From positions 1-64,000 of the forward strand of contig NZ_JAENIM010000016.1 of NCBI RefSeq assembly GCF_016595495.1: a DNA stretch of 64,000 nucleotides. Reading direction: 5' to 3'. Below, in pieces: positions 1 to 64,000 of the stretch; position 1 is the first letter of the stretch; each line of letters starts with the position of its first letter. The DNA is from Persicirhabdus sediminis (GTDB taxonomy: Bacteria > Verrucomicrobiota > Verrucomicrobiia > Verrucomicrobiales > Akkermansiaceae). A model generated the notes under the pieces. That model did not search any database and had not been told where the DNA came from. It was given only the letters and a program-made list of their open reading frames with translations. Made by a program: the position numbers and the translations under genes.

Positions 1-555
1 TGATGGATTGGACAGGTTTCGTCGAGTGGTTTAAATGAGATCATTGTCTTTTCTTGGTTAGGATTCTTAGTATTTGAGATATTTTTTGGCAGAACAGTAT
101 TGGTTCGTAGTAATGGTTGAGTGATTTAACATTTCTGCGGCGCGATTAGCCGAGGCTGCGATCATTATTTTTGTTGAGCTGGTGGGCGGGATGTTTAGCT
201 AGATTGATAGTTTTCATGATCGGAAAGGTTAAAATGGGTGATTGCCGATAGTAATGTTTTGGATAGGTGGATGGTGAAGGATGCTTTGAGATTTGATGAG
301 CTGTAGAATTAACTAAATGACTAACAAAGCTGGAAGATCGAGTAAAGCGAATGAGTGATTTATTTTTAGACAGATAGCAGAATAAGGATATGGTTGTGTT
401 CTTATGAGCAGTGTTCGTGAACAGTCTTATGGGAGGCCAGCCAAGGTGAATGGGCTGGCTGGATCAACTGCACAGCGGCGACGAGGTGGCAGCCCTGCGC
501 GTAGGTATGTTGCGGAATCGCCACCGGCTGGAGGCTCGCAGCAAGGGCCGAAGCT

Positions 556-595
556 GCATGAATCGAAATCGCATGAATCGAAATTGCATAAATCG
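556..595 (+). repeat. Tandem 15-bp direct repeat (gcatgaatcgaaatc / gcatgaatcgaaatt / gcataaatcg, about 2.6 copies) just upstream of the likely intI start
   Basis: Read directly from the sequence at 556-595. It lies within the dubious N-terminal extension of the 404-start ORF, where it would encode HESKSHESKLHKS. Confidence 0.7.
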
Positions 596-610
596 TCGCC
601 CGACGTGGCT

Positions 611-1897
611 ATGGCGGCGGGTAAGGTGTCAGCTAGGAATGAGAGGCGGTCATTTTCGGCCCCCAATCCAGAGCAGTTTGAGTGGTGGGCAGATTTATCT
701 GCCGCTAGGGATCTGACACGTCACGATAAGGCGCAGTATACATTTCTGCTTAGCTGGTTTGAGAGCTGGCGGGCGAAAAGTCACCTGGCCCCAGAGCGGG
801 CGTCGGCGGTGGGTTTCTGGCGGTCGCAGGTGCAGAGTAAAGAGCGCACTAGCTGGCAGGAAAAGCAGTGGGCTGCGATTATCAGCTGGTATTTGCGCTG
901 GCTGGAGCTGTGCCAACAGCAGGGCAAATGCTGCGAAAGTCTGGCTGGGCGGGTGCGCTCAGCAGTGGATCATGCGGGGGCTCGGCGCGGGTTAGCCTAC
1001 CGTACGCGGCTGACCTATGGTGGCTGGGCGGCGCGGTATGCGCTATGGGCTGGTAGTAGGTCTAGAGTGCTGGATACGGAGGTGGCGCGCGAGTGGTTGA
1101 GTCATTTGGTGGTGGATCGCGCGGTGGCTTTTTCTACTCAGAAGCAGGCGCTGAATGCGTTGGTATTTTTGTATAAAGATGTCTGCGGCATGGAGGAGGT
1201 GGACCTGCAGGTGCGCTTTCGTAAAAGGGCGAAGAGAATTCCTGTGGTGCTGAATCGCACTGAGTTGGCGCAGTTGTTTGCCGAGATCAAAGATCCAATG
1301 CATAGGCTAATGGCTGAGCTGCAGTATGGCTCGGGCCTGCGTCTGCGAGAGTTGCTGCAGCTGCGGGTGAAGGATATAGATCTGGAGGCCAGTACGGTAA
1401 CGGTGCGCTGTGGTAAGGGAGATAAAGATAGGGTGACGGTGCTGCCGCGTAGTTTGCAGGCGCGGCTGGAAACATTGATAGAGGAGAACCGCAAAGTCTA
1501 TCTAGCTGATCGACTAGAGCGCCAAGCGGGTGTTTATCTGCCCCCTGCGCTAGCTAGAAAAATGCCACGCGCTGGTGAACGCTGGCCGTGGTTTTGGATA
1601 TTTCCTCAGGGGAAAACGTCGCGTGATCCTGAAAGTGGTGTGGTGCGCCGCCACCATGTGGTTGCGGGCGTTTATTGTCATGCTCTGCGCGCCGCCTCGC
1701 AGCGAACGTGCATTAGCAAGCGGGTTACTAGTCATTGTTTGCGGCATAGCTTTGCGACTCACTTGCTAGAGGCTGGCACGGATATTAGAACTTTACAGAG
1801 CCTGCTAGGTCATGCGGATGTGACCACGACGATGATCTACACCCATGTGGTAGAGCGGCTCAGCCGAGCTGGTGTGATAAGTCCGTTGGACGGGTAG
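611..1897 (+). CDS. intI: Integron-type tyrosine recombinase (IntI family). The ORF is open from 404 (497 aa), but the integrase core aligns from about residue 95, so the start is more likely the ATG at 611.
   Basis: The C-terminal half reads ALARKMPRAGERWPWFWIFPQGKTSRDPESGVVRRHHV...HCLRHSFATHLLEAGTDIRTLQSLLGHADVTTTMIYTHV. This closely matches my memory of IntI1 ([21 protein letters not shown]...DPRSGVVRRHH...HTLRHSFATALL...DIRTVQDLLGH.DV.TTMIYTHV), including the extra segment between patch III and box II that separates IntI from XerC/D and phage integrases. It also has the ALNALVFLYKDV box I-like motif and GKGDKDRVTVLP. Confidence 0.75.
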   Translation: MAAGKVSARNERRSFSAPNPEQFEWWADLSAARDLTRHDKAQYTFLLSWFESWRAKSHLAPERASAVGFWRSQVQSKERTSWQEKQWAAIISWYLRWLELCQQQGKCCESLAGRVRSAVDHAGARRGLAYRTRLTYGGWAARYALWAGSRSRVLDTEVAREWLSHLVVDRAVAFSTQKQALNALVFLYKDVCGMEEVDLQVRFRKRAKRIPVVLNRTELAQLFAEIKDPMHRLMAELQYGSGLRLRELLQLRVKDIDLEASTVTVRCGKGDKDRVTVLPRSLQARLETLIEENRKVYLADRLERQAGVYLPPALARKMPRAGERWPWFWIFPQGKTSRDPESGVVRRHHVVAGVYCHALRAASQRTCISKRVTSHCLRHSFATHLLEAGTDIRTLQSLLGHADVTTTMIYTHVVERLSRAGVISPLDG

Positions 1898-2069
1898 GAG
1901 ATTCATCTTTATTGCCGTTGAATGTCTAGCGTGTGGCGGGAGTTGGTGTTAGTTTTTACGAATGAACTTACAGCCCTCTCAGTGTCACTGATTTTGCTTG
2001 GCATTGGCTATGGTTTCTAATCAAACAAATTTGCTCTTTTCATCTTGGCTAGAAAGTTGATATTCGGGC

Positions 2070-3512
2070 ATGCGTTTGATCTGTGTTAGTATTTTTCTGA
2101 TTTTCAGTATGGCCCTGATGCCATGGCTGGCAGCTGATGACGGTTGGTGGAATGGTAAAGCGTGGGATCAATCTGAGCTGGAAGATAGATTAGAAAAAGG
2201 TGATCCGGCGGCGATGGTTGAGTGGGCGCAGTGGTCGATGTATTCATGGGGAGGTGTGGCCTATCAACCAGATGAGATTGTTCGTAAGTTAGAGGTGGCG
2301 CACAAGCATGGAGATGAATTGGCTACTGCATTTCTAGCTAGATGTTATTGGCGAGGGATTGGGGTGAAACGTGATGCTGAGCGCGCGGTGGAGTTGTGTT
2401 ACCAGTCAGCGTTTAATGAGCAGGCTTATGCGCTCTACCTGATGTCTGAGATGTATACGTCTAGGCTAGCTGAAACCAAAAAGGTGCAATTTTCTCCCGA
2501 GCTAGCGGCTGAGTGGTTAGATATTGCGATTGATGCTGATGTGGTACACGCGAAGGTTAGGGAGGCGTGCAATATTTATTACGGCTTGGGTGGCTACAAA
2601 CAAGACAAACAAAAGGGCGCAGAGACGATGATCGATTTGTTTTTGCAGCATCATACGCTGTGGGTCGCGCAGATGATAGTATTTCACGCCAAGGACGATT
2701 ATTTTGATGATAAGAGAGTTTTGTTAGCTTGTTTGGATAGGGTGAGTGAGGCGGCTAAGTTAGGTGGCGTCAATGCCATGGCGATGCTCGGTCAGGTTTA
2801 TTGTAAATCTGGCCAGCATGATCGCGGTGTGCCCATGTTATGTGAGGCGGTTGAGGATCAACGTTCCTTCCCGGTTAGTTGTGCGGTGTGCCTAGCGCAC
2901 GGGGGGCTGAGCAAAAACGAATACCCAACTATTCTGGGGGATATGGTGACGACCTATAAAATAGCCGAAGAGGCATTTGCGCGCGGCGGTCGACATAGTT
3001 GTGTGCTTAACTGGACAGTTAGGTCGTGTTTGTTTCCGCGAAATGATGATGTGCGCAAACATGCTATGGCGGAACCTATCATTCACGAATTGAAAAAAAT
3101 CCCCCGCTGGCGGCATTGTGCGCTAGAGTATTTGGGTAGATTGCACTGTGTAGCGGAGGAGGAAGAGTATTATAATGCCGAGCTCGCCGAGGCTATTTTC
3201 ATTTATAATAGCGCGTTTCATTATAGCTATCCGCGCAGTGTGGCCGAGCTGCATTTCCTCGTTCCTGAGTCGATGCGCGATTATATAAAATGTTATGCTG
3301 TGTACAAACGCTATGAGGCTGATGGCTGGAACCGCGACTTGAAGCGGCTGAAAGTGTGCGCCGAAAAGCTGAATGAAGAACAGCTTGCTAGAGCGGATAG
3401 TTTGATTAGGCGAGATTATCCGCTGAGTGATGAGTTCCGCAGACCCGCCTATGAGTACTTGATAGAAAATGGGGTGATTGACGACACTTGGCCGTACGAA
3501 AAAGTAGAATAA
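2070..3512 (+). CDS. Secreted Sel1/TPR-like repeat protein (hypothetical)
   Basis: N-terminal hydrophobic signal-like segment. Repeated A/Y/W-rich helical motifs (GDELATAFLARCYWRGIGVKRDAERAVELCYQSA..., AMAMLGQVYCKSGQHDRGVPMLCEA) resemble Sel1 repeats. Confidence 0.45.
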   Translation: MRLICVSIFLIFSMALMPWLAADDGWWNGKAWDQSELEDRLEKGDPAAMVEWAQWSMYSWGGVAYQPDEIVRKLEVAHKHGDELATAFLARCYWRGIGVKRDAERAVELCYQSAFNEQAYALYLMSEMYTSRLAETKKVQFSPELAAEWLDIAIDADVVHAKVREACNIYYGLGGYKQDKQKGAETMIDLFLQHHTLWVAQMIVFHAKDDYFDDKRVLLACLDRVSEAAKLGGVNAMAMLGQVYCKSGQHDRGVPMLCEAVEDQRSFPVSCAVCLAHGGLSKNEYPTILGDMVTTYKIAEEAFARGGRHSCVLNWTVRSCLFPRNDDVRKHAMAEPIIHELKKIPRWRHCALEYLGRLHCVAEEEEYYNAELAEAIFIYNSAFHYSYPRSVAELHFLVPESMRDYIKCYAVYKRYEADGWNRDLKRLKVCAEKLNEEQLARADSLIRRDYPLSDEFRRPAYEYLIENGVIDDTWPYEKVE

Positions 3513-3514
3513 AA

Positions 3515-4186
3515 TTAGTGGCCAATCTTGCTCAACCAAACTCCAAACATCATGTCTTGATAGTCGGTCAAGTCATGTTGGGTTTCTAGTTTGATAGGTT
3601 TTAAGGTGAGCGTGTGTGGTTTGTTTTTTAAATTTTGGCCAGTTAGGACCCAGCCAGTTCTGCGTATTTCGATGACGACTTCGCTATCTGGCTGGACTGT
3701 ATTTAAAGTTTCCAGAGCGACGAGCTTGGAGTTATGGCCTCGGCAATCTTTGCTATTGATAGATACGATGCAGTCACCTTCGCGAAAACCCGCGAGTTCG
3801 GCAGGGCTGTCTTGTTCCACTCTAGCTACTAAGGGGTAGGTGCTTAGGTTGCCGTCGCTGTAGTCGATGTACCAGGTTAGCTTGATACCGTGAAATGAAC
3901 TTGGTCCCGGCAGCTCGACGGTTGCCTCAAAGAGTGTGCGCAGCAGGTGTTGGAGTAGCAGTTGCTCTTCGTTAGATCTAGCTGTCAGGTAATGCTTGTT
4001 GATTACTGGCAATGAGTTCTGTGGATCAGCTAGGGCGATCTCGGTGATTTTATCTAAGAGTGCGATGTCGCCGGTATCGGCGAATGCTAGTAATTCGAGA
4101 TCTATCGGCGCGAGCTTGCTCTCAGCGGCGATGGCTGGGCAGGTAGCGATAGTTGCTAGGATAAGCAGCTTGTGGAGGATGTTCAT
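3515..4186 (-). CDS. Periplasmic PDZ-domain protein
   Basis: Signal peptide (MNILHKLLILATIATCPAIAAE) and a PDZ-like segment (GFREGDCIVSINSKDCRGHNSKLVALETL...VVIEIRRTG). Confidence 0.5.
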   Translation of the reverse strand: MNILHKLLILATIATCPAIAAESKLAPIDLELLAFADTGDIALLDKITEIALADPQNSLPVINKHYLTARSNEEQLLLQHLLRTLFEATVELPGPSSFHGIKLTWYIDYSDGNLSTYPLVARVEQDSPAELAGFREGDCIVSINSKDCRGHNSKLVALETLNTVQPDSEVVIEIRRTGWVLTGQNLKNKPHTLTLKPIKLETQHDLTDYQDMMFGVWLSKIGH

Positions 4187-4585
4187 GTGTATTTGTTATC
4201 TGTGGGGTCAGTTAGCTCTAGCGGTAGCTGGAAGTAGCTGAGATTATTGCTGCTAGTAGCCTGTGGCTGGGTGGAGCTGAGGCTGGGTGAAGTAAACTAG
4301 CTGGCAATGGGAATGGGGGGCATTGTCTTATTGTGGTCTTGCTCTGCACGGGGGTGCAGGAGTGGGGCAAGGCACGGGTTTTGGTGTATTATCGTCGGCT
4401 AACTTGTAAAGAATTGGCCTGTGAATTTGAGATATTCACATCACTGTACACCTTGGAAGTCAATAGCCGTTTCATTTTTTTAACTAGATTTTGGCTAGAG
4501 ATAGTTGGTTTATATAAAAAAGTAGCTTTTGCCTACGTGGTTAATTTGATTATTTAGGTAAAGCGATCTAGCGTAGAGATGAATT

Positions 4586-4942
4586 ATGAAAGATTTGCCC
4601 GATGTCATTGCTTATTGTCTATCATTAGCTGAAGTAGAAGAGACGACGCCCTTTGGTGTGGATGTATTGGTATATAAGGTATGTGGAAAAATGTTTGCGC
4701 TCAGCGCGGTGGATGATGTGCCATCGCGGGTGAACCTGAAGTGTGAGCCTGGGCGAGCCGTAGAGTTACGTGACCAATACGAAGCCATTTTGCCGGGTTA
4801 TCACATGAACAAAAAGCACTGGAATACCGTGTTGCTAGATGGCTCTGTGCCAGCAGATTTGTTACGTGAGTTGATCGACCATTCCTATCAGCTGGTTGTG
4901 GCGGGTTTGAAAAAAGCCGATCGCGAGCGGCTCAGTCAGTGA
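4586..4942 (+). CDS. MmcQ/YjbR-family DNA-binding protein
   Basis: 118 aa. The motifs ...VYKVCGKMFAL...HMNKKHWNTVLLDGSVP... are typical of YjbR/MmcQ. Confidence 0.6.
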   Translation: MKDLPDVIAYCLSLAEVEETTPFGVDVLVYKVCGKMFALSAVDDVPSRVNLKCEPGRAVELRDQYEAILPGYHMNKKHWNTVLLDGSVPADLLRELIDHSYQLVVAGLKKADRERLSQ

Positions 4943-5034
4943 GCTGCGCTAGCTGGACGTCCTGCTGCTTGGTGATTTTACAAAGTTTTTACAGCTGGCG
5001 GGGGCGGATGTGTTTATGATGGCATGGCAATAAG

Positions 5035-5742
5035 GTGATGATGAGCGAGGTTCCTACAATATTAGTTTGCGAAGATGATGAGGCAGTGCGCTGCGGGGTG
5101 GTGGATACCCTGAGTTTTGCTGGCTACGAAGTGATAGAAGCGCGCGACGGACGAGAGGCGATGGATAAGGCGCTGAATGCTAGCTACCGGCTGATGTTGT
5201 TGGATCTGGTCATGCCGCATCACAGTGGTTTTGAGGTGTTGCAGAGTTTGAAAAAACATCGGCCCGGACAGGCGGTTATCATTCTATCAGCCCGTGGCGA
5301 AGAGGCAGATCGGGTGAAAGGCTTGACCATGGGGGCTGACGATTATGTAGTGAAGCCATTCAGCGTTAGGGAGCTGCTAGCTAGAGTGGATGCAGTGCTG
5401 CGGCGCACCGTTGAGCGGCCAGCTGAGCAGGGTAAGGTGCGCTGTGCGACTGGCCAGCTGGATTTTGCGCGCATGCAGATGATTTTGGCTACAGGCGAGG
5501 TGGTTAGTTTGTCTGAGCGTGAGTGTGATTTGCTAAAGTATTTATCAGCTAACAATGAACGAGCGATTTCTCGTGAAGAGCTGTTGCGGCATGTGTGGGG
5601 TATTGACCCGAAGAATTTACATACGCGCACGGTGGACATGCATATTGCCAATCTGCGCGAGAAGTTAGGTGATAAAGATCAGGCCGTTATTGTGACGGTG
5701 CGCGGAAAAGGGTATATGATGATCTTGTGTGATGAGAGCTAA
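5035..5742 (+). CDS. OmpR-family two-component response regulator
   Basis: Receiver domain (ILVCEDDEAV...LMLLDLVMPHHSG...DDYVVKPF) and a winged-helix C-terminal domain (LSERECDLLKYL...TRTVDMHIANLREKL). Confidence 0.85.
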   Translation: MMMSEVPTILVCEDDEAVRCGVVDTLSFAGYEVIEARDGREAMDKALNASYRLMLLDLVMPHHSGFEVLQSLKKHRPGQAVIILSARGEEADRVKGLTMGADDYVVKPFSVRELLARVDAVLRRTVERPAEQGKVRCATGQLDFARMQMILATGEVVSLSERECDLLKYLSANNERAISREELLRHVWGIDPKNLHTRTVDMHIANLREKLGDKDQAVIVTVRGKGYMMILCDES

Positions 5743-7531
5743 AACTAGATGGGCTTGGGTTTTGTTAATTTCCTGCGCGGCGGTCATCGTGCTGGCGATG
5801 AGCTGGATGAGCCGCAACGTGCTGCAGCTGGAAAGGCAAAATGCTAGAGTGCAAGCTGCGGCTGAGTTAGATGATCGTGTGCGTTCGGCCTTATGGCGGA
5901 TGGACACTTTAGCCTCGGCGATTCTGGCTGAGATTGCACTTGGTCAGCGGGATGAATTGATCAAAGACGAGATCATCATCAGCCGTGGTGATGACGGGAA
6001 GTTTACCTTTCAGCCAGCTGGAAATGTGGAGCCAGCTGAGATGCTGCGTTCGCGGGAAGATACGGCGAACATTAAAGAATCAGCTGAGCCGAGTCAGAGC
6101 AAACTACAAGTGCTCAATGCTCTAGCCGTTGAGGCGCTGCAAACCGAGGAGCTAGCTCAATCTAGCGAGCCCAGTGAAAGCGAGCAGCAGGCTCAGCATA
6201 CGCAGCAATGGGCGGCGCAGCAACGCGCTGAAGGCAAAGCGGGGGAGTTGCGGCAAGATTTGGGATACAATATTCAGCGCAAGCAGGTTGAGAGTCTGAA
6301 ACGCAAGAGCATTGTTAGTCGTTCAAATATTTCCGCCAATTCACATCTCGCTGAGAGTTTTGCTCAGCCTGGATCCGCATCATTAGATTCTGGGGATGTC
6401 GCTGATGCGGAGCCGTCAGGGCAAGTCTTAGGGGATGTTAGTAAATTTGTTATTCCCGCTGAGCTATCACCATTTCGCGCTGCTTGGGTAGACGGTGAGC
6501 TCACATTAGTACGCATGATGAATGGCCAAGTTAAGGCCTATACATTAGATGCTAGACGCTTGATGAACGAGCTCTTAGCTGAGCTGGAGGATGTTCTACC
6601 GAATGCCAGTTTGTTAGCGTTAGCTGACGACGCTGGGCAGCTGGAGCAAGTGATGGCGCTGTCTACATTTCCGCTGGTATTGAATGCTGGCGAGGAAATT
6701 GTCGACCCTGTGTTAGCTGGAAGTCAGCTGCGCAAGACTCTGGCAATGGCTTGGCTGGGTGCCTTGCTGATGATTGTCGCCGTATTTGTTTTGTTTGCTG
6801 GCATTATGCGCTTGAGCGAGCGCCGAGCGTCCTTTGTTTCCTCGGTGACTCATGAGTTGCGCACGCCGCTAACGACATTCAGTTTGTATTCAGACATGTT
6901 AGCCAGTGGCATGGTACGCAGTGAGGAAAAACAAAAGCAGTATTTGCAGACCTTGAAGCGCGAGTCGATGCGGCTGAATCATCTGGTAGAGAATGTGCTG
7001 TTATACTCGCGCATTGAGCGTGGTAGTGCGCGCGCTCAGGTGGAGAGCCTGAGTTATGGACAGCTAATCCAGCGGCTTGGTGAAAGTCTGGCTGAACGAT
7101 GTGAGCGTGAGTTGGTAGATTTCCAGCTGGATCCGCTAGATGATGATCTAGCTGATAGGTTGCTGCGTGTGGACGTCACTTCCATCGAGCAGGTGATTTT
7201 TAATCTAGTGGATAATGCTATCAAATACGGCGCTGATGATGACGGTTGTGTGCAGGTGAAATTTTCTAGCCAGCTAGCTGATGGCGGTGACCAGTTAGAA
7301 CTGCGAATTGGCGACCGTGGCGCTGGCGTGAGCGCGGCTGAGCGCCGCAAGATTTTCAAACCCTTTCACAAGAGTGCAGCGGAGGCGGCGCATTCGAAAC
7401 CCGGTGTTGGCTTAGGCTTGGCGTTGAGCTCTAGTCTGGCAAAAGAAATGCACGGGTCGCTGGAGTTGGTCGACGGTGGTGATGGTGTGGGCGCTTGTTT
7501 TGTGTTGCGTATCCCGGCTGTGGTCGATTGA
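5729..7531 (+). CDS. Sensor histidine kinase, cognate partner of the upstream response regulator
   Basis: Overlaps the regulator gene by 14 nt. H-box SVTHELRTPLT, N-box FNLVDNAIKYG, G-boxes GDRGAGV and GVGLGLAL. N-terminal TM segment plus a long Q/E-rich low-complexity region. Confidence 0.8.
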   Translation: MMRAKTRWAWVLLISCAAVIVLAMSWMSRNVLQLERQNARVQAAAELDDRVRSALWRMDTLASAILAEIALGQRDELIKDEIIISRGDDGKFTFQPAGNVEPAEMLRSREDTANIKESAEPSQSKLQVLNALAVEALQTEELAQSSEPSESEQQAQHTQQWAAQQRAEGKAGELRQDLGYNIQRKQVESLKRKSIVSRSNISANSHLAESFAQPGSASLDSGDVADAEPSGQVLGDVSKFVIPAELSPFRAAWVDGELTLVRMMNGQVKAYTLDARRLMNELLAELEDVLPNASLLALADDAGQLEQVMALSTFPLVLNAGEEIVDPVLAGSQLRKTLAMAWLGALLMIVAVFVLFAGIMRLSERRASFVSSVTHELRTPLTTFSLYSDMLASGMVRSEEKQKQYLQTLKRESMRLNHLVENVLLYSRIERGSARAQVESLSYGQLIQRLGESLAERCERELVDFQLDPLDDDLADRLLRVDVTSIEQVIFNLVDNAIKYGADDDGCVQVKFSSQLADGGDQLELRIGDRGAGVSAAERRKIFKPFHKSAAEAAHSKPGVGLGLALSSSLAKEMHGSLELVDGGDGVGACFVLRIPAVVD

Positions 7532-7553
7532 TTATCAGCTAGATAGCGAGAAT

Positions 7554-7596
7554 GAAAAAATCCGCCTAGCTGGATTAGCTAGACGGATTTTCTGGT
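7554..7596. terminator. Bidirectional rho-independent terminator between the convergent histidine kinase and thioredoxin-like genes
   Basis: AAAAAATCCGCCTAGC-TGGATTA-GCTAGACGGATTTTCT. About 11-bp stem with one mismatch, A-tract 5' and T-tract 3'. Confidence 0.6.
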
Positions 7597-7620
7597 GAAT
7601 TAGTTTACCTTTCTTAACTA

Positions 7621-8547
7621 TTATTCTGCGGATTTCTTGAGCTGATTAAAATGTTCAATGGCGCGCAGCATGAGCTGGCCTGTTTCTGATTGAGCATCAA
7701 TCGCCTGGATCTCATTGGCTAGCGCGATGGCTTCGTCGAATTTCTTTTGTTCGGCGAGAGCGGCCACTTTGATGAGCATGACTTCTTGCAGGTCTTCGCC
7801 AGCTGGCTCGAACTGCTTGATGTGCTCGTCGGCAATAGTGATCATGCCATCGAAATCCTGTTTTTTATAGGCCTCTTCGACTTTTGCCTCGAGTCCAGCC
7901 ATGGCTTTCTGGCCAGCGATGTATTTGGTGAAGCCGGTCTCGTCGTTAGGGTCGGAGTCTTTGATAGCTTGAATTTGCTCGCTGTAGAACCCTGGCACAT
8001 ATTTCTGCTGCACGGGCAGGCCTGAGAGGATCTCGATGATGCGTTTTGATTTTTCCACACCTTCAAGTTTGTCGGCGGCAGCTAGGTCCTTGTCGCGTTG
8101 CACGCGGATGTCGGCCTGTTCCTTGAGGCTATCGGCAAATTCCTTGGGCGTAGCGGCGCGTTCGGATTCCGCGTACGGGCGTCCTGAAGCATCGAGCAAT
8201 AGCAGGGTGGGGAAATATTCCACGCTGTAGAGGTCGGAAAGTTTATCATTTTTTTCGCGCTGGCTGGCGTCCATTTCCTTCTGGCGAGGGAAATCGATTT
8301 CTACGAGAACGAAGGCATCTTTGAGCTGCTCGGCAAATTCCTTTTTAGAGAAGACACGCTCCTCAAGATCTACGCAAGCTCCTCACCAGTCAGAGCCAGT
8401 GAAGTTGATGAAAATGTCTTTGTTTTCCGCAGTAGCTACTTTTTTAGCAGCTTCTAGGTCTGTGAGCCAGCCGTCAGTAGAGGCTAGGGTGGCGGTGGCT
8501 GTAACGATGGAAAATCCAGCGCCAGCGAGCATGGTTTTTAGTGTCAT
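7621..8547 (-). CDS. Periplasmic thioredoxin-like protein with an in-frame TGA at 8383-8385 (minus strand) in place of the first Cys of the CxxC motif. Candidate selenocysteine protein. The C-terminal part is TPR-like/helical.
   Basis: Manual translation of the minus strand from the ATG at 8545-8547 gives MTLKTMLAGAGFSIVTATATLASTDGWLTDLEAAKKVATAENKDIFINFTGSDW-[TGA]-GACVDLEERVFSKKEFAEQLKDAFVLVEIDFPRQKE-MDASQ.... The frame runs without a break into the 217-aa ORF 7621-8274, which carries the thioredoxin-fold motif YSVEYFPTLLLLDASG. The TGA sits exactly where W-C-x-x-C is expected. Confidence 0.5.
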
Positions 8548-8702
8548 ATTAATAGAATGAGAATGCAGGCTAATAATTATTCCATGAATGGTGTGTTCGC
8601 TAGAAATTTTTTGCTAAAAATAAGTTTGCGTAGAGATTGGAGGATAATTCTTTGAAGATTTGCCTTTTCAACAGGCAAAACCAAGTCTACTCAACGTCAT
8701 CG

Positions 8703-11270
8703 ATGTCAAAGTCACTCATCATAGCCGAGAAGCCTTCTGTCGCGGGGGATTTATCCAAAGCTCTAGCAAAAGCTCCAGGAGTTGGAAAATTCGAGAAGAA
8801 GGGAAAAGGGAGAGATGTCTATTACGAGAATGATAACATTGTTATCTCCTCAGCGGTAGGTCATCTCGTTGAATTGCAGATGCCTACTGGGCCTACTGGC
8901 AAGAAACTGCCGTGGAACTTTAATGTGCTGCCAGCAGTGCCTGATAAGTTCACTCTGCAGCCCATCGAGGCATCAGAGCCACGTCTTAAGCAGTTGCTCA
9001 AGCTAGCGCGCCGCAAGGACGTTGATGACATCATTAATGCATGCGATGCGGGCCGTGAGGGTGAGCTGATCTTCAGCTATATCATTGAGTTGGGCAAAAT
9101 TAAGAAGCCTGTCAAGCGACTGTGGATGCAGTCGATGACACAAAATTCTATCCTGCAAGCGTGGGAGAACATGCGTAGCGCCGAGGAGATGAGCCATCTG
9201 CGTGACGCTGCTAAATGCCGATCTGAGTCTGACTGGCTGGTTGGCTTGAATGCAACTCGCGCATTGACCTGTTTCCGCTCACGTCACGGTGGATTTAATG
9301 TGACCTCAGCAGGCCGTGTGCAGACGCCTACTTTGGCGATTCTGGTGAAGCGCGAGCTAGAGATTCAGAAATTTGTGCCTGAAGATTATGCAGAGGTGCA
9401 CGCTGACTTTGAAGTTTCTTCAGGTGAATACGCTGGCCGCTGGATTGACGAATCATGGAAAAAAGATGCGGAAAAACCACACGGTCGTGCCGAGCGCATC
9501 TGGGACAAAGCAGATGCTGAGGCGATTCGCGAACGCTGTGACGGCAAGGTAGCTGAAGTTAGCGAAGAGCAAAAGCCAAGCAAACAGGCAGCTCCTCAGC
9601 TATACGATCTGACCACACTTCAACGTGAGGCATCAAGCCGTTTTGGATTCTCTGCTCAGCGCACGCTGCAGCTGGCGCAGGCATTGTACGAGAAGTACAA
9701 GATGCTTACTTATCCACGTACCGATTCTCGCTACCTTCCTGAAGATTACCTCAGCGAAGTGAAAACCACAGTGGCGGCTATCCGCGACAATGGTGGTGAG
9801 CTGGGCGATCACGCACAAGATGCGCTGAAAAATGACCGTGTTATTTTGACCAAGCGCGTTTTCAATGACGCGAAGATTTCTGATCACTTTGCGATCATTC
9901 CTACTGGCCGATTTGTAAAAATGGACGAGCAAGCTGCTAAGTTGTTTGATCTCGTAACCAAGCGATTTTTGGCGGTATTTTTCCCGCATGCTGAGTTCAT
10001 GAATACTCGTCGCATGACCCGTATCGACCACGGTGGTGGATTGGTAGACGGATTCCTGACGACTGGTAAAGTGCTGGTGAAACCAGGTTGGCTGGCTGTT
10101 TACGGTCGCCGTCCAGGTGTTTCAGCTGGTAAAGACGAGCTGTGTGCTGTGCAGGAAGGTGAGAAGGCGCAGACGCTCCATGTGGAAGTGAAACATGAAG
10201 AAACTCGCCCGCCAGCTAGATTTAACGAATCCACATTGCTTTCAGCGATGGAGGGTGCAGGCAAGTTGCTCGACGATGAAGAGCTGCGCGAAGCCATGAG
10301 CGAGCGCGGTCTGGGCACTCCAGCGACGCGTGCGGCGACGATTGAAGGTTTGATCCGTCAGAAGTACATCGAGCGCGACGGCCGTGAGATTCATGTGACA
10401 CGCCGCGGGCTCACGCTGATTGATATCGTCTTTGAGCTGAGCATTCAGCAGCTGGCATCGCCGAGCATGACTGGTGACTGGGAGTACAAATTGCGCCAGA
10501 TGGAGCAGGGTAAGCTCGCTCGCTCTGAGTTCATGCACGAGATCATTGAATTCACCAAGGACGTGGTCAACCGCGCCAAGGAGTACACTAATGAGCTCAA
10601 AAACCGCGAATTTCCTGACTTGGATGCCGCTTGCCCGATGTGTGGCAGTGAGCCAATCAAGCAAACTGACGCCACCTACGAGTGCACTAACCCTGAGTGT
10701 AAGTTTAAGACCAATAAGTACATCGCTACGCGTTTGCTTACTGAGCCGGAAGCTAAGGAGCTGTTCTCGAAGAAATTCATCGGGCCGCTGGAAGGGTTCA
10801 AATCGCGCTTCAATAAACCATTTGATGCCGCTCTCGAGCTAGACGAGAAATTCAAGGTAAACTTCGTATTTGAGAAGGACGACGACGACGTTGACGACCT
10901 GACGGATGATATGGTGATTGCCAATGTGAAGGTCTCAACTGGTAAAGAGGTGAAAATTTACGAGACCGCTAAGGCGTGGCGTGCACCAGAATTGGTCACC
11001 AAGAACGATCCTGAGGGTCTGCGTATATCGAAAGTTATTTTGCAACATGAGCTGAAAAACGAGGACGCGATCCAATTAATTAGCGAAGGTAAAACTAAAC
11101 TGATTAAAGGGTTCGTATCAAGAAGAACCAAACGTCCGTTCTCAGCCTTCCTTACCCTAGATATAAAGACTGGCAAGGTTGGCTTCGAGTTTGAACCGCG
11201 TAAAACGAGCGCTCAAAAGAAGGCGGCTAAGAAGGCCGCTCGCAAGGCGCCGAAGAAAGAAGAAGGCTAA
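8703..11270 (+). CDS. Type IA DNA topoisomerase (topoisomerase III-like N-terminus; Zn-ribbon and lysine-rich C-terminal tail). The ORF opens at 8637. The likely start is the ATG at 8703 ([12 protein letters not shown]).
   Basis: Toprim start [16 protein letters not shown], motif [12 protein letters not shown], Zn ribbon CPMCGS...[24 protein letters not shown] tail. Confidence 0.8.
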
Positions 11271-11397
11271 TTCTGCGTAACTTAATCTATATTGAGTGTT
11301 TAGATAAACCACCCAATAAGTGGTAAGAAATAATGGACAATTTCAGCCACCTATGGTTTTTCAAGACTCAGCAAAGCCCAGTACTCAAAAACGAACA

Positions 11398-11712
11398 ATG
11401 GATACTATTACAAAACGCGACTTGGTCATGAAGCTCAGCAATAAAACTGGCTTAAATCAACAGGAAGTTATGAGCGTTCTCGAGTCAATGCTCGAGACCG
11501 TTACTGAAGAACTCGCTAAGGGTAACTCAGTAGTAATGCGTAACTTCGGATCATTTCAAGTACGTGAAATGAAAGGAAAGATTGGACGTAATCCAAAGAA
11601 CCCAGGTAAAGACATGACAATCCCACCACGTGCGGTTGTTAAGTTCAAGCCAGGCAAAGAGATGAAAGAGAAAGTTGCTCGCATCTTGCCAGTTCTTCAG
11701 GAACGCGCTTAA
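11398..11712 (+). CDS. HU/IHF-family nucleoid-associated DNA-binding protein. The ORF is open from 11320. The start was chosen at the ATG at 11398 to give a 105-aa product.
   Basis: ITKRDLVMKLSNKTGLNQQEVMSVLESMLETVTEELAKGNSVVMRNFGSFQVRE...GRNPKNPGKDMTIPPRAVVKFKPGKEMKEKV is the classic HU/IHF arm region. Confidence 0.8.
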   Translation: MDTITKRDLVMKLSNKTGLNQQEVMSVLESMLETVTEELAKGNSVVMRNFGSFQVREMKGKIGRNPKNPGKDMTIPPRAVVKFKPGKEMKEKVARILPVLQERA

Positions 11713-11742
11713 TTCTTTTGCTTATAAAACACAACGAAATGA

Positions 11743-11773
11743 GGGAGGTCCAATTGGGCTTCCCTTTTTTTGT
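11743..11773 (+). terminator. Rho-independent terminator after the HU gene
   Basis: GGGAGGTCC-aatt-GGGCTTCCC followed by TTTTTTTTG. Confidence 0.65.
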
Positions 11774-11806
11774 TTTCTCGCCAGATCGATCGCCTATTGT
11801 GCTGAT

Positions 11807-12082
11807 ATGCCAGCGAAGAAAAAACCAGTCGATCAGCTGCAAGGTAAAGCTCTAATCAAAGAAGTTAACCGCAGGATTAGACTGGCTAGATCTCTGTGGG
11901 ATGCACATCGCAACAAGGCGTGCCGACGCGAGCGCGATGCCGCTATCGTGCTCTACGAGCGGCTCAGTACAGCTGAGCGCGAGCAGGTGCCACAGGTCTT
12001 GCGTGTCTGGCTGCGCTACCGCAGTGAGAAATATTTTGGCGACCATAGGACAAAACCAGGTGGCTCAAGTCGAAAGGCTTAG
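11807..12082 (+). CDS. Small basic hypothetical protein. The ORF is open from 11675. The ATG at 11807 (MPAKKKPVDQ) seems more plausible.
   Basis: ORF only. Arg/Lys-rich, no recognised motif. Confidence 0.3.
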   Translation: MPAKKKPVDQLQGKALIKEVNRRIRLARSLWDAHRNKACRRERDAAIVLYERLSTAEREQVPQVLRVWLRYRSEKYFGDHRTKPGGSSRKA

Positions 12083-12175
12083 TTAGCTGCTGGTTAGGGA
12101 TTTCTCCTGCTTTAAATAACTGTTTATTAGAGAACGGTTTGCAATCTGCCTTATCCGTGTAACTTCTAAGTTGTT

Positions 12176-12622
12176 ATGAATAAAAACGCAGATGTTGTAA
12201 AAGCCCTCCGTAAAGTAGTAGGAACTAGCTACGCGCTCATGGCGCAAACTCACCTGTGCCACTGGAACGTCCGTGGAGCTAACTTTTTCTCCCTCCATAC
12301 AGCCTTCGAAGAGCAGTACACTGAGCTGTTTGCTGCTATCGACGAGATCGCTGAGCGCATCAGAGCGCTGGGTGAGCTCGCTCCAGGCGGACTGGCTAGC
12401 CTCGCCGCCATCGGTCAGGTAGAAGAGATTGCAGAAGACGCAAAAGCGGCTGATATGGCGGCGCACATTGCCGCGGTGAATGCTCAGCTGGTAGAAGATC
12501 TAGCGGCTGCTCGCGATCTGGCTGGCGAAGCTGGGGACTCAGAAACCGAGGATCTCATGATTGCTAGAACGCAAGTTCACCAGAAGCACATCTGGATGCT
12601 CAAAAGCTACCTCGAAGTCTAG
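12176..12622 (+). CDS. dps: Dps (DNA protection during starvation, ferritin-like)
   Basis: 148 aa. HLCHWNVRGANFFSLHTAFEEQY...DEIAERIRALG is the canonical Dps ferroxidase-site region. Confidence 0.8.
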   Translation: MNKNADVVKALRKVVGTSYALMAQTHLCHWNVRGANFFSLHTAFEEQYTELFAAIDEIAERIRALGELAPGGLASLAAIGQVEEIAEDAKAADMAAHIAAVNAQLVEDLAAARDLAGEAGDSETEDLMIARTQVHQKHIWMLKSYLEV

Positions 12623-12676
12623 ACGGTAGAAATTTGCTAGAGAATGAGATCTCTAGCGAATTCATACGTAGAAACA

Positions 12677-12708
12677 CAAAAAGCTAGCCGTGATGGCTAG
12701 CTTTTTTG
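12677..12708. terminator. Rho-independent terminator after dps. Probably bidirectional, also serving the minus-strand tRNA-Leu.
   Basis: AAAAAGCTAGCC-gtgat-GGCTAGCTTTTTTG. Confidence 0.65.
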
Positions 12709-12738
12709 ATCTTGTCACTAGGTACTAAGTAAAGAAAG

Positions 12739-12820
12739 TACCGGCAGTGGGAATCGAACCCACACTTCCGAAGAAACGCGATTTTGAATCGCGCGCGTCT
12801 ACCAATTCCGCCATGCCGGC
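12739..12820 (-). tRNA. tRNA-Leu (anticodon CAA) with a long variable arm
   Basis: The reverse complement reads GCCGGCA-TG-GCGG-AATTGGTAGA-CGCG-C-GCGAT-TTCAAAA-TCGCG-TTTCTTCGGAAGT-GTGGG-TTCGATT-CCCAC-TGCCGGT-A. Good cloverleaf. Anticodon-loop positions 3-5 are CAA. A class II long variable arm fits Leu. Confidence 0.8.
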
Positions 12821-12898
12821 GTGACGCGGCGAATCTTCTTCATTGTGGCGAAAATGTCAACATCACAGGTGAGAAACTTGCACTTTTTTTGCCAGTGT

Positions 12899-13711
12899 TC
12901 ATTTTTGGCAATGGCCACAATAATAGGTAGATCGCTGGCCTAGCACGATGCGCTTGATAGGTTTTTGGCATTGGTGGCATTTATCTCCCTCACGGTCATA
13001 GACATCGAGTGATTGTTTGAAATAGCCTGGCTGGCCAGAGGCATTAACAAAGTCACGCAGCGTGGTGCCGCCTTGTTTGATTGCCTCAGCTAGGACTTCG
13101 CGGATGACACGGTGAAGCTTGTCTAGCCGCGCACGTGAGACCTTGTTGGCTGCGCGCTTTGGGTGAATGCCAGCGCGAAATAAGGACTCACAGGCGTAGA
13201 TGTTTCCGACGCCAACCACCACTTTCGACTGCATGATAAATGATTTGATAGATGCCCTGCTGCGCGCGCACTGCTCAGCTAAGTAGTCAGCGGTAAACTC
13301 GTCTGCTAGAGGCTCTGGACCAAGGTTTTTAATCAATGCATGTTGTTGGATATCTTCCTTTGTCCACAGCGCGCAGCCAAATCGTCGCGGGTCGTGCAAG
13401 CGCATTTCCTTGCCTGAAGTTAGCTGGATAATCAAATGATCGTGTTTTCTGTGATCATCGCTGGGCTGGCAGATGCGCAGACTGCCTGACATGCCGAGGT
13501 GGAGGAGTAACTTGCCCTTGTTAGTGTGGATGATGATGTATTTAGCGCGTCGTTCTAATTGGTTTATTTTCTGATCTATCAGTTCGCTGATCTCTGGGCT
13601 GACTGGCCAGCGCAAGTTTGCGTTACGTACAATAACATCGGCGACCACCTGATTGAGCAGGTGCGGTTCTATGCCGCGTCTAGTGGTTTCTACTTCGGGA
13701 AGTTCTGGCAT
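12899..13711 (-). CDS. mutM: Formamidopyrimidine-DNA glycosylase (Fpg/MutM)
   Basis: MPELPEVETTRRGIEP N-terminus with catalytic Pro2 and Glu3. C-terminal zinc finger CHQCQKPI...YYCGHCQK. Confidence 0.9.
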   Translation of the reverse strand: MPELPEVETTRRGIEPHLLNQVVADVIVRNANLRWPVSPEISELIDQKINQLERRAKYIIIHTNKGKLLLHLGMSGSLRICQPSDDHRKHDHLIIQLTSGKEMRLHDPRRFGCALWTKEDIQQHALIKNLGPEPLADEFTADYLAEQCARSRASIKSFIMQSKVVVGVGNIYACESLFRAGIHPKRAANKVSRARLDKLHRVIREVLAEAIKQGGTTLRDFVNASGQPGYFKQSLDVYDREGDKCHQCQKPIKRIVLGQRSTYYCGHCQK

Positions 13712-13779
13712 AATGATAGGTGAAAAAGTTGGGATTTCTATTGTCAGCTGGAGCTGACTTTTATAGATACTTGCCTAGC

Positions 13780-16035
13780 ATGAAACTAAAAAAAGTTCTC
13801 TATATACCTATTCTATCAAGTATGGTGCTCATGCCAGCTTGTAAACAGAAAGATGGTGAAGCCGCTAGTGGTGAATCTGCTAGCATTGAAGATAAGGTAG
13901 TAGACGCCGTGAAGCAGGTTGTTTCACCGGGTAAGTCAGCTGAAGAGCGCGCTGCGAAGTTAGGTTTTGCAAAGAATCTACCAGCTGATATCGAGTATTA
14001 TTCATCTGTGCAGAATGGCGCGGAATTGTTTGCGGCATTTCAAAGCTCTGCAATGGGCCAGTTGCTGATAGAGCGCATGGAGGCTGAGGGTATGACATTT
14101 GAAGATGTGCTGGGCTCACCTGAGATGAAGTCACAGCTCGCACCATATGCTGAAGATTATTTCCAAGCCTACGGCAAAGGTGGCGGCAAAGCCGCTGGGC
14201 ATGCGGTGGATTTCATCACTCAGCTAGCGTATTATGGTACTAACGCATCTATCTACACAATAGATGCTCAACAACGCGATGGGGATGGATTTGCTGATGA
14301 TTATTTAACATTTGTGAGTGGTCTGATGGATGGCCCGCTTAAAGGTTTTCCTAAAGAGTTGGTAGGCTTGTTTGGCGAGTTCGAAATGCCAGCGTATTAT
14401 CAAGGCTACAAGATTTCTAATGCTGAGGATCGCGCAGCTAACAAGGATGAAATGGATGTCATGTATGCCATGATGTTTGGTTATACCGAAGAAATGGGCA
14501 TCTCTGAGTCGATTCAGTTCACTCGTCAAGGCGCTGAATTCACTGGTTATAAAATCAACGGCGCAGGCATTGCTGCTCTCATCAATGAGGAAAATGTTGG
14601 TGAAGGCTACGGAATAATGTCTGAGATGCTTGGTGCTGAAAATCTCGAGAATTTCAAAAGCTCCATGGCTGAAAAGACGCTGGTTCTAGCTACTGCTGAA
14701 GTTGGTGACTATGTGGTGATTTTCATCGGTTCTAACGAAGATCAATGTGTATTTGTTGATAAGCCATCAGACTCTATTGTTGCTAGCGACAAGATTGCTT
14801 TTGTAGATGACTACTTAGATAAAAAGTTAGTTAGCGTGGCGCTGGCTGAAAAAGAGATGATGCAAGCAGCTGGGTCCTACGGCTCACTCTTCCAGCAGCT
14901 GCTTAATGCTGGTTTCAAAGGTCTCAAAGAAGGTGTAGAAAATGCTACCGCTCTGGGAGATACTCAAGATGTTACTGTGTTGCTAGATAGCTTGCAGAAG
15001 CAAGGCGAAGCGCTGCAGGCAATGTATAAACCTGAAGGCATGGGCATGGTTTGCTGGTTTGACAGTGGATTACATGCGGAGATGTTTGGTGGTTCTAACG
15101 CACCAGCGGTAAACTTCAGCAAAACGCATTCTTTGAGCGAGCTTGGTGCCGGTGAGAACATTCTGTTTTTTGCTAACCAAATGAACAACAAAGAGTACAG
15201 CCAAAAGGCGCTGGAGTACTTTGAGACGATTGGCGCTACTTCCTATGTGCTAACTAACCGTCTATCAGCGATGGATATTGATGATCCTGAGTTTGAGCAG
15301 TTCAAGATGATGTTCCAGATGTTTGATGGAAGCTTCAAGGCTGATCTGTTGGGCTTGTGGACTGCGCTGAGTGGAGATCTAGCTGGTGGTCTTGGTGATG
15401 AATCTGCAGTGGTGATTGATACCGCTGGTAGTCTGCCAACAGTGCCAATGATTCCTCAGGTTTTGGTGGATGAAGCAAAAGTTCCTCGTCTCGCATACGT
15501 GAGCACAGTGGAAGATCGCAGCAAACTACAGTCGTCATGGGAAAAGGTGAACGCCTCAACGCAAAACCTACTGAAGAGTGTGGGCGCGATGACTGGTATG
15601 GAAATTCCAATGCAAAAGCCAATGAGCAGCCAGATGAATGGCCTAACTAGTTGGTCATTTGCTATTCCAGGTGCTCATGATAATGCTAATTTGACTGTAT
15701 CAGTTAGTGATACAGTGTTCATTTCATCGACTTCTAAGCAATTTGCTGAGCAGCTCAATGAAATCAGCATGAAGAAGCAATCTGCAACAGTTAGCGGTAG
15801 CTACATGAAGTTAGACTTCAAAGTGGCACATAAGCTAGCTACGGATTGGTTTGCTCTCATCGAGAAAAATGCTGATGCTGTGATGGGCTCTGAGTCAGCT
15901 AAGGAAGATTTCCTAGCTAACAAAGGTGAGATCCAGAAGGTTCTTGATGCTATGGCTGAGCTCGACGAGCTGACTGTGCATATCCGTGAAGAAGACGGTG
16001 AGACACGTACTAGTGTTAGTCTGTCAGCCAAATAG
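13780..16035 (+). CDS. Large hypothetical lipoprotein or secreted protein. The ORF opens at 13720. The ATG at 13780 gives MKLKKVLYIPILSSMVLMPAC, a signal peptide with Cys.
   Basis: ORF plus signal/lipobox-like N-terminus. No recognised catalytic motif. Confidence 0.45.
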   Translation: MKLKKVLYIPILSSMVLMPACKQKDGEAASGESASIEDKVVDAVKQVVSPGKSAEERAAKLGFAKNLPADIEYYSSVQNGAELFAAFQSSAMGQLLIERMEAEGMTFEDVLGSPEMKSQLAPYAEDYFQAYGKGGGKAAGHAVDFITQLAYYGTNASIYTIDAQQRDGDGFADDYLTFVSGLMDGPLKGFPKELVGLFGEFEMPAYYQGYKISNAEDRAANKDEMDVMYAMMFGYTEEMGISESIQFTRQGAEFTGYKINGAGIAALINEENVGEGYGIMSEMLGAENLENFKSSMAEKTLVLATAEVGDYVVIFIGSNEDQCVFVDKPSDSIVASDKIAFVDDYLDKKLVSVALAEKEMMQAAGSYGSLFQQLLNAGFKGLKEGVENATALGDTQDVTVLLDSLQKQGEALQAMYKPEGMGMVCWFDSGLHAEMFGGSNAPAVNFSKTHSLSELGAGENILFFANQMNNKEYSQKALEYFETIGATSYVLTNRLSAMDIDDPEFEQFKMMFQMFDGSFKADLLGLWTALSGDLAGGLGDESAVVIDTAGSLPTVPMIPQVLVDEAKVPRLAYVSTVEDRSKLQSSWEKVNASTQNLLKSVGAMTGMEIPMQKPMSSQMNGLTSWSFAIPGAHDNANLTVSVSDTVFISSTSKQFAEQLNEISMKKQSATVSGSYMKLDFKVAHKLATDWFALIEKNADAVMGSESAKEDFLANKGEIQKVLDAMAELDELTVHIREEDGETRTSVSLSAK

Positions 16036-16086
16036 TCTTCTCTATCATTGTCTAGCTGGATGACTTCCAGCTGGGCGTGTATGATT

Positions 16087-16122
16087 TCAAAAGCTGCTCT
16101 GTGATGTCATGGAGCAGCTTTT
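16087..16122. terminator. Bidirectional terminator between the convergent genes ending at 16035 (+) and 16157 (-)
   Basis: AAAAGCTGCTC-tgtgatgtcatg-GAGCAGCTTTTTA. A-tract and T-tract flank an 11-bp stem. Just upstream is a second hairpin, AGCTGGA-tgact-TCCAGCT, at 16053-16071. Confidence 0.6.
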
Positions 16123-16156
16123 TATGTGCCCATTTAGTCAGCGTGCCGCCATCTGC

Positions 16157-17758
16157 CTACTCTTCGAGTTGGTTGATTAGAATATTGGCTGATAGGGAGT
16201 TATTATCAAGCCTCGCATCAATCTCAGGATCGGCAATGGTGGTAGTGATAGGCAGGTAGGTGCCATCAGCTGGAGTAAGTACTTGCGCCTCGTAGCTGAA
16301 CACTTCACCCGGAGCTAAGCTGGTGATGTTGACAATTCTTTCGTTGCCCGCTGCATTGATGCTGATAGGTGTGTTGATGAGTGTTTCGGTGCCGCGGTTT
16401 TGGATGTTCACCTGAATCAATGAAGGGGTGTTAGCTGCGCCTTGTTCGACGACAGCATAACCTGAAACCGCTGGGTCGTAGCGACCAGCTTGATTTCCAT
16501 TGAGCACGCGATCCATTGCAGGGATGCCGTTGCCGTATTGTTCATTTGGGCCAGCTAGTCCGCCGTCGTTAGCATAGCTGGATACGATTTCTTGTGCTTG
16601 GAAAGCATCTACTTGATAGAGCGACATGGTGGCTGCGATAATACTTGTGAGTACTGGTGCGGCGGCGGAGGTGCCAGTGAATGGGATCAGCTTGTCTGTG
16701 GACCATGCAGCGTTGAGTTGGTAGCCAGGGGCGACAAAATCCAGCGAGGGGTCACTGTTGGAGAATAGGAGATGTTGTGCATTGGCGTCGATAGCTCCCA
16801 CTGAGGTAACGGACGGGTAGGCGGCTGGATAGGCAGCGTGATCGAGTCCGTTATTGCCAGAGGCTGCGACGATGAGAACGTCGTTAGACGCTGCGTAATC
16901 TACGGCATTGGCTAGAATGTCGCTATCGCCATAAGTGCCCATGGAGATGTTAATGATATCCGCGCCTGAATCCACTGCGGTGATGATGCCTTCGGCGATG
17001 TGATAGGCTGTAGATAGACCATTTTCGTTAGCTACACGCAGTGACATGAGCTCAGCTGCTGGAGCTATGCCGGGTGTAATCTCGCTCTGACCAACAATGA
17101 TGGAGCTAACGGCTGTGCCGTGCTGGTGCTCAGTGGAGCCCTCAGTAAGCGGCATGATGGCGATGCGCTGAACATTGTCACCAATAGCTGGATGGTAGGA
17201 GAGGCCTGAGTCGAGGACGGCAACGGTGACGCCGCTGCCCCAGCTAGAATTGTCTCCTTCAATGCCTAACCATGATAAGTAATCTTGGCCAAATCCCAAA
17301 GCGTCTGGCTGGATTTCCCCAGCTGGCGGCATTGGTGGCGGGGTGACTAGGTAGTTAGCGTCTTGCTTGGCATCGCCAGCTACCTTCTTCAGTTCGTCGA
17401 TGGAGATGAAGCGCACGCGAGCGCTGAGTAATTTGTCGACCACGCCGATGAGGCGGATCTTCGATTGGTCTGCCGCAGCGATTTTTTCTAGAAATAGATC
17501 GAGTTCTTCTTGGCTAGTAAATGTGAGGATTTTTTCGTCTAGCTTGATCTCAGCTTGAGCGGCATCTGGCGCGTGAAAGTTAGCTGGCTGGCTGGCTGGG
17601 CTTTGTGTCGATTGTGCCTGTTGGGTGGTGTTTGTTCGCGCTTGATTGACGACTTTGTTGGTCTCTTCATCAGGGGCTGCTTTTCTAATGACCGCGATGC
17701 CAAGCATCAGGATAACAGCGGCTAGAGTAAGGATGAGCTTGCGGTCAAATTGGAACAT
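16157..17758 (-). CDS. Secreted subtilisin-like serine peptidase (S8 family)
   Basis: Catalytic triad contexts VAVLDSGL (Asp), HGTAVSSII (His), GTSAAAPVLTSII (Ser). N-terminal TM/signal. Confidence 0.8.
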   Translation of the reverse strand: MFQFDRKLILTLAAVILMLGIAVIRKAAPDEETNKVVNQARTNTTQQAQSTQSPASQPANFHAPDAAQAEIKLDEKILTFTSQEELDLFLEKIAAADQSKIRLIGVVDKLLSARVRFISIDELKKVAGDAKQDANYLVTPPPMPPAGEIQPDALGFGQDYLSWLGIEGDNSSWGSGVTVAVLDSGLSYHPAIGDNVQRIAIMPLTEGSTEHQHGTAVSSIIVGQSEITPGIAPAAELMSLRVANENGLSTAYHIAEGIITAVDSGADIINISMGTYGDSDILANAVDYAASNDVLIVAASGNNGLDHAAYPAAYPSVTSVGAIDANAQHLLFSNSDPSLDFVAPGYQLNAAWSTDKLIPFTGTSAAAPVLTSIIAATMSLYQVDAFQAQEIVSSYANDGGLAGPNEQYGNGIPAMDRVLNGNQAGRYDPAVSGYAVVEQGAANTPSLIQVNIQNRGTETLINTPISINAAGNERIVNITSLAPGEVFSYEAQVLTPADGTYLPITTTIADPEIDARLDNNSLSANILINQLEE

Positions 17759-18026
17759 GAAAGTGGTATTGGGTTGTGCCGTTGATTTCTGCGTGTGGGT
17801 GACGGGTAGAAAATTCCTAGCTCTAGCTGAGCTGCGAGGTGTCAGCTAGATAGGGTGGGCGGCTTGATTGAAATGGCTGCTGATTGTGTTTTCTTGCTGT
17901 GGGCAACGAATGATTGTGTGGCTAATAATAGACCATGCATGCTTATCAACCAAGCATCGATGATGTTAGTTGTGATGTTTTTTCTCCGCCAGCTAGCTTG
18001 CTGCCAATTTCTACAGCGAGCGGGTC

Positions 18027-18770
18027 TTATTTTTCAGCAATGCCAATGAAGCTGCGTGACCGTCTAAGCTCACGTAGGTAGAGCGGTTGTGCTAGCTGGG
18101 ATTTGGTCCAGAACCCGCTAGCTGACCCTTCACCGAGCACGACAGCTGTTTCAACTTTAAATGGAATCTTGGCATGGTTACTGAGTGTGTATGCCAGCGT
18201 TTTCAATGTGCAGGCAGGCGAGTAGGCGATCGCCCATTTGTTGCCGCCGTCGTGGATGATGAAGGTGCGTCGCTTGTATGAGTGAGCGTTGAGCTTGGCT
18301 GAGGTTTTGCCATCAGAGATCAGTAGCGGGCCGCTCTGCAGAAGTTGTTCCGGATTTTTCAGCGGTGATTGTAAATATTCTTTGCTAGGTTCTAGTCTAA
18401 CATTAGTGCCGTCTGTGGCTAAGATGGCGCATTGTTCGTTAGCTGTGCTGAAGGTATTAGAGATCACTTTGCCATCACAAACCGCCAAACCTTCGTGACT
18501 ACCAGATGCGGTTGCGCTAGCGCCATTACAGCCAGCAATGCAGTTGCGCTTGGCCATAGCAATTCTGAGATTTGCGTATTTTTGTTTGGAAATCCCTTCT
18601 TGGTCAATGATGAGGATGTCGTGCTTGCGGCTGTCGAAGCTGAAAAAATGCACGGTACGCTGGCTGCCATTGTAGCCTACCGGGAGCTCCAGAGCGAGAT
18701 GCTGGCCGAAGCTAGACGAGAGCGCCATGGTCATGGCGACGAGGGTGAGGGGTAGGCAATGAAGGTTCAT
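18027..18770 (-). CDS. Phosphodiester glycosidase-family protein (NAGPA-like, DUF2233), paralog 1
   Basis: The C-terminal region FIIHDGGNKWAIAYSPACTLKTLAYTL..AVVLGEGSASGFW parallels the neighbouring paralog (FIIWNGQHHWAIGYSSICSLNDLAAAL..ALNLDGGRSSDMW). Signal peptide. Confidence 0.55.
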   Translation of the reverse strand: MNLHCLPLTLVAMTMALSSSFGQHLALELPVGYNGSQRTVHFFSFDSRKHDILIIDQEGISKQKYANLRIAMAKRNCIAGCNGASATASGSHEGLAVCDGKVISNTFSTANEQCAILATDGTNVRLEPSKEYLQSPLKNPEQLLQSGPLLISDGKTSAKLNAHSYKRRTFIIHDGGNKWAIAYSPACTLKTLAYTLSNHAKIPFKVETAVVLGEGSASGFWTKSQLAQPLYLRELRRSRSFIGIAEK

Positions 18771-18834
18771 GGTGTTGCGGTTTTTGTGGACTACAGCAGG
18801 TGGTAAACACCAGTTATACGCATATGGAGCGATG

Positions 18835-19788
18835 TCAACGTTCCTTCAATACGAGGAAATTTCTCACATCTTTATTCCAGAATGCACGAAACTCCTTTTT
18901 TCCATGCGGCACATCAGCGCTGACCCACATGTCTGAGGATCTCCCGCCGTCTAGGTTGAGCGCGTATTTGATAGGGAATCCGACCAGTCTATCTGAGTTC
19001 AATGCGGCTGCTAGATCGTTGAGTGAACAGATTGAGCTGTAACCAATTGCCCAGTGGTGCTGGCCGTTCCAGATGATGAAACTGCGCACACGCTGGTTAG
19101 ACGTATTTAGACCAGATGTTTTTTTGCCATTTTCTATGAGAAATGGACCAGTTTGCAGGGCTTCTACGGCGCCTAATGAATTTGACCATTTCTGCCGGCG
19201 AATCAGCTGGGTTTCCGTAGCTGAGGTGTAATAAAATCCGGTGCCGAGCGAGCTCGGGTTGATATAACCCGCACTTCTTCCCTGGCTAACAATCTTGCCT
19301 AGCGGTTTTCCTTCTGGGGTGAAAAATCCACCATTGATGGCGGCTAGACCGCGCTGAGATTCAGCGCACTGGCGAGCGGTGAACCAACGTGTCCCTGGGC
19401 CAGCTGGCTGGTCGGCGACAACAAGTTTGTGATCTCTATCGTCAAAGCGGACAAATCTCAGGTCGATGCCGTTTTTCTTGGTATCGATAAATTTGAGTGT
19501 GGTGCGCGCTTGTGCTGATGGTTTGCTTTTGTGCGCGGTGGACGTTTTTCTTTCGTTGTTAGTATTAGCTAGATGCGGCTGGCTCAGAGGGCTTAGAGGC
19601 TCAGTTTGCGTGAGCTTATTCTGTTTGTCCTGCAGGTGGACCGATGGGTGGGGGATGTGGATCTCCTCCGCTTGCCTCTTATGATCAAAAGGTTGGCACG
19701 AACTCAGCCCAACAGCGAGCAGGGTGAGGCAGGATATGTTATAAATGGATCGTTGTTGGCTATGCTGAGTGGGCTGGCTGGAGGTCAT
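18835..19788 (-). CDS. Phosphodiester glycosidase-family protein (NAGPA-like), paralog 2, with a longer basic N-terminal linker
   Basis: See paralog 1. Tandem, same strand, separated by 64 bp. Confidence 0.55.
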   Translation of the reverse strand: MTSSQPTQHSQQRSIYNISCLTLLAVGLSSCQPFDHKRQAEEIHIPHPSVHLQDKQNKLTQTEPLSPLSQPHLANTNNERKTSTAHKSKPSAQARTTLKFIDTKKNGIDLRFVRFDDRDHKLVVADQPAGPGTRWFTARQCAESQRGLAAINGGFFTPEGKPLGKIVSQGRSAGYINPSSLGTGFYYTSATETQLIRRQKWSNSLGAVEALQTGPFLIENGKKTSGLNTSNQRVRSFIIWNGQHHWAIGYSSICSLNDLAAALNSDRLVGFPIKYALNLDGGRSSDMWVSADVPHGKKEFRAFWNKDVRNFLVLKER

Positions 19789-19801
19789 GAATACTGCAGG
19801 C

Positions 19802-20767
19802 TTAGTTGGGTTTTTCAGCGGTGGCTAGAAGTGTTTGGAAATGTGGACTTTGTTCTTCGCGGTCGACGATGGTGGTGTGGATCTTGATGAAACCTGCGTG
19901 CTCCATCATTTCCGCTAGCTCTACCTCTGAGAACCCTAACCAGACGTCGGCGTAGTGGTCGCGTGCTTTTTCAAAGTTGTGCTGTAGCAGATCGAGAATC
20001 ATCAGTTTGCCACCTGGCTGGAGGATGCGAAAAGCTTCAGCTAGGGCGCGTTCTGGCCGGTGAGCGTGGTGTAGTGCTTGTGATAAAATGGCTAGATCGA
20101 CGCTGCCGTCACTAATGGGGACCGATTCAATATCACCAAGACGGTAGTGTAGGTTAGGCAGCTCGTTAGTGACCGCTAGACGCTGGCCAAGCTCAACCAT
20201 TTTTTTGCTATTGTCTACTGCGATGACTTTTTCGGCGCTCTGAGCTAGCAGTTGGGATAAGGTGCCTTCGCCAGCGCCGAGGTCGGCGACCACACGATAA
20301 TTAAGCACTTTGATCAAGGCTTCACCTAATGATTTCCAGCTGCGTCCAGGGACGTAGTTTTTGCCAAAATTTCCAGCTAGACTATCGAAATATGCGCGAG
20401 CTTTGTCTCGGCGCTTGCGTAAAATATGTTTTAAGCTGGCGGTGTCTGAGTCGGTTTCTGGGATTTCCACCGCAGCTTGGCGAGCGACTTCCATCAACGC
20501 TGTTGGGGCGGTGATGGTATAGATGTTATTTTTTCCTGACCGACTGCTAGCGACGAGTTCTTCCTGTCTGAGCGCGGAGAGCTGAGTGGAGATGCGGCTT
20601 TGCCCCATACCGAGGATTTCCTGTAGCTCAACAACGCTGAGTGATTCGTGCTCAAGTAAGAGTAAAATGCGGATGCGAGTGGCGTCAGCTAACAATTTGA
20701 GTGATTTGAGAATGGATGCCATAGCTGGGTTATACAGAGCTGGATGTTGGGGCGAATCCACCAGCAT
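19802..20767 (-). CDS. ArsR/SmtB-family HTH regulator fused to a class I SAM-dependent methyltransferase
   Basis: N-terminal ATRIRILLLLEHESLSVVELQEILGMGQSRISTQLSAL (ArsR HTH). C-terminal VADLGAGEGTLSQLL (SAM motif I) ... ILQPGGKLMILD. Confidence 0.7.
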   Translation of the reverse strand: MLVDSPQHPALYNPAMASILKSLKLLADATRIRILLLLEHESLSVVELQEILGMGQSRISTQLSALRQEELVASSRSGKNNIYTITAPTALMEVARQAAVEIPETDSDTASLKHILRKRRDKARAYFDSLAGNFGKNYVPGRSWKSLGEALIKVLNYRVVADLGAGEGTLSQLLAQSAEKVIAVDNSKKMVELGQRLAVTNELPNLHYRLGDIESVPISDGSVDLAILSQALHHAHRPERALAEAFRILQPGGKLMILDLLQHNFEKARDHYADVWLGFSEVELAEMMEHAGFIKIHTTIVDREEQSPHFQTLLATAEKPN

Positions 20768-21746
20768 CGAGCTGCGTGAGGTATTCGCCAGCGATGTCCT
20801 GAATCTCAGCGTACGATTCCACGTGGCATAGGCGCGTGCGTAGTGGTTTGGCGCCAGGGAAACCTTTGCAGTAGGCCATTAGGCGGGCGCGCATGGCCAT
20901 CATTGTTTGTCTTTCGTTGCCGTAGCGGCTGCTTTCCATCGCTAGCGCGCAGTGGCGCAAAATCAGCTGCCAGCGTTCGCCAATAGGCACTGGTAGTGGT
21001 TGTTCGCCTGTTTCCAGATAGTGTTTGGCCTCGCGGAATACCCATGGGTTTTGCATTGCGGCGCGGCCAATCATCACGCCAGATACGGCGGTTTCTTCGC
21101 GTCGTTTTTTGACGTCTTCGCCTGAGGAAATGTCGCCATTGCCAACAACCGGAATTTTTACCGACTCGGCACACTCACCGATGACGTCCCAGTTGGCTTC
21201 TCCGCGGTAGGCTTGCGAGCGCGTGCGCCCGTGAACAGAAATCGCCTGCATGCCGCAGTCTTCGAGAATGTGGCAGACTTCCGTGGCATTGATGTGTTTC
21301 TCGTCCCAGCCAGTACGAATTTTTCCAGTGACTGGAACGATGTGGCCAACCGCCTTCACCACCTCGCTGGCGACTTCTGTCAATAGCGGGCAATCTTTGA
21401 GCAGTGACGAACCACCATTTTTGCCGACCACTTTATTCACTGGGCAGCCGAAATTGATATCAATGAAATCTGGGCGCTTCCAGTCGACAATCTTTTTGGC
21501 GGCTTCGCCCATGCGCTTGCCATTCGCGCCAAAAATCTGCACGCCCACAGGGCGCTGCTCGTCAGTAAACTCTGTGTATCTGCGAGTTCTATCGTCGCGC
21601 TGGATAATACCCTCACAAGAGACAAACTCTGTGACCATCACATCGGCACCGAGTTCTTTGCAGATAGTGCGGAAGACGACGTCAGTTACTCCTGCCATCG
21701 GGGCAAGATACAGCGGAAATTGATTGTTTTGAAACCAAGGAAGCAC
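20730..21746 (-). CDS. tRNA-dihydrouridine synthase (Dus family, DusB-like)
   Basis: LAPMAGVTDVVFR, DINFGCPVNKV, FMN-binding TIM-barrel motifs and catalytic Cys context. 338 aa. Confidence 0.8.
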   Translation of the reverse strand: MLPWFQNNQFPLYLAPMAGVTDVVFRTICKELGADVMVTEFVSCEGIIQRDDRTRRYTEFTDEQRPVGVQIFGANGKRMGEAAKKIVDWKRPDFIDINFGCPVNKVVGKNGGSSLLKDCPLLTEVASEVVKAVGHIVPVTGKIRTGWDEKHINATEVCHILEDCGMQAISVHGRTRSQAYRGEANWDVIGECAESVKIPVVGNGDISSGEDVKKRREETAVSGVMIGRAAMQNPWVFREAKHYLETGEQPLPVPIGERWQLILRHCALAMESSRYGNERQTMMAMRARLMAYCKGFPGAKPLRTRLCHVESYAEIQDIAGEYLTQLDAGGFAPTSSSV

Positions 21747-22230
21747 GCGCGTACTCTATGTAAATCTCTCGTTTTGCCAACTCATATTCTATTCTCTTTA
21801 GATGATACTCAGCTAATGGCGCAAAAGTGACACCAACCAGGTCGATTTCTTGCCCGGGAAATGCTAGTTAGAGGCGGTTTTGTTTCCCATTTGGAACATT
21901 TGAGCGTGTCCCAATATTTCTTTCCCGCAATTTACTTATGCTTGCGTTGTAATCTTGTTTTGTTAGCAGTTTTTGTAAGGTGATTGTAATCTTATCCATT
22001 ACAAGGGGATATAGGGCGCTTATTTATGTAGTTTGGTGGCTTTTGATCATTGTAGCTGGTTGCATTCATGTGATTTTTTCATTTTATTAGAAAAAAATGC
22101 TTTCCAAATGACGTCTGTTTGATTCTACTGAGTTCGCTCGATTGTGAAGTGTTGAGCAACAAAAAGTGAGTTACTAACCTACTCGTAATAGTATCTAGTA
22201 TTCATTTTTTCATTTGTTAATATGGGTTAG

Positions 22231-22269
22231 GAAGCCGTTGGGATGAGTGTCCCGACGGCTTTCTTTTTG
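22231..22269 (+). terminator. Intrinsic terminator or attenuator hairpin in the leader upstream of the nfeD-flotillin operon
   Basis: GCCGTTGGG-atgagtgt-CCCGACGGC then TTTCTTTTTGT. No ORF precedes it across 21750-22230. Confidence 0.5.
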
Positions 22270-22366
22270 TATCCTATCATGCTAACGGCCGTTAGTCGCT
22301 AGCTGTAAAAATTACCGAGATTTGTAATGGTCATCTGAAAAAATATAACTATTAGATATAGGGGTA

Positions 22367-23053
22367 ATGCAGGAAATTTGGCAGCAGGCTCTACTACCGT
22401 ATAATCTACCCCTAACCATCATGCTCGGCTTTGTTGGGTTATATGTTTTTTTGTTAATTCTAGGCGCGGTAGATTTAGATTTCTTAGATTTTGATTTTGA
22501 TACCGATGGGCTCGATTCCGATTTAGATGCAGGAGGAGCTAGTGACGCTGGCTTGTTTGCTTCAGTGCTTAAGTTAGTTAACGGTTCTGACATTCCGCTG
22601 ATGTTATTGCTCAGCTTGTTCACGATTTTTATGTGGGGGGCTAACTTGTGTCTCAATTATTATTTCAACCCCGATGGCACATGGTTAGTGGCTGGCATCT
22701 TGGCTCTTGTAGCCTTTTTCATCAGTGTAATCATCATGAGGTTAGTTAGTAAGCCACTAAGTCCATTCTTGCGCTCATTCCGTGCAGGTGAAAATAATGA
22801 TGAGCCAGTTGTGGGACGTGTCGCAAAAGTGAAGTCTAGCCAACTAACTGAGAAGTATGGTCAGTTGTTAGTTCCGCGCATGAAAGGAGCGCCAGCACTA
22901 GTTAATGCAAAGCTTGAAGATGGGGCTCAAGTGGCTAATAAGGATGAATTTGTACTAGTCACAGGTAAATCAGAGGGCTTGTTTATTGCTCGTTTGGCTA
23001 GTGAGTTAGAGCGTGATGATAGTAAGGTTGCTTATGGTGATGATTGGGGTTAG
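22367..23053 (+). CDS. NfeD-like membrane protein, the usual partner of SPFH/flotillin proteins
   Basis: Several N-terminal TM helices. C-terminal OB-fold-like region VVGRVAKVKS...GQLLVPRMKGAPALVNAKLEDGAQVANKDEFVLVTGKSEGLFIARL. It lies immediately upstream of the flotillin gene. Confidence 0.6.
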   Translation: MQEIWQQALLPYNLPLTIMLGFVGLYVFLLILGAVDLDFLDFDFDTDGLDSDLDAGGASDAGLFASVLKLVNGSDIPLMLLLSLFTIFMWGANLCLNYYFNPDGTWLVAGILALVAFFISVIIMRLVSKPLSPFLRSFRAGENNDEPVVGRVAKVKSSQLTEKYGQLLVPRMKGAPALVNAKLEDGAQVANKDEFVLVTGKSEGLFIARLASELERDDSKVAYGDDWG

Positions 23054-23220
23054 GACAGTCGAATGATTGATAGATTAGCTGATCTGTTAGCGTTTAATAG
23101 ACTTCTGACTGGCTTACAAAATTCTGATCACAATGTAACAGCCTTACCTAGCGAACTACGGTAAGTTCTTTTCGAGATAGTAAATTTCACAGTAAATAGT
23201 AAGTATCAAAGTAATACAAA

Positions 23221-25332
23221 ATGATGAATGAAATAACGAATTCCTTAGGGATGATAGATGGGCTGGCGAGTTTGCCAGTATATAACTTAGCGCTCCTTTT
23301 TGAGACTATTGGACTGATAGTTCTAGCGGTGATAGGTACAGTGTTTGCCTTTTTTATCTGCCTATCAAAATGCTTTAGAAAGGTAGAGAAAGGCACCGCG
23401 ATGATTAGAACGGGTTGGGGGGAAACCAAGGTGACCTTCACGGGTATGTTTGTTTATCCAGTTTTTCACCGTGTGGAACTCATGGATATCTCTCTCAAGC
23501 GCATTGTTATTGATAGAACAGGGAAAAATGGCCTGATTTGTAAAGACAACATGCGAGCTGACATCAAGGTGGCCTTTTTTGTACGCGTGAATAATGTACG
23601 TGAAGAGGTTATTCGTGTGGCTGAGTCTATCGGTTGTGACCGCGCCTCATCTGTTGAAGAAATCCGCATTCTCTTTGATGCCAAATTCTCAGAAGCGCTT
23701 AAGACCGTAGGTAAGAAGTTCAACTTCATCGCTCTCTACGAAGAGCGTGATACCTTCCGCGATGAAATCCTCAAAGTTATCGGTACTGACCTCAATGGCT
23801 TTGTGCTCGATGATGCGGCTATTGATTACCTTGAGCAGACTCCGGTCGAGTTGCTAGATCCAGATAATATTCTCGATGCTGAAGGTATTAAAAAGATTAC
23901 TGATCTCACCGCTGATCAAGCAAAGCTGTCTAACAATATCCAGCGCGAGAAAGAAAAAGTAATCAAACAGCAAGATGTGGAAGCTCGCGAAGCAATTCTT
24001 GAGTTAGAGCGCCAGCTAGCTGAAACCGAAGCTCGTCAGGCACGTGAGGTATCTAATGCCCAAGCACGTGAAGAAGCCTCAGCTGCCAAAGTTTCTGAAG
24101 AAGAACGCCAAAAATCTGAGCAAGCTCGCATTGCTGCTGAAGAAGAAATTGGTATTTCTGAGCAGAACAAAGAGCGCCAAGTTCTCATCGCTCAACGCAA
24201 CAAAGAGCGTACAGACGTGGTGGAAGTAGAGCGTGTGAAGCGTGATCATCAACTCGAAGAGATTGAACGTCAGCGCCTCACTGAGCTTAAGAGCATTGAA
24301 AAAGATAAAGCGGTTGAAGTTCAGAAGAAAGAAATTCAAGACGTCATCAAACAGCGTGTTGCTGTTGAAAAGACTGTTGTTATCGAACAGCAGAAAATTC
24401 TCGATACCGAAGCCTTTGCGGGAGCCGACCGTTCCAAGCAAGTCAAAGTCACTCTAGCTGAAGCTGCAGCTCAGGAAGTATTGATCCAATCGGTCAAAGA
24501 AGCTGAAGCTGAGAAAGAAGCTGCTATTCTCAAGGCTGATGAAGAAATGTACAAGCGCGTGAAAGCTGCTGAAGCTGACCGCCAAGCTGCTGAGCTGCAT
24601 GCTGAAGAGGTGGTTGTTTCCGCTGACGCTGAACTAACAGCATCGGACAAACAAGCGACTGCGAAGAAAATGTTAGCTGAGGCTACTGCTAAGGAAGCTG
24701 CCGCTATTGGTCTTGGTGAAGCTGAAGTCATGTTAGCTAAAGCAGATGCTACTGAGAAGCAGGGTACTGCTGAGGCGACCGTTGAGAGACTCAAGTACCA
24801 GGCTGACGCTGACGGTATCACACAGAAGGCTGAGGCAATGAAACTGTTTGAGCAAGCTGGTCAAGTACACGAAGAATTCAAACTCAAGCTTGAGAAAGAG
24901 AAAGTAGTTGAGTTGGCTGAAATTGACGTTCAACGTCAGATTGCTGAGCAACAAGCTCTCGTTGTTGGTGAAGCGCTTAAGAGCGCGAAAATCGACATCG
25001 TTGGTGGAGAAACTCAGTTCTTCGATCGCATTACTAACGCTATCACTACTGGTAAGGTGGTTGATCGTACCGTGGAAAATAGCCAAGTTATCGGCGATGT
25101 TAAAGAGACCTTCTTCAATGGTGACCCTGAGTACTTCAAAGCTCAAGTATCTACTTGGATTGATCAATTTGGTGTATCCACTGAGGACATCAAAAATCTC
25201 TCAGTTGGCGGTCTGCTAGGTAAGCTGATTGTTCAGTCTAATGGTGATGACCGTGACAAGCTCATGGGATTCCTTGGCGCTGCTGAGCGATATGGAGTGA
25301 AGGACCTTAAGGCGTCCAACTTCATTAAATAA
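23221..25332 (+). CDS. Flotillin-like SPFH/band-7 protein (YqiK/FloT-like) with a long Glu/Ala/Lys-rich coiled coil
   Basis: N-terminal TM, SPFH core (AMIRTGWGETKVTF...ISLKRIVIDRTGKNGLICKDNMRADIKVAFFVRV), then about 300 aa of heptad-rich EA repeats. Confidence 0.8.
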   Translation: MMNEITNSLGMIDGLASLPVYNLALLFETIGLIVLAVIGTVFAFFICLSKCFRKVEKGTAMIRTGWGETKVTFTGMFVYPVFHRVELMDISLKRIVIDRTGKNGLICKDNMRADIKVAFFVRVNNVREEVIRVAESIGCDRASSVEEIRILFDAKFSEALKTVGKKFNFIALYEERDTFRDEILKVIGTDLNGFVLDDAAIDYLEQTPVELLDPDNILDAEGIKKITDLTADQAKLSNNIQREKEKVIKQQDVEAREAILELERQLAETEARQAREVSNAQAREEASAAKVSEEERQKSEQARIAAEEEIGISEQNKERQVLIAQRNKERTDVVEVERVKRDHQLEEIERQRLTELKSIEKDKAVEVQKKEIQDVIKQRVAVEKTVVIEQQKILDTEAFAGADRSKQVKVTLAEAAAQEVLIQSVKEAEAEKEAAILKADEEMYKRVKAAEADRQAAELHAEEVVVSADAELTASDKQATAKKMLAEATAKEAAAIGLGEAEVMLAKADATEKQGTAEATVERLKYQADADGITQKAEAMKLFEQAGQVHEEFKLKLEKEKVVELAEIDVQRQIAEQQALVVGEALKSAKIDIVGGETQFFDRITNAITTGKVVDRTVENSQVIGDVKETFFNGDPEYFKAQVSTWIDQFGVSTEDIKNLSVGGLLGKLIVQSNGDDRDKLMGFLGAAERYGVKDLKASNFIK

Positions 25333-25494
25333 CAAATTATATAATGGGGAGCTAGGCTCCCCATTAGCCTGAATAATCAGGCTGATAGATTAAGCGCTTA
25401 TCGTGGCTACAGGTCAGTGATGAGGTGGCCACGGTGAGCGCTCATTTCCCCCAAGAATTTTATTGATAGAGAGTAAGGGTGTTAGCACCTGTAG

Positions 25495-28400
25495 ATGAAC
25501 AAGATGTCAGAGGAACAAGAGAATAATCAGCTAGAGAGTGGAGCTTACGAGGTGATCCGTGCCCGTATGGCCAAACATGGTACTGAGCTGCAGCAGCGCT
25601 TGAATCAGCTCAATGATGAACGCCGCGATGTGTTCGGTTCAATTGAGCCAGCTTTGTTAGCCACTGAGCGAATTAGTACACAGCACAATTGTGTCTCTCG
25701 CGATATGGTTTCTATCGGCAAGAACCGCTTCATCTTTGGTTATAACATTCACTTTGGCCTCAAACAGACTACAGAGTTAGGCGATGTTTTTGACCTCTAC
25801 GAATATCATCCAGCAGATCACACTTTTCATAAGTTAGATGAAGCTGAGTTATTTGGCGCTGAGTTTGAGGAAGATTTTAAATCACTGTACAAATATTATA
25901 AAGATACCGTCTTTGTAAAATTCATGGTGATTGGCCCTCATCTTTTCATGGGCATGCGAGTCGGCAAAGAGCTGACTAACATTAAGTGCTTCAAGTGGCT
26001 TCTCAAAGGTGATGGATCGCTCGATTACCTTGGAAACCGCTCAGATCACGAATATGTCTTTCCTCAGCAGCAAGAATTCCAGTGGAAGCGCGCGCATCGC
26101 GACATGCAGCGTTCTGGTGAGCACCCACACGTTTCTATCGAGGATAGATTGTTTGTTGAAACGGTTGGTGGTGATCTAACGATCAAGATCGAAGACAATA
26201 CAGAGACTGGCCAAGGGATTTACGAGGAATTGGTAGATGATCCAGATCAGACTCTCGACGATGCTGAGATTTTATACGCTACCGTGGGGCCGTTGATAGT
26301 TCTCAAGGTGCTGCCATACCGTGAAGAGCACTATCGATACCTTGTCTATAATGAGAAAACTCAGACGGTGGTGCGCTGTGACGCAATTGGCCATTCTTGT
26401 GTTCTATTGCCAGATGACCACGGATTGATATTTGCTAACGGCTATCTCTTGCTCAGTGGCGAGTTCAAAACCTTCGATCATGGTTTGCTCGATATGCGCT
26501 TTGAAAAGCGTATTGTTAGCGCCAATGGTGAGGATACATTTTTTGTTTTCTATAATCGTCAGAGTGGTGATTACGTTCTGCTTTCTTATAATCTAATTAC
26601 ACGCAGTATTGATACGCCTGTTATCTGTAGTGGTTATTCGTTATTTGAAAATGGTCGCCTGCTGTATTTCCGCAACGAAGATGAAGCGCAGAAACATCAT
26701 GTGATTCAGATTTGGCAAACGCCATACATCAATGATGAATATCAGACGCTAGAGACTGCTGGTAATGGCTCATTTATTAGCAAAATCGGCAACCAAGATA
26801 TCGTGCGCTGTATGTCCGAATGCCGTGAGGTATTGGGCCTGCTCGGTAAAGACGATTCATACGCCGACCTATATCTCGATTTGGTTAAGAAAACTGGCGA
26901 CCTCGTTGATGCTTATTTCTGGCTCAATAAAGACGAGATGTTTGATCTAGCTGAACCACTCAGCGAGATCAATGCTGCTGCTAGATCAGCGGTTGAGGAA
27001 TTTGAAAAAGTCCTCGAGCTGAGGAATTCAGCTAAACAAAAGACAGACGATTTAGAGTCTGCAGCGAAAGAGCTCATTCGTGAAATCGAGCACTCACCAG
27101 CTGATGATATCATTGGTTTTGTTAATCACCTAGCTCAGCTGAGACGGATGCGTGGTGAGGTGATAGGGCTTCGTGATTTGCGTTATAATGAGCCAGCTAG
27201 AATTGATCTCATCGAGCAAAGCTTGGTTGAGCAGATTCAGATTTTGTCCGATCTCACAGTGAAGTTTTTGCTCACGGAAGAAGCGCTCGATCCATATCGT
27301 GAGGCGGTTCAGTCGCAGAGTGAGGCGGTTAAAAATCTCGAGAAGGTAGCTGATGCTGATGCAACAGGGGCTGAGTTAGACAAAGCTGGCTCTGAATTAG
27401 AGATGCTGATCGAAATTGTCAGCAATCTCAAAATCGATGACGCGACCAAAACGACGGCAATCATCGAAAGCATTTCAGAGATTTATTCTACACTGAATGC
27501 GGTGCGGGCATCTCTCAAAGGGAAGCGCCACGATCTAGCAAAGTCGGAAGGTGTAGCGCAGTTTGCCGCGCAAATGAAGTTGTTGGGGCAAGCGGTGGTC
27601 AACTTCCTAGACCTTTGTGACACGGCTGAGAAGTGTGACGAATACCTCACCAAGGTGATGGTGCAGATTGAGGAGCTGGATGGAAAATTCTCTGAGTTTG
27701 ATGAATACCTCGAGCAGCTAGCCGCCAAGCGTGAGGAGGTTTACGACGCTTTTGAGGCGCGCAAGGTTGCCTTGCTAGAGAAACGCAACAAGCGTGCTAA
27801 CAACCTGATCAAGTCCGCTGAACGTATTCTTACTGGGGTGAGAAACCGTGCAGCATCATTTGCTGAAATCAATGAGATTAACGGCTATTTTGCTGGCGAC
27901 TTGATGGTTTCCAAGGTGCGTGAAATTATTGACGAGTTAGATGAGCTCGGAGACAGCGTGAAGGCTGCCGACATTCAAACTCGTTTGAAGACACTGCGTG
28001 AAGATGCGGTGCGTCAGCTGAAAGATAGAAACGAGCTCTTTGTTGATGGGACTAACATCATTCAGTTTGGTAAGCATCAATTCACGGTTAATACTCAAGA
28101 GCTTGAGTTAACTGTGGTGCCGCAAGGTGATGAAATGAGTTTCCATCTAGCGGGAACTGATTTCTTTGAGCGAATTGACGATCCTGATTTTTTGAAGACC
28201 CGCTCAGTGTGGTCACAGGAGTTAGTTTCTGAAAATCGTGCAGTGTATAGATCTGAATATCTGGCTTATTTATACCTTTTGCATGCTGAAGAAAATGGCC
28301 AGCTAGAAGTTTCTGATGATCTGCTCAGCCAGGTTCAGGCATTTGCTAACAATAGATACTCTGAGGGCTACACTAAAGGGGTTCATGATCATGATGCTGA

Positions 28401-30603
28401 GTTGATTTTGCGTAAGTTACTGCCCATGCACAATGAAGTGGGTATGCTGAGGTACAGCCCCGCTGTACGCGCTTTTGCGATGCTTTTCTGGAAGCAATGG
28501 CATCATGAAGATAAAAGCCAGCTAGAGGTGAAGCTCAGAGCTCAGGGCATGGTGGAGGCAGTTTTTGTTTCTGTTGATAGAAACGAGCGCAAAAAGTACC
28601 AAGCGGAACTAGAGCGTGAAATTGACAAGTTTGCTGGTAGCCAGAATTTGAACTCAGTGACTATCGTTCAACGCGCTGCGGAATATTTGATCGCGCATTT
28701 TGCTAGAGCTGAGAGTTTTGAAATTTCCAGCCAAGCCGCTGAATGGGTGCAGAAGTTCCACACAACATTGAGTGCGAAGCGCGTGGGTGACCAATACGAT
28801 AATTCTCTAGCTGAGTTAGATGGAAATGTTATTGGCCAGTACCAAGTGATTGGAGCTTGGTTGCGTGGATTTGCAGCGAGTGTGACCGACGACTTGGACG
28901 CATACAATGCTGAGCTGCAGATGATGTATTTGCAGGAGGCTGCTGCCCATCTGCTGTATGGTGGCCATGACCCTAAATCAGTAGTTAGGGTGGAGTTGAT
29001 GGCTGAATGTGAGGGTTTATTAGGGCAACACGCAGTAGTTAGTGATGGGAAATATCATTTCCACTATAATTTATTCATCCGTAAGATGCTAGATTTTAGC
29101 CAGTACGATGTGCCAGTCTATCAATCATACCAGGAAACGAAGTCACAGTTGTTGGAGCTCAAGCGCGATGAGATGCGTCTCGACGAATTTAAACCACGTG
29201 TGATGTCATCATTTGTCCGTAACCGTCTACTCAACGAGGTGTATCTGCCAATTATTGGAGACAATCTAGCGAAACAGATGGGTACAGCTGGCAAAGATAC
29301 CCGCACAGATAGAATGGGCATGTTATTGCTCATCTCTCCTCCAGGTTATGGTAAGACCACTTTGATGGAGTATATCGCCGATAGACTTGGCATTACTTTC
29401 ATGAAGATCAATGGGCCAGCTCTGGGGCACGAGGTGAAGTCGCTAGATCCAGCTGAAGCTCCTAACGCATCAGCGCGTGAGGAGGTTCAGAAACTTAACT
29501 TAGCTCTGGAGATGGGGGATAATGTCATGATTTACCTCGATGATATCCAGCATACACACTCTGAGTTTTTGCAGAAGTTCATCTCGTTATGTGATGGTCA
29601 GCGCAAGATCGAAGGTGTCTATAAAGGTCAGGCAAAGACTTATGATCTGCGAGGTAAGAAGGTAGCCGTAGTGATGGCGGGTAACCCTTATACAGAGACT
29701 GGTGGTAAGTTCCAGATTCCTGATATGTTAGCCAACCGCGCTGACACCTATAACTTAGGTGATATTCTGGGGGGCCATGAAGCTGCCTTTAAGGCGTCCT
29801 ATATTGAGAACTCACTGACATCTAACGCTGTACTGTCAAAACTTAGTAGTCGCAGCCAGCAAGATGTCTATGCGGTGATGAAGTTAGTAGAGGGGGCTCC
29901 TCGTGATGAGATTGATTTTGAGGCACCGTTTTCCGCCTCGGAAGTTGAAGATTTTATTCGTGTTATGACACATCTCTATAGAGTTAGAGATTCCATTCTT
30001 CGGGTAAACCTAGAGTACATCCACAGTGCGGCTCAGGAAGATAATTACCGCGTGGAGCCAGCATTCAAGCTACAGGGTTCCTACCGTAATATGAACCGTA
30101 TCGCTGAGAAGGTGATTCCTCTGATGACTGATGAAGAAGTTAGCGAGCTCGTGATCAGTCACTACGAGAGTGAGTCGCAGACCTTAACGACGGGTGCGGA
30201 GGCTAACCTTTTAAAGTTCAAAGAAATGGAGGGGATACAAACCGCTAGCGAATCAGCACGTTGGCAGGAGATCAAAGATGAGTTTTCTAAACAGAAACTT
30301 CTCGGTGGAGCTGGTGATGATGATCCCGTGGCTAGGGTGGTCGCTCAGATGTCTCAGTTCAATGATGGTCTCTCAGCTATCAATGGTGGATTGCAATCAT
30401 TAGGTTCTGTCTTCACCGCTCCCAAGCAGCTAGATGATCCAACACTTGCTAAAATTGAGTCGCTCATTAGTGGGTTGCGTTCAGTGCCTGTACAGGTCGA
30501 TATTAAAGTAGTACCTGTGCAAGAACAGTCATCCGTTAGCCCAAAAAATACGGATGATGGCAAAATGGTTGATATCGAACCTGAAGTGAGACAGCTTGAG
30601 TGA
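25495..30603 (+). CDS. Giant (1702 aa) coiled-coil protein with a C-terminal AAA+ ATPase domain, of the kind often annotated 'DNA repair ATPase'
   Basis: Walker A LLISPPGYGKTTLMEYIADRLG, Walker B MIYLDDIQH, arginine-finger region VVMAGNPYTETGGKFQIPDMLANRADTYNLG. A long α-helical/coiled-coil middle section. The N-terminal about 450 aa is β-rich. Confidence 0.7.
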   Translation: MNKMSEEQENNQLESGAYEVIRARMAKHGTELQQRLNQLNDERRDVFGSIEPALLATERISTQHNCVSRDMVSIGKNRFIFGYNIHFGLKQTTELGDVFDLYEYHPADHTFHKLDEAELFGAEFEEDFKSLYKYYKDTVFVKFMVIGPHLFMGMRVGKELTNIKCFKWLLKGDGSLDYLGNRSDHEYVFPQQQEFQWKRAHRDMQRSGEHPHVSIEDRLFVETVGGDLTIKIEDNTETGQGIYEELVDDPDQTLDDAEILYATVGPLIVLKVLPYREEHYRYLVYNEKTQTVVRCDAIGHSCVLLPDDHGLIFANGYLLLSGEFKTFDHGLLDMRFEKRIVSANGEDTFFVFYNRQSGDYVLLSYNLITRSIDTPVICSGYSLFENGRLLYFRNEDEAQKHHVIQIWQTPYINDEYQTLETAGNGSFISKIGNQDIVRCMSECREVLGLLGKDDSYADLYLDLVKKTGDLVDAYFWLNKDEMFDLAEPLSEINAAARSAVEEFEKVLELRNSAKQKTDDLESAAKELIREIEHSPADDIIGFVNHLAQLRRMRGEVIGLRDLRYNEPARIDLIEQSLVEQIQILSDLTVKFLLTEEALDPYREAVQSQSEAVKNLEKVADADATGAELDKAGSELEMLIEIVSNLKIDDATKTTAIIESISEIYSTLNAVRASLKGKRHDLAKSEGVAQFAAQMKLLGQAVVNFLDLCDTAEKCDEYLTKVMVQIEELDGKFSEFDEYLEQLAAKREEVYDAFEARKVALLEKRNKRANNLIKSAERILTGVRNRAASFAEINEINGYFAGDLMVSKVREIIDELDELGDSVKAADIQTRLKTLREDAVRQLKDRNELFVDGTNIIQFGKHQFTVNTQELELTVVPQGDEMSFHLAGTDFFERIDDPDFLKTRSVWSQELVSENRAVYRSEYLAYLYLLHAEENGQLEVSDDLLSQVQAFANNRYSEGYTKGVHDHDAELILRKLLPMHNEVGMLRYSPAVRAFAMLFWKQWHHEDKSQLEVKLRAQGMVEAVFVSVDRNERKKYQAELEREIDKFAGSQNLNSVTIVQRAAEYLIAHFARAESFEISSQAAEWVQKFHTTLSAKRVGDQYDNSLAELDGNVIGQYQVIGAWLRGFAASVTDDLDAYNAELQMMYLQEAAAHLLYGGHDPKSVVRVELMAECEGLLGQHAVVSDGKYHFHYNLFIRKMLDFSQYDVPVYQSYQETKSQLLELKRDEMRLDEFKPRVMSSFVRNRLLNEVYLPIIGDNLAKQMGTAGKDTRTDRMGMLLLISPPGYGKTTLMEYIADRLGITFMKINGPALGHEVKSLDPAEAPNASAREEVQKLNLALEMGDNVMIYLDDIQHTHSEFLQKFISLCDGQRKIEGVYKGQAKTYDLRGKKVAVVMAGNPYTETGGKFQIPDMLANRADTYNLGDILGGHEAAFKASYIENSLTSNAVLSKLSSRSQQDVYAVMKLVEGAPRDEIDFEAPFSASEVEDFIRVMTHLYRVRDSILRVNLEYIHSAAQEDNYRVEPAFKLQGSYRNMNRIAEKVIPLMTDEEVSELVISHYESESQTLTTGAEANLLKFKEMEGIQTASESARWQEIKDEFSKQKLLGGAGDDDPVARVVAQMSQFNDGLSAINGGLQSLGSVFTAPKQLDDPTLAKIESLISGLRSVPVQVDIKVVPVQEQSSVSPKNTDDGKMVDIEPEVRQLE

Positions 30604-30717
30604 AATATGTCACACAAAAGTATTGATTTCCCTCGCAAGGCTCTAGTTAGCTGCTGAGCGGACCTGAAATAGGCATTGTAATTTTACTAAACTTTACTAA
30701 ATTTAAGGTCTTGTTGT

Positions 30718-32442
30718 TTGGTCTGTGGCCCCAAATGGGGATACGATCTTGAGCATAAATGGGCCATGAAGGAAGCTGAGCAGATTTCAGAGAGGTATCG
30801 GACAACTCGTCAAATTGGCGCAGGTGGCTTCGGTGTTGTCTATCAAGGGGTAGACGAACGTCTCAAACGTGAGGTTGCTATCAAACGCATGTTGCCACAG
30901 CGTGAGGGGAAGCGTGCTCTGCCTACCCAGATGCTCTATGAGGAGGCCGCAGTATTGGCCTCACTGCAGCACCCTAACATCGTTACGATTCATGATATTT
31001 GTAACGATGATCACGGGGTGCTTGTGGTCATGGAGTTGCTGAAAGGCAAAACGCTCAATGAGGCTGTAGAAAGGCAGGAGTGCGATTTGATCGAGTTGCG
31101 AGACTTGGTGGTACAAACCCAAGATGCTCTCAGCGCGGCGCGGGAGGCAAATATTGTCCACTGTGATCTGAAACCTCAAAATATCATGTGCTCGCCGCTG
31201 CCAAGTGGGTCGGTACAGTACAAGTTGCTAGACTTTGACCAAGCTCGTCTGACGCGCAACAAGGACGTAGAAACCAGCTCATCGAAGCAGGCGATGAGGG
31301 GCTCAATTTACTTCATGGCTCCCGAGCAATTTGAGGGTAAACCTGGTACCTTTGAGAGTGATCAATATGCAATGGGCTGCATCTATTATTACTGTTTGAC
31401 GGGGGTTCACCCGTTTGATGGTGATAGTGCTGTTCAAGTAATGGCTTCGCATATTCAGGGACGCATGACGCCTTTGTTGGAGTTGCGACCAGATTTGCCT
31501 GTTTGGCTAGATACTTGGCTGATGCGTTTACTGGCTCACGACCCAGCTAAGCGACCGGGCTCTCCGCAGGAGGTGATGACGGAGTTTCTCGATCATTATA
31601 ATTGCGAAGGAAAGAGCTCGTTAGATAGGCAAAAAGAATACGCGGCGCGACTGCGACGTAAAAAGGAGTTAGAGGCGAGCCAATCTCACGAGCCATCTGG
31701 TGCATCTGAGGTGAATACAACCGACCCTTATAATACGTGGTATTACGCGCAAGGGTCTCGTGTTAGTGGGCCACACAATAGGACGACGATTAAAGAATTT
31801 GTCGCTCAGGCAGTTCTATCAGCGGAGGATTTGATTTGGAGCCCAACCCTCGATAGCTGGTTAGAGGTGAAAGATGTCGATTTTGCGAGCACCAAGCTGC
31901 CGGATCGAGAACCCGTCGAAGAAAGCAAAGAGTTTGGGATGCGCTTACCCAAATGGCTGCGAAATGCTGTTGAATGCTTGTCTTTGGAGCTTTCCGTGGC
32001 ACTTGTTTTTTTAGTCGATTTGTTGCTGCTTGGCTTTGTTTACCAGATGGGAAGCCTGTTGATTTATTTCATTGGCGGCATGGGCTTGTTATTTATTGCT
32101 TGGTTAGGTCTTAAGTTCCGCGAGTTTAAGGTGAGCAAGAAATGGTTTTTATGGGGAATGATTTTGCAGACTTTCGTGGATGTTATCTTCTGTGCTACCT
32201 ATCCTAAAAAGGTTTGGAGGTCATTGGTATTGGTCGTTCTATCTGGGATATTGTTATCACTCGCTATTTCTAGCCGCGACGGGCAGTTGATGATGAATAA
32301 GGTTGGAGTGAAAGCTCGATGGGGGGCATTACTCAACCCAGGTAAGCTCATGCCTGGAGATGATTCCTCGAATAAATCTGAATCAAAAGAGGATCAGGGC
32401 GTGAATCTAGAAGATTCTCCATTTTTTAAAACTGATAGGTAG
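30718..32442 (+). CDS. Hanks-type Ser/Thr protein kinase with a C-terminal multi-pass membrane domain
   Basis: Gly loop GAGGFGVVYQG, VAIKRM, catalytic HCDLKPQNIM, DFD (DFG variant), APEQ. About 4 TM helices in the last 180 aa. Confidence 0.75.
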   Translation: MVCGPKWGYDLEHKWAMKEAEQISERYRTTRQIGAGGFGVVYQGVDERLKREVAIKRMLPQREGKRALPTQMLYEEAAVLASLQHPNIVTIHDICNDDHGVLVVMELLKGKTLNEAVERQECDLIELRDLVVQTQDALSAAREANIVHCDLKPQNIMCSPLPSGSVQYKLLDFDQARLTRNKDVETSSSKQAMRGSIYFMAPEQFEGKPGTFESDQYAMGCIYYYCLTGVHPFDGDSAVQVMASHIQGRMTPLLELRPDLPVWLDTWLMRLLAHDPAKRPGSPQEVMTEFLDHYNCEGKSSLDRQKEYAARLRRKKELEASQSHEPSGASEVNTTDPYNTWYYAQGSRVSGPHNRTTIKEFVAQAVLSAEDLIWSPTLDSWLEVKDVDFASTKLPDREPVEESKEFGMRLPKWLRNAVECLSLELSVALVFLVDLLLLGFVYQMGSLLIYFIGGMGLLFIAWLGLKFREFKVSKKWFLWGMILQTFVDVIFCATYPKKVWRSLVLVVLSGILLSLAISSRDGQLMMNKVGVKARWGALLNPGKLMPGDDSSNKSESKEDQGVNLEDSPFFKTDR

Positions 32443-32543
32443 GAGATCTGTAGGAGCCTTATTAGCTGACTTGCTAGGATAATTTTTCTAGCGAGTAAAT
32501 ATGAGATTGCCTCATTTGGAGCACTGGTCAGTATATTGACGTC

Positions 32544-33563
32544 ATGGCATTCACAGCAGATCGCGCACTGGAATTATTGGAATCGGCATTCGAGAGAGGC
32601 CGACTCGGCCACGCCTTTTTGATTACAGGGACAAAGGGGAGCGGTAAACGTGAACTAGCAGCGCGGATGATCACAATGGTCAATGGAGGTAATACCCAGG
32701 AGGCGATGGATTTCTTTGGCGAAACCCTTCCTCCTCAAACACCTCCTTTAGAGGAACTGGAAGGAGAGTTAGTGCGAATTGTGCAGCCGCGGATGAAGTC
32801 GCGTCGCATTGGCGTTGATGCCATGCGTGAGTTGGAGAAGTCATTTCGTGTTTCCGCTCCCACTGGCAAATTCAAAGTGGGTGTGATTACGGATGCTGAC
32901 CGTATGAATGAGCAGGCTGAAAATGCTTTTTTGAAAACTCTAGAAGAGCCGCCAGCTGATTGTCTTTTGTTGATGCTAACTGAGTACCCTGAGAGGTTGT
33001 TACCTACTATTCTATCGCGCTGTCTTATTCTAACGCTATTTTCTGAAAACGAGAAAGAAGTTGTGGTTGCTGGATCTGAGCCGCTGCTACAAGCATTAGG
33101 GAAGTTTGGCGGTTCGGGTTTTGGTAATGTACAAGCTGCGCTTTCTTTGAAGTCGAGTTTTGCCAAAGTTCTAGCTCAGGAAAAATCATTGATCGCGAAG
33201 GGCTACGAAACTCAGCAGAAAGAGGAGATTAAGAAGTACAAGCAAGCTACAGAGGGGGATTGGCTAAAACAGCGAGAAGATTTTTTTAAGGCGCAGGTGG
33301 AGTCAGATTACCTGCAAGTTAGAGCAGGCTTATTGGATGTCATGGAGTCCTGGTTAGGAGATGTTGTGAGGGTGAAATGTCACTCACAATCAGAATTGGA
33401 TTTCCCGCAGCACCGGAAAATTTATGAAGATTTAGCTGAGGATCAATCCCTTGAGCAACTGGTTGTACGAATGGACGCCCTAGTGAAGATGAAGTCAGTC
33501 TTCGAAACTAACGCTCAAGAGCAGCTGGCTCTTGAGGTTGGGTTTATGCAGGTGTTTGGCTAG
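32544..33563 (+). CDS. holB: DNA polymerase III delta-prime subunit (HolB)
   Basis: RLGHAFLITGTKGSGKRELAARMI... and LKTLEEPPADCLLLMLT...LPTILSRC are HolB hallmarks. Confidence 0.75.
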   Translation: MAFTADRALELLESAFERGRLGHAFLITGTKGSGKRELAARMITMVNGGNTQEAMDFFGETLPPQTPPLEELEGELVRIVQPRMKSRRIGVDAMRELEKSFRVSAPTGKFKVGVITDADRMNEQAENAFLKTLEEPPADCLLLMLTEYPERLLPTILSRCLILTLFSENEKEVVVAGSEPLLQALGKFGGSGFGNVQAALSLKSSFAKVLAQEKSLIAKGYETQQKEEIKKYKQATEGDWLKQREDFFKAQVESDYLQVRAGLLDVMESWLGDVVRVKCHSQSELDFPQHRKIYEDLAEDQSLEQLVVRMDALVKMKSVFETNAQEQLALEVGFMQVFG

Positions 33564-33568
33564 AAGTA

Positions 33569-34372
33569 TCACAGCTTAATGGCTGCGCACTGAGCTGGTA
33601 GGTTTGGAGCAAGGAGGTGCCAGAGTTTTCGGAATTTTTCGGCGTCAGCTGTGCTGAAGGCAAAAATATCTCTAGCTGCTGGCTGGGGTTCTGACTTGCC
33701 AATAACTCTAGCAACCTGTTCAGCAACGGCGGCGCCTGTGTCTATCAGCTGGATGGAGTTGCCGAGAATGGCTTTCATACTTGGTAGTAGGAATGGGTAA
33801 TGAGTACAGCCCAAAACAATTGTGTCGACCCCTGCCTCGAGCATGGGGGCAGCGTATTCATTTATCGCGTCTTCGACTTCTGGTCCGTTTAAGATGCCAG
33901 CTTCCACGAGCTCAACGTATTTGGGGCAAGGGCGAGTGATTACATTGACCCCTCCAGCGTGGTCGTAAATCAAGCGGTGAAATTTTTCTCCAGCAATAGA
34001 GGCCTCGGTGGCAAATACTCCAACAATGCCGTTTTTGGTTTGTTTGCAGGCCGGCTTAATAGCTGGCTCCATGCCGACAAATGGCAGGGGGAAGTGTGCC
34101 CGTAAATACTCTATCGCGTGAATTGTCGCTGAGTTACAGGCAATTACAATGCACTCAGCGCCCATGCTAATGAGTTTTTCGGTAGCTGTTGCTGTGCGCT
34201 GTTGGATCTGCTCAGGGGATTTATTGCCATATGGGCACCACGACGAGTCGCCAATGTAGCGAATCGAATGGTTAGGCAGTCTCTTGCAGATCTCGAGAAC
34301 CACAGAAAGCCCGCCAATTCCAGAGTCTATCACTCCTATGATTGGTCTGTCTCTGTCTGGCTCAGTATCCAT
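33569..34372 (-). CDS. murI: Glutamate racemase (MurI). The ORF extends to 34582. The internal start at 34372 (MDTEPDRDRPIIGVIDSGIGG) gives a normal-length protein and removes the overlap with the next gene.
   Basis: IGVIDSGIGGLSV, GDSSWCPYG, VIACNSAT, VLGCTHYPFL. Confidence 0.85.
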   Translation of the reverse strand: MDTEPDRDRPIIGVIDSGIGGLSVVLEICKRLPNHSIRYIGDSSWCPYGNKSPEQIQQRTATATEKLISMGAECIVIACNSATIHAIEYLRAHFPLPFVGMEPAIKPACKQTKNGIVGVFATEASIAGEKFHRLIYDHAGGVNVITRPCPKYVELVEAGILNGPEVEDAINEYAAPMLEAGVDTIVLGCTHYPFLLPSMKAILGNSIQLIDTGAAVAEQVARVIGKSEPQPAARDIFAFSTADAEKFRKLWHLLAPNLPAQCAAIKL

Positions 34373-34410
34373 GAAGTTGATTTTAAAAAGTTGATTAGTG
34401 GCTGGCAAAC

Positions 34411-35649
34411 CTATTCCTCTGCACTCATCTGGATGATTGATTTCCCGACACGTGTGCCCGATGCAAAACATCCCTGCATGAGGTAGCCGCCCGTCGGCGC
34501 CTCCCAATCTATCATTTCTCCACAGGCAAAAATTCCAGGCAGCTTGTTGAGCATTAATTGCTCGTTGAGTTCGCTCCAGCATATGCCGCCGGATGTTGAA
34601 ATGACTTCATCGATTGGGCGAGGGGAGTCGAGGTCAATACGGCAGGCTTTTATCTGAGTGGCTAGAAGGTTGACGTCGTTAGTGTGTTTGTATTGGTGCT
34701 TGATCAGCGCCATAGCTTGCGGCGAGAGTTTCCAGCGGTATTTAGCTTCTCGCAATAAGCCGTGTTGTTTGCCGCCCATTTTCGCCACTAACTGGTCATG
34801 TGTAAATGTAGGTTTGAGGTCTATCTCGATATAGGCTTTTGGCAAGCTACGGAGTGTTCGTCCTATCTGATAGATGGCGCTACCTTCGAGGCCATATTTG
34901 GTAATCATTACCTCGCCAGTCACTTTTTGATCCCCACAGCTGAGGTGAATATTTTTCAGTGGTTTGCCTTCCGCTATTTTGAGAAATTCGTCATTCCACG
35001 GATGCATCCACCCGCAGTTATCAGCTTGTAAGGTTTGATAACAGACTTGCTGTTGGTCGAGGATGTCTCTCCATGCTCCATCAGAGCCAGTTTGTGGCCA
35101 TGAGGCGCCGCCCATAGCGAGGACGACATAACGATGATTGTAGCTAGTTCTTTCGTCCAGTGGGCTTGTGAATGTTAGTTTGTATCCTTGTTCTTTTTCA
35201 GCTGGCGCGATGCTAGCCAGTTTGTGGCGCATGCGAAAATTTACTCCTTGTTCGCGGAGTTTGTGAACCCAGCGACGCAATAATGGCGCAGCTTTCATTG
35301 CTTCTGGGAATACTTTTCCGCTGTTAGCTGTGAATGTTGTAATGCCTAGGCCTTCAGCCCACTCACGAATCATCTTATTATCAAACTCTTTGATGATAGA
35401 AGCCCATCTCTGTAGATCAAATTGGCCGTTGTGACTGCCGCCGTAGTAACTAATGAAGGTGTCGAGGTCTTCATCTTTAGTTAGGTTGAGGCCACTTTTT
35501 CCTGCAACGAGAAATTTTCTACCAACAGATGGCATGGAATCATAAAGCACGCAGCTAATTCCTGCAGCTGATATGAGCTCTGCGGCGCGGAGGCCAGCTG
35601 GTCCGCCACCGATGATGGCGACCGTTTCGGATGTTGATTGAGAGCTCAT
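34411..35649 (-). CDS. HI0933/BaiN-like NAD(P)/FAD-dependent flavoprotein
   Basis: N-terminal VAIIGGGPAGLRAAE dinucleotide fold. 412 aa, typical family size. Confidence 0.7.
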   Translation of the reverse strand: MSSQSTSETVAIIGGGPAGLRAAELISAAGISCVLYDSMPSVGRKFLVAGKSGLNLTKDEDLDTFISYYGGSHNGQFDLQRWASIIKEFDNKMIREWAEGLGITTFTANSGKVFPEAMKAAPLLRRWVHKLREQGVNFRMRHKLASIAPAEKEQGYKLTFTSPLDERTSYNHRYVVLAMGGASWPQTGSDGAWRDILDQQQVCYQTLQADNCGWMHPWNDEFLKIAEGKPLKNIHLSCGDQKVTGEVMITKYGLEGSAIYQIGRTLRSLPKAYIEIDLKPTFTHDQLVAKMGGKQHGLLREAKYRWKLSPQAMALIKHQYKHTNDVNLLATQIKACRIDLDSPRPIDEVISTSGGICWSELNEQLMLNKLPGIFACGEMIDWEAPTGGYLMQGCFASGTRVGKSIIQMSAEE

Positions 35650-35651
35650 AT

Positions 35652-36947
35652 TTAGCTTGGGGTTTCGCTATTCGTTAGTTTGGCGATTTTCTTTTCAGTG
35701 GCGTCACTGAGTGAAGCTTCCCAAACATAACGGCGGAATAACACCTTAAGCGCTGCTGTGAGTGGAACCGCAAGTAGGGCTCCAACAAAACCACCTAGGA
35801 TGATAGACCAGAACAGCATGGAGAAAATCACAGTCATTGGGTGTAGCCCAACAGAGTCGCCGACAATTTTTGGTGCGGTAACCAGTGAGTTGATTTGTTG
35901 TACAATGAAGAAAATGCCGATGACTGCTAGGACGTAGAACCATGGGTTCTCACCGAGGAAGCCTTGGTTTCCTGTTTGACTAAAATGGACAAAGGCAATG
36001 ATGCAGGCTGGGACCAGGCAGAGGATGTTTCCGATATATGGGATAATGCCGAGAACCGTGAGAAATAGACCAATGACAAATCCATAGGGGAGCCCGAATA
36101 TACTCAGGGCAATACCAACAAGGAGACCGTCAATAAAAGCTACAAGCACCTGCCCGCGGAAGAAGGAAATAAGGTAACCGTTGATTTCTTGTAAGGTGCC
36201 GGTGAGCTCATCTTTGAATTTTGACGACTTCAGCGGAATGTATTCTTTCCAGTGTTGTTTGATCGCGGCGCTTTCTATCAAGAAATAGAATAGATAGATG
36301 GGTAGCATGGCGAAACCAATGGCGAGGCCCATGAGGCCAAGGAATTTAGTGGTTCCTGAGCTGAGCCAGCTAGTGGCGGTACTGGCAATGGTAGTGGAGT
36401 AGTTGATGAGGTAGAAGTGCCAGCGCGGCTTGGATACTACCTTAGTCTTGGTGTCTTCAGCTAGAACAAGTTCGCCTTCGCTATCGACGGGTTCATTAAG
36501 GTAGGCGATAACTGGACGGATGGCAGGCGTCTTAGAAAGCTTCTCCATTTTGGCGTTGATGCCGTCAATGAGTTTGTCACGCTTGGCATCTTTCTCAGCG
36601 GCGATCACTTCAGCTGATACCGATGTGTCTTCTAAGTCGTCATTCAGAAGAGGCACGACGATCCACGCGCTGATAGCCATGATGACGATGAAAAAGGAAC
36701 AAAATACGGCGAGCACAGATTTTAGCCGTGATAGTCCCTTTTTCTGTAAAGAGCTAACGATTGGGTCTAGCAGGTAGGCGATGATGCCAGCAACAGCTAG
36801 AGGCAAGAGAACCGCCTGTAGGTAGCTGAAGATGCTACTTGTTAGCCAAATGAGACCTATAACTAGCAGGCCAATGATAACAATGGCAATGCCAGTTAGG
36901 GCGCTCCACAGAGTTTTGCGTTGAAATTCGTTTGGATAGTCCGACAC
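35652..36947 (-). CDS. AI-2E-family transporter (PerM/YdiK-like)
   Basis: Eight predicted TM helices. Typical length and the LIPYIGNILCLVPACIIAF motif. Confidence 0.75.
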   Translation of the reverse strand: MSDYPNEFQRKTLWSALTGIAIVIIGLLVIGLIWLTSSIFSYLQAVLLPLAVAGIIAYLLDPIVSSLQKKGLSRLKSVLAVFCSFFIVIMAISAWIVVPLLNDDLEDTSVSAEVIAAEKDAKRDKLIDGINAKMEKLSKTPAIRPVIAYLNEPVDSEGELVLAEDTKTKVVSKPRWHFYLINYSTTIASTATSWLSSGTTKFLGLMGLAIGFAMLPIYLFYFLIESAAIKQHWKEYIPLKSSKFKDELTGTLQEINGYLISFFRGQVLVAFIDGLLVGIALSIFGLPYGFVIGLFLTVLGIIPYIGNILCLVPACIIAFVHFSQTGNQGFLGENPWFYVLAVIGIFFIVQQINSLVTAPKIVGDSVGLHPMTVIFSMLFWSIILGGFVGALLAVPLTAALKVLFRRYVWEASLSDATEKKIAKLTNSETPS

Positions 36948-37074
36948 AAAGCGGACATTAGAGAACGATGAGTTAAAGATGAATTCTAAAAATGCGCTTT
37001 TTTTGTATTCACTGCATATTGCTAGTTGTGAGATATCTACTTGAGTCGGTGGTTTAGCTGGATATCTTGCCTGT

Positions 37075-38715
37075 ATGTCGAGACGTCAACGTAGGAGGGG
37101 GAAACACTCATCTAGCTCATGGTCGAAGTGGATACTGCGAGCTGTATTTTTGCTGATGTTGTTTGTTACTTTGGGTAGTTTTGTATCCTACCGGTGGCTG
37201 CGTAGCTATTTACACAGCGAAGATTTTCGTCATTTGATGGGCCAGTTGACGGGTAGTTTTTTGAAATCAGATGTGAATTACGGCAATTTTCACTGGGAGG
37301 GGATGCGTGTTTCCAGCCCAACATTTTCCTCAACTGGCCACAATGGGAGTCCTGATTTACAGGCTGAAGGCTTGAAAGCTAGTATCCAACTGCAGGGCGT
37401 GAAACGTGGTGTTTGGGAGATTCCTAACTTGCGCGCTAGCCGCTTGAATATTCAGTGGGAAGAACCTGCTCCCGTCGTTAACTCAGGGGAGGTAGCCATG
37501 TCAGGCAATGCCAATCCGGTAAAAGTGGATACCACAGCAGTTAGTCATAAGCAGAGTTTTTGGAGCCGGTTTTTGCCGCAGTACGCTGAAGTCCAATCGA
37601 TGGATGTCTATCAGCTAGATGCACAGGCAAAACTGCTGGAAGGTGATCTAATAGTTTCCGGCGTGACAGCAAAAGTAGAGAAGCAAAGTGGACAGTCTAA
37701 TTACTCCGTAGATTTACGTAATGGTAGCTTAGTATTACCGTGGATAAAGTCGGAGCTTGAGTTGCATCAGGCGAATGGTCGTTGGCAAAACGGCAAAGTT
37801 TATATCAACGACGCTAAGGCTGATTTCTACAAGAATGGTTTGCTGTCGTGTTCAGGCGAATTGCAGGGGAATAGTTTTGATATCTACACAGAGGTTAGCG
37901 GCCTTAGATGCGAGGAGTTGCTAGACAATGTTTGGAGTAAACGTTGCCAAGGTGATCTAGCTGGGCGCATGAATGTCACTAACTACAGTGGTCAGGTTGT
38001 CACGAAGGGTGAGATGAAGGTGAAAAAAGGTGTGCTAACGGGGCTAGAACCTTTGGATGTGATTGCCTCTTATACCATGAATCGCCGTTTTACTCGGCTA
38101 AGTCTATCTGATGTCAGCTGGAAGTTTAAGCGCTACGGGGATGTGTTGGAGTTAGATGATATGTTCATTGCCTCCGAAGGGTTGATTCAGCTGCGAGGTT
38201 ATCTGCATATTAATGGTGAGCAGTTGGATGGTAAGTTTAAGGTGGGGATTACACCGGGCACATTGGCTCATATTCCTGGAGCGGAGACGAAGGTATTTCT
38301 TCCTGGTGAGTTAGGTATGCGTTGGACTGATATACGCATTGGAGGAACTAAATCTGCGCCTACAGAAGATCTCACCGCAAGGCTAATTCAGGCAGCTGGA
38401 GAGAGGTTGTTTGAAATTATTCCTGAAACTGGTGTTAGGGTGCTGAAGCTCACCGGCAAGGCGCTAGGTGAAGGGGCATCGGGTATCGTGGGATCAGGTG
38501 GAGGTGTGATAGAGACTGGAACAGGCCTGATAGAATCCGGCGCGAGCGCTCTACCTACGGAGGTTCTCACTGAAGGCGTGAAGACTGGTGCTGGCGTCAT
38601 TGATTCAGGAGTTGGAGCTGTTGAGGGAGGAATTCGCGGAGTGTTTGGCTTATTGCCAGGATCGACTAGTGAGCGCGCTGAGCCAGCTGAGGAGGAAAAA
38701 GAAGATAGGGAGTAG
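37075..38715 (+). CDS. Membrane-anchored periplasmic protein, possibly AsmA-like, with a Gly-rich repetitive C-terminus
   Basis: The N-terminal RRQRRRGKH precedes a TM helix. The C-terminal 100 aa is GxGxIxSG-type repeats ending in an EEEKEDRE tail. Confidence 0.35.
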   Translation: MSRRQRRRGKHSSSSWSKWILRAVFLLMLFVTLGSFVSYRWLRSYLHSEDFRHLMGQLTGSFLKSDVNYGNFHWEGMRVSSPTFSSTGHNGSPDLQAEGLKASIQLQGVKRGVWEIPNLRASRLNIQWEEPAPVVNSGEVAMSGNANPVKVDTTAVSHKQSFWSRFLPQYAEVQSMDVYQLDAQAKLLEGDLIVSGVTAKVEKQSGQSNYSVDLRNGSLVLPWIKSELELHQANGRWQNGKVYINDAKADFYKNGLLSCSGELQGNSFDIYTEVSGLRCEELLDNVWSKRCQGDLAGRMNVTNYSGQVVTKGEMKVKKGVLTGLEPLDVIASYTMNRRFTRLSLSDVSWKFKRYGDVLELDDMFIASEGLIQLRGYLHINGEQLDGKFKVGITPGTLAHIPGAETKVFLPGELGMRWTDIRIGGTKSAPTEDLTARLIQAAGERLFEIIPETGVRVLKLTGKALGEGASGIVGSGGGVIETGTGLIESGASALPTEVLTEGVKTGAGVIDSGVGAVEGGIRGVFGLLPGSTSERAEPAEEEKEDRE

Positions 38716-38722
38716 AGCTTAT

Positions 38723-40033
38723 CTAGCTGCTAGGCGCTGTGTCGTTTGCGGTACCGTCTAGCTGGCTGGATTCAGTTGATATTTTTGAACTGACGATGTG
38801 AAGGTCACGTTGAGGGTAGGGGATTTGAATCCCAGCTTCCTTGAATTTCTGCCAGATATTTAGCATAACCTGTGAGCGACAGTTAGTGACGCCGGCAGCG
38901 GGATCATTGATCCAAAATCTTAGCTGGAGGTTGATGGAGGAATCACCAAAGCTAATCAATAGTGCTACAGGTTTGGGGTTTTTCAGTACACGGTCAATAC
39001 CTTCGACGCATGATGTTAGTATTTCAAGTGCTTGTGGGATGTCGGTATCATAGGAGACGCCAACGTCAGCTTTGATGCGCACATTGTTATCTGAAAACGA
39101 CCAGTTGATGACTTTGTTAGTGACAAGGTCTTCGTTTGGGATGAGGTGCTCTTTACGGTCTCTGGTTCTCACTGAGACATAGCGTGTATGGAGTGAGTTG
39201 ATCCAGCCGTATGTGCCGTCAACTTCGATCACATCGCCAGGTTTGATTGATTTGTCTAGCAGGATGATGACACCTGAGATGAGGTTTGAGATTACCTTTT
39301 GTAAACCAAAGCCGATACCAAGACCAAGGGCACCTGTGAATACAGTTAGTGAGGCTAGATCCACGCCGGCAATGGACAAGGAGGCTAGTGTGGCAACAGT
39401 GTAAAATAAAAACTTGGTCGCCTTATAAAGCAGGACTTTGATTGATGGTGGGATGTCGCTCCGTGACCCCAAAGTCGCTTTGGTGAATCTCTCAGTTAGG
39501 TGGGCTAGCCAAATGATGATGGCAAAAGCGATGATGGCTAGTGAGATATTCCAGAAGTTGATACTGATGGCGCCAAAGTTGATAGACGCGCCACTGAGGC
39601 TTTTGTATAACGGTTGTGATAGGCCGACTAGTTTTAGAGTGAAGAGTACTAGAATAGTCGCGCCGAGAGTTCTGGGGATAAACGAGCTTTTGGTTATCGA
39701 ATTGACGATATGATAGACGCTGTATGCTGATGTCAGGAAGGCCGCGTTGAACAGATAGTGGTTGCTGTAACCAAGGTTTTCTCTGATGTCCCAAGATAGC
39801 CAGAAGAGCAAGCTGAGCACGATTGGGAAGCCGGATACTTTCGAGCCCGGGTTGAAGAAGCGCAGGCAAAACCTTTTGCAGCTGGAGTTTTCAGCGAAAA
39901 GGGTAATTTTAAGCAGGTGAACCGCTAGGAATGCTAGGCCGATGCAGAGGGCTATACAACTCCATTGCCACCAGTCATCCTTTGTTTCTAGGAGCAGGTT
40001 GAAATACTCGATGACTGGGGTGAAGTCTGGCAT
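38723..40033 (-). CDS. Mechanosensitive ion channel (MscS family)
   Basis: Multiple N-terminal TM helices, then an MscS β-domain (GDVIEVDGTYGWINSLHTRYVSVRTRDRKEHLIPNEDLVTNKVINWSF). Confidence 0.8.
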   Translation of the reverse strand: MPDFTPVIEYFNLLLETKDDWWQWSCIALCIGLAFLAVHLLKITLFAENSSCKRFCLRFFNPGSKVSGFPIVLSLLFWLSWDIRENLGYSNHYLFNAAFLTSAYSVYHIVNSITKSSFIPRTLGATILVLFTLKLVGLSQPLYKSLSGASINFGAISINFWNISLAIIAFAIIIWLAHLTERFTKATLGSRSDIPPSIKVLLYKATKFLFYTVATLASLSIAGVDLASLTVFTGALGLGIGFGLQKVISNLISGVIILLDKSIKPGDVIEVDGTYGWINSLHTRYVSVRTRDRKEHLIPNEDLVTNKVINWSFSDNNVRIKADVGVSYDTDIPQALEILTSCVEGIDRVLKNPKPVALLISFGDSSINLQLRFWINDPAAGVTNCRSQVMLNIWQKFKEAGIQIPYPQRDLHIVSSKISTESSQLDGTANDTAPSS

Positions 40034-40036
40034 GGC

Positions 40037-40534
40037 TTAGCTAGGTTCGGCTAGGGACTCTTCTAGCGCTGAAAATACTGGCGCTGGAACATATCGGCTA
40101 ACTGTTTTTTGCCAGCCCTTTGGTCCGATAAGCCCTTTAACCATACTGGAAGATAGCTCGGCAATATCACGGGGGGGCATGAGAAAAACGGTGCTGATTT
40201 CAGGAGCCATGTCTGCATTGATGTGGCGCATCACTCGTTCATATTCGTAATCGTGTGATGATCTAATGCCTCGTAGGATGTATTGCGCTCCCACGCTGTT
40301 AGCGTAGTCTACCAAAAAGCTGTTATCAAACTCGGCTACAGTGAGCCGCTCACTGCTAGGTAGTGAGTTAGCAAGTAGTTCCATGCGTTCCTGCACACTG
40401 AATGTGTAGGCTTTCATTGGGTTGCTGCCGATGGCTACGTATAGGTGATCAAAAATTTCTAATCCTTTTTTGATCATCCACATGTGGCCGTTAGTAGGTG
40501 GGTCAAATGACCCCGCGTAGATGGCGATGCGCAT
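40037..40534 (-). CDS. coaD: Phosphopantetheine adenylyltransferase
   Basis: MRIAIYAGSFDPPTNGHMWMIKKG (HxGH nucleotidyltransferase). 165 aa. Confidence 0.9.
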   Translation of the reverse strand: MRIAIYAGSFDPPTNGHMWMIKKGLEIFDHLYVAIGSNPMKAYTFSVQERMELLANSLPSSERLTVAEFDNSFLVDYANSVGAQYILRGIRSSHDYEYERVMRHINADMAPEISTVFLMPPRDIAELSSSMVKGLIGPKGWQKTVSRYVPAPVFSALEESLAEPS

Positions 40535-40634
40535 GAGTATATTGGTTGCTAAGGGATGAATGTTTGTTTTTTTCTAAAACAAAGCTAGCTGGTGGATATT
40601 AGCAGCAAAAGTAATTTTTATGAAAATGCAAAGC

Positions 40635-41834
40635 CTAGAGCTTGTGGCCCATGCGGTCTTTTTTCGTCTGCAGATATTTCTCGTTATCTGGGTTTGATGG
40701 TAGAGAGATAGGAATTTGCTCGACGATTTCTAACCCGTAGCCTTCTAAGCCGATAATCTTCTTCGGGTTGTTAGTCATTAGACGGATCTTGGTGATGCCG
40801 CAGTCACTGAGCATTTGCGCGCCCATGCCGTAGTCGCGCAGGTCAGACGGATAACCTAACTTTTCATTTGCTTCGATGGTGTCGTACCCTTGCTCTTGAA
40901 GTTTGTAGGCGTGGATTTTTGCTTTTAGGCCAATGCCGCGTCCTTCTTGGCGTAGGTAGAGCAATACGCCGCCTTCTTCGGCGATGCGCTCGAGTGCTTG
41001 GTGGAGCTGTCCGCCGCAATCGCAGCGACGGCTCATAAATACATCACCCGTGAGACATTCTGAGTGCACGCGCACGAGGGTAGGCTTTTCTGGGTCGATG
41101 GCTCCTTTTTGCAGCACAAGGTGTTCTTCGCCATCAGTGAGGTGGGTGTAGAGGTGGCAGTCAAATTCACCGTAGTCTGTTGGCAGTTTGATGCTTTGTT
41201 CACGGCGAACTAATTTTTCAGACATGCGGCGGTACTCGATGAGTTCTGAAATCGTGCAAGCTTTCAGATTGTGCTCGGCCTGATATTCACCGAGGTCGCC
41301 ACTGCGGGCCATGGTGCCATCGGCGTGCATGATTTCGCAGATCACCGCAGCGGGCTCAAGGCCAGCTAGAATGGCTAAGTCAACTGAGGCTTCTGTATGG
41401 CCAGCGCGTTGCAAGACACCGCCGTGTACTGCCTGAAGTGGGAAAATGTGTCCCGGCTGGATGAGGTCTTCTGGCTGGGTTTTTGGATCAGCTAGCAGGC
41501 GAGCTGCGAGCGCGCGGTCTGCTGCTGAGATACCAGTGGTGATGCCTTTGGCGGCATCTACGGAAACGGTAAATGCGGTGCCCAGTGCCTCGCGGTTATG
41601 TTTTGTCATTTGTGGCAGATCCAGCTCGATTGCTTTTTCCTGAGAAATAGGAGCACAGATGAGCCCGCGACCGTTATTGGCCATGAATGCGATGGTCTCG
41701 GGCGTGATGCCTTGCGCAGCCGCAACGAGGTCGGCTTCGTTTTCGCGCGATGGATCGTCAACAACGATTACCATGTGGCCAGATGCAATTTCCGCGATGA
41801 TTTCTTCGACGGGGCTGAATGACAGTGCAGACAT
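40635..41834 (-). CDS. ribBA: Bifunctional 3,4-dihydroxy-2-butanone-4-phosphate synthase / GTP cyclohydrolase II
   Basis: VVVDDPSRENEADLVAAAQ (DHBP synthase) and the C-terminal GTP cyclohydrolase II region with CDCG. 399 aa. Confidence 0.9.
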   Translation of the reverse strand: MSALSFSPVEEIIAEIASGHMVIVVDDPSRENEADLVAAAQGITPETIAFMANNGRGLICAPISQEKAIELDLPQMTKHNREALGTAFTVSVDAAKGITTGISAADRALAARLLADPKTQPEDLIQPGHIFPLQAVHGGVLQRAGHTEASVDLAILAGLEPAAVICEIMHADGTMARSGDLGEYQAEHNLKACTISELIEYRRMSEKLVRREQSIKLPTDYGEFDCHLYTHLTDGEEHLVLQKGAIDPEKPTLVRVHSECLTGDVFMSRRCDCGGQLHQALERIAEEGGVLLYLRQEGRGIGLKAKIHAYKLQEQGYDTIEANEKLGYPSDLRDYGMGAQMLSDCGITKIRLMTNNPKKIIGLEGYGLEIVEQIPISLPSNPDNEKYLQTKKDRMGHKL

Positions 41835-42159
41835 ACTCGGACAATACTCCAGAGGCTACAAAACGAAACCCTAATTTTCAGTAAAGATTGAATAGTTGTC
41901 TGGCTGTATTGCAGGTGGAATCGGGCGCGGGCGGTTTTTTGACAGCCTGCTGGATAGACGCGAAGCTGGTCGCCAGCTTGGCTGGTCGTGGGATTTCATC
42001 TAGCTGGACCAGCTGGGCACATGGAAATACGAAAATCACTGCGCTAAATGGCTGGCGAGCGCTCAGTATATGTTGGTGTTTGCGAGCTGCATTTCTGGTT
42101 ATGTAAACAGGTATTTGAGCTAACTGAATTTGTGTCTTAGGTAGATTGCTGCACATTCC

Positions 42160-42978
42160 TTGAAATTTAGTATTTCTCAATGGGGGAAAGCGTTCTATGT
42201 ATTCGTCAGGATGGAGTCTGTACTCATAACATTGGCAAGTATTGTAGCGCTTATCGTGACCGTAATGGGTGCGCGATATGTGCACGTAGGTGAGCGTTCG
42301 CAATGGACCTTACCATTGATGATAGTAGTTTTTGCGCTGCAGCTTAGTGAGTTGGGTATTCGAGGTGAGGCTCGAGCAGCCTGTCCGCTGATGGATATTG
42401 GCGAGATTTGTATTTTTGCAGCGTGGTCGCTGACGATGTTTTATTTGATGGTGGGCTCGGTTTACCGTTTGTCTTTGTTGGGGGTATTTACTGCACCGCT
42501 TGTTTTGGTATTGATGTTGGCGGCGCTGGTTCCCGGTGCGCTGGATGCAGATCCACAGCCGGTGAGTGACCATCAGGGGGCTACGGCGATTCATTCTGCG
42601 CTGTCGGTTTTATCTTATGGCGCTTTTGGATTGGCGGCAGTTTCTGCGGTAATGTTTTTGGTTTTAGACAAGCAGCTGAAGGGTGGGCACCCAAGCACTG
42701 GCTTATTTAGAAACCTGCCACCTATTCATTCTCTGACACAAAGCGTGGCTCGGTTGCTATTCCTTGGGCTGATTCTTTTATCTGTGGGGGTGATCTTTGG
42801 ATTCACTGCAGCCTATGAAGGCGGAATCAGTAATCACCTCTGGTTGGCGACTGCTGTGTGGATTGGTTATCTTGTTTTGTTGTCAGTTTGGCAATTTCGT
42901 GGCATGCCGCCGCGGACATTCTCAATCACCGCTGTCTTTCTCTTTGTGTTTTCACTCGTTATTTTCCCACTGCTCTAA
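42160..42978 (+). CDS. HemX/CcsA-like integral membrane protein (cytochrome c assembly family) in the hemAXCD position
   Basis: Eight TM helices. The stop overlaps the hemA start (TAATG). The position matches Bacillus hemX. Confidence 0.5.
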   Translation: MKFSISQWGKAFYVFVRMESVLITLASIVALIVTVMGARYVHVGERSQWTLPLMIVVFALQLSELGIRGEARAACPLMDIGEICIFAAWSLTMFYLMVGSVYRLSLLGVFTAPLVLVLMLAALVPGALDADPQPVSDHQGATAIHSALSVLSYGAFGLAAVSAVMFLVLDKQLKGGHPSTGLFRNLPPIHSLTQSVARLLFLGLILLSVGVIFGFTAAYEGGISNHLWLATAVWIGYLVLLSVWQFRGMPPRTFSITAVFLFVFSLVIFPLL

Positions 42979-43979
42979 TGAATTTAATCTGTCTCGGTCT
43001 GAACCATCAGAGCGCGCCAGTTGAGTTGCGCGAACGATTTGCTGTGCCCGACGGCCTGCTGGGGGATGAGGGTGCGAAGTTGACTGAGCTCAACGACGTG
43101 GCTGAAGGTGTGGTGATTTCTACCTGTAATAGGATGGAAATCTATGTGGCTGTGGAGGACTTAGAGCTTGGATCTAAGGTGCTGCGCAATTATCTCGAAG
43201 AAACTCGTGGGCTCGATCACGCTAGCGCTGAGCATTTCTATGAAAAGCACAGTGTGGAGGCTGCTCAGCATCTATGCCGTGTGGTCAGCGGGCTGGATTC
43301 CATGGTTCTTGGTGAGACCGAGATCTTTGGTCAGGTGAAGCAGGCGTATAAGCAGGCGCTGGATAAGGGGGCGACTAAGGGAGTGCTGAACCGCTTGTTC
43401 CAGAAATCTTTTGGTGTGGGCAAAAAAGTGCGCACGCAGACGGATATCCAACGCGGGCAAACATCAGTAGGCTCGGTGGCGGTTGATCTTGCTGAGAAGA
43501 TTTTTGGCAAACTCAAAGACTGCAGCGTGATGATGATTGGCGCTGGAGAGATGGGGCGTACCACTTCGCAGAGTTTTATGTCTCGCGGCGCTAAGGAGCT
43601 GTTTGTTACCAACCGTTCATTGGATAAAGCTGTAGATCTAGCTGGCAGCTTAGGCGGCACAGCAGTGGCTTTTGATGAATGGGAGGATGTGCTGGCTAAG
43701 GTGGATGTGGTGGTTTCCTCGACAGGAGCTCAACATCCAGTATTACTGGCTGAGCACGTGCAGAAGGTGCGCAGGAAACGTAAATACAAACCGCTCTTCC
43801 TGATTGATATTGCCGTGCCTCGCGACATTGACCCAGCTACTGGTGAGATCGAAGAAGTTTACCTCTACGACATGGACCAGCTGCAAGAGCTGGCGGCTGA
43901 CGCGCGCGAGAGACGCCTCGAGCAGGTACGCATTTGCGACGAAATCATTAAAGAGGAAGTAGAAAAAATGCTCGGCTAG
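42978..43979 (+). CDS. hemA: Glutamyl-tRNA reductase. The ORF is open from 42858. The start was chosen as the MNLICLGLNHQ ATG at 42978.
   Basis: LGLNHQSAPVELRE, VISTCNRMEIY (catalytic Cys), GAGEMG NADPH fold. Confidence 0.9.
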   Translation: MNLICLGLNHQSAPVELRERFAVPDGLLGDEGAKLTELNDVAEGVVISTCNRMEIYVAVEDLELGSKVLRNYLEETRGLDHASAEHFYEKHSVEAAQHLCRVVSGLDSMVLGETEIFGQVKQAYKQALDKGATKGVLNRLFQKSFGVGKKVRTQTDIQRGQTSVGSVAVDLAEKIFGKLKDCSVMMIGAGEMGRTTSQSFMSRGAKELFVTNRSLDKAVDLAGSLGGTAVAFDEWEDVLAKVDVVVSSTGAQHPVLLAEHVQKVRRKRKYKPLFLIDIAVPRDIDPATGEIEEVYLYDMDQLQELAADARERRLEQVRICDEIIKEEVEKMLG

Positions 43980-43983
43980 CTGG

Positions 43984-44949
43984 GTGCAAAACAAATTTAA
44001 AAACATGAGTGATGGACAAGCAATTTTCAAGGTAGGGACACGCGGAAGCGCCCTAGCACTAGTGCAGGCTGAAATGACAGAATCTGCGCTGCGTGAAAAA
44101 TTTTCCCAGCTGGAATACCAGCGTGTGGTGATCAAAACGATTGGCGACAAGCGCACGGATGTGCCTTTGAAAGACGTCGCCAAAGTGGAAGGTGTGCTCG
44201 ATAAGGGAGTTTTCACTAAAGAGCTGGAAATTGCTCTGCTGGCTAAGGAAGTCGACGTGGCCGTTCACAGCCTTAAGGATGTGCCAACCGTGCTGGATGA
44301 TGAATTTGAAATTGCTGGCGCGCTGGAGCGAGCTCCACTGCGTGATGTTTTGGTCTGTGCTCAGGCTGGTGGTCTCGATGCCTTGCCAAAAGGTGCGCGC
44401 GTCGGCACAAGCAGTGTGCGCCGTCAAAAGCAGCTGCTTTACCTACGTCCGGACCTCGAGCTGGTTGACATCCGTGGCAATGTGCCGACTCGGCTAGAAA
44501 AGCTGATCAAAGAAGATTACGATGCCATCATGCTAGCTGAAGCTGGTTTGGTGCGACTGGGTTATTCAATCGACGGTGAGCTGGAAATTCCAGCTGGCGT
44601 GGTTTACCCGCAAGCGCTCGATCCAGCTGAGTTTTTGCCAGCTGCAAGTCAGGGCATTGTTGGATTTGAAATCCGCAGCGATGACGAAGAATCACGTAAG
44701 ATTGTGGAGGGGGTGACGCATTACGAATCCATGATGCAGGCGCTAGCTGAACGCGAGTTTTTACGCCTGATCGACGGCGGCTGTCATACTCCAGTGGGTG
44801 TGTATACTCAGCTGATTGACGGTCAGCTTGTGATGGCGGCGCGTGTTTTCCCAGACGAAGGAAACGAGCCGCCAAAAGAATCAAAAGCATCTGGTCCAAT
44901 CGACCAGCCGTTGGTCGTTGGTGGTGAACTTTTTGCAAAACTAGCATGA
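43984..44949 (+). CDS. hemC: Porphobilinogen deaminase (hydroxymethylbilane synthase)
   Basis: KVGTRGSALALVQA, the dipyrromethane cofactor Cys context GGCHTPVG. Confidence 0.9.
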   Translation: MQNKFKNMSDGQAIFKVGTRGSALALVQAEMTESALREKFSQLEYQRVVIKTIGDKRTDVPLKDVAKVEGVLDKGVFTKELEIALLAKEVDVAVHSLKDVPTVLDDEFEIAGALERAPLRDVLVCAQAGGLDALPKGARVGTSSVRRQKQLLYLRPDLELVDIRGNVPTRLEKLIKEDYDAIMLAEAGLVRLGYSIDGELEIPAGVVYPQALDPAEFLPAASQGIVGFEIRSDDEESRKIVEGVTHYESMMQALAEREFLRLIDGGCHTPVGVYTQLIDGQLVMAARVFPDEGNEPPKESKASGPIDQPLVVGGELFAKLA

Positions 44950-46457
44950 GTAAGCAGGGGATTTGTTATTTAACCGGTGGCGGGCCAGGTGACATTGGAC
45001 TGGTCACTCTGAAGGCGCGTGATCGAATTGCTGAAGCTGACGTGCTGGTCTACGACGCGTTGAGCAGCGTTGAGCTTCTCAGCTGGACCAAGGCAGATTG
45101 CGAAAAAATCAACGTTGGCAAGCGCGCCAACAAGCACACCTTACCGCAGGAGCAGATCAACGCGCTGCTGGTGGAAAAAGTGGCTGCAGGGAATAAAGTC
45201 GTGCGCCTGAAAGGTGGCGATCCGATGATCTTCGGGCGCGGCGGTGAAGAGGCTGAAGCTCTGGCTGCAGCTGGATTGCGCTTTGAGGTGATTCCTGGAA
45301 TTTCCTCTGCGCTAGCAGGACCAGTCTACGCTGGCATTCCGCTCACTCACCGCGAACATGGCGCTCAGGTGACAATTTTCTCTGGCCACGAGGCTGAGGG
45401 GAAAGAATCGAGTGGCGTCGACTACGAGCTGCTGGCAAAAACTCGCGGCTGCAAAGTTTTCCTCATGGGGGTGTCGCAGATTGAGCGCATTACTAGTGAG
45501 TTTATCAAATACGGTGCAGACGCTGATACGCCAATCACGCTCACTCGCTGGGCGACGACTGGTAGGCAAAAAACCATCCGTGGCACGCTGGCTACTATCG
45601 TAGACATCGTTAAAGAACAAAATTTTAAAGCTCCAGCTGTTGGGGTGATAGGCAACATTATCGAGAAAATGGACAAGATTCAATGGTATGAAAACCGCCC
45701 ACTTCTGGGCAAACGCATCGTGGTGACAAGAACTCAGATGCAGTCGAGCAGACTGAGTAAAAAGCTCACTGACATTGGTGCCGACGTGCTCGAGCTGCCA
45801 GTGATTCGGGTGGCAGATCCAAGTGATCGCCAAGGATTTGCCGAAGGGGTGGCACACGCGCACACCTACGACTGGCTCGTTTTCACTAGTCCAAATGGAG
45901 TGGAGCGATTCTTCGAGGCCTTTTTTGCCACCTACGCGGATGCGCGTAGCATCGGCGGCTGTCGTATTGCAGCTCTCGGACCAGGTACGGCTGAAAAAAT
46001 CAAAGCGTATCGATTTGCTACTGATTTGATCCCAGATCGCCACATCGCCGAAGGGCTGGTTGAGGCATTTGAGAAAAATGAAAATATCGAAAACCAAACG
46101 GTGCTCTGGGTTCGCCCAGAAAATGCTCGTCCAGTGCTCGGTGACGGATTGGCCAAACAAGGCGCCATCGTCGATGAATGCATCGCTTACAAAATTGAGG
46201 CCGAAACCGAAGATCCAACGGGTGCTGCCAAACGATTTGCCGAAGAAGGTGCTGATTTGGTGACTTTCACCAGCTCGTCAACCGCAAGACATTTCAAAGA
46301 CCTCGAGCTGCCGTGGCCAGCTGAATGCAAAGCTGCCAGCATCGGCCCTCAAACCAGCGGCACGCTCAAAGAGCTAGGCTTCGAAATTGGTACAGAAGCC
46401 AGCCCTCACAACCTAGACGGCCTCGTCGAGGCTATCGTTGAGCTGCTCGGCGAGTAG
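44946..46457 (+). CDS. Fusion of uroporphyrinogen-III C-methyltransferase (CobA) and uroporphyrinogen-III synthase (HemD)
   Basis: N-terminus GICYLTGGGPGDIGLVTLKA...VLVYDAL...GGDPMIFGRG (SUMT). The C-terminal half is HemD-like. Confidence 0.8.
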   Translation: MSKQGICYLTGGGPGDIGLVTLKARDRIAEADVLVYDALSSVELLSWTKADCEKINVGKRANKHTLPQEQINALLVEKVAAGNKVVRLKGGDPMIFGRGGEEAEALAAAGLRFEVIPGISSALAGPVYAGIPLTHREHGAQVTIFSGHEAEGKESSGVDYELLAKTRGCKVFLMGVSQIERITSEFIKYGADADTPITLTRWATTGRQKTIRGTLATIVDIVKEQNFKAPAVGVIGNIIEKMDKIQWYENRPLLGKRIVVTRTQMQSSRLSKKLTDIGADVLELPVIRVADPSDRQGFAEGVAHAHTYDWLVFTSPNGVERFFEAFFATYADARSIGGCRIAALGPGTAEKIKAYRFATDLIPDRHIAEGLVEAFEKNENIENQTVLWVRPENARPVLGDGLAKQGAIVDECIAYKIEAETEDPTGAAKRFAEEGADLVTFTSSSTARHFKDLELPWPAECKAASIGPQTSGTLKELGFEIGTEASPHNLDGLVEAIVELLGE

Positions 46458-46497
46458 ATTTTCACCGCTTAGCGCAATTCATTAGCTTTAAATTCAG

Positions 46498-46530
46498 CGA
46501 GGTCCTTCTGGGCCTCGCTTAATTTTTTTG
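46498..46530 (+). terminator. Rho-independent terminator after the hem operon
   Basis: GCGAGGTCC-ttct-GGGCCTCGC then TTAATTTTTTT. Confidence 0.65.
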
Positions 46531-47075
46531 TACTGTAGAGGGTTCTATGGAAATACTTACTAGCTGGCTCGGACCCGTGGTGAGGCTGTTATTGGAGTAT
46601 GAATGCAAGCGACGCAGGGTGATTATTTACCTTCGAGATGCTGCGTGTTTGCCGAGGGGTATTCTCTACCTGGAGAAAGGTTCTATGGTTCTAGATTTTT
46701 TCAAGAGAGCACAATCCGTCTCAAAGTCGAAGTTTTTGAGGTCGTGACTAGGTGATGGCATATCTGCCTAGAAGTTGCTGAGTAAGCGGCTGATAAGATG
46801 TTTAGTGACTTTTGGTAGCTGGTTTGTACTTGTTATGTTAGTTCTATCTAGAAGTAATGATTTATCAATGCTGTAAGGTGGTTGGCATTTATAGTGATGT
46901 GTATGATCATGTTGATGGGAATGGTTGATTTGTCGGTTATTGTGAAACGTTCGTGTATGGCGGCGCTATTGTTTGATTGTCATGAATTTGTGCTCAAGAT
47001 TAACGTTTAGTTAACCTGTGTTTAGTTTTTCAACTTGTCATATCATTAGTCGGGTCGTAATTATTAGATACTTCC

Positions 47076-47762
47076 TTGTGGGTGTTTAATGGATTTATGA
47101 GTGATTTAGAATCGGCTGGACCAAAAATAAGCATACAAGCTGGCTTTGCGATTGGGTACAAAAGTGCCCTTGCTACTGCGGCTGATGAGGTGGAGTTAGC
47201 TGAGGGTACGCATTATCTGCTTGCCCGTAATGGGCGAGGGAAAACAACGCTTTTGCGCTCGCTGGCTGGAGTTTTGCAGTTGCGAGGCGGTGATTTCACT
47301 ATAGTGGGGCAAAATCAGTTTTTAAGTGAGGATATTTGCTTTGATCGTGAGTTGCCAGCTAAGTTGATTTTTAGATGTCTGCTGCCGAAGCAGGTGCTGG
47401 GCGAAGTGATGGATTTGGCTGACAAGCTTGAGCTGGATACCAAGCTTCCATATGGCAAGCTTTCAACTGGTAACCAACGCAAGGTTGCGTTGATCATGGC
47501 TGAATATGCAGTCGACCCTGATCAGGGAAATATTTTGTTATTGGATGAGCCGTTCACAGGCATGGATGTGTATGCCCGTGAAATTTTTCAAGACCTTTGG
47601 AAGTCACGCAAGAATGGTATATTGCGGGTTCTGAGCTGTCATCCGGATCAAGACAGTATGGTTATGGAGAGCGCTCTGATCATTAGTGATGGCAAGCTCT
47701 ACCATCTGGCGGGCGCTGAAAAGGCTGCAGAGTGGAGAGAACTAAAGAAAGAATTACACTAA
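47076..47762 (+). CDS. ABC-type ATPase with divergent motifs
   Basis: Walker A ARNGRGKTTLL, signature LSTGNQRKVAL, Walker B LLLDEPFTGMD. Confidence 0.55.
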   Translation: MWVFNGFMSDLESAGPKISIQAGFAIGYKSALATAADEVELAEGTHYLLARNGRGKTTLLRSLAGVLQLRGGDFTIVGQNQFLSEDICFDRELPAKLIFRCLLPKQVLGEVMDLADKLELDTKLPYGKLSTGNQRKVALIMAEYAVDPDQGNILLLDEPFTGMDVYAREIFQDLWKSRKNGILRVLSCHPDQDSMVMESALIISDGKLYHLAGAEKAAEWRELKKELH

Positions 47763-47769
47763 TAGGCTG

Positions 47770-48534
47770 ATGACTATTTTTAGATTAAGTTTAGCAACAT
47801 TGATACAGCGTAAAGTCTGGGTGATCGCTTTATTGTTAGCGCTCCTCTGTCCGATGGTGCTGCCCTACATGACGCCGGTAGATGTTAGCCCTGCTCTGCT
47901 GCCGCCAGCGCGAGCGCAGATGGCGTGGAATATTTTATGGATTTTGACTTTGTTCTGGCTGCTATTTCAATCGGCGCGATTTGGTGAAGATCATAGTAAA
48001 TCTGGCATGGGTGCTTATTTCCTTAGTCGCGGTCAGGGACGTTTGCAGCAACTACTACAGCTATGGCTCGCGAATCTAAGCATGCTGCTTGCCTTGTTGG
48101 TTATTACCGTTCTGATGTGTTTGATTTTTGCGATGCCTGAGGATCCAGTGCAGGCTTCACAGTGGCGTCTACTGAACGGGCAATACTTTGTTCTAGTATT
48201 ATTAAGCATGGCTCCATTGATGTTATTGGCCACGGCTTTAGGTAGTAGGTTTGGATCAACGATTGCTTATGTAGTCCCTGTCTTTTTAGCCCTATATGGT
48301 ATGTATGGTGTAGGTTACCTGCAGACGATGACGACGATGCGCATGAGTCCAGCGCTTGAGTGGATCTATGTTGTTTCGCCGCACTACCATTTAGCTGAGT
48401 TGACAACACGTATGGTATTCAAACAGGGGCACCTATTGGTCAGCGATTTCATACCGATAGTGGGGTACTTCTGTTGTTTGGCGATGTTGTTATTCTCTCT
48501 GTCCGCGCTTATATTCAAAGCTAAAGCTGTTTAA
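47770..48534 (+). CDS. Polytopic membrane protein, putative ABC-2-type permease partner
   Basis: About six TM helices, directly downstream of the ABC ATPase. Confidence 0.4.
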   Translation: MTIFRLSLATLIQRKVWVIALLLALLCPMVLPYMTPVDVSPALLPPARAQMAWNILWILTLFWLLFQSARFGEDHSKSGMGAYFLSRGQGRLQQLLQLWLANLSMLLALLVITVLMCLIFAMPEDPVQASQWRLLNGQYFVLVLLSMAPLMLLATALGSRFGSTIAYVVPVFLALYGMYGVGYLQTMTTMRMSPALEWIYVVSPHYHLAELTTRMVFKQGHLLVSDFIPIVGYFCCLAMLLFSLSALIFKAKAV

Positions 48535-48552
48535 TGTGTCTTTAGATATCGT

Positions 48553-49452
48553 ATGTGTGTCTCAATGAAATATCGGTTTGCTTGGTTTGCTTTGATGTTA
48601 GTTTCTCTAGCTGCCGCTCTTGCAATGGTGTCCGCGCTGGATACTCGAGGGTTGATTGAATACGATCCAAATATTGCAGGCGTGAAGGGGAGCGCCTATG
48701 GGAAAGTTGCTGGTAAAATGGTTCAAGGCGATGTTAGTTTTTATTTCCACCGTGGAACTTCTCACGAGCATAACCACGCATTGGGTGAAGAGTGCGAAGA
48801 GTGCGACTCGCATGCTGCTAGTGTGCATGTGCATGATGAAAATTGCGATCACGGGCCCGATCTTGTTTCCTCTCAACAGAAGGATAAACCGCTACGTGTG
48901 CGTGCATTGAGTCATATTGAGTTAATGGAAGCTACGGTTCATAGAAATAACAGTGGCTTCTATCTGACTGATCAGCATGATTATTACTTGAGGCAAGAGA
49001 CCGAAAAGTTGTTAAAGTTTGCCTACGAGTTAGATCCGACCAATTATGTTAATTACTCTAACTATTATTTCTATCTGCAGATTTCAGATGGCTTAGGTAC
49101 AACTGAGGTAGGTGAATATGATTTGGATATGTTGACTGAAAATACCCTCAAATTCGTGGCAAACGATAACGAGGATCCGCGCGCACAACTCACTGCGATG
49201 AATGCGATCATCAATAGGATGTATATGGTCACGCGTAATCCTGGTAAGTATACATCCGCTGATACTGATAAGTTAGTCATTGAGTATGAGAGCTTTTCTA
49301 ATAAATATATTGAGGTGAGGGCTACAGCTGAGAGTCAGGGGAGATTGGCTATGGTTTCCGCGCAAGAGCGAGCGGATATGGATGAGCGGTATAGGTTCCT
49401 GAGTAGACTGTTTGAGTCCTTTGTTATTGTTTTTGAGCGGGATATGAAATAA
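48553..49452 (+). CDS. Secreted His/Cys/Glu-rich hypothetical protein
   Basis: Signal peptide followed by HRGTSHEHNHALGEECEECDSHAASVHVHDENCDHG, a metal-binding-like cluster. Confidence 0.4.
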   Translation: MCVSMKYRFAWFALMLVSLAAALAMVSALDTRGLIEYDPNIAGVKGSAYGKVAGKMVQGDVSFYFHRGTSHEHNHALGEECEECDSHAASVHVHDENCDHGPDLVSSQQKDKPLRVRALSHIELMEATVHRNNSGFYLTDQHDYYLRQETEKLLKFAYELDPTNYVNYSNYYFYLQISDGLGTTEVGEYDLDMLTENTLKFVANDNEDPRAQLTAMNAIINRMYMVTRNPGKYTSADTDKLVIEYESFSNKYIEVRATAESQGRLAMVSAQERADMDERYRFLSRLFESFVIVFERDMK

Positions 49453-49470
49453 TATCTAATAATTGTAATT

Positions 49471-50739
49471 ATGTTTAATCAAAATGATGCTATCTCGCCC
49501 CCTCCGCTTCCTCAAAGTGCTGAGGCTTTAACATTCCAGCCAGCAATGACTGGAGCGGAGTTGCTAGGGGTGATGTTTAAGGTTTGTGAAAGCCGAGGGG
49601 TCTCTGATATTCAGATACGATCTGGCTTGCCTATCTATATCGAAACTCACCTAGGTATGGAGTGTTTGGATCATCTTGGGGTATTAGAATCTCCTCAGGT
49701 TGATGAAATCTACAAGGAGTTGATTCGCCATCGAGAAAGCGGCAGTCATGGTTTTGGTCTTTCTGAATCAGCGGAAATGCACGCAGAGCACAAAATCCAA
49801 GATAAGATGGGGGATTTCTTGGAATCTAAAGTGGATGACTTTTCTTGTAATGGTATCAAGATTATTGGCACTGATCGATATTCTGGACGTCTGCGTATTC
49901 AGACTCACTTATCGGCAAATGGTCTTGGCATTACTTGTCGTATTCTCAATGACTCGATTCCAAATTTGGAGTCTCTGGGAATTGACCAGGATACAGCTCA
50001 CACATTAAAGATGGCTGTGCAGCGTCGTGCTGGGCTCTGTTTGGTGACTGGGCCGACAGGTTCAGGTAAATCAACTACTTTGGCAGCCTTGATTGATTGG
50101 GCTCGCCGCAATTTCCCGAAGCACATCGTCACCTGTGAGGATCCTGTAGAATACCAGTATCCTAACGATATGGATGATCCTGATCGACCTGGCTTTAAGG
50201 TGATGGCTCCTAGTATTGTCACCCAGCAGGAAGTTGGGCGTGATATTGAATCCTACAGGCAGGGGTTGAAGGATGTTTTGCGTAAAGCGCCTCATATTAT
50301 TCTCCTTGGTGAGATTCGCGATCGCGAAGCCATGGAAACCTGTATGGAAGCTGCACAAACAGGTCACTTAGTACTTTCAACCTTGCATACAACTGGCGCC
50401 GTTAAGACGATTGGTCGTATTCTGGAGATGTATCCACGCGAAAGTCATCCAGCTGTTTTGAATCGATTAAGTGAAATTCTAATTTTCATTCACTCGCAGG
50501 GTTTACTAAATGGACAAAGTGGGCGCGTTCTAACCTACGAATTTCTGCAAAATAGTGATGATGCAGTTGCTTCATCCATAGGCGCTTACGATAAGGGGTC
50601 AGGGGCGCTAGAGGATGCAATTAAACGCGCGGGCAATATTCCTTGGGATTTGAACTTGCAACGGCTCTACGAACAGGGCAAAATCTCTGTTGAAGTGTAT
50701 GAAAATGCACGCATGCATAGAGAATCTACTGATATATAA
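49471..50739 (+). CDS. PilT/PilU-like secretion ATPase (type IV pilus retraction ATPase family) with an extra N-terminal domain of about 150 aa
   Basis: LVTGPTGSGKSTTLAALIDW, IVTCEDPVEYQ, ILLGEIRDREAMETCMEAAQTGHLVLSTLHT. Confidence 0.8.
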   Translation: MFNQNDAISPPPLPQSAEALTFQPAMTGAELLGVMFKVCESRGVSDIQIRSGLPIYIETHLGMECLDHLGVLESPQVDEIYKELIRHRESGSHGFGLSESAEMHAEHKIQDKMGDFLESKVDDFSCNGIKIIGTDRYSGRLRIQTHLSANGLGITCRILNDSIPNLESLGIDQDTAHTLKMAVQRRAGLCLVTGPTGSGKSTTLAALIDWARRNFPKHIVTCEDPVEYQYPNDMDDPDRPGFKVMAPSIVTQQEVGRDIESYRQGLKDVLRKAPHIILLGEIRDREAMETCMEAAQTGHLVLSTLHTTGAVKTIGRILEMYPRESHPAVLNRLSEILIFIHSQGLLNGQSGRVLTYEFLQNSDDAVASSIGAYDKGSGALEDAIKRAGNIPWDLNLQRLYEQGKISVEVYENARMHRESTDI

Positions 50740-50846
50740 TATACATAACTAAACACAGTTGGTTTTCATCAAATGCATATAAAAATTTGGCGGAAGTAAA
50801 ATTCCGTTGATACACCCCATAAATAAAAACAAAATATAATACGAAT

Positions 50847-51254
50847 ATGAAACTAAATACAAATAAGGCAGTACTCAAGCCAGGTATGACACTGATCGAG
50901 CTTACAATCGTAATTCTCGTTTTGATCACACTCATCAGTGTGCTGTTCATTGGTGCTAAGGCCTATAAAGAAGGTGCTGATAACGCCACTTGTATCCTTA
51001 ACCAAGAGCAAGTTCAGAAAGCTGTTCGTTCTCACCAGAACATGAATGCTAAGAATGATACCGAATCATTCCCGCACGATGAAGTTTTTGGTGCTACAGG
51101 TATCATTTCTGAGCCAACTGAACCAACCGAGCCAGATAATCTTTATGCTGGTATGCAGGACGATGTTTACCCGGTAGTAGGTACAGCTTACATCTCATGT
51201 ACTACAACAAACGGTAATGGCCCACACGCACCAGCTTCAACTGAAGGTTGGTAA
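50847..51254 (+). CDS. Pseudopilin/pilin with a prepilin-type N-terminal cleavage/methylation domain
   Basis: MKLNTNKAVLKPG|MTLIELTIVILVLITLISVLF: Gly at -1, Glu at +5, hydrophobic helix. Confidence 0.7.
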   Translation: MKLNTNKAVLKPGMTLIELTIVILVLITLISVLFIGAKAYKEGADNATCILNQEQVQKAVRSHQNMNAKNDTESFPHDEVFGATGIISEPTEPTEPDNLYAGMQDDVYPVVGTAYISCTTTNGNGPHAPASTEGW

Positions 51255-51290
51255 TACCTGAGTTTTTTGACTCAACCTATTATTTCTTAG

Positions 51291-51326
51291 TCCCCTTCCT
51301 GGTATAGGGAAGGGGATTATTTTTAT
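51291..51326 (+). terminator. Rho-independent terminator after the pseudopilin gene
   Basis: CCCCTTCC-tggtatag-GGAAGGGG then ATTATTTTTAT. Confidence 0.55.
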
Positions 51327-51352
51327 CGCGATCCCATTACTGAATTATTGTT

Positions 51353-53104
51353 TTGAAAGAGTTCTATCACCCATCGGATCAAAACCCCTTTGCTGCTTAT
51401 CGACAAGCGGTATACTTCGCAAAAAAGACGACACGCGGCAGTAATGAAAATTGGTATAAATCCCCTGTAGAGCAGGATTGCCAAGTGCATCTGTACCTCG
51501 ATGGTTCAGATTCCGTTAACTATTTCATTTGGTCTACAGAGCAAGGTTTGTATACCAAGTCAGGCTCAATCAGCCTTGAGGACCTGTCAGACAAAGAGCA
51601 GCAGGTTAAGTTTGTTGGCAAGATCCTTGCCGGCGAAGGCGGAGCAGCTGATTCGATCGGATTTGTTTTCTACTTAGCCAATGAGTTTTCACTCGCAGCT
51701 ATCGGGCCTGATCATAAATTAAAGTCGAATTTCGCCGAGTTAGTTGAGGAGCTGACGGTAAGTCCAGCTGAAGTTCTTGAAGATAAGTCGATGGTCGCTG
51801 ATGAACGAGCTTTGTGTTTGTTCCCCTACCAGGGGGCTACTGGAGGTAATGATCAGTCAACCGTGGTTGTATTATCTCGTGAATACGAGGGTATTGTTGA
51901 TAATTTCCGTGAAATTGCGGACGAAAAAGATTTTCCTATTGTTGTTGCCGCTGTTAGTGCTCCGCTTTGTGCCTTGTTAGCATTGCCAGTTATTTGGGCT
52001 TCCAGAGATGATAGGGGTGTTGTTGTGGTCTACAACTACAGAACCTTTTCAATGCTGGCCTATTTTGATGCTAAAGGCGAGCTGTGTACTCTGCGTACAC
52101 TACAGCATCACGAGGGTAGTCAGTGCCCTAAAGATATTGGTCGCACTGTGCAGATGACTGCTGTGGCTATGGAGTTAGAGGACCCTGATGTACACATCAT
52201 TTCGATGGCTGATCACGACGTTACTGATGTTATTTTGAATATCGGTAGTGCGATGTATGCGTCGGAGATACGTGAGGTGACATTTGCTGAATTACAGCAA
52301 CGAGGGGGGCTTCAAGAAGGCGTTTTTGTTGAGGCTGCTCTGGTAAATAAAGTGTACGATCCTAGTGTTTATCCAATCGTCGAGAATAAGACTTTTACAG
52401 ACTTGCTAGAGTCTAAATATCATCTGCAAGACTTTTTAGTGCCGCCATCTGATATGCAGGAGGTTTACCCTGTGCATGGTGAAATTAAGCTAATGCAGAT
52501 GGTAAAAAAAATCCGTTTAGCGGTATTTGCATTGGCTGCGGTGATTGCCATCTACTTTAGTTTGTCAGCGGTCTCAACAATGGCTAAACCAGAATGGGGG
52601 CATAGAGCAATGAATCACGCTGCTGCTCAAATTAAAATCAATCAACAGATTAACGCTTATAAAAAATGGGATAATTTATTAGCAGATCGTTCTAAGGCAT
52701 GGGAGGTGATTGAGTTAGTGTCACGTACCTTTTCCGATGGTGGCGTTGAACTCACTAATGTGACTTATGATTGTACCGTGAAGGAGAAGTCTACGCGCAG
52801 TGTTGGATCTGACGATGAAGGGCTTCACAAAAGCTACTCGATAACAGGTAATGCTGATGCAAATGTGATCGATAAGTTGATCAAGTATGATACTCGAGAT
52901 GGTGGAGAGATGTTTTTTTCTGAGCTTTTTGAGGCCACTAAAATTGCTTCCTTTGAGCCTGCTGATACTAGGGATTTCGGCATTGCGTTCCAATACCGTA
53001 GTGCAAATTCACGTGGTGATGAGGGGCTGCCTTACAGCTTTACATTGCAAATAACCCAGAAATACTCTAAAGATGATCCGTTGGCTTTATTGTCATCAAA
53101 TTAA
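51353..53104 (+). CDS. Bitopic assembly protein (cytoplasmic about 390 aa, one TM, periplasmic about 180 aa). Topology resembles GspL or a PilM-PilN fusion.
   Basis: A single central TM (IRLAVFALAAVIAIYFSLSAV). The position inside the secretion cluster is suggestive. No sequence motif recognised. Confidence 0.35.
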   Translation: MKEFYHPSDQNPFAAYRQAVYFAKKTTRGSNENWYKSPVEQDCQVHLYLDGSDSVNYFIWSTEQGLYTKSGSISLEDLSDKEQQVKFVGKILAGEGGAADSIGFVFYLANEFSLAAIGPDHKLKSNFAELVEELTVSPAEVLEDKSMVADERALCLFPYQGATGGNDQSTVVVLSREYEGIVDNFREIADEKDFPIVVAAVSAPLCALLALPVIWASRDDRGVVVVYNYRTFSMLAYFDAKGELCTLRTLQHHEGSQCPKDIGRTVQMTAVAMELEDPDVHIISMADHDVTDVILNIGSAMYASEIREVTFAELQQRGGLQEGVFVEAALVNKVYDPSVYPIVENKTFTDLLESKYHLQDFLVPPSDMQEVYPVHGEIKLMQMVKKIRLAVFALAAVIAIYFSLSAVSTMAKPEWGHRAMNHAAAQIKINQQINAYKKWDNLLADRSKAWEVIELVSRTFSDGGVELTNVTYDCTVKEKSTRSVGSDDEGLHKSYSITGNADANVIDKLIKYDTRDGGEMFFSELFEATKIASFEPADTRDFGIAFQYRSANSRGDEGLPYSFTLQITQKYSKDDPLALLSSN

Positions 53105-53119
53105 GATTATTCAGAAACG

Positions 53120-53662
53120 TTGATGAAAACGAATTTATATAAAACTAGCATCATAATCTTTGGATTAGTTGTTCCTGTGGTACTTAGTTTGATCGTGATA
53201 GCTGTTTGTTATGGCTATAAATCCAGTACGGAAAAAACTTACAAAAAAAACAAATCTGATTACCTCGCTGAAATTCAGTCTCAGAAGGTTATTGATCGTC
53301 TGCAAAAAGACTTATCTGGAAAGAAGGACCAGCTGGAAGCATGGGAAGCTCAGGTTTCTGAGGAGAGCATTGTACAGCTCGGTAATGAGTTTCGTAAATT
53401 GCAGGCAAAGTACCCAAGTGATGTTCTGAGAAGAAATTCAGCCAATAAAGGAACCCAAAGCTCAGGCATGGGGAAAACTACTAAACAGACCTCTAATAGC
53501 TGGATCTTTGATTATAACGGCACTTTAACGGTAATGCAAAAAGCCCTGTTTGAGCTTGAAACTGAAATGCCGCAGATGCAATTGGATAAAATGACTATCC
53601 GTAAAGCTAGCAATGAAAATTTGCTACAATTTAACCTTAACTACACATCTTGGGAAAAATGA
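53120..53662 (+). CDS. N-terminally anchored periplasmic protein (GspM/PilO-like by position and topology)
   Basis: N-terminal TM IIIFGLVVPVVLSLIVIAVCY, coiled-coil periplasmic part. Overlaps the next ORF by 13 nt. Confidence 0.3.
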   Translation: MMKTNLYKTSIIIFGLVVPVVLSLIVIAVCYGYKSSTEKTYKKNKSDYLAEIQSQKVIDRLQKDLSGKKDQLEAWEAQVSEESIVQLGNEFRKLQAKYPSDVLRRNSANKGTQSSGMGKTTKQTSNSWIFDYNGTLTVMQKALFELETEMPQMQLDKMTIRKASNENLLQFNLNYTSWEK

Positions 53663-54240
53663 AGATTTCGAAATGCATAATAACTATCTTATTGGTATCT
53701 TCGCTAAGCTCATTTGCTGAGGCTGCTGAAGGTGATGATGCTCAGATAGGGCAGTCACGTTTTTTGGGGGAAAATAAAAGCGCGTACATCTCAGAGGTTT
53801 CAGCTAAGTTCGCTATGGGAGGTAGAGAGAAAGATCCATTTGGTTTACCTCAAGACCCTAACAAGGTTCCAGTGCAAAAAGCAGCTGCTCCTAAGCTAGC
53901 GCCAGTAAAGCGGGCGACGCCACTTCAGGACGTTGTTAATGAATTGGTGATTAATGCTCATATGCCAGCTTCAAAAGAGTTTATGGTCGGCGCTCGTATC
54001 CTCAAAGAGGGGCAGGTTATTCCGATGATCTTTGGCGGAGAGAAGAAGCGGGTTCAGATCACTGAGGTAGGCCGTGACGTGATCGTGTTTACGGATTTGG
54101 AGAGCAAAGAAAAGGTAGTACGTAAAATGAACGAGCTGCCGGATGGCGTCAATGAACTTGAAGGAGTTGAAGGCGTTCAGTCTGTGGAAGGTTTTCAGCG
54201 TGCGGATGAAGCGAATCAGGCTCCGATCGAGGTTCGGTAA
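53650..54240 (+). CDS. Secreted protein (PilP/GspC-like by position)
   Basis: Signal peptide ITILLVSSLSSFAEAA. Lies directly upstream of the secretin. Confidence 0.3.
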   Translation: MGKMKISKCIITILLVSSLSSFAEAAEGDDAQIGQSRFLGENKSAYISEVSAKFAMGGREKDPFGLPQDPNKVPVQKAAAPKLAPVKRATPLQDVVNELVINAHMPASKEFMVGARILKEGQVIPMIFGGEKKRVQITEVGRDVIVFTDLESKEKVVRKMNELPDGVNELEGVEGVQSVEGFQRADEANQAPIEVR

Positions 54241-54325
54241 TATTTAACCCCAGGGCCCCCCTTAATAACACCCAAATACATATATAAGGGAATACCCCCA
54301 CACATAGGTAACTAAAAATAATACG

Positions 54326-55897
54326 ATGAAAAAACTAGTAATGACCATGATGGCACTGTCGGTGCCAGTGACGCCGCTAATGGCGCAGGATATGTCTGCA
54401 GGCGCAGGTGAAGCTGTAGTTGAGCAGGTAGAACAGGCAGCAGCGGCTGTTGATCAGGCGGCCAACCCGCAAGGGGATGTCGTAGGCGAAGAAATGCCTG
54501 CTACGGAGGAAGTTGTAGGTGAAGCGCTTGTTGTTGACGGCCAAGAGCAGGACACAGTGCAAGCGGGTGATGGATCTTATAAAATCACCAACGCAAAGCT
54601 GAATGATATTTTCCTATTACTCGCGAAGAAGGCTGATAAGCAGTATTTCTACAATGATCAAATTGCAGAGCGTACAGTAACTGGTCACTTGAATGGTGAT
54701 CTTAATCCACTGAAGCAAATGGAGGAGCTCGCTTACCAATACGGTCTTCGTATGTATGAGCGCGGTAATACTGTTTACGCGATGACAGAAGCTCAGCTTG
54801 ACCAACTTCCAGCTACTGAGTGGAGCTACCAACTGCGTTATCTTCGTCCATCTGACATGAGCCAAATCAAAATGTTGATTTCTCCATTGCTCACACCAGG
54901 TCGTGGCATCGTCAACTTTGAGCCAAAAACAAATACCCTTGTGATTATTGATTCAGTCAATCGCATGGAAAGAGTGAAAGCTCTGCTCGCTAAGATTGAC
55001 AAACCTAAGGGGCAAATCGTTGTGGAAGTTAAAGTTCTTCGCGTTAACCGTAATGAAGGTAGCTACCGTGGTACTGATTGGTCTAGCACTTTGGGTCGCA
55101 GCGGACTTTCAATCAATACAGTTGCAAGTTTGAACAATGTATTTGGTATCCCATCTGCCGCTGTAGGTGATGCTGTAGGCATCTCTGGAGGAGCAATTCT
55201 CTCTGAAACATCTACAGCTAACGTGATTTTGAGCCCTGTTGAATTGCAGGCCGTTGTCCGCGCACTGGATGAAAACGGGATTGCAACACAACAGTCAAAC
55301 CCTGTTGTGATCACGGAAGATAACGAAGCTGCTCTGGTAGCTCTCATTGATCGTTACCCAATCATCACAACAACAACTAACCAAGGAACAAGCACAAGTT
55401 CTGTATCTGAGGAAGTTCGTTACACAATTGATGAAAGTGATTCTACTGATCCAGAAAATACACGTGAGATTGGTGTGACACTATCTTTAACTCCAACACT
55501 GCTTCCTGATGGCACAGTACGTATGAATATGCGTCCTCGTGTAGCTCAGATCACGGAGTTCATTTCTAGCGCAGTTACAGAGAACACATATCCACGTGTT
55601 AGCGAAGCCACAATCGATACGATTGCCCGTATCCCAGATGGTCACTCACTGGTTGTCGGTGGTTTCTTCACTGAAGAAAGCCGCAAGGACAAGAATGGTA
55701 TCCCTATCTTAGGCAAGATTCCAGTTCTTAACTTCTTCTTCGGCAGTGAGTCTGATACTCAGGAGAAAGCTAGCCTTTGCTTCATCATTACTCCGACTTC
55801 ATATGACCCAGCTGATCGCTCAGCGAATGATCATCATTCGAATAAAGCGCATAATTTCCTTCACGGAAATCAAGCTGTACCAGCTGCAGGGAAGTAA
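54326..55897 (+). CDS. Secretin (GspD/PilQ family outer-membrane channel)
   Basis: Signal peptide. N-domains. C-terminal secretin core VVGGFFTEESRKDKNGIPILGKIPVLNFFFGSE. Confidence 0.85.
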   Translation: MKKLVMTMMALSVPVTPLMAQDMSAGAGEAVVEQVEQAAAAVDQAANPQGDVVGEEMPATEEVVGEALVVDGQEQDTVQAGDGSYKITNAKLNDIFLLLAKKADKQYFYNDQIAERTVTGHLNGDLNPLKQMEELAYQYGLRMYERGNTVYAMTEAQLDQLPATEWSYQLRYLRPSDMSQIKMLISPLLTPGRGIVNFEPKTNTLVIIDSVNRMERVKALLAKIDKPKGQIVVEVKVLRVNRNEGSYRGTDWSSTLGRSGLSINTVASLNNVFGIPSAAVGDAVGISGGAILSETSTANVILSPVELQAVVRALDENGIATQQSNPVVITEDNEAALVALIDRYPIITTTTNQGTSTSSVSEEVRYTIDESDSTDPENTREIGVTLSLTPTLLPDGTVRMNMRPRVAQITEFISSAVTENTYPRVSEATIDTIARIPDGHSLVVGGFFTEESRKDKNGIPILGKIPVLNFFFGSESDTQEKASLCFIITPTSYDPADRSANDHHSNKAHNFLHGNQAVPAAGK

Positions 55898-55916
55898 TTT
55901 TAGGTTGTTTAATTTA

Positions 55917-55958
55917 AATCCCCTCGTCGCTGGAGTCATCCAGGGGAGGGGATTTTTA
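55917..55958 (+). terminator. Terminator-like hairpin after the secretin gene
   Basis: ATCCCCTC...(inner hairpin CTGGA-gtcat-CCAG)...GAGGGGAT then TTTTATT. Confidence 0.5.
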
Positions 55959-55999
55959 TTCCAACATCGTAGACCCCTAAAACCCGTTAATATTAAATT

Positions 56000-56578
56000 A
56001 TGGAAGTAGGAGCAGGAGAGCCTAAATTGCCGAAAATTAATGTAAAAAGTGCATTTGTGCCATCACACATGGAGCACTCACTTTTGCATACACTTCGTAT
56101 TATTCAGGAGTTAGATCTAGCAACCCATGACGAGTGCATGAAGGTTCGTATGAAGGTCCGTGGTAAATGGGAGCTGGGACAGCCAGCGGATGCGGTTGAG
56201 GTTCTGGCCAGAATGCAGGGGCGTCCTGATGAGATTCTTGACGAGTCTATCGAAAGGATTTCGCAAAAATTGGCAGGATCGTGTGTGATCCCGCCTGCTC
56301 GTATTCCGTTTGCATCTCGATTTGAGATGCCAATGGCATTTTACGACAAATATCCAGATTTACAGAAGTTAGCCAGAAACTACAAAGCTCCGGTTTTGTA
56401 TGCTGAGGAAGCTGACGTGATTGGTATTGGCTCGGTTAATCCATATTTTGCTGAGGCATTTGCCCAGTCTATTGAAAAACAAATTTTTGCCCAATTGGGC
56501 ACCAAACCAATTATTACTATTGTGCGTCTTGAGCCAGTTAGTTGGCAGAAACTTTGTAAAACCCACTTTAAGATATGA
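56000..56578 (+). CDS. Hypothetical cytoplasmic protein upstream of gspE
   Basis: ORF only. The stop overlaps the gspE start. Confidence 0.3.
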   Translation: MEVGAGEPKLPKINVKSAFVPSHMEHSLLHTLRIIQELDLATHDECMKVRMKVRGKWELGQPADAVEVLARMQGRPDEILDESIERISQKLAGSCVIPPARIPFASRFEMPMAFYDKYPDLQKLARNYKAPVLYAEEADVIGIGSVNPYFAEAFAQSIEKQIFAQLGTKPIITIVRLEPVSWQKLCKTHFKI

Positions 56579-58266
56579 TCGAGTTTGACGGAATTAAATT
56601 AAACAAACTGATCTCTAAGCGAGTCATGGCTGCTCTTGTTGAGCATGATGCTAGTTTAAAAGATTGTGAGCCAAATGCGCTAGATTCAAAAGTCACTAAG
56701 ATCGCCTTTGGAGCAGTGATGGCCAAAGTTAACAGCTTGCCATTTTTTCCTAAGGTAGCAGATTTTTGCCAGCAGCAACTGCTTGAGCGTTGTGACCCAC
56801 AGGTACTTATTCGCGAGGGGTTTACACCTTTGTGCTTTGACGATAGGCGCTTGATTGTTGCTGTTGTTAACCCGTGGAATACAGCTCCTGATGAGTATAT
56901 CGCACTGCGCTTTCCTGATACGGAAATTGTTAAGTTAGTTACTCTAGCTTCGGAAATTTCCAGCGCCATTGGCCAATCACCTACTTCAGCCGCTCCTAGT
57001 CAGGAGCAGTTAGAGGCCATCGATGTTGAGGATACTGAGGATGATGTTACCGATTTTGATGTCACCAAGGAATATGATGAGCCAATCGCGCAGTTGATTG
57101 CGACTATCATGGCTGATGCTGTTAACCAGCGTGCGTCAGATATTCACTTCAAGGTGGAAAAGGAAATTTTCTATTACAGCTTCCGGGTCAATGGTGATTT
57201 GGGTAAGCGCACTGAGGTGCCAATGAAACTCAAGGATCGTCTGGACGCGTACCTGCTGAACTTGATGAAGCTGGCGGCTGAGGAACGAAATGTTAAACCA
57301 GGTATCTCTGGCCGTTTCACGATTTCCTACTTCCAGCGTCCGATTGATATTCGATATGAACGTCACAGGACCTATCGAGGTTATCACATTACCATGCGAT
57401 TGCTCGATAAAGGGCACTTGAACGTTGCTCTCGGTAAAGGCTCTCTGGCCTTTGATGAGCAGACACTGTTTGAGCTCTATCGTGTGATGAAAGTTCCAGC
57501 TGGAATTATTGTGATGAGTGGACCTACGGGTTCAGGAAAATCTACCACATTGAACGCAATTCTACGTGAACTGAATACTCCGGAGGTGAATATTCTTACT
57601 CTGGAAAACCCGGTTGAGGATGAAGTTCCAGGCGTTACTCACTGTGACTTGAAGAGTCCGGATGAGTTTAAGCCTATGATTTCAAGTTTCATGCGTTCTG
57701 ATCCAGATATTATTCTCATGGGTGAGGTGCGTGATATTGAGTCTGCTGAACTAGCTATTGAGGCTGCCGTTACTGGTCACAAAGTTCTGACAACAATTCA
57801 CACCCCGCGAGCATCTCAGATTCTTGAGCGATTCGAACAGCTAGGTATTGAGCGTTGGAAGATCGCTCAGACATTGAAGGCAGCTTGTGCTCAGCGTTTG
57901 GTGAAGACCCTGTGTCCTCACTGTAAGGTGGAGCTCGAAGGTGTCTCAGAACTGGATTGCCGTCTATTCAATCTACCAGATGAATGGTTGACGACTAAAG
58001 TCTATGAGCGTAATCTACAAGGTTGTGAGGAATGTCATGGAGGTGGTTATGTCGGACGAACAGCTATCCTTGAGATCATCCCTATTACCCCTAAAATTTC
58101 TGACATGTTATCAAAAGGAGAAATATCCCCATACGAGCTTGAAGTAAAAATTCATGAAGAGGGAGTTCTGCCTAACCTGCGTCGTAGCGGCTTGAGGCTA
58201 TTCAAAGAAGGGAAAACCGATCTAAAGGCAATCAGTAAAATGATTGATATGACTTATACAGAATAA
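56575..58266 (+). CDS. GspE/PilB-family secretion ATPase (assembly ATPase) with an N-terminal GspE_N-like domain and a tetracysteine Zn motif
   Basis: VMSGPTGSGKSTTLNAIL, ILTLENPVEDEV, IILMGEVRDIESAELAIEAAVTGHKVLTTIHT, CPHC...CEEC. Confidence 0.9.
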   Translation: MIEFDGIKLNKLISKRVMAALVEHDASLKDCEPNALDSKVTKIAFGAVMAKVNSLPFFPKVADFCQQQLLERCDPQVLIREGFTPLCFDDRRLIVAVVNPWNTAPDEYIALRFPDTEIVKLVTLASEISSAIGQSPTSAAPSQEQLEAIDVEDTEDDVTDFDVTKEYDEPIAQLIATIMADAVNQRASDIHFKVEKEIFYYSFRVNGDLGKRTEVPMKLKDRLDAYLLNLMKLAAEERNVKPGISGRFTISYFQRPIDIRYERHRTYRGYHITMRLLDKGHLNVALGKGSLAFDEQTLFELYRVMKVPAGIIVMSGPTGSGKSTTLNAILRELNTPEVNILTLENPVEDEVPGVTHCDLKSPDEFKPMISSFMRSDPDIILMGEVRDIESAELAIEAAVTGHKVLTTIHTPRASQILERFEQLGIERWKIAQTLKAACAQRLVKTLCPHCKVELEGVSELDCRLFNLPDEWLTTKVYERNLQGCEECHGGGYVGRTAILEIIPITPKISDMLSKGEISPYELEVKIHEEGVLPNLRRSGLRLFKEGKTDLKAISKMIDMTYTE

Positions 58267-59459
58267 TGAGTGAACAAGCACAAACTCAGGCCGCGCCAGC
58301 GGCTGCTAGCCAGGATGGAGGGGGCCAAGGGCGCGCTCGTACCGTGGCGAGACGTAAGACAACTAAGAAACAAGGCTTAGGCCAGAAGGAGATCCATTTA
58401 TTTGGAAATGGGGTAAAGCTCTTTAGCAAGAAAGAACAAGTCCACTTATTTAAAGGCTTGGCTTCCATGCTGAAAGCGCAGATTAGTACAGCTGATGCGC
58501 TCAAATTCTATGCTAACGGCCACCCTAATAAAGTGTTGGCCGGCGCTCTGTTGGCAATAGCCCATGATGTGAATGATGGTATTTCCATTCACGAAGCATT
58601 TCGGAGATCGAAGAAGTTTGACGAGATGACTATCGGTCTTGTTCAAGCGGGTGGCGATTCTGGTCAGCTCTATCAGGCGTTTGCTGATTTATCCAAACGT
58701 ATCACTACAGAGATGGCGTTCCGCAAGAAAATCAAAAAGGCGATTATGATTCCATGTATCGTGATGCCTATCTTGATGGGTGCCTTCATTGCTTCGCAGG
58801 TGAAAATTGTACCGCAGGTGCAAGGCATGATGAGCGGTATGAGTCAGGAGCCAGATGGCATGATTGCGCTCTCTTTCACTATCAGTGAATATACCCAAGA
58901 ATATTGGGTATTAGTGGTTCTATCAATGATTGCTATTGTGGTTACCATTTTCCTATCAGCCGTGGTTAAGAACATTATTCTTAATATCTGTATGGCTAGG
59001 ATTAAGGTCATCAGGCAATTGATTATGAGTTTGAGGCAGATGACTTTCCTTTCAACCATGCGTCTCCTCTATTCTAATGGTATTAGCCTAGCTAAGTCTA
59101 TCAAGGTGAGTGCAAATTCTGTTAAAGGAACACCATTTTATGGTGAGCTTAATTCAGCTGCAGAAAAGTATGAAAAGCAAGGTCTCTCCTTATCAAATGC
59201 TTTTGCCAAGTTCACTTCGGTAGACCAGCAAGTTGTACACATGTTGGCGATTGGTGAAAAATCTGCTTCTCTCGACGTTCAGTTAGAATTGTTGGCAGAG
59301 ATGTATGAGGAAAGCGCGGATGAGTTGATGGATACCTTTACTGGGTTTATTAGTACGGTTGTTTTGATTATGGCTGGTGTATTAGTTGCCGCTATTTTCA
59401 TTGGAACATTCATGCCTATCTTCTTGATGGGACCTAAGATGATGAATCAGGCTCACTAA
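58266..59459 (+). CDS. GspF/PilC-family platform protein
   Basis: 397 aa, three TM segments, duplicated GspF domain. The start overlaps the gspE stop. Confidence 0.8.
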   Translation: MSEQAQTQAAPAAASQDGGGQGRARTVARRKTTKKQGLGQKEIHLFGNGVKLFSKKEQVHLFKGLASMLKAQISTADALKFYANGHPNKVLAGALLAIAHDVNDGISIHEAFRRSKKFDEMTIGLVQAGGDSGQLYQAFADLSKRITTEMAFRKKIKKAIMIPCIVMPILMGAFIASQVKIVPQVQGMMSGMSQEPDGMIALSFTISEYTQEYWVLVVLSMIAIVVTIFLSAVVKNIILNICMARIKVIRQLIMSLRQMTFLSTMRLLYSNGISLAKSIKVSANSVKGTPFYGELNSAAEKYEKQGLSLSNAFAKFTSVDQQVVHMLAIGEKSASLDVQLELLAEMYEESADELMDTFTGFISTVVLIMAGVLVAAIFIGTFMPIFLMGPKMMNQAH

Positions 59460-59471
59460 CATAATATTATT

Positions 59472-59900
59472 ATGGTTCAAACTAGACTCGACCGCTGGCT
59501 TAAGGAGAAGTTCATTTACGTAACTCATGTATATGTGCTGCGTATGCCGGATTTTAAACTGCCGCGTGGCTCAAAAGTACAGGAGTTAGGCGCAGAGAAA
59601 GTAGGTAACTACAGCCTTCGCATTATTGTAGCGTCTAATTCCGCCGTCGAAGATCTCACGAATAAGCTGAGAGATAGTCGGCAGATGTATGCGGTCAAAG
59701 TGGTTGAGTCTAATCCATGGTTTGGGCGATTCATCGCTCCGAAATCACAATCTTTTACCTACAGGATTGTGTTCTCCATAATGACGGTTGGAGCTTTATA
59801 TAGCTCTTGGGTCTGCTTTAAGTGGTTTATGGCAACACCTGAACTATCGGATATTATTAAAAAAACCTTCTATCAGTTCACTTCGGGTGACTTCAATTAA
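59472..59900 (+). CDS. Hypothetical protein with a C-terminal TM helix
   Basis: ORF only. Confidence 0.3.
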   Translation: MVQTRLDRWLKEKFIYVTHVYVLRMPDFKLPRGSKVQELGAEKVGNYSLRIIVASNSAVEDLTNKLRDSRQMYAVKVVESNPWFGRFIAPKSQSFTYRIVFSIMTVGALYSSWVCFKWFMATPELSDIIKKTFYQFTSGDFN

Positions 59901-59914
59901 AAGCGGAAATAAGT

Positions 59915-60316
59915 ATGAAGAATATACAAACTAGGTCGACCAAAAGTGGAACGACATTAATTGAGATGACTATCGTCATCATGGTGATCTTGATCATTAT
60001 GGGGGTGGCTACGATGTCTATGAACCAATATCGTGATTGGGCTACGAAGCAGGAGGCTATCGAAGACCTGCGATCTGTTCATATGTCTCAAAAAGCATAC
60101 TTGGCGGATAATCCAACTAAGGGGCCAAGCACGCTGACTGAGGCTTTGATTACGCCATACATGCCTAACCAAGCATCTTTCCCTACCTTTAAAGATAAAG
60201 ATGATAAGCCGCTTGAGGTAACGATTACGACCGTACCCCCAACGCTTAGCGGACACCCGACAGGTGGAAGCGATGATATGGAGGATGGCCAATGGAATCC
60301 TCTAGCTAATGATTAA
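59915..60316 (+). CDS. Second pseudopilin with a prepilin-type N-terminus
   Basis: MKNIQTRSTKSG|TTLIEMTIVIMVILIIMGV: Gly -1, Glu +5. Confidence 0.7.
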   Translation: MKNIQTRSTKSGTTLIEMTIVIMVILIIMGVATMSMNQYRDWATKQEAIEDLRSVHMSQKAYLADNPTKGPSTLTEALITPYMPNQASFPTFKDKDDKPLEVTITTVPPTLSGHPTGGSDDMEDGQWNPLAND

Positions 60317-60363
60317 TTTATTTCAGCCGCATCAAATAGCGAATGCTTTTGGTGCGGCTGATG

Positions 60364-60398
60364 TGCCTTGCTAGCTTGCCAAGGCAGTTTCTTTTTTT
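60364..60398 (+). terminator. Rho-independent terminator after the pseudopilin gene
   Basis: TGCCTTG-ctagcttgc-CAAGGCA then GTTTCTTTTTTTG. An upstream hairpin CAGCCGCA...TGCGGCTG lies at about 60325-60360. Confidence 0.6.
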
Positions 60399-60403
60399 GA
60401 TTT

Positions 60404-60838
60404 GTGCTTCGATATATATTTTCATTCTGGTTTTTATTGGTCGTAGGTTTGTCAGCTAATCCATCTGACTTGCCAGATGGTTACCGCTTGGTGAATCACT
60501 ACCAGATCGTGTCTAAAACCAAGGTCGAAGGACAAGATGTTGTTCAGTTTGATATCAAACCTGTTAGCTATTGGGTTTATACTGATGGCATGGAGGTTCG
60601 TTTGTATCTCAATCAGGCGACAAATTACCACACGAGTTACGAGGTTTACCGCGCAGATGGTGTTTCTCATCTTGATGATTCAGGCGACCTAACTTTAGCT
60701 CCTGGCTTGCAGGCATTTTCAGCTAATGGCAATATTCTTCGGCAGCTTAGTTTGACGGAAAATGAACTGGTTTTGACCTCCTTTCCGCCACGCTCGGCGC
60801 AGATAGTAATCATGCGGGCGACGGCTGTTGCGAAATAG
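60404..60838 (+). CDS. Small secreted hypothetical protein
   Basis: Signal-like N-terminus (IFSFWFLLVVGLSA), β-rich. Confidence 0.35.
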   Translation: MLRYIFSFWFLLVVGLSANPSDLPDGYRLVNHYQIVSKTKVEGQDVVQFDIKPVSYWVYTDGMEVRLYLNQATNYHTSYEVYRADGVSHLDDSGDLTLAPGLQAFSANGNILRQLSLTENELVLTSFPPRSAQIVIMRATAVAK

Positions 60839-61010
60839 CCAATTGCTTTTGGTTTAAGCTATTGATTATCAGGGTTGGTAGGTTGATTGATTATGTTCTG
60901 GCTAGATCGATTTGTTGATTTCTGAATAATCAATCACTAGTCAAATTTTATGCCATTTGATGGAGTGACAAGCGACGCGTGAGCTGATAAATAATTAACG
61001 TCACAAGTTT

Positions 61011-61805
61011 ATGAAACCGGATACTTTAACACCAACGCCCCCTCGACAAACGGCACCAAATTATCGTAAGGAGATGGGCGGAATTCCTCCGTGGTTATTT
61101 TCAGCCAGCATGTTACTGAGTGCGGTTTTGTTCATCCTTTATCTAAATAAGCCTGTGTACAATGCTCCAATGGTTACACAGCAATCTCCTCAGACGGTGG
61201 ATCCCTACGAGTTGATGGAGCAGGAAATGTATAAGCAGGACTACTCCAGTCCGCCAGCAACTGATGCGGATTTTGATTTTGAAGATGATCTTGTTAATGT
61301 GTCTCCAAACTCCAATGTACTTCCTGGTAGAGAAGTTACTGAAGTAGGAGAAGAGCAGCCAGCCAAGACAAATCACCCTAAGGCAGTTGATCTTACTAGT
61401 GTTGATATCGACACTCCCGAGGTGAAAAATGCTAATCCAGAAGATGGCTGGGAGCCGACTAACCTCAAAGTCCAACATGTGCTTAATGCTCAGTGGGGCA
61501 ATGGGAGCCAGCAGAAAATTATGCTAGAAGTTCCGGTTCTTTACCATAGCCGGAGTTTTCATTGGACGGCTGATGATATCAGGAAGGCTCGTGAGATTCT
61601 CCGCAGGTTACAAATTTATGAAAACAACATCGCCCGTTTGAAGGCTGAGGGGGACGCCATCATGCTTCAGTGGAATATGTTAGCTGAGAGTAGTATGCCT
61701 GTGGATACACTGCGGGCTGACAGCCCAAGCCTCAATCAGACCATTACAGGGGGGAAAGCTAACTTGCTGCCAGCTGGAAACGAACAAGTAGAAATCATTA
61801 AGTAA
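61011..61805 (+). CDS. Hypothetical membrane-anchored protein
   Basis: N-terminal TM (WLFSASMLLSAVLFILYL). C-terminal coiled-coil-like segment. Confidence 0.35.
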   Translation: MKPDTLTPTPPRQTAPNYRKEMGGIPPWLFSASMLLSAVLFILYLNKPVYNAPMVTQQSPQTVDPYELMEQEMYKQDYSSPPATDADFDFEDDLVNVSPNSNVLPGREVTEVGEEQPAKTNHPKAVDLTSVDIDTPEVKNANPEDGWEPTNLKVQHVLNAQWGNGSQQKIMLEVPVLYHSRSFHWTADDIRKAREILRRLQIYENNIARLKAEGDAIMLQWNMLAESSMPVDTLRADSPSLNQTITGGKANLLPAGNEQVEIIK

Positions 61806-61810
61806 TCAGA

Positions 61811-62461
61811 ATGATGAAGAATCTAATAGATGTAAATGGCTCTCTTTTCTCTCTAGCGACGATTGCATTTCTAGCAGCCAGTTCATCTGCGTTTGCTCAA
61901 GAGGTTGACGAGAAAGAAATTGAGACGGCTCCACAGGTGGTAGAAATTGATGAAGATAGCGTCATGCTCTCCGATCCAACAGATACACTGGCTGAAGTGG
62001 TAGAGGAAACATTGCCGACGTATGTTGACGAGAATGAAGTCCAGGAGACACCGCGAATGGTTATCGAGTTAGAAGGTGGCGGAAATTATCGCCGCTCTCC
62101 GAATCTAGAAATTTTATCTCCATGGGCACCTAAGCCACTCAGTAAAACTCCAGTAGGATGGAAATTGATTCCTGCGGCTAGTATTGTTCCTGAATATACT
62201 GAGACTGTAAAATTATCATCAAATGACCGCATCCAGCTAGCTGTGAGACCCTATATTCTCATCCCTGACACTGAGATGAGTCGTGGTGTGGCGGTTTCTG
62301 AGCCAGGTTATGATGCCGCGTTAGGTTACGCTCAGCATTCAACCGTCGGAGCTATGCTTCAGAAAAATCAAAAATCATTAGAATCTGCTAGCAAACAAGC
62401 GAATAGCGCGATTGATCAGTTGCAGGCATTGTTGGACACTTTACCAGCTACAAATCCATGA
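61811..62461 (+). CDS. Secreted acidic hypothetical protein
   Basis: Signal peptide LATIAFLAASSSAFAQE. Stop overlaps the next ORF. Confidence 0.35.
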   Translation: MMKNLIDVNGSLFSLATIAFLAASSSAFAQEVDEKEIETAPQVVEIDEDSVMLSDPTDTLAEVVEETLPTYVDENEVQETPRMVIELEGGGNYRRSPNLEILSPWAPKPLSKTPVGWKLIPAASIVPEYTETVKLSSNDRIQLAVRPYILIPDTEMSRGVAVSEPGYDAALGYAQHSTVGAMLQKNQKSLESASKQANSAIDQLQALLDTLPATNP

Positions 62462-62934
62462 AGAGTTCATTTGTATTCACTTGTGCTAGTTTGATTGTCA
62501 CTATGTTAGTGGTGGCCATTATGACGCACCGGCAATCAGCTGAATTGGTTAGTGATTTCCAGCTGCAAGATAAAAACACCATGCCGCTAGAGGGGGAATC
62601 GCCTGATTTTACAACTACCGCTACGCAATCGCAGCAGGTGATGTTGGTTAGTCATGGCGGGGAAAATGTAGCTGCCTCGGGTGAAGTTGATGCGGCCTAT
62701 GCTGCCGAGCTGGACAAAAAATTAGACAGAGTGATTTCATTGATGGATCGCCTTGATCAACGACAAGCAAACTTCCAGCGCCAATTGGCTGAAACCAATC
62801 GTGATCTCACAGAATTACATTTTCGCGTGGATACTCACGATGAGTCATTCCGTCCGTTGAAGCTTAAATATGAGCCGCCTAAGGCGCAGACAGAGTTTGC
62901 TGGTGATCATATGCTTTTGCCGCCAAAGATGTAG
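62458..62934 (+). CDS. Hypothetical N-terminally anchored protein
   Basis: N-terminal TM. Translationally coupled to the upstream ORF. Confidence 0.3.
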   Translation: MKSSFVFTCASLIVTMLVVAIMTHRQSAELVSDFQLQDKNTMPLEGESPDFTTTATQSQQVMLVSHGGENVAASGEVDAAYAAELDKKLDRVISLMDRLDQRQANFQRQLAETNRDLTELHFRVDTHDESFRPLKLKYEPPKAQTEFAGDHMLLPPKM

Positions 62935-62949
62935 TCATATCTTTAAGCC

Positions 62950-63537
62950 GTGATGATGAATAAACCTGTAGCCGCTCTGATAGGCAGCGTATTTCTCACT
63001 GCTAGTTCAGCCATTGCTGCTCCTATTTTAGCGCCGCCATTTGGATTGCAGTGGGGCGAGGGCACATCTCATGTCATTCACTGGGCTCAGGAGCAGAAGC
63101 TAGAAATTAGCGTTAAGTTCCCATCCAAAGATCAGCGTCTTCGTGAGGTGATTATCAATTCGAAAAGCGGTAATTTGCCAGCCCATTTAGCTAGTTCGCT
63201 AGAGGTTTATTACCTCAAAGATAAGCTCTATGAGGTGCGCGTGCAATATGATGGCAAAGGGAAAAGCACTGCAGCCGTCGAGCGTGATTTGAACCAAGTT
63301 AGAAAAGATCTCGCAGCGCAATACGGTAACTTTGTTCCCGACGCTGAGCGCGACCGCACGGTGGATCAATTCCGCTATCTATCAAATTCCTATCGCATTC
63401 AGCCGATTGACGGGCTGAGTTTGATTGTGATGATGACAAAAGTTGAGGACTTACTACGCAGAAAATCCGCTGCCAAATTCACCGTCATCTACCGCAACCA
63501 GAACATCTACAACCAGGTTCTAGCTGGCGGTCGTTAG
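62950..63537 (+). CDS. Secreted hypothetical protein
   Basis: Signal peptide ALIGSVFLTASSAIAAP. Confidence 0.35.
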   Translation: MMMNKPVAALIGSVFLTASSAIAAPILAPPFGLQWGEGTSHVIHWAQEQKLEISVKFPSKDQRLREVIINSKSGNLPAHLASSLEVYYLKDKLYEVRVQYDGKGKSTAAVERDLNQVRKDLAAQYGNFVPDAERDRTVDQFRYLSNSYRIQPIDGLSLIVMMTKVEDLLRRKSAAKFTVIYRNQNIYNQVLAGGR

Positions 63538-63556
63538 ATGTTCTAGGTGGCAGGCT

Positions 63557-63907
63557 TTATATTTCAGAGACGACTACTAGCCAATTAATGAAGTGGATTG
63601 GCGGCAGGTCATCGAGTCTCTTCATTGGTTTGAGATCGATCTCTAATTCGCTGGTGAAGATTTCACCTGAAGCAGATTTTAAATCTAGCGGAGCAATTTC
63701 CTTATCAGCATCGCTACTGATCATACTAACACGTCCGCGCAGCTCGATACCAACGTCTACATCTTCAGCTCCATAACGTTGCTCTGGTGAGAAGATGGCT
63801 ACAGCTGGATAGGTGCCATCGGCATGAGATGTGAAGTTTAGATTGCTGTCAAAGAAGGTTCGTAAGTTAGAAACTAGGGCGAAGCCATGAGAGTAGTGCT
63901 GAGTCAT
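63557..63907 (-). CDS. Hypothetical protein. It may continue beyond the window end on the minus strand.
   Basis: ORF only. Confidence 0.25.
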   Translation of the reverse strand: MTQHYSHGFALVSNLRTFFDSNLNFTSHADGTYPAVAIFSPEQRYGAEDVDVGIELRGRVSMISSDADKEIAPLDLKSASGEIFTSELEIDLKPMKRLDDLPPIHFINWLVVVSEI

Positions 63908-64000
63908 GTCGTCTGCCCCCTCGATGATTAATGCAACATCATTGTCATCTGGGGGAAATTTGAAGTTTTCTTCGCTAACATAGAAGTTATTGTCATCGCT

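Follow-up and report, generated by a model that had tools for sequence, protein, structure and literature searches.

The window analyzed here, a 64,000-nucleotide stretch of Persicirhabdus sediminis DNA, contains on its minus strand a reading frame of 309 codons that opens with an ATG at 8547-8545 and closes with a TAA at 7623-7621. Translation of the frame revealed a single internal stop, the TGA of codon 55 (8385-8383), around which the joined frame reads DIFINFTGSDW-stop-GACVDLEERVF. Mechanical ORF calling breaks the gene into a 54-aa ORF (8383-8547) and a 217-aa ORF (7621-8274), and the NCBI entry for P. sediminis consists of the C-terminal 217 aa only, labeled as a hypothetical protein. 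A sequence-only reading of this DNA had proposed both that the frame starting at this ATG runs on into the 217-aa ORF and that ORF callers split the gene, and the frame analysis bears it out on both counts. The features of the locus are collected in Table 1.

Table 1. Features of the split gene and its flanks (positions refer to the window)
Feature	Position	Strand	Description
Candidate sigma-70-like promoter, TTGAAA-16-AATTAT	8644..8671	minus	about 97 nt upstream of the ATG; 9/12 match to consensus, weak
Complete selenoprotein CDS (predicted)	7621..8547	minus	308 residues plus TAA stop; predicted Sec at codon 55
Probable Sec-type signal peptide, codons 1-23, MTLKTMLAGAGFSIVTATATLAS	8479..8547	minus	read from the sequence
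DsbH/DsbD-gamma-like thioredoxin fold, residues 27-130	8158..8469	minus	Pfam Thioredoxin_7, Thioredoxin_2 and Thioredoxin; PDB 2ju5
UGA codon 55, predicted Sec	8383..8385	minus	column of the invariant first CxxC Cys; same codon is TGA in relatives and in a second genome
Redox motif U-G-A-C, codons 55-58	8374..8385	minus	Cys58 is TGC at 8376-8374
Extended SECIS-like element with lower stem	8328..8379	minus	nt 7-58 counted from the U of UGA; dG -15.2 kcal/mol; constrained fold, published criteria
SECIS-like upper hairpin, GAGGAG-CGUGU-CUUCUC	8348..8364	minus	6-bp stem, 5-nt loop with G at position 2; starts 24 nt after the UGA
C-terminal all-helical domain, residues 134-307	7627..8148	minus	nine helices; AlphaFold2 secondary structure
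Intrinsic terminator	7555..7593	minus	17-bp stem followed by a U-run; A-run on the other flank

Since 7 of the 40 long ORFs in the window end with TGA, this codon is otherwise a normal stop in the window, and a reassignment of UGA was ruled out on these grounds. The window holds 32 pairs of frames that are split by a TGA, and all of them except the pair described here are shadow frames over other genes. As the sole non-shadow pair among the 32, the split in this gene is more than a chance arrangement, and no second selenoprotein gene was found within the window.

The product of the joined frame has the properties of an exported thioredoxin-like protein, as the sequence-only reading had described it. 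Its N-terminal leader carries Lys4, a hydrophobic core and small residues ahead of Thr24, and equivalent leaders are found in homologs; residues 1-22 have a pLDDT below 50 in the AlphaFold2 model. A Pfam Thioredoxin_7 match covers residues 27-120 and extends across the TGA (E=4.9e-15), which places a thioredoxin-fold region in the gene as had been suggested. The top PDB match by sequence was 2ju5 (E=4.2e-15), the structure of the periplasmic reductase DsbH, which was also the best fold match (TM 0.73 normalized to the target, rmsd 2.3). AlphaFold2 modeled the joined sequence with a pLDDT of 91.3 as one continuous chain composed of the thioredoxin fold and the helical domain. In the helical region, the precomputed Pfam matches of some homologs are TPR.

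We then compared the active site with that of homologs. In an alignment with full-length homologs of about 320 aa, the TGA column corresponds in 27 of 27 sequences to the first Cys of the motif FTGSDW-C-G-W-C, so the TGA does fall where the redox-motif cysteine had been expected. A scan of 185,579 species genomes for the pattern FTG[ST]DW-TGA-xx-TGY returned at least 50 stretches, and 36 of those listed are members of the family. At least 36 relatives thus have TGA at the same codon, with frames that go on for 89-295 aa past it. Nearly all of these relatives belong to Verrucomicrobiota or Planctomycetota, and they fall into at least six clades. One of these is the window's own clade, an all-Sec clade made up of the window protein and three orthologs (L006, L016 and L040) whose thioredoxin domains are about 55% identical to each other; the helical domain is kept in L006 and L016 but missing in L040. 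Cys homologs are far more numerous than the selenocysteine (Sec) forms. The two forms also differ in the dipeptide between the redox residues: the Trp of C-G-W-C is present in only 2 of 27 Sec forms but in 56 of 70 Cys forms, and the window protein, with G-A as its dipeptide, has Ala where this Trp is near-invariant in the Cys forms. This systematic difference speaks for co-adaptation of the active site and against decay. Our searches for a conserved redox partner detected no DsbD/CcdA transmembrane homolog near any family member, and no synteny is shared among the orthologs.

Whereas the sequence-only reading had seen no convincing SECIS element by eye, folding of the region 3′ of the UGA identified a hairpin at 8364-8348 that agrees with the published bacterial SECIS model. 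That model (PMC13188914) specifies a loop of 3-9 nt, a stem of 4-16 bp, a G at either of the first two positions of the loop, a spacing of 16-37 nt and a dG of at most -7.5, and the window element lies within all of these bounds. The helices of the constrained extended fold also appear in the unconstrained minimum free energy fold. These published limits are loose, however, because 28 of 70 Cys forms pass them as well. Taken by itself, the window hairpin is not compelling: its 6-bp stem alone contributes only -4.2 kcal/mol, the 71-nt fold has a z-score of -1.39, and an equivalent hairpin arises in 3.9% of mononucleotide shuffles.

The comparison across the family is more informative. We applied a stricter geometry, which asks for a stem of at least 5 bp, a loop that contains GU and lies within nt 19-36, and a dG of at most -4. 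It was found in 20 of 27 non-redundant Sec forms, as opposed to 3 of the 70 Cys forms (p=4e-12, Fisher's test), and the mean dG of the best hairpin was -6.3 in Sec forms versus -3.5 in Cys forms (p=7e-5). In three register-matched subgroups, the stems are 100% paired, as opposed to 17-75% when the partner strand is slid by 1-3 columns. Within the window's clade, where pairing is likewise 100%, both sides have changed in two of the six pairs (AU to GC and GC to CG), and the corresponding counts in the other two subgroups are 1/7 and 3/6; these covariation samples are small, with 4-8 sequences each, and 35 of 500 shuffles equaled the score of the window's clade. Neither the sequence nor the position of the hairpin is constant across the clades of the family: in one Planctomycetota group its loop begins at nt 22, whereas in the Verrucomicrobiota groups the loop start lies at nt 28-31. 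Like the bacterial SECIS consensus of bSECISearch, whose prototype is E. coli fdhF, the element is an in-ORF hairpin directly 3′ of the UGA with a small apical loop in which a G precedes a U and with a spacing between 16 and 37 nt, but the two have no primary-sequence similarity. Several relatives have the loop GGUC, which we take to resemble the apical loop of fdhF. A comparison of the hairpin with curated Rfam families gave no meaningful match.

A sequencing or assembly error could in principle account for the TGA, given that one base difference from TGC or TGT would suffice. However, a second genome of the species (GCA_947496435.1), which comes from a separate sample and differs from the window at 63 of 6654 positions (about 0.95%), carries the TGA at this codon too, as do orthologs and paralogs in dozens of unrelated assemblies. 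Because an independent and diverged assembly keeps it, the TGA is real, and we consider a misread codon highly improbable.

The second genome also revealed how the gene is being maintained. Compared with the window gene, it shows 13 synonymous and no nonsynonymous differences (P=2.7e-9 if neutral). Identity to the Sec orthologs is 58-71% over residues 24-54, about 56-58% over residues 56-91 and 48-51% over residues 56-130; against L006, L016 and L040, codons 24-54 and 56-91 have a pN of 0.16-0.31 versus a pS of 0.62-0.85. The conservation upstream of Met92 (8274) on which the sequence-only reading had made its proposal depend is therefore found. These data bear on whether the gene is a pseudogene, in which a recent TGC/TGT-to-TGA nonsense mutation struck a thioredoxin-like gene of the ordinary Cys type, leaving the conservation around it as a remnant. 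Such decay would agree with the listing of just the C-terminal ORF by NCBI, with the failure to detect Sec machinery in the 64-kb window, and with the replacement of the near-invariant Trp of CGWC, the motif here being GAC. It is at odds with the sharing of the same TGA by at least 36 relatives in at least six clades, when even the thioredoxin domains of the gene's own clade are only about 55% identical, with the absence of nonsynonymous strain differences, and with a pN far below pS over codons 24-91. The SECIS-like hairpin is specific to TGA-bearing forms and covarying, and the loss of the Trp is general among Sec forms. We therefore regard a pseudogene as very unlikely.

The existing annotation could also be correct as it stands, with translation ending at the UGA and a functional 217-aa protein starting from Met92, perhaps in addition to a 54-aa secreted peptide. 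Gene finders do call both ORFs, and 12 of the 13 synonymous strain differences are located inside the 217-aa ORF, so that the strain comparison alone cannot tell read-through from internal initiation. The comparison with orthologs weighs against the annotation: codons 56-91 lie outside both called ORFs and are nevertheless 56-58% identical to the orthologs, with a pN of about 0.3 versus a pS of 0.62-0.74. Codons that are translated only if the UGA is decoded are thus under purifying selection. In addition, the 27 aligned Cys-form homologs do not conserve Met92. AlphaFold2 models the fold as a single unit, of which a product of 217 aa would be missing strand beta-1, the active-site helix and the redox motif, and it would be missing the signal peptide as well. 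We give the annotated start at Met92 as little credence as a pseudogene.

If the UGA is read through, the inserted residue might be something other than Sec: near-cognate read-through could place Trp, Cys or Arg, or tRNA(Sec) could deliver Cys, with the hairpin acting as a general stimulator of read-through. Purifying selection and a downstream hairpin would fit any programmed recoding, and our searches did not locate the Sec machinery. Neither selA, selB, selD nor tRNA-Sec was found in the 64-kb window or in any related locus examined: ARAGORN and Rfam detected only a tRNA-Leu in the window, tblastn with E. coli SelA, SelB and SelD found nothing relevant in the window and 131 loci, Pfam annotation of 42 window ORFs revealed no selenium-related gene, and no tRNA-Sec was present in 37 related loci. 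Against this, the recoded site is the catalytic Cys of CxxC in what is a classical Sec/Cys pair, as in the tabulated UxxC selenoprotein families (PMC13188914; PMC2398784), the geometry of the hairpin and its G/U loop fit the SelB-dependent bacterial SECIS model, and TGA serves as an ordinary stop elsewhere in the window. Furthermore, a complete Sec machinery has been documented in some Planctomycetes (PMC4807772). Decoding of the UGA as a residue other than Sec is thus improbable, though slightly less so than the other alternatives considered here.

Our findings strongly support the interpretation that the two ORFs are one gene, encoding an exported, DsbH-like thiol-disulfide oxidoreductase of 308 residues, a selenoprotein in which Sec replaces the N-terminal active-site Cys (U55-G-A-C58); we put the probability of this reading at about 0.88. 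It draws on the Cys and TGA homologs, the conservation on both sides of the UGA, the SECIS-like hairpin and the TGA in the second genome. In the mechanism we propose, a ribosome reaching UGA-55 would encounter the in-CDS hairpin with its CGUGU loop 24 nt downstream, which may recruit SelB-GTP-Sec-tRNA(Sec), and Sec would be inserted in place of termination. The signal peptide would carry the protein over the inner membrane, and in the periplasm the Sec-x-x-Cys pair would alternate between the selenolate/thiol and selenenylsulfide states. By analogy with DsbH in Chlamydia, the pair may reduce or shuffle disulfides or other oxidized cysteines of envelope proteins, and binding of substrates or of a partner is the probable role of the helical domain at the C-terminus.

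Among known systems, DsbH of Chlamydia (PDB 2JU5; NCBIfam NF043050, "disulfide reductase DsbH") is alike in its FTGSDWCxWC signature, its exported location and its occurrence in the PVC superphylum. In the window protein, whose signature is FTGSDW-U-G-A-C, Sec stands for Cys and Ala for Trp; DsbH is a Cys rather than a Sec protein with just one domain (about 150-170 aa), whereas the window protein adds a helical C-terminal domain of about 175 aa. The window protein scored 81.3 bits with the NF043050 HMM, for which the curated cut-off is 190, and is therefore no DsbH equivalog; seven Sec-form relatives scored 69-123 bits. DsbH has been described as a reducing dithiol oxidoreductase that resembles thioredoxin and DsbD-gamma, and as of 2016 it was unknown outside chlamydiae (PMC5193440). 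In contrast to that report, FTGSDWCxWC relatives are plentiful across the PVC superphylum.

The "Thiol:disulfide interchange protein" selenoprotein family (PF13098, UxxC) shares with the window protein the UxxC at the first Cys and a DsbD-gamma/Thioredoxin_2-type fold. By its predicted U-G-A-C motif and its domain score (44.4 bits versus a gathering score of 27 bits), the window protein may belong to this family; the published table entry of the family (representative WP_011366075.1), on which this comparison relies, makes no mention of FTGSDW, a helical C-terminal domain or a PVC distribution. A Sec-containing thioredoxin (PF00085, UxxC), which is given as experimentally characterized in PMC13188914, citing Kim et al. 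(2015), has, as is predicted for the window gene, a Sec at the attacking CxxC position and an in-ORF bacterial SECIS. It is a cytoplasmic, classical single-domain protein, whereas the window protein is predicted to be exported, belongs to the Thioredoxin_7/DsbH branch and carries an extra domain. Three further curated selenoprotein families are built on a Thioredoxin_7-like fold, namely the Trx7/PDZ domain-containing (seleno)protein NF041199 and the VPGUxxT thioredoxin-like NF041382 and NF041383. They differ from the window protein in Sec position and motif (CxxU, VPGU) and in their partner domains, and they matched it weakly (E=5e-6 to 1e-3, 18-26 bits versus cut-offs of 275-350). For NF041199 in particular, the score was 25.7 bits versus a requirement of at least 300, the motif is UxxC rather than CxxU, and there is no PDZ domain. 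E. coli YbbN/CnoX (PDB 3QOU) likewise has an N-terminal thioredoxin fold followed by a helical repeat (TPR) domain (Foldseek E=3.5e-4), but whole-chain superposition on the window protein was poor (rmsd 20.9), and the likeness does not go beyond the architecture. YbbN is a cytoplasmic protein and is not known to have a canonical CxxC.

UxxC proteins with a thioredoxin fold are well known and form the commonest class of bacterial selenoprotein. Current understanding is therefore not overturned, and what is new here is another gene of this well-known type. The practical consequence concerns annotation: for want of a curated model for the Sec form of the DsbH-like family, the gene is truncated or split in the P. 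sediminis record and apparently also in the records of dozens of genomes from Verrucomicrobiota and Planctomycetota. Neither the gene nor its relatives in these two phyla matched a curated NCBIfam model. A corrected annotation would imply that P. sediminis decodes Sec and would extend its envelope biology by a periplasmic redox enzyme. More tentatively, the family may be an uncurated, PVC-wide group of DsbH-like periplasmic selenoproteins, possibly not specifically described, with at least about six exchanges between Cys and Sec in its history. The Sec clades would each have arrived at an in-ORF SECIS of their own by way of changed amino acids, and Sec would be tied to the systematic loss of the C-G-W-C Trp. 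If so, selenium would re-tune the redox center, making the Trp dispensable or disfavored. With its many natural Sec/Cys pairs of differing dipeptides, the family can be used to ask what selenium changes in a CxxC center, and it also lends itself to the study of SECIS evolution inside protein-coding constraint.

Finally, we inspected the flanks of the gene. No obvious Shine-Dalgarno sequence was seen ahead of the ATG at 8547. Downstream, the intrinsic terminator was picked up by direct folding (-24.3 kcal/mol, z=-6.58, with none of 200 shuffles as stable) but not by a consensus scan. Because an A-run flanks its stem, the terminator is possibly bidirectional and may serve the convergent histidine-kinase gene too. 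An integrase lies at the left edge of the window, and the MAG contig ends about 460 nt past it.

Translation of the minus strand recovered the frame described by the sequence-only reading, in which one in-frame TGA separates the surroundings ...DIFINFTGSDW-*-GACVDLEERVF... (features are listed in the table below). As that reading had said of ORF callers, mechanical ORF calling breaks the frame into a 54-aa and a 217-aa ORF, and the gene caller for a second assembly spanning the locus, GCA_947496435.1, likewise gave 54-aa and 217-aa fragments. Persicirhabdus sediminis (Verrucomicrobiota) has a 'hypothetical protein' with 100% identity to the 217-aa part. Once codon 55 is set to Cys, the joined protein matches Pfam Thioredoxin_7 across residues 27-120 (E=4.9e-15) as well as Thioredoxin_2 and Thioredoxin, indicating that one domain spans the TGA stop; together with a predicted thioredoxin fold, this bears out the proposed thioredoxin-like protein. 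We put the probability that this is a real, misannotated selenoprotein gene, as first proposed, at roughly 0.88.

Features of the candidate selenoprotein gene, its flanks and its product (nucleotide positions in the window; residues in the joined protein)
Feature	Position	Strand	Detail or basis
Selenoprotein-gene frame	ATG 8547-8545 to TAA 7623-7621	minus	309 codons
Sole in-frame stop inside the frame	TGA 8385-8383, codon 55	minus	translation
Active-site xx dipeptide, G-A	8377-8382	minus	
SECIS upper hairpin, GAGGAG-CGUGU-CUUCUC	8364-8348	minus	begins 24 nt past UGA
Extended SECIS with lower stem	8379-8328, nt 7-58 from UGA	minus	dG -15.2 kcal/mol
Intrinsic terminator, 17-bp stem and U-run	7593-7555	minus	folding, z=-6.6
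Promoter-like site, weak	8671-8644	minus	
Predicted thioredoxin fold	residues 27-130		AlphaFold2
Predicted nine-helix domain	residues 134-307		AlphaFold2

Database matches listed 119 further 'thioredoxin family' proteins of 277-439 aa, mostly 30-43% identical, and we aligned the window protein with 27 of the listed full-length homologs. FTGSDW and the second Cys do not vary in this alignment, 27/27 homologs have the first Cys, and the TGA occupies exactly that first-Cys column, the position assigned to it beforehand; the window has Ala where the Trp of C-G-W-C is nearly invariant. A sequencing error at the TGA is ruled out by GCA_947496435.1, which differs at 63/6654 positions and has TGA, not TGC or TGT, at this codon. 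Reassignment of TGA was rejected as well, since it terminates 7/40 long ORFs in the window and is thus an ordinary stop codon here.

The TGA also recurs in relatives. We scanned 185,579 species, one genome apiece, for the pattern TTYACNGGNWSNGAYTGGTGANNNNNNTGY; at least 50 stretches matched, where about 8 chance matches are expected (an estimate from pattern information content). At least 36 are true family members, with F-T-G-[ST]-D-W-TGA-x-x-C, a signal-peptide-like N-terminus and frames running 89-295 aa further through the conserved motifs of the thioredoxin fold; almost all belong to assemblies of Verrucomicrobiota or Planctomycetota. The P. sediminis locus is absent among the 50 listed stretches although the window fits the pattern, so forms with TGA at the first CxxC codon (Sec forms) probably number more than 36; the P. 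sediminis genome of the window may not be the species representative in the scan. When 27 non-redundant Sec domains and 70 Cys domains were placed on a neighbour-joining tree, the Sec forms were distributed over several clades, and the tree has at least six state changes. The window gene and the homologous loci L040, L006 and L016 form an all-Sec clade whose thioredoxin domains are only ~50-58% identical, which indicates that UGA has been kept over a long divergence. One Planctomycetota MAG, CAZANL01, carries two different Sec-form paralogs (L023 and L044), each with its own hairpin (GGUC/GUC loop), suggesting that in this organism UGA is decoded as Sec in more than one member of the family.

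Selection was examined on both sides of the UGA. Between the window gene and GCA_947496435.1 there are 13 synonymous and no nonsynonymous changes (P=2.7e-9 under neutrality, with 78% of sites nonsynonymous), but 12 of the 13 fall within the annotated 217-aa ORF, so that the strain comparison alone does not separate read-through from initiation at Met92, the start of that ORF. For this reason L006, L016 and L040 were set against the window over the segments translated only upon UGA decoding. Codons 24-54 retain 18-22 of 31 residues (pN 0.16-0.31 vs pS 0.75-0.85) and codons 56-91 retain 20-21 of 36 (pN 0.28-0.30 vs pS 0.62-0.74), each segment being conserved at least as much as codons 92-127. 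Conservation with pN below pS is thus found upstream of the Met at 8274, and Met92 itself is not conserved among the 27 aligned Cys-form homologs.

Whereas no convincing SECIS element had been seen by eye, folding revealed a hairpin downstream of the UGA. The bacterial SECIS model published in PMC13188914 has a loop of 3-9 nt, an upper stem of 4-16 bp, a G within the first two loop nucleotides, a spacing of 16-37 nt and dG <= -7.5, and the window hairpin agrees with it on every point. Taken alone, the hairpin is weak evidence: its stem is worth just -4.2 kcal/mol, folding of the 71-nt stretch gives z=-1.39, and an equivalent hairpin arises in 3.9% of shuffles. The decisive control was the comparison of Sec with Cys forms, using 95 Cys-form domains from metagenomes (70 non-redundant) under equal amino-acid constraints. 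A strict hairpin (stem of at least 5 bp, GU in a 3-8-nt loop, loop within nt 19-36, dG <= -4) occurs in 20/27 Sec forms vs 3/70 Cys forms (Fisher p=4e-12), with a mean best-hairpin dG of -6.3 vs -3.5 (p=7e-5). Under the looser published criteria, 22/27 Sec and 28/70 Cys forms pass (p=2e-4), and mean dG is -11.7 vs -4.8 (p=2.5e-6).

The stems covary. In the window clade 24/24 cells are paired and 2/6 pairs have changed on both sides; the double changes in L040 (AU to GC, GC to CG) came at the cost of amino-acid changes (E/K to G, F to L). A Planctomycetota group has 56/56 cells paired with one CG to GC flip, and a third group has 30/30 paired with 3/6 double changes, matched by 1/500 shuffles. 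Shifting the 3' partner 1-3 columns out of register lowers pairing to 17-75%. Hairpin offset and sequence vary between clades, typical loops being CGUGN(N), GGUC(U) and GUY.

The active site differs between the two forms. At the second x of [C/U]-x-x-C, Trp is found in 56/70 Cys forms vs 2/27 Sec forms (non-redundant; loci L052-L131 vs L002-L051), the latter having GG, PY, GA, GY, GF, RA and others instead. Given that Trp is rare in Sec forms generally, the G-A of the window is typical of them and no sign of decay. Redox tuning or mRNA constraint near the UGA may account for the Trp loss.

AlphaFold2, run on a 28-sequence alignment, gave a model with pLDDT 91.3 and pTM 0.82, in which residues 1-22 (MTLKTMLAGAGFSIVTATATLAS) are disordered, fitting the signal peptide predicted by the sequence-only reading. 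DsbH, the periplasmic reductase of Chlamydia (PDB 2ju5, motif FTGSDWCMWC), is the best solved relative by sequence (E=4.2e-15) and also the best fold match ('DsbH Oxidoreductase', TM 0.73, rmsd 2.3), followed by DsbD-gamma domains; the likeness to E. coli YbbN (Trx and TPR) is limited to the layout of two modules. PMC5193440 describes DsbH as a periplasmic dithiol oxidoreductase with a reducing role and, as of 2016, as unreported outside chlamydiae. The best NCBIfam model for the window protein is likewise DsbH, at 81 bits vs a cut-off of 190, while scores against the curated '(seleno)protein' models of Trx type are 18-42 bits vs cut-offs of 275-805, and none of seven Sec-form relatives reaches any NCBIfam cut-off. 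We thus expect the protein to work like DsbH, yet it is no DsbH equivalog. By these scores the Sec form lies outside every curated model, the probable reason for the shortened annotation.

Among bacterial selenoproteins, UxxC proteins with a thioredoxin fold form the dominant class. In PMC13188914 and PMC2398784, a 'thiol:disulfide interchange protein' selenoprotein family (PF13098, UxxC) is listed since 2004 and a 'Trx-like 2 (cd02953)' selenoprotein is reported from ocean metagenomes. The window protein fits the domain and motif definition of the PF13098 family. Among the prokaryotic selenoprotein families tabulated in a 2026 review (PMC13188914), no entry combines Thioredoxin_7 or DsbH with UxxC. 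We tentatively raise the more interesting possibility, somewhat short of even odds, of a PVC-wide DsbH-like selenoprotein family not specifically described before, in which Cys and Sec have been switched repeatedly and the active site has changed in step with Sec.

The gene is a stand-alone unit. The intrinsic terminator separates its end (7621) from a convergent histidine-kinase/response-regulator pair (kinase end 7531), and a divergent topoisomerase gene lies upstream. The terminator hairpin, missed by a consensus terminator scan, has an A-run on one flank and a U-run on the other and may act in both directions. Orthologs share no synteny with the window, and no DsbD/CcdA-like partner was found near family members. 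Within certain Sec clades synteny is kept: tRNA-Asn lies within 0.3-2 kb of the selenoprotein gene in a Planctomycetota-type group (L008, L010, L026, L035, L047), and tRNA-Gly at the same distance in short Verrucomicrobiota forms (L019, L032, L042, L048). Neither the 64-kb window nor the fetched loci contain selA, selB, selD or tRNA-Sec; complete Sec machinery is documented in some Planctomycetes (PMC4807772). A literature search on Persicirhabdus found nothing.

Elsewhere in the window, a phage-type integrase lies at the left edge (404-1897, plus strand; counterpart at L134 16379-18335), and an independent MAG contig stops ~460 nt past it, a sign that a mobile element or repeat may interrupt assemblies here. 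One minus-strand ORF (19802-20767) fuses an ArsR-type HTH to a SAM-dependent methyltransferase domain, with no in-frame TGA seen; arsenite methyltransferases belong to the families known for selenoproteins and for handling metalloids. Two ORFs without Pfam match (22367-25332) precede a 1702-aa ORF (25495-30603, plus) with DUF3686 ('ATPase involved in DNA repair', E=2.6e-183), DUF7902 and a C-terminal AAA domain. A haem biosynthesis cluster (42160-46457, plus) encodes a CcsA-like cytochrome c assembly protein, hemA, hemC and a fused uroporphyrinogen methylase/HemD. A type II secretion/type IV pilus-like cluster (49471-61805, plus), interspersed with several ORFs without Pfam match, contains two T2SSE ATPases, a secretin, T2SSF and a pilin-like ORF with a prepilin-type N-terminus (59915-60316).

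Follow-up and report, generated by a model that had tools for sequence, protein, structure and literature searches.

A conserved operon of a YqiJ-like protein, a dedicated flotillin and a giant AAA+ ATPase as a candidate scaffold-remodelling machine of the bacterial inner membrane

The window, the whole 64-kb stretch of DNA analysed here, comes from Persicirhabdus sediminis (Verrucomicrobiota). ORF calling recovers four open reading frames on its plus strand at the positions given by the original prediction, which had described these ORFs, their motifs and a hairpin, all of which are present in the sequence. Likewise, the spacings of 162 bp between the flotillin and ATPase genes and about 115 bp between the ATPase and kinase genes were measured as 162 and 114 nt. 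The locus is laid out as follows:

22367..23053, plus strand: yqiJ-like gene, 228 aa, encoding an NfeD2/YqiJ-family inner-membrane protein
23221..25332, plus strand: flotillin-like (SPFH2) gene of the ATPase-linked subfamily, 703 aa
25333..25494, plus strand: structured intercistronic spacer with three consecutive stem-loops and no U-tract
about 25344-25364, 25363-25386 and 25393-25442, plus strand: the stem-loops of this spacer
25495..30603, plus strand: gene for a giant soluble AAA+ ATPase, 1702 aa
29344..29544, plus strand: catalytic core of the ATPase, with Walker A, the loop at the pore-loop-1 position and Walker B
30718..32442, plus strand: Hanks-type Ser/Thr kinase gene, 574 aa, with a TTG start

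The kinase ORF also contains an in-frame ATG at 30766, and holB, an unrelated housekeeping gene, lies downstream of it in the same orientation. A sigma-70-like promoter match at 22378-22405 was disregarded, as it falls within ORF1 and such matches are no more frequent in the region than expected by chance. Rfam has no match in the region, the sole match within the 64-kb window being a tRNA-Leu at 12738-12820, and a gene for PspA or a CesT/Tir-like protein was not found within the window.

The designation of ORF1 as NfeD holds in so far as the product is NfeD-like, but it has no Pfam NfeD match and is of the YqiJ type, which belongs to the NfeD2 group (Hinderhofer et al., 2009). Transmembrane (TM) helices are predicted at aa 14-32, 70-88 and 106-124, followed by a beta-rich (OB-type) C-terminal domain. 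E. coli YqiJ matches the protein by BLASTP (E=4e-6), and a 61-sequence profile of the family aligns with the whole length of E. coli YqiJ, over aa 8-216, with an hhalign probability of 99.5% (E=5e-23), while Pfam YqiJ_N stays below threshold (E=0.021). The flotillin encoded by the second gene is composed of the following parts:

23308-23364 (aa 30-48), plus strand: single N-terminal TM helix, from TM prediction
23368-23895 (about aa 50-225), plus strand: SPFH domain, from profile alignment to YqiK
23896-24972 (about aa 226-584), plus strand: Glu/Ala/Lys-rich coiled-coil region, from composition
24973..25329 (aa 585-703), plus strand: C-terminal domain of ~120 aa, specific to the ATPase-linked subfamily

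Because Pfam, NCBIfam and PDB searches returned nothing usable, the homology of the flotillin and of ORF1 was established by profile comparison with YqiK and YqiJ. For the 703-aa protein no Pfam model matches even at E<=10, Band_7 and Flot included, and a single-sequence search of PDB sequences gives none at E<=1. Nevertheless, the assignment as a flotillin (SPFH) protein is borne out by profile, if not by Pfam: the flotillin profile aligns with E. coli YqiK at 99.9% hhalign probability (E=1.2e-34; aa 34-501 versus 25-439), and an HMM of aa 50-225 matches YqiK at 1.7e-30. The E. coli yqiJ-yqiK and B. subtilis yuaF-floT gene pairs are NfeD2-SPFH2 operons (Hinderhofer et al., 2009) and represent a homologous gene pair in the same order as in the window, sharing the YqiJ protein with three TM helices and an OB-type C-terminus and the flotillin with N-terminal anchor, SPFH domain and coiled coil. 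Unlike in the window, however, no ATPase gene follows E. coli yqiK, and the window flotillin exceeds YqiK in length by 150 aa, shares only about 34% identity with it where the two align and carries a different C-terminal domain. This domain has no match in E. coli YqiK (hhalign probability 0.1%); conversely, the Pfam Flot domain (PF15975), with which E. coli YqiK scores 139.8 bits, is not matched by the window flotillin. As judged from these comparisons, the protein belongs to a divergent subfamily and is not a canonical YqiK/FloT; its homologues in Verrucomicrobiota are 69-80% identical among the matches listed.

The three genes recur together. Of the 70 informative loci, defined by more than 2.6 kb of upstream sequence, 68, from about 10 phyla, have the flotillin gene immediately upstream of the ATPase gene on the same strand, and in 58 of the 66 loci informative in this respect a YqiJ-like homologue can be detected ahead of the flotillin gene. 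The gap between yqiJ and the flotillin gene has a median of 18 nt across loci, which is consistent with translational coupling. Five ATPase loci are without an adjacent flotillin gene (L021, L029, L031, L044 and L084). By phylum, the ATPase loci are found in Bacteroidota (33), Verrucomicrobiota (23), Planctomycetota (13) and Bacillota (5), with further representatives in Desulfobacterota, Lentisphaerota, Fibrobacterota and Pseudomonadota, and plasmid records extend the range to Actinomycetota and Deinococcota. Overall, of the candidate stretches scanned (genome contigs, one genome per species) at least 584 contain the operon, and the ATPase family comprises about 4,400 protein clusters.

The same coupling is seen in a plasmid collection, in which 310 records contain a flotillin SPFH match. 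The 13 best of these (41-64% identity) coincide exactly with the 13 ATPase-bearing records. The ATPase occurs in 0 of the 297 other flotillin-bearing records, and among the matches listed below the 13 best, identity in the SPFH part does not exceed 36%. By tblastn, the flotillin C-terminal domain is confined in this collection to records that also carry the ATPase, and its HMM matches 69 of 70 full-length ATPase-adjacent flotillins across phyla. The neighbourhood analysis proposed at the outset has therefore shown that in different phyla the ATPase gene is repeatedly linked with genes for a flotillin and an NfeD-like protein (68/70 loci; 13/13 plasmid records versus 0/297), and the converse outcome, ATPase homologues lacking recurrent SPFH/NfeD linkage, is contradicted by the 68 of 70 loci. 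The yqiJ-like, flotillin and ATPase genes form a conserved three-gene operon co-inherited across about 10 phyla, and the flotillin subfamily is a dedicated one, present only where the ATPase is present.

In about 25 loci the flotillin and ATPase genes are separated by small genes, PDDEXK_3 and others; as these are unconserved, they were rejected as parts of the module. A flotillin::ATPase fusion (P0361), considered as a 'Rosetta stone', is a single metagenomic ORF devoid of the SPFH part and of ATPase aa 1-227; it is probably a deletion or assembly artefact and was therefore given no weight.

The conservation does not extend to the fourth gene. The kinase matches Pfam Pkinase with 155.7 bits, possesses in addition a GYF_2 domain and displays the motifs GAGGFG (aa 34), VAIK (53), HCD (148), DFD (172) and APE (201). 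The Hanks-type kinase with variant HCD and DFD motifs and a C-terminal membrane anchor was thus correctly recognized, whereby of the four C-terminal hydrophobic segments three are strong and the fourth is weaker. Its location on the same strand, 114 nt behind the ATPase gene across an unstructured spacer in which no terminator is predicted, together with its predicted anchor of three to four TM segments, would be compatible with a four-gene machine in which the membrane kinase controls the flotillin-ATPase complex or is itself controlled by it. Yet the window is alone among 86 ATPase loci in having a kinase beside the ATPase; no homologue adjoins it in the other 85, those of the nearest relatives (61-65% identity) included. 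In Oceaniferula, strain R5-34 and Sulfuriroseicoccus, the closest relatives, the genes downstream of the ATPase are unrelated to the kinase, and in the window the next gene in the same orientation is again an unrelated one, the housekeeping gene holB. As the adjacency is unconserved, the kinase was rejected as a fourth component, which leaves such a machine highly improbable and removes the kinase from the module as originally conceived; kinase and holB are chance neighbours of the triad in this genome.

Clustering of neighbourhood ORFs reveals no extra conserved partner besides YqiJ and the flotillin, and in a subset of loci CesT/Tir, PspA and a regulator. In 16-18 loci, CesT/Tir-like and PspA genes and a divergent LexA-like regulator are located upstream of the triad, and on plasmid pQBR103 the upstream genes constitute a yjf-type PspA cluster. 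In a subset of genomes, the triad is joined to a CesT/Tir-PspA (envelope stress) operon.

The LexA-like (HTH + S24) regulators and PspA ('phage shock') at many loci can also be read in terms of an anti-phage or conflict system, in which the triad would be a horizontally mobile accessory module that detects infection or damage to the membrane and either protects the cell or sacrifices it. The distribution is patchy, copies reside on plasmids and megaplasmids (pQBR103; Hymenobacter, Streptomyces and Deinococcus plasmids), and the flanks of the triad differ in every close relative, with E2/JAB/E1-BubE-type and deaminase genes as neighbours in Oceaniferula and RHS/transposase genes in R5-34. However, the operon contains no conserved nuclease, protease or other effector, and the proteins are strongly conserved (the flotillin at 69-80% among the Verrucomicrobiota matches listed) without the rapid diversification typical of defence. 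In PADLOC-DB 2.0, neither the YqiJ-like protein nor the flotillin has a match, the ATPase match is at P-loop level only (IetA, E=9.5e-4 over 29 residues), and the kinase matches generic kinase models. As the component proteins do not match system models of this database, a known defence system was rejected, and we consider a defence role in general to be rather improbable.

The ATPase has no predicted TM segment and is expected to be soluble. AlphaFold modelling, which had been suggested as a check, places an N-terminal helix, a propeller at aa 53-408 and a helical region behind it, and the architecture reads:

aa 15-47 of the ATPase, plus strand: N-terminal helix, from the AlphaFold model
25651-26718 (aa 53-408), plus strand: beta-propeller, Pfam DUF3686, from the AlphaFold model and Foldseek propeller matches
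aa about 427-850, plus strand: helical/coiled-coil region including DUF7902
aa about 855-1230, plus strand: small beta domain and helical domain
29212-29874 (aa about 1240-1460), plus strand: AAA+ module, with a Pfam AAA match
after the AAA+ module, plus strand: C-terminal helical domain, then a disordered tail

The GYGKTT Walker A and DD Walker B motifs reported earlier are located at aa 1284-1289 and, as LDD, at aa 1348-1350, and in 82 full-length homologues spanning about 10 phyla conservation is 99% for both motifs and 100% for the sensor-1 residue N1397 and for R1415. The elements that characterize AAA+ proteins, namely Walker A, Walker B, sensor 1, arginine finger and an alpha/beta core with lid, are present in the ATPase. 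The module is MoxR/dynein-like in structure and, on the basis of its conserved residues, catalytically intact. The loop at the pore-loop-1 position (aa 1304-1325, KINGPxxGHxVxSLDPxEAPNA) is conserved and has no aromatic residue, which makes canonical threading of a polypeptide doubtful.

Identity to the MoxR family (CbbQ, NorQ, RavA) and to the AAA_5 modules of dynein and midasin amounts to only 11-15%. In contrast to MoxR proteins, Walker B is DD and not DE and a VWA/MIDAS partner gene is lacking; while MoxR proper is compact, with about 300 aa, the ATPase has a single AAA+ module behind a 1200-aa N-terminal extension. With 1702 aa, no conserved VWA/MIDAS partner and a resemblance that is structural only, membership in the MoxR family proper was rejected. 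The literature searched contains no paper mentioning DUF3686 or PF12458. RuvB and MCM are among the Foldseek matches of the ATPase, and a nucleic-acid substrate is structurally possible.

A role on DNA is implied by the database names 'DNA repair ATPase' and 'ATPase involved in DNA repair', to which the RuvB and MCM structural matches, weak RuvB_N and RuvB profile matches and the LexA-family regulator at Bacteroidota loci may be added. The profile matches, however, cover the P-loop region only and lie under the cut-offs (NCBIfam RuvB, 22.8 bits versus 282; Pfam RuvB_N, 22.2 versus 27), so that an identity as RuvB was discarded and the earlier judgement that the 'DNA repair' label lacks evidence is upheld. 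As the matches are at P-loop level and the conserved context consists of membrane proteins, a DNA repair or RuvB-like role was rejected, and we attach hardly any credence to an ATPase acting on DNA as annotated.

The spacer between the flotillin and ATPase genes is conspicuously structured. Its first hairpin, ATGGGGAGC-TAG-GCTCCCCAT, is real, although its coordinates were slightly off in the original prediction (about 25350-25372); it is located at 25344-25364, with an 11-bp stem at 25342-25366. The entire 162-nt spacer folds with a minimum free energy of -68.8 kcal/mol (z=-6.6), which 0 of 200 shuffles equal. Among 32 related loci, the flotillin-ATPase spacer is structured in 19, with a median z of -3.7, as compared with +0.44 for yqiJ-flotillin spacers as a control (Mann-Whitney p=1.5e-5), the z-scores being based on mononucleotide shuffles and the control spacers being shorter on average. 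A REP-like repeated element was rejected, as the hairpin sequences are unrepeated elsewhere in the window. With structured flotillin-ATPase spacers also in other phyla and unstructured yqiJ-flotillin ones, the suggestion that the hairpin sets relative expression gains support; the spacer probably lowers expression of the ATPase relative to the flotillin, either as a partial terminator or by stabilisation of the upstream mRNA.

The original prediction regarded the module as uncharacterised to its author's knowledge, but the gene association has already been described computationally, as an operon type that often includes PspA and a CesT/Tir-like protein and of which an abbreviated form without PspA was noted (Ravi et al., 2024, mSystems). 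The window agrees with this description in its three types of component, in gene order and in domain architecture, and represents the abbreviated, PspA-less form. [quoted passage not shown] The Bacteroidota loci found here mirror the published Dokdonia example, including the divergent regulator with HTH and protease domains (Ravi et al., 2024). With the gene association published in 2024, the locus itself is no new discovery. That account devotes one unquantified paragraph to the operon, to which the present analysis adds the near-obligate linkage, the dedicated flotillin subfamily and the conservation of Walker B as DD, while the subfamily-specific flotillin C-terminal domain, the recurrent flotillin-ATPase hairpins and the assignment of the AAA+ clade appear to be new.

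With respect to function, we infer from this context that the triad is probably, although by no means securely, a machine at the cytoplasmic side of the inner membrane which remodels a flotillin scaffold at the expense of ATP during membrane stress, with which the predicted number of TM helices (three in the YqiJ-like protein, one in the flotillin and none in the ATPase) agrees. The same contextual inference has been drawn independently by Ravi et al. (2024). The flotillin, anchored by its one TM helix and assisted by its YqiJ-type partner, would form an SPFH-type oligomeric scaffold or cage. The ATPase would dock on it via its propeller and coiled coil, for which the C-terminal domain of the flotillin is a candidate site. 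ATP hydrolysis would then drive assembly, opening or disassembly of the scaffold, or remodelling of clients held by it, while the hairpins would keep the ATPase sub-stoichiometric to the scaffold protein. Such an activity would serve a membrane-stress or membrane-repair response, in cooperation with PspA/ESCRT-III-like proteins where these are present. A narrower and more doubtful proposal is that the DUF3686 ATPase might be a dedicated opener or disassemblase, powered by ATP, of a special class of bacterial flotillin cages, recruited via the flotillin C-terminal domain.

SPFH cages can also enclose AAA proteases, as established for HflK/C and FtsH, and a 26-mer cage of QmcA is available as PDB entry 8z5g. 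FtsH is a TM-anchored AAA protease of the classical clade, and HflK/C face the periplasm and have no NfeD partner. HflK/C-FtsH, an SPFH scaffold coupled to a hexameric AAA+ machine at the inner membrane, may be likened to the triad, but the parallel originally drawn is an analogy only: the genes share no homology beyond the superfamily level, and the ATPase, five times larger than the FtsH AAA module, is soluble and MoxR/dynein-like, without a TM anchor or M41 protease domain. The gene linkage that suggests remodelling of the scaffold would equally fit an ATPase that the flotillin cage holds or encloses and regulates, and whose substrates are other membrane-proximal molecules. Besides the missing TM segment and protease domain, size makes this arrangement unlikely: six subunits of 1702 aa, with their long coiled coils, would add up to about 1.1 MDa, possibly too much for the interior of a cage. 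In known SPFH cages the C-terminal region is placed at the outside or cap, where the subfamily-specific domain of the flotillin would accordingly sit, which likewise speaks against an enclosed ATPase. For an ATPase that remodels the flotillin scaffold, Vps4 with ESCRT-III and the AAA+ partners of PspA/Vipp1 offer a further comparison, as there too a polymer that remodels membranes has a genetic link to an AAA+ ATPase; in contrast to Vps4, the window ATPase has no MIT domain and belongs to a different AAA+ clade, and there is no PspA in the window.

The operon bears on the function of flotillins and on how SPFH cages are opened, closed and turned over. The near-obligate coupling of flotillin and ATPase, in at least 584 stretches and about 4,400 clusters, makes it a natural experimental entry point, and tractable hosts carrying it include Pseudomonas fluorescens SBW25 with pQBR103 (PQBR_RS00460-00470), Proteus mirabilis, Vibrio campbellii and Streptomyces. 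Cumulatively, thousands of 'DNA repair ATPase' annotations are unsupported. If the ATPase is indeed a disassemblase, it would be the first enzyme known to remodel an SPFH scaffold actively, a counterpart of Vps4 for ESCRT-III or of NSF for SNAREs, and bacterial flotillins would gain a controllable, stress-triggered cycle of membrane-patch capture and release.

The four open reading frames of the locus lie on the plus strand where the original prediction placed them, with gaps of 162 nt and 114 nt flanking the ATPase gene:

22367-23053, plus strand, YqiJ-like protein of 228 aa (ORF1)
23221-25332, plus strand, flotillin of 703 aa (ORF2)
24973-25329, plus strand, conserved C-terminal domain of the flotillin, about 120 aa (aa 585-703)
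25333-25494, plus strand, structured flotillin-ATPase spacer with three stem-loops, the first at 25344-25364
25495-30603, plus strand, giant AAA+ protein of 1702 aa, the ATPase (ORF3)
30718-32442, plus strand, Ser/Thr kinase (ORF4)

The predicted link between flotillin and ATPase is real and strong, as seen in neighbourhoods across phyla as well as on plasmids. The search, run with a diverse alignment over a single genome from each GTDB species, gave at least 584 candidate stretches encoding a relative. Of the loci found, 80 were retained with flanks of 10 kb and joined by five annotated ones from plasmids or chromosomes and by three from close relatives; open reading frames called in all loci were searched with HMMs made from the window proteins. 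A flotillin-like gene is located immediately 5' of the ATPase gene on the same strand in 68 of the 70 loci with enough upstream DNA, and a detectable YqiJ-like gene precedes the flotillin in 58 of 66; five loci (L021, L029, L031, L044 and L084) are without an adjacent flotillin gene. ATPase loci occur in Bacteroidota, Verrucomicrobiota, Planctomycetota, Bacillota, Desulfobacterota, Lentisphaerota, Fibrobacterota, Pseudomonadota, Actinomycetota and Deinococcota, and source names of homologues also indicate Acidobacteriota (Sulfidibacter), Sumerlaeota and Binatia. In an independent test on a plasmid collection, the ATPase N-terminus was found in 13 records and the flotillin SPFH domain in 310, whereby the 13 best of these 310 (41-64% identity) coincide precisely with the 13 ATPase records and the remaining 297 SPFH-bearing records contain no ATPase (13/13 versus 0/297). 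The triad of yqiJ-like, flotillin and ATPase genes is co-inherited and its flotillin subfamily dedicated.

An operon of this kind is already in print, so that the predicted module has been reported before. NfeD2-SPFH2 operons, yqiJK and yuaF-floT, were the subject of Hinderhofer et al. (2009; PMC2636767), in whose text the word 'ATPase' is absent, while Ravi et al. (2024; PMC11237479) explicitly describe the operon, including abbreviated, more widely distributed versions of flotillin, YqiJ/YuaF and sometimes the ATPase that may cooperate with a PspA encoded at another site. The layout of their Dokdonia example matches that of our Bacteroidota loci. As a further literature search found no other paper on the operon, the association is known as a published computational observation, and the locus belongs to a known kind of operon rather than being a new discovery.

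ORF1, with three transmembrane helices, has weak single-sequence support (BLASTP E=4e-6 to E. coli YqiJ; Pfam YqiJ_N E=0.021); a 61-orthologue profile aligns with E. coli YqiJ from end to end, OB-type C-terminus included (99.5%, E=5e-23), and ORF1 is a YqiJ-type NfeD-like protein. Single-sequence searches with ORF2 gave no match among Pfam models or PDB sequences and a 16-sequence profile a weak one to QmcA (E=0.027); in profile comparison it unambiguously matches E. coli YqiK (99.9%, E=1e-34) over anchor, SPFH domain and coiled coil. One N-terminal transmembrane helix and about 350 residues of Glu/Ala/Lys-rich coiled coil are accompanied by the C-terminal domain, common to 69 of 70 ATPase-linked flotillins (the pQBR103 copy is the sole exception) and without counterpart in E. 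coli YqiK. Since the 13 best plasmid SPFH matches are the 13 ATPase records, the ATPase-linked flotillins form a distinct subfamily; among the matches listed, those ranking lower are for the most part YqiK-type flotillins from Enterobacteriaceae and rhizobia and reach at most 36% SPFH identity.

ORF3 is 100% identical to a database protein named 'DNA repair ATPase' of Persicirhabdus sediminis (Verrucomicrobiaceae), the species from which the window comes; the DNA repair role implied by this name is disfavoured, and the ATPase belongs to no characterised family. It matches Pfam DUF3686 (E=2.6e-183), DUF7902, AAA and AAA_5, with no mention of DUF3686 or PF12458 found in the literature searched. 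AlphaFold models (aa 1-700, pLDDT 85; aa 840-1702, pLDDT 82) show, in order, an N-terminal helix, a beta-propeller (aa 53-408) resembling WD40-type, PON1 and Ycf48 propellers in Foldseek, long helical bundles, a small beta domain, a helical domain, the AAA+ module with a beta-hairpin ahead of sensor 1, a C-terminal helical domain and a disordered tail. The protein is soluble, no transmembrane segment being found in ORF3, and its AAA+ module is MoxR/dynein-like and catalytically intact. The predicted motifs are present, as GYGKTT and LDD. In 82 full-length homologues, conservation is 99-100% for Walker A, Walker B (always DD), the sensor-1 Asn and Arg1415, and likewise for a loop at the pore-loop-1 position, which is non-aromatic; the ATPase is therefore under selection for activity as an enzyme. 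Precomputed Pfam matches place additional ankyrin (homologue P0426) and HEAT/Arm-type (P0432) repeats in some homologues, which suggests variable adaptor modules. In the metagenomic protein P0361 (1798 aa), flotillin positions 201-603 are apparently joined in frame to ATPase residue 228 onward, a single case that is possibly a deletion or assembly artefact.

Tight coupling is usual between the yqiJ and flotillin genes (median gap 18 nt); the median flotillin-ATPase gap is 140 nt. The hairpin predicted there is real, a few bases from its original position, and belongs to a spacer whose fold is much more stable than that of shuffled sequence (-68.8 kcal/mol, z -6.6) and which alone among the four of the region is unusually structured (others -0.8, +1.3 and -0.9). 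In related loci with a spacer of 50-400 nt (n=32) the median z is -3.7, with 19 below -3, versus +0.44 and one below -3 for control yqiJ-flotillin spacers (n=14; Mann-Whitney p=1.5e-5), the z-scores being based on mononucleotide shuffles and the controls being shorter. These results support the suggested role of the structure in setting relative expression, with scaffold exceeding motor; the mechanism would be attenuation or 3'-end protection. A T-rich tail follows the hairpin in only about a third (crude parse). Hairpins mostly without U-tract recur at this place across phyla (L001-L086), and no published mention of them was found. A small PDDEXK_3-family gene (108-139 aa) lies between flotillin and ATPase in L087 (7410-7784), L088 (7482-7808), L007 and L026, an insertion occurring in the closest relatives, and other small, non-conserved ORFs in about 25 loci.

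ORF4 is a genuine Hanks kinase; it has a GYF_2 domain, the predicted HCD and DFD as well as VAIK and APE motifs, and four C-terminal hydrophobic segments. The proposal of a four-gene machine including this kinase is nevertheless disfavoured, as it adjoins the ATPase in the window alone among the loci compared, and genes 3' of the ATPase are unrelated in Sulfuriroseicoccus, Oceaniferula and strain R5-34; its place beside the triad is incidental. The next gene is holB. The true kinase start is uncertain between the listed TTG (30718) and an in-frame ATG 16 codons on (30766), also ahead of the kinase domain. Further on, on the minus strand, an ORF listed as glutamate-racemase-like shares about 170 nt with the HI0933-like flavoprotein ORF upstream of it (33569-34582 and 34411-35649); as the Pfam domain of the racemase-like ORF begins only at residue 99, translation probably starts at a codon downstream of the one listed.

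The 620-nt AT-rich divergent region 5' of the yqiJ-like gene (21747-22366) contains a strong terminator-like plus-strand hairpin (22229-22264; 16-bp stem, then TTTTTGT), 5' of which no credible ORF or Rfam match was found; the region could be a small RNA or regulatory leader. Beyond it lie:

18027-18770 and 18835-19788, minus strand, tandem paralogues with a NAGPA phosphodiester-glycosidase domain
19802-20767, minus strand, ArsR-type HTH fused to a SAM-dependent methyltransferase, beside the NAGPA paralogues

In a subset of loci the triad is fused to PspA envelope-stress operons. CesT/Tir-like, PspA/IM30 and divergent LexA-like regulator genes precede it in 16-18 loci (Bacteroidota), and the cluster 5' of the triad on pQBR103 is of the yjfI-PspA-...-glutathionylspermidine-synthase type. 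On this well-studied Pseudomonas fluorescens SBW25 megaplasmid (L004, 986-14190) the triad is part of a 12-gene same-strand array with yjfI, PspA, rhomboid, DUF2491, DUF350, DUF1190 and glutathionylspermidine-synthase-like members, and thus a convenient experimental system. In Oceaniferula spumae (L087, 1-4521 and 14938-19092), polyamine biosynthesis genes (arginine decarboxylase, saccharopine-dehydrogenase-like, Orn/DAP/Arg decarboxylase, agmatinase-like) are located immediately 5' of the triad, echoing the PspA-polyamine link of Ravi et al. (PMC11237479), and a Prok-E2/JAB+ThiF/BubE cluster and a deaminase 3' of it.

The flotillin would form an SPFH scaffold at the membrane's cytoplasmic face, and the ATPase would dock on this scaffold, possibly at the C-terminal domain particular to this flotillin subfamily; known SPFH cages have their C-terminal region at the cap. 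Upon membrane stress the ATPase may then remodel the scaffold or its clients. A caged-client model for the ATPase and a defence or conflict role for the triad are rivals to such remodelling. The operon offers a good way into the study of SPFH scaffold remodelling.

Follow-up and report, generated by a model that had tools for sequence, protein, structure and literature searches.

Organization and conservation of the locus

In the 64,000-nucleotide stretch of Persicirhabdus sediminis DNA analysed here (the window), positions 47076-63537 carry 19 open reading frames, all 19 on the + strand and separated by spacers of –13 to 172 nt. They follow an intergenic leader (46458-47075) with 40.8% GC, as against 44.5% in the locus and 48.7% in the remaining window, which bears out the earlier note's description of a same-strand gene run behind an AT-rich gap. 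This leader is likely the promoter region of the module. At its start lies the strong terminator of the upstream cysG/hemD gene (46496-46519; a 10-pair hairpin, then a T-run), and nucleotide homology to a close relative (L001) starts at 47006, 5′ of which the two genomes are unlike. Strong terminators were found at two sites only, 5′ of gene 1 and 3′ of gene 5.

Conservation was counted over 40 full-length loci, all from other Verrucomicrobiales. Genes 1-13 are collinear in 38-40 of these and genes 14-17 in 32-35, while the flanking genes differ in every genome examined; this constant order between varying flanks makes the ABC transporter, the His/Cys protein and most of the proposed cargo candidates members of the module. 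The locus is a real, single, self-contained operon-like module of ~16.5 kb, comprising 18 genes and a possible 19th. The family of gene 6 occurs in at least 159 species genomes, and its titled loci are all from Verrucomicrobiota but for one labelled just uncultured bacterium. The module is kept widely across Verrucomicrobiales yet has had no earlier study, and about nine of its protein families are without description in any database.

The ABC transporter and its His/Cys-rich neighbour

Gene 1 (47076-47762) encodes an ABC transporter ATP-binding protein (Pfam ABC_tran, 33.7 bits, cut-off 25) found in 38/40 loci at a mean identity of 51%; its true start is probably near 47097, judging by orthologue lengths of 215-221 aa. 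The product of gene 2 (47770-48534; 40/40 loci) is a polytopic membrane protein with several hydrophobic segments and a weak match to Pfam ABC2_membrane_3 (E 0.0037, under the cut-off), suggestive of an ABC-2-like permease. It shares only 75% identity with the L001 copy (dS ~1.6). The protein of gene 3 (48553-49452) is bitopic: from an N-terminal membrane anchor, a variable linker rich in His and Cys leads to a conserved helical domain. It occurs in 40/40 loci with 27% identity (51% to the L001 copy), the linker carries at least five His/Cys residues in 21/27 orthologues, and a Pfam search gave no match to a known family.

ATPases, platform and secretin

Core parts were scored against Pfam and NCBIfam profiles, using the equivalog cut-offs of NCBIfam. 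The profiles support the ABC ATPase, PilT-like ATPase, secretin, GspE/PilB ATPase, GspF protein and two class III signal peptides that the earlier note had named. None of the module's components reached an NCBIfam equivalog cut-off, so the locus does not fit neatly into any standard set of profiles.

Gene 4 (49471-50739) encodes a PilT/PilU-like hexameric ATPase, a putative retraction motor, with 141 bits to T2SSE and 236 to pilT_fam (missing the cut-off of 319); in the PDB it matches Thermus PilT best (5fl3, 161 bits). The Walker A motif was found and the AIRNLIRE motif was not. The gene stands in the operon in 40/40 loci, with 68% identity among orthologues. It had been credited with an N-terminal add-on of ~150 aa, which does not hold up: residues 22-353 align to positions 3-305 of the TraJ profile, so that the N-terminus is mostly an ordinary N-terminal domain with ~60 extra residues relative to PilT. 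Gene 11 (56575-58266) encodes a GspE/PilB-type assembly ATPase that has its own N-terminal MshEN domain (T2SSE 273 bits, MshEN 25.8 bits) and a CPHC...CEEC zinc motif. It scores 315.6 with PilB and 280.7 with GspE, each under its cut-off, and matches PilB (234 bits) and GspE (218 bits) in the PDB. Both ATPases are thus recognised by profile and PDB matches, in keeping with the claim of a T2SS/T4P-family locus that combines an assembly ATPase with a PilT-like one.

[quoted passage not shown] Gene 9 (54326-55897) encodes a short secretin of 523 aa (Pfam Secretin 114.9 bits, Secretin_N 38 bits) whose PDB scores place it equally far from GspD (62.8 bits) and PilQ (61.8 bits). It spans positions 4-288 of the 290 in the MshL profile, at a score of 117.8.

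Alignment proteins and small partners

The 583-aa protein of gene 6 (51353-53104) had been assigned a GspL/PilM-N topology, and structure prediction agrees: a cytoplasmic PilM/GspL-like actin fold is followed by a membrane helix (~375-411) and a periplasmic alpha/beta domain. Its TTG start is supported by the conservation of the first 44 residues among orthologues. Gene 7 (53120-53662; 40/40 loci) encodes a bitopic GspM/PilO-like protein of 180 aa with an N-terminal membrane helix; T2SSM_b matches 13/33 orthologues weakly (best E 0.0061), which weakly suggests a GspM-like protein. Gene 8 (53650-54240), in 40/40 loci and invariably between gene 7 and the secretin gene, encodes a secreted periplasmic protein with a signal peptide that matched nothing among Pfam families or PDB sequences; its position would fit a PilP/GspC/MshK role.

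Gene 10 (56000-56578) overlaps the ATPase gene 11 by 4 nt. Previously listed as an unknown ahead of GspE, its 192-aa product resolves into a free-standing GSPII/MshEN fold, of the kind that forms the N-terminal domain in assembly ATPases. A search of 41 sequences for the MshEN c-di-GMP motif found it in 0/41. In the Thermus PilF ATPase, GSPII domains mediate its PilMN-dependent stimulation (PMC6325625). Gene 13 (59472-59900; 40/40 loci), in the position of MshF, encodes a small cytoplasmic domain with a C-terminal hydrophobic helix that had no Pfam match and belongs to no known family. Its identity to the L001 copy is 84%, and it diverges in step with the platform gene. Profile and PDB sequence searches agree with the earlier note that no sequence family can be recognised for many of the partners.

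Pilins

Two pilin genes only are encoded with the module. Gene 5 (50847-51254) encodes a prepilin with the class III signal G|MTLIELT; among the 34 members of its family, IV_pilin_GFxxxE matches 32 and GspG 25, all weakly. A hairpin with a 13-bp stem and a T-run lies directly 3′ of it (51288-51319, + strand), a likely terminator or attenuator, and a similar GC-rich hairpin of ~12-14 bp occupies the same site in nearly all related loci. Tandem copies of gene 5 occur in ~12/41 loci. Between the window and L001 it is 64.5% identical (dN/dS 0.35), whereas its neighbours are 94-100% identical, the secretin and ATPase 99.8-100%. On the basis of the conserved hairpin, the duplication in relatives and the divergence from L001, gene 5 is probably the major pilin, and the supposed absence of a major pilin is not upheld. 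The candidate minor pilin, gene 14 (59915-60316; 35/40 loci), is a second prepilin, with the signal G|TTLIEMT and weak matches to N_methyl and GspH/GspG. The absence of a prepilin peptidase was confirmed at the motif level, in a motif search of the window and 87 related loci. With two pilin genes and no peptidase in the module, essential parts must be encoded elsewhere.

Downstream envelope proteins

Genes 15-17 encode a secreted beta-rich protein (60404-60838; syntenic in 35/40 loci), a membrane-anchored periplasmic protein whose C-terminal coiled-coil region is conserved (61011-61805; 33/40) and a secreted protein (61811-62461; 32/40); a PDB sequence search matched none of the three, and none belongs to a known family. 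Gene 18 (62458-62934), likewise of no known family, encodes a membrane-anchored protein with the conserved motif AETNRDLxxLxFRVDT. It is found in 23/40 loci, many of which stop right there. The secreted protein of gene 19 (62950-63537) is of uncertain membership: L001 alone has it at this position, and L058 has the sole distant homologue, upstream of the module and in the opposite orientation.

Comparison with known filament systems

The mannose-sensitive haemagglutinin (MSH) is a type IVa-related pilus. Its operon in Vibrio cholerae reads msh[H]IJKLMNEGF-BACDOPQ, and its retraction employs PilT (bioRxiv 10.64898/2026.09.27.754871). The window shares with it the core order of alignment proteins, secretin, accessory gene(s), assembly ATPase, platform, small protein and pilins, as well as a short secretin that spans the MshL profile nearly end to end and an ATPase with an MshEN-type N-domain. 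However, the MshL score of that secretin (117.8) stays below the cut-off of 250, the MshEN c-di-GMP motif is missing from all 41 sequences checked, and the PilT-like gene lies within the operon, whereas Vibrio pilTU is unlinked. The probable major pilin gene of the window precedes the alignment genes, a single minor pilin stands in place of five or six, and the ABC module and the families of genes 15-18 are additions.

With the T2SS (Gsp/Eps/Pul) the module has in common an alignment protein that, like GspL, fuses an actin-fold domain, a helix and a periplasmic domain, a weakly matching GspM-like partner, the tetracysteine zinc motif of GspE and a short pilin comparable to GspG. It differs in having a PilT-type ATPase and a GSPII domain encoded additionally as a separate protein, in lacking a recognisable PDZ-bearing GspC or GspH-K, and in missing all Gsp equivalog cut-offs. 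The PilB-like and PilT-like ATPase pair, the secretin and the PilM-type fold recall type IVa pili (Pil), but here one protein combines the functions of PilM and PilN, the secretin lacks an N-terminal extension of the AMIN type, a fimU-pilVWXY1 set is absent, and the cut-offs of PilB, PilT, PilQ and PilC are all missed. Myxococcus xanthus pilGHI provides a precedent for an ABC transporter encoded alongside pilus genes (PMC6060248). Thermus thermophilus PilF has three GSPII domains fused to the ATPase, whereas the window has a separate 192-aa GSPII protein in addition to the ATPase's own N-domain, and no c-di-GMP motif is present. Denise et al. 2019 (PMC6668835) describe 'generic' TFF systems, among them atypical T2SS in Chlamydiae and Bacteroidetes, and like these the module combines an ATPase, platform, pilin and secretin without fitting the specific models. 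Its gene set is far richer: 18 genes are conserved, and a retraction-type ATPase as well as an ABC module are encoded in the locus itself.

Proposed machine and alternative readings

The operon of this marine bacterium probably builds a pilus/secretion-type fibre machine of lineage-specific design. We read the locus, with moderate confidence, as a variant of the type IV filament superfamily particular to this lineage, most likely a short retractile surface pilus with its own PilT, whose output is most likely adhesion or uptake rather than that of a classical type II secretion piston. The prepilins of gene 5 (major) and gene 14 (minor), which carry class III signals, would be cleaved by an unlinked prepilin peptidase, and the zinc-finger ATPase of gene 11 would, by family membership, power polymerisation via the gene 12 platform. 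This ATPase would dock on the PilM-type actin fold of gene 6, a GspL-like fusion with helix and periplasmic domain that may pair with the GspM/PilO-like protein of gene 7. The GSPII/MshEN-fold protein of gene 10 could mediate between the ATPase and the actin-fold domain as an adaptor or regulator, gene 8 would by position connect the alignment complex with the short secretin of gene 9, and the operon-encoded PilT/PilU-type ATPase of gene 4 would depolymerise the fibre. Gene 13, the four small envelope proteins of genes 15-18 and an ABC-2-type exporter (genes 1-2) with its His/Cys-rich bitopic partner (gene 3) would be conserved accessory parts; for genes 8, 13, 15-18 and the ABC module we infer roles from position and conservation only.

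A possible, if rather unlikely, alternative is a divergent T2SS, in which the pilins form a periplasmic endopilus that drives folded exoproteins out through the secretin (polysaccharide-degrading enzymes encoded elsewhere would be one example) and the PilT-like ATPase does no more than recycle the endopilus. The GspL-like fused architecture, the GspM-like matches (T2SSM_b in 13/33 orthologues) and the weak GspG matches, among the commonest for the pilin (25/34 members), lean this way; GspF is also the platform's best profile, a GspD gives the secretin's marginally best PDB score, and atypical or 'generic' T2SS exist outside Proteobacteria (PMC6668835). Yet a PilT-type ATPase stands in the operon in all 40 loci, while T2SS frequently lose PilT (PMC6668835). 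Moreover, GspC, GspH, GspI, GspJ and GspK were not recognised and class III signal peptides number only two, scores fall 2- to 5-fold short of all Gsp equivalog cut-offs, and the pilin is hypervariable among close strains, as expected of an exposed rather than a periplasmic subunit. Against the retractile pilus count the missing AIRNLIRE motif of the PilT-like protein, its failure to reach the pilT_fam cut-off, and the module's complement of just two pilin genes and no peptidase. Descriptions of Persicirhabdus as non-motile count in the same direction.

The extent of the machine can also be drawn more narrowly. That genes 1-3 are an unrelated operon merely abutting the pilus/secretion genes might be argued from the solely generic family matches of the ABC genes and from the PilT-like gene that stands between them and the rest, but this is highly improbable: they precede that gene in 38-40/40 loci while genes farther upstream differ in each genome examined, their spacers are 7-18 nt, no strong terminator falls between gene 1 and the 3′ end of gene 5, and in the comparison with L001 the divergent pilin has beside it a hyper-divergent block made up of the permease and gene 3. 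The ABC transporter and His/Cys protein are therefore conserved members and not chance neighbours. It is similarly doubtful that the downstream proteins (60404-63537) are the machine's secreted cargo, as their signal peptides or anchors and their location directly downstream had suggested. They are small (144-264 aa), two are membrane-anchored, and the absence of a match in any Pfam family or solved-structure sequence means that no known enzyme family is matched; gene 19 is without synteny elsewhere. Four of the five are syntenic in most genomes, the order of genes 15-18 being held in 23-35/40 distant genomes at 33-40% identity, like that of structural periplasmic parts, and genes 15-18 fit accessory parts better than cargo.

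Locus layout and recognisable core

All 19 open reading frames that the earlier note had placed between 47076 and 63537 were recovered at their claimed coordinates, every one on the + strand, with spacers of -13 to 172 nt between them. We are highly confident that the locus is genuine and coherent, and that it represents a variant, widely conserved and so far uncharacterised, within the type IV filament superfamily (TFF). The AT-rich gap described ahead of it (46458-47075) is likewise real, with a GC content of 40.8% against 44.5% in the locus and 48.7% in the remaining window, and a strong terminator of the upstream cysG/hemD gene lies at its start (46496-46519). NCBI annotation in P. sediminis covers the obvious genes only (GspE/PulE family, PilT and T2SS F family). 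At the 5′ end, the gene 1 product is an ABC ATPase that passes the Pfam cut-off for ABC_tran (33.7 bits versus 25), and gene 2 encodes an ABC-2-like permease with a weak match to ABC2_membrane_3 (16.9 bits, below the cut-off of 31.6). The assembly ATPase of GspE/PilB type (gene 11, with an MshEN N-domain) and a PilT-like ATPase (gene 4; T2SSE, 141 bits) do share the one locus, as had been proposed, with Pfam and NCBIfam supporting both. Rfam and tRNA scans gave zero RNA elements within the locus, and a promoter scan of it performed no better than on shuffled sequence.

Under the generic TFF definition (Denise et al. 2019, PMC6668835), a single cluster encodes a platform in the inner membrane, a pilin whose signal peptide is of class III, and an assembly ATPase, with secretin and peptidase optional. 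The locus fits this definition, with an assembly ATPase (gene 11; T2SSE, 273 bits), a GspF platform (gene 12; T2SSF, 124.7 bits), two prepilins whose class III signal peptides carry a G|xTLIE motif (genes 5 and 14) and a secretin (gene 9; Secretin, 114.9 bits).

Conservation and extent of the module

The same locus is carried by a close relative (MAG GCA_947496435.1, hereafter L001), where homology to the window begins only at 47006 and the gene upstream of that point differs. For the 583-aa protein encoded by gene 6 (51353-53104), a word-indexed search returned 9 close homologues and an exhaustive profile search 209 cluster representatives; a scan of species-representative genomes placed the family in 159 genomes, cultured strains included. 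The titled loci of this family all come from Verrucomicrobiota, except one labelled only as uncultured bacterium, and belong to Akkermansiaceae/Verrucomicrobiaceae (e.g. Haloferula, Luteolibacter and Oceaniferula).

Synteny was counted across 40 related loci that include complete 10-kb flanks. Of these, 38-40 carry genes 1-13 and 32-35 carry genes 14-17; gene 18 is found in 23, with many loci stopping at exactly that point. Identities range from 27% (gene 3) to 71% (the assembly ATPase), gene order nearly always matches that of the window, and the genes beyond the module borders vary between genomes. Because order is kept while the flanks vary, the ABC transporter, the His/Cys-rich protein of gene 3 and the PilT-like ATPase belong to one inherited unit, as do four of the five secreted or anchored proteins encoded at 60404-63537. 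All five had been put forward as cargo candidates, and with four of the five in the conserved module we regard cargo as a weak reading of them. At five loci (L002, L040, L055, L065 and L072) genes 14 onward are absent at the site and the module stops after gene 13, so the tail, comprising the second pilin and genes 15-18, is a separable sub-module. Gene 19 shows no synteny in the other loci. Its only distant homologue (33% identity) lies at L058 207-764 on the - strand, upstream of the module rather than in the tail, and L058 also lacks genes 16-17. L002, a distant relative, has its secretin gene (13064-14924) broken into two ORFs (362 and 183 aa), reflecting a frameshift/pseudogene or an assembly error.

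Pilins and allelic divergence

The absence of a major pilin, as suggested in the earlier note, is not supported, and the first prepilin gene (gene 5, 50847-51254) shows three relevant features. Directly 3′ of it lies a hairpin (13-bp stem, T-run), and a GC-rich hairpin is found at the matching position in nearly all relatives. About 12 of 41 loci carry the gene as a tandem duplicate. Lastly, it has only 64.5% identity to its L001 counterpart (dN/dS 0.35), against 99.8-100% for the secretin, the GSPII protein (gene 10) and the assembly ATPase.

This divergence is part of a mosaic that covers 47770-51254 and 58266-59900 in two otherwise near-identical genomes, and in which identity to L001 falls to 75% for the permease, 51% for gene 3 and 84% for gene 13. 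Against a dS baseline of 0.01-0.05 (genes 9-11 and 14-19), dS is at least 1.6 for the permease and gene 3, 0.17-0.63 for genes 4-8, and 0.53-0.95 for the platform and gene 13. The raised values in this comparison of two genomes suggest imported allelic blocks, i.e. recombinational exchange inside the operon. Mosaic allelic divergence is typical of exposed surface structures. The pattern between the two genomes is also a hint of a match between the pilin on one side and the permease and gene 3 on the other.

The absence of a prepilin peptidase, as had been observed, holds at the level of a motif search: GxGDxK occurs neither in the window nor across 1.38 Mb of related loci. Nor was the four-member T2SS set of minor pseudopilins (GspH, I, J and K) found: the 64-kb window holds only two class III signal peptides, and each related locus 1-4. 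Given the absent peptidase motif and this number of pilin-like signals, the peptidase, and probably also more minor pilins, must be encoded elsewhere.

Relation to known filament systems

In comparisons with solved structures, the assembly ATPase scores 234 bits with PilB and 218 bits with GspE, about the same distance from both, and the secretin stands as close to GspD (62.8 bits) as to PilQ (61.8 bits). For gene 4, Thermus PilT (161 bits) scores above DotB (94 bits) and GspE (87 bits), and its sequence clearly points to a second ATPase of PilT type. The PilT hallmark motif AIRNLIRE is absent from gene 4, its family showing AVASAIANY at the matching place. The N-terminal extension of about 150 aa that had been ascribed to this ATPase is mostly a normal N-domain, since the N-terminal alignment to the TraJ profile sets in at residue 22.

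No component of the locus attains any NCBIfam equivalog cut-off. Scores fall short for T2SS (GspE 280.7 versus 630, GspD 125.8 versus 351, GspF 142.4 versus 424, GspG 18.5 versus 88.9), for type IVa pili (T4aP; PilB 315.6 versus 675.7, pilT_fam 236.1 versus 319.1, PilQ 112.4 versus 284.4, PilC 112.8 versus 700) and for the MSH secretin MshL (117.8 versus 250.2, despite 285 of 290 profile positions covered). The order of genes 6-14 runs from alignment proteins through secretin, accessory gene, ATPase, platform and small protein to pilin. In the V. cholerae msh operon (bioRxiv 10.64898/2026.09.27.754871) the order is mshIJKLMNEGF followed by pilins, with the retraction ATPases unlinked. Genes 6-14 thus have the same functional order as MSH, a likeness of order and not gene-by-gene homology. 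For an ABC transporter within a pilus cluster there is a published precedent in Myxococcus pilGHI (PMC6060248). We found no description in the literature of a Verrucomicrobial system of this kind. The kind of machine is already known; its composition is unusual, in that the gene order resembles MSH, one protein is a GspL-like fusion and PilT is encoded inside the operon, features that current classification keeps apart.

As to what the machine does, a retractile surface fibre is the output we favour by a modest margin of belief, and a role in T2SS-like secretion appears rather unlikely. With T2SS the locus shares a GspL-type fused alignment protein and a GspM-like partner, at the level of fold and architecture only; no sequence-level membership was found, and neither a GspC nor a PDZ match was found in the locus. 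The pairing of gene 11 with gene 4 recalls the PilB/PilT pair of T4aP. T4aP has separate PilM, PilN, PilO and PilP, whereas here a PilM-like fold and a membrane/periplasmic part form one 583-aa protein in all orthologues. Should protein secretion be its output, the machine may be the principal pathway by which these polysaccharide degraders release exoenzymes.

Partners without recognised family

That several core partners lack detectable similarity was borne out: genes 3, 8, 10 and 13 gave zero Pfam matches across all orthologues, as did the periplasmic half of gene 6 in a scan of every orthologue. Genes 3, 13 and 15-18 have no match in Pfam or PDB sequences, and profile searches of all PDB sequences with genes 7, 8, 10, 15, 16 and 17 gave chance-level matches only. 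In total, the module adds about nine protein families without database description.

Gene 6 has GspL/EpsL cytoplasmic domains among its best structural matches. Its L001 counterpart is called from Met45 (539 aa), leaving out the region equivalent to 51353-51484; the longer TTG-initiated gene is probably real, because residues 1-44 are conserved in distant orthologues. Gene 7 (53120-53662, 180 aa) encodes a bitopic protein with a weak T2SSM_b match in 13 of 33 orthologues, and an hhalign comparison of it with the periplasmic stalk of gene 6, as a test of PilN/PilO-type paralogy, was weak (P 0.005). The secreted gene 8 product (53650-54240) is always encoded between gene 7 and the secretin, a position from which we infer a PilP/GspC-like role. 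Gene 10 (56000-56578) has, by structure, the GSPII/MshEN (T2SSE_N) domain fold; an hhalign comparison with the N-domain of the ATPase recovered the core alignment that was expected but fell short of significance (P 0.086). MshEN domains bind c-di-GMP through the motif RLGxx(L/V/I)(L/V/I)xxG(L/V/I)(L/V/I). In its strict form this motif occurs in 0 of 41 gene 10 family sequences and 0 of 41 ATPase family sequences. Gene 3 combines a membrane anchor and a conserved helical domain with a His/Cys-rich linker of conserved composition; in 21 of 27 orthologues this linker holds five or more His/Cys residues.

Taken jointly, these features allow a tentative proposal, which we consider possible and no stronger: the locus would represent an unclassified, Verrucomicrobiales-specific TFF class in which the ABC exporter, the His/Cys partner and the free-standing GSPII adaptor are integral, and in which the ABC/gene 3 pair handles or modifies a hypervariable major pilin and appears to be exchanged together with it between strains as an allelic block. 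As part of this proposal, the His/Cys-rich periplasmic partner may be metal-binding. Should the ABC/His-Cys module and the stand-alone GSPII protein turn out to be indispensable, they would add new accessory principles to filament assembly. Soil, fresh water, the sea and the gut all harbour abundant Verrucomicrobiales, whose surface machines are, to our knowledge, almost unstudied. Genetic tests are possible because the species-level genomes carrying the family, at least 159, include cultured Persicirhabdus, Haloferula and Luteolibacter strains.

Other features of the window

Outside the locus, DUF3686 ('ATPase involved in DNA repair', 610 bits), DUF7902 and an AAA domain occur together in a 1702-aa protein (25495-30603). 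Before it comes a 703-aa protein without a Pfam match (23221-25332) and after it a Ser/Thr kinase that has a GYF_2 domain (30718-32442); the three (23221-32442) may form a module of the defence or repair type. At the start of the window, a tyrosine recombinase of the phage integrase family (404-1897) lies about 11 kb upstream of a tRNA-Leu(CAA) on the - strand (12738-12820), and an integrated element is possible. Almost all 1-kb bins of positions 1-64000 have positive GC skew, and the cumulative curve shows a monotonic rise. This agrees with a single replichore for the whole window, on which the + strand would be the leading one.
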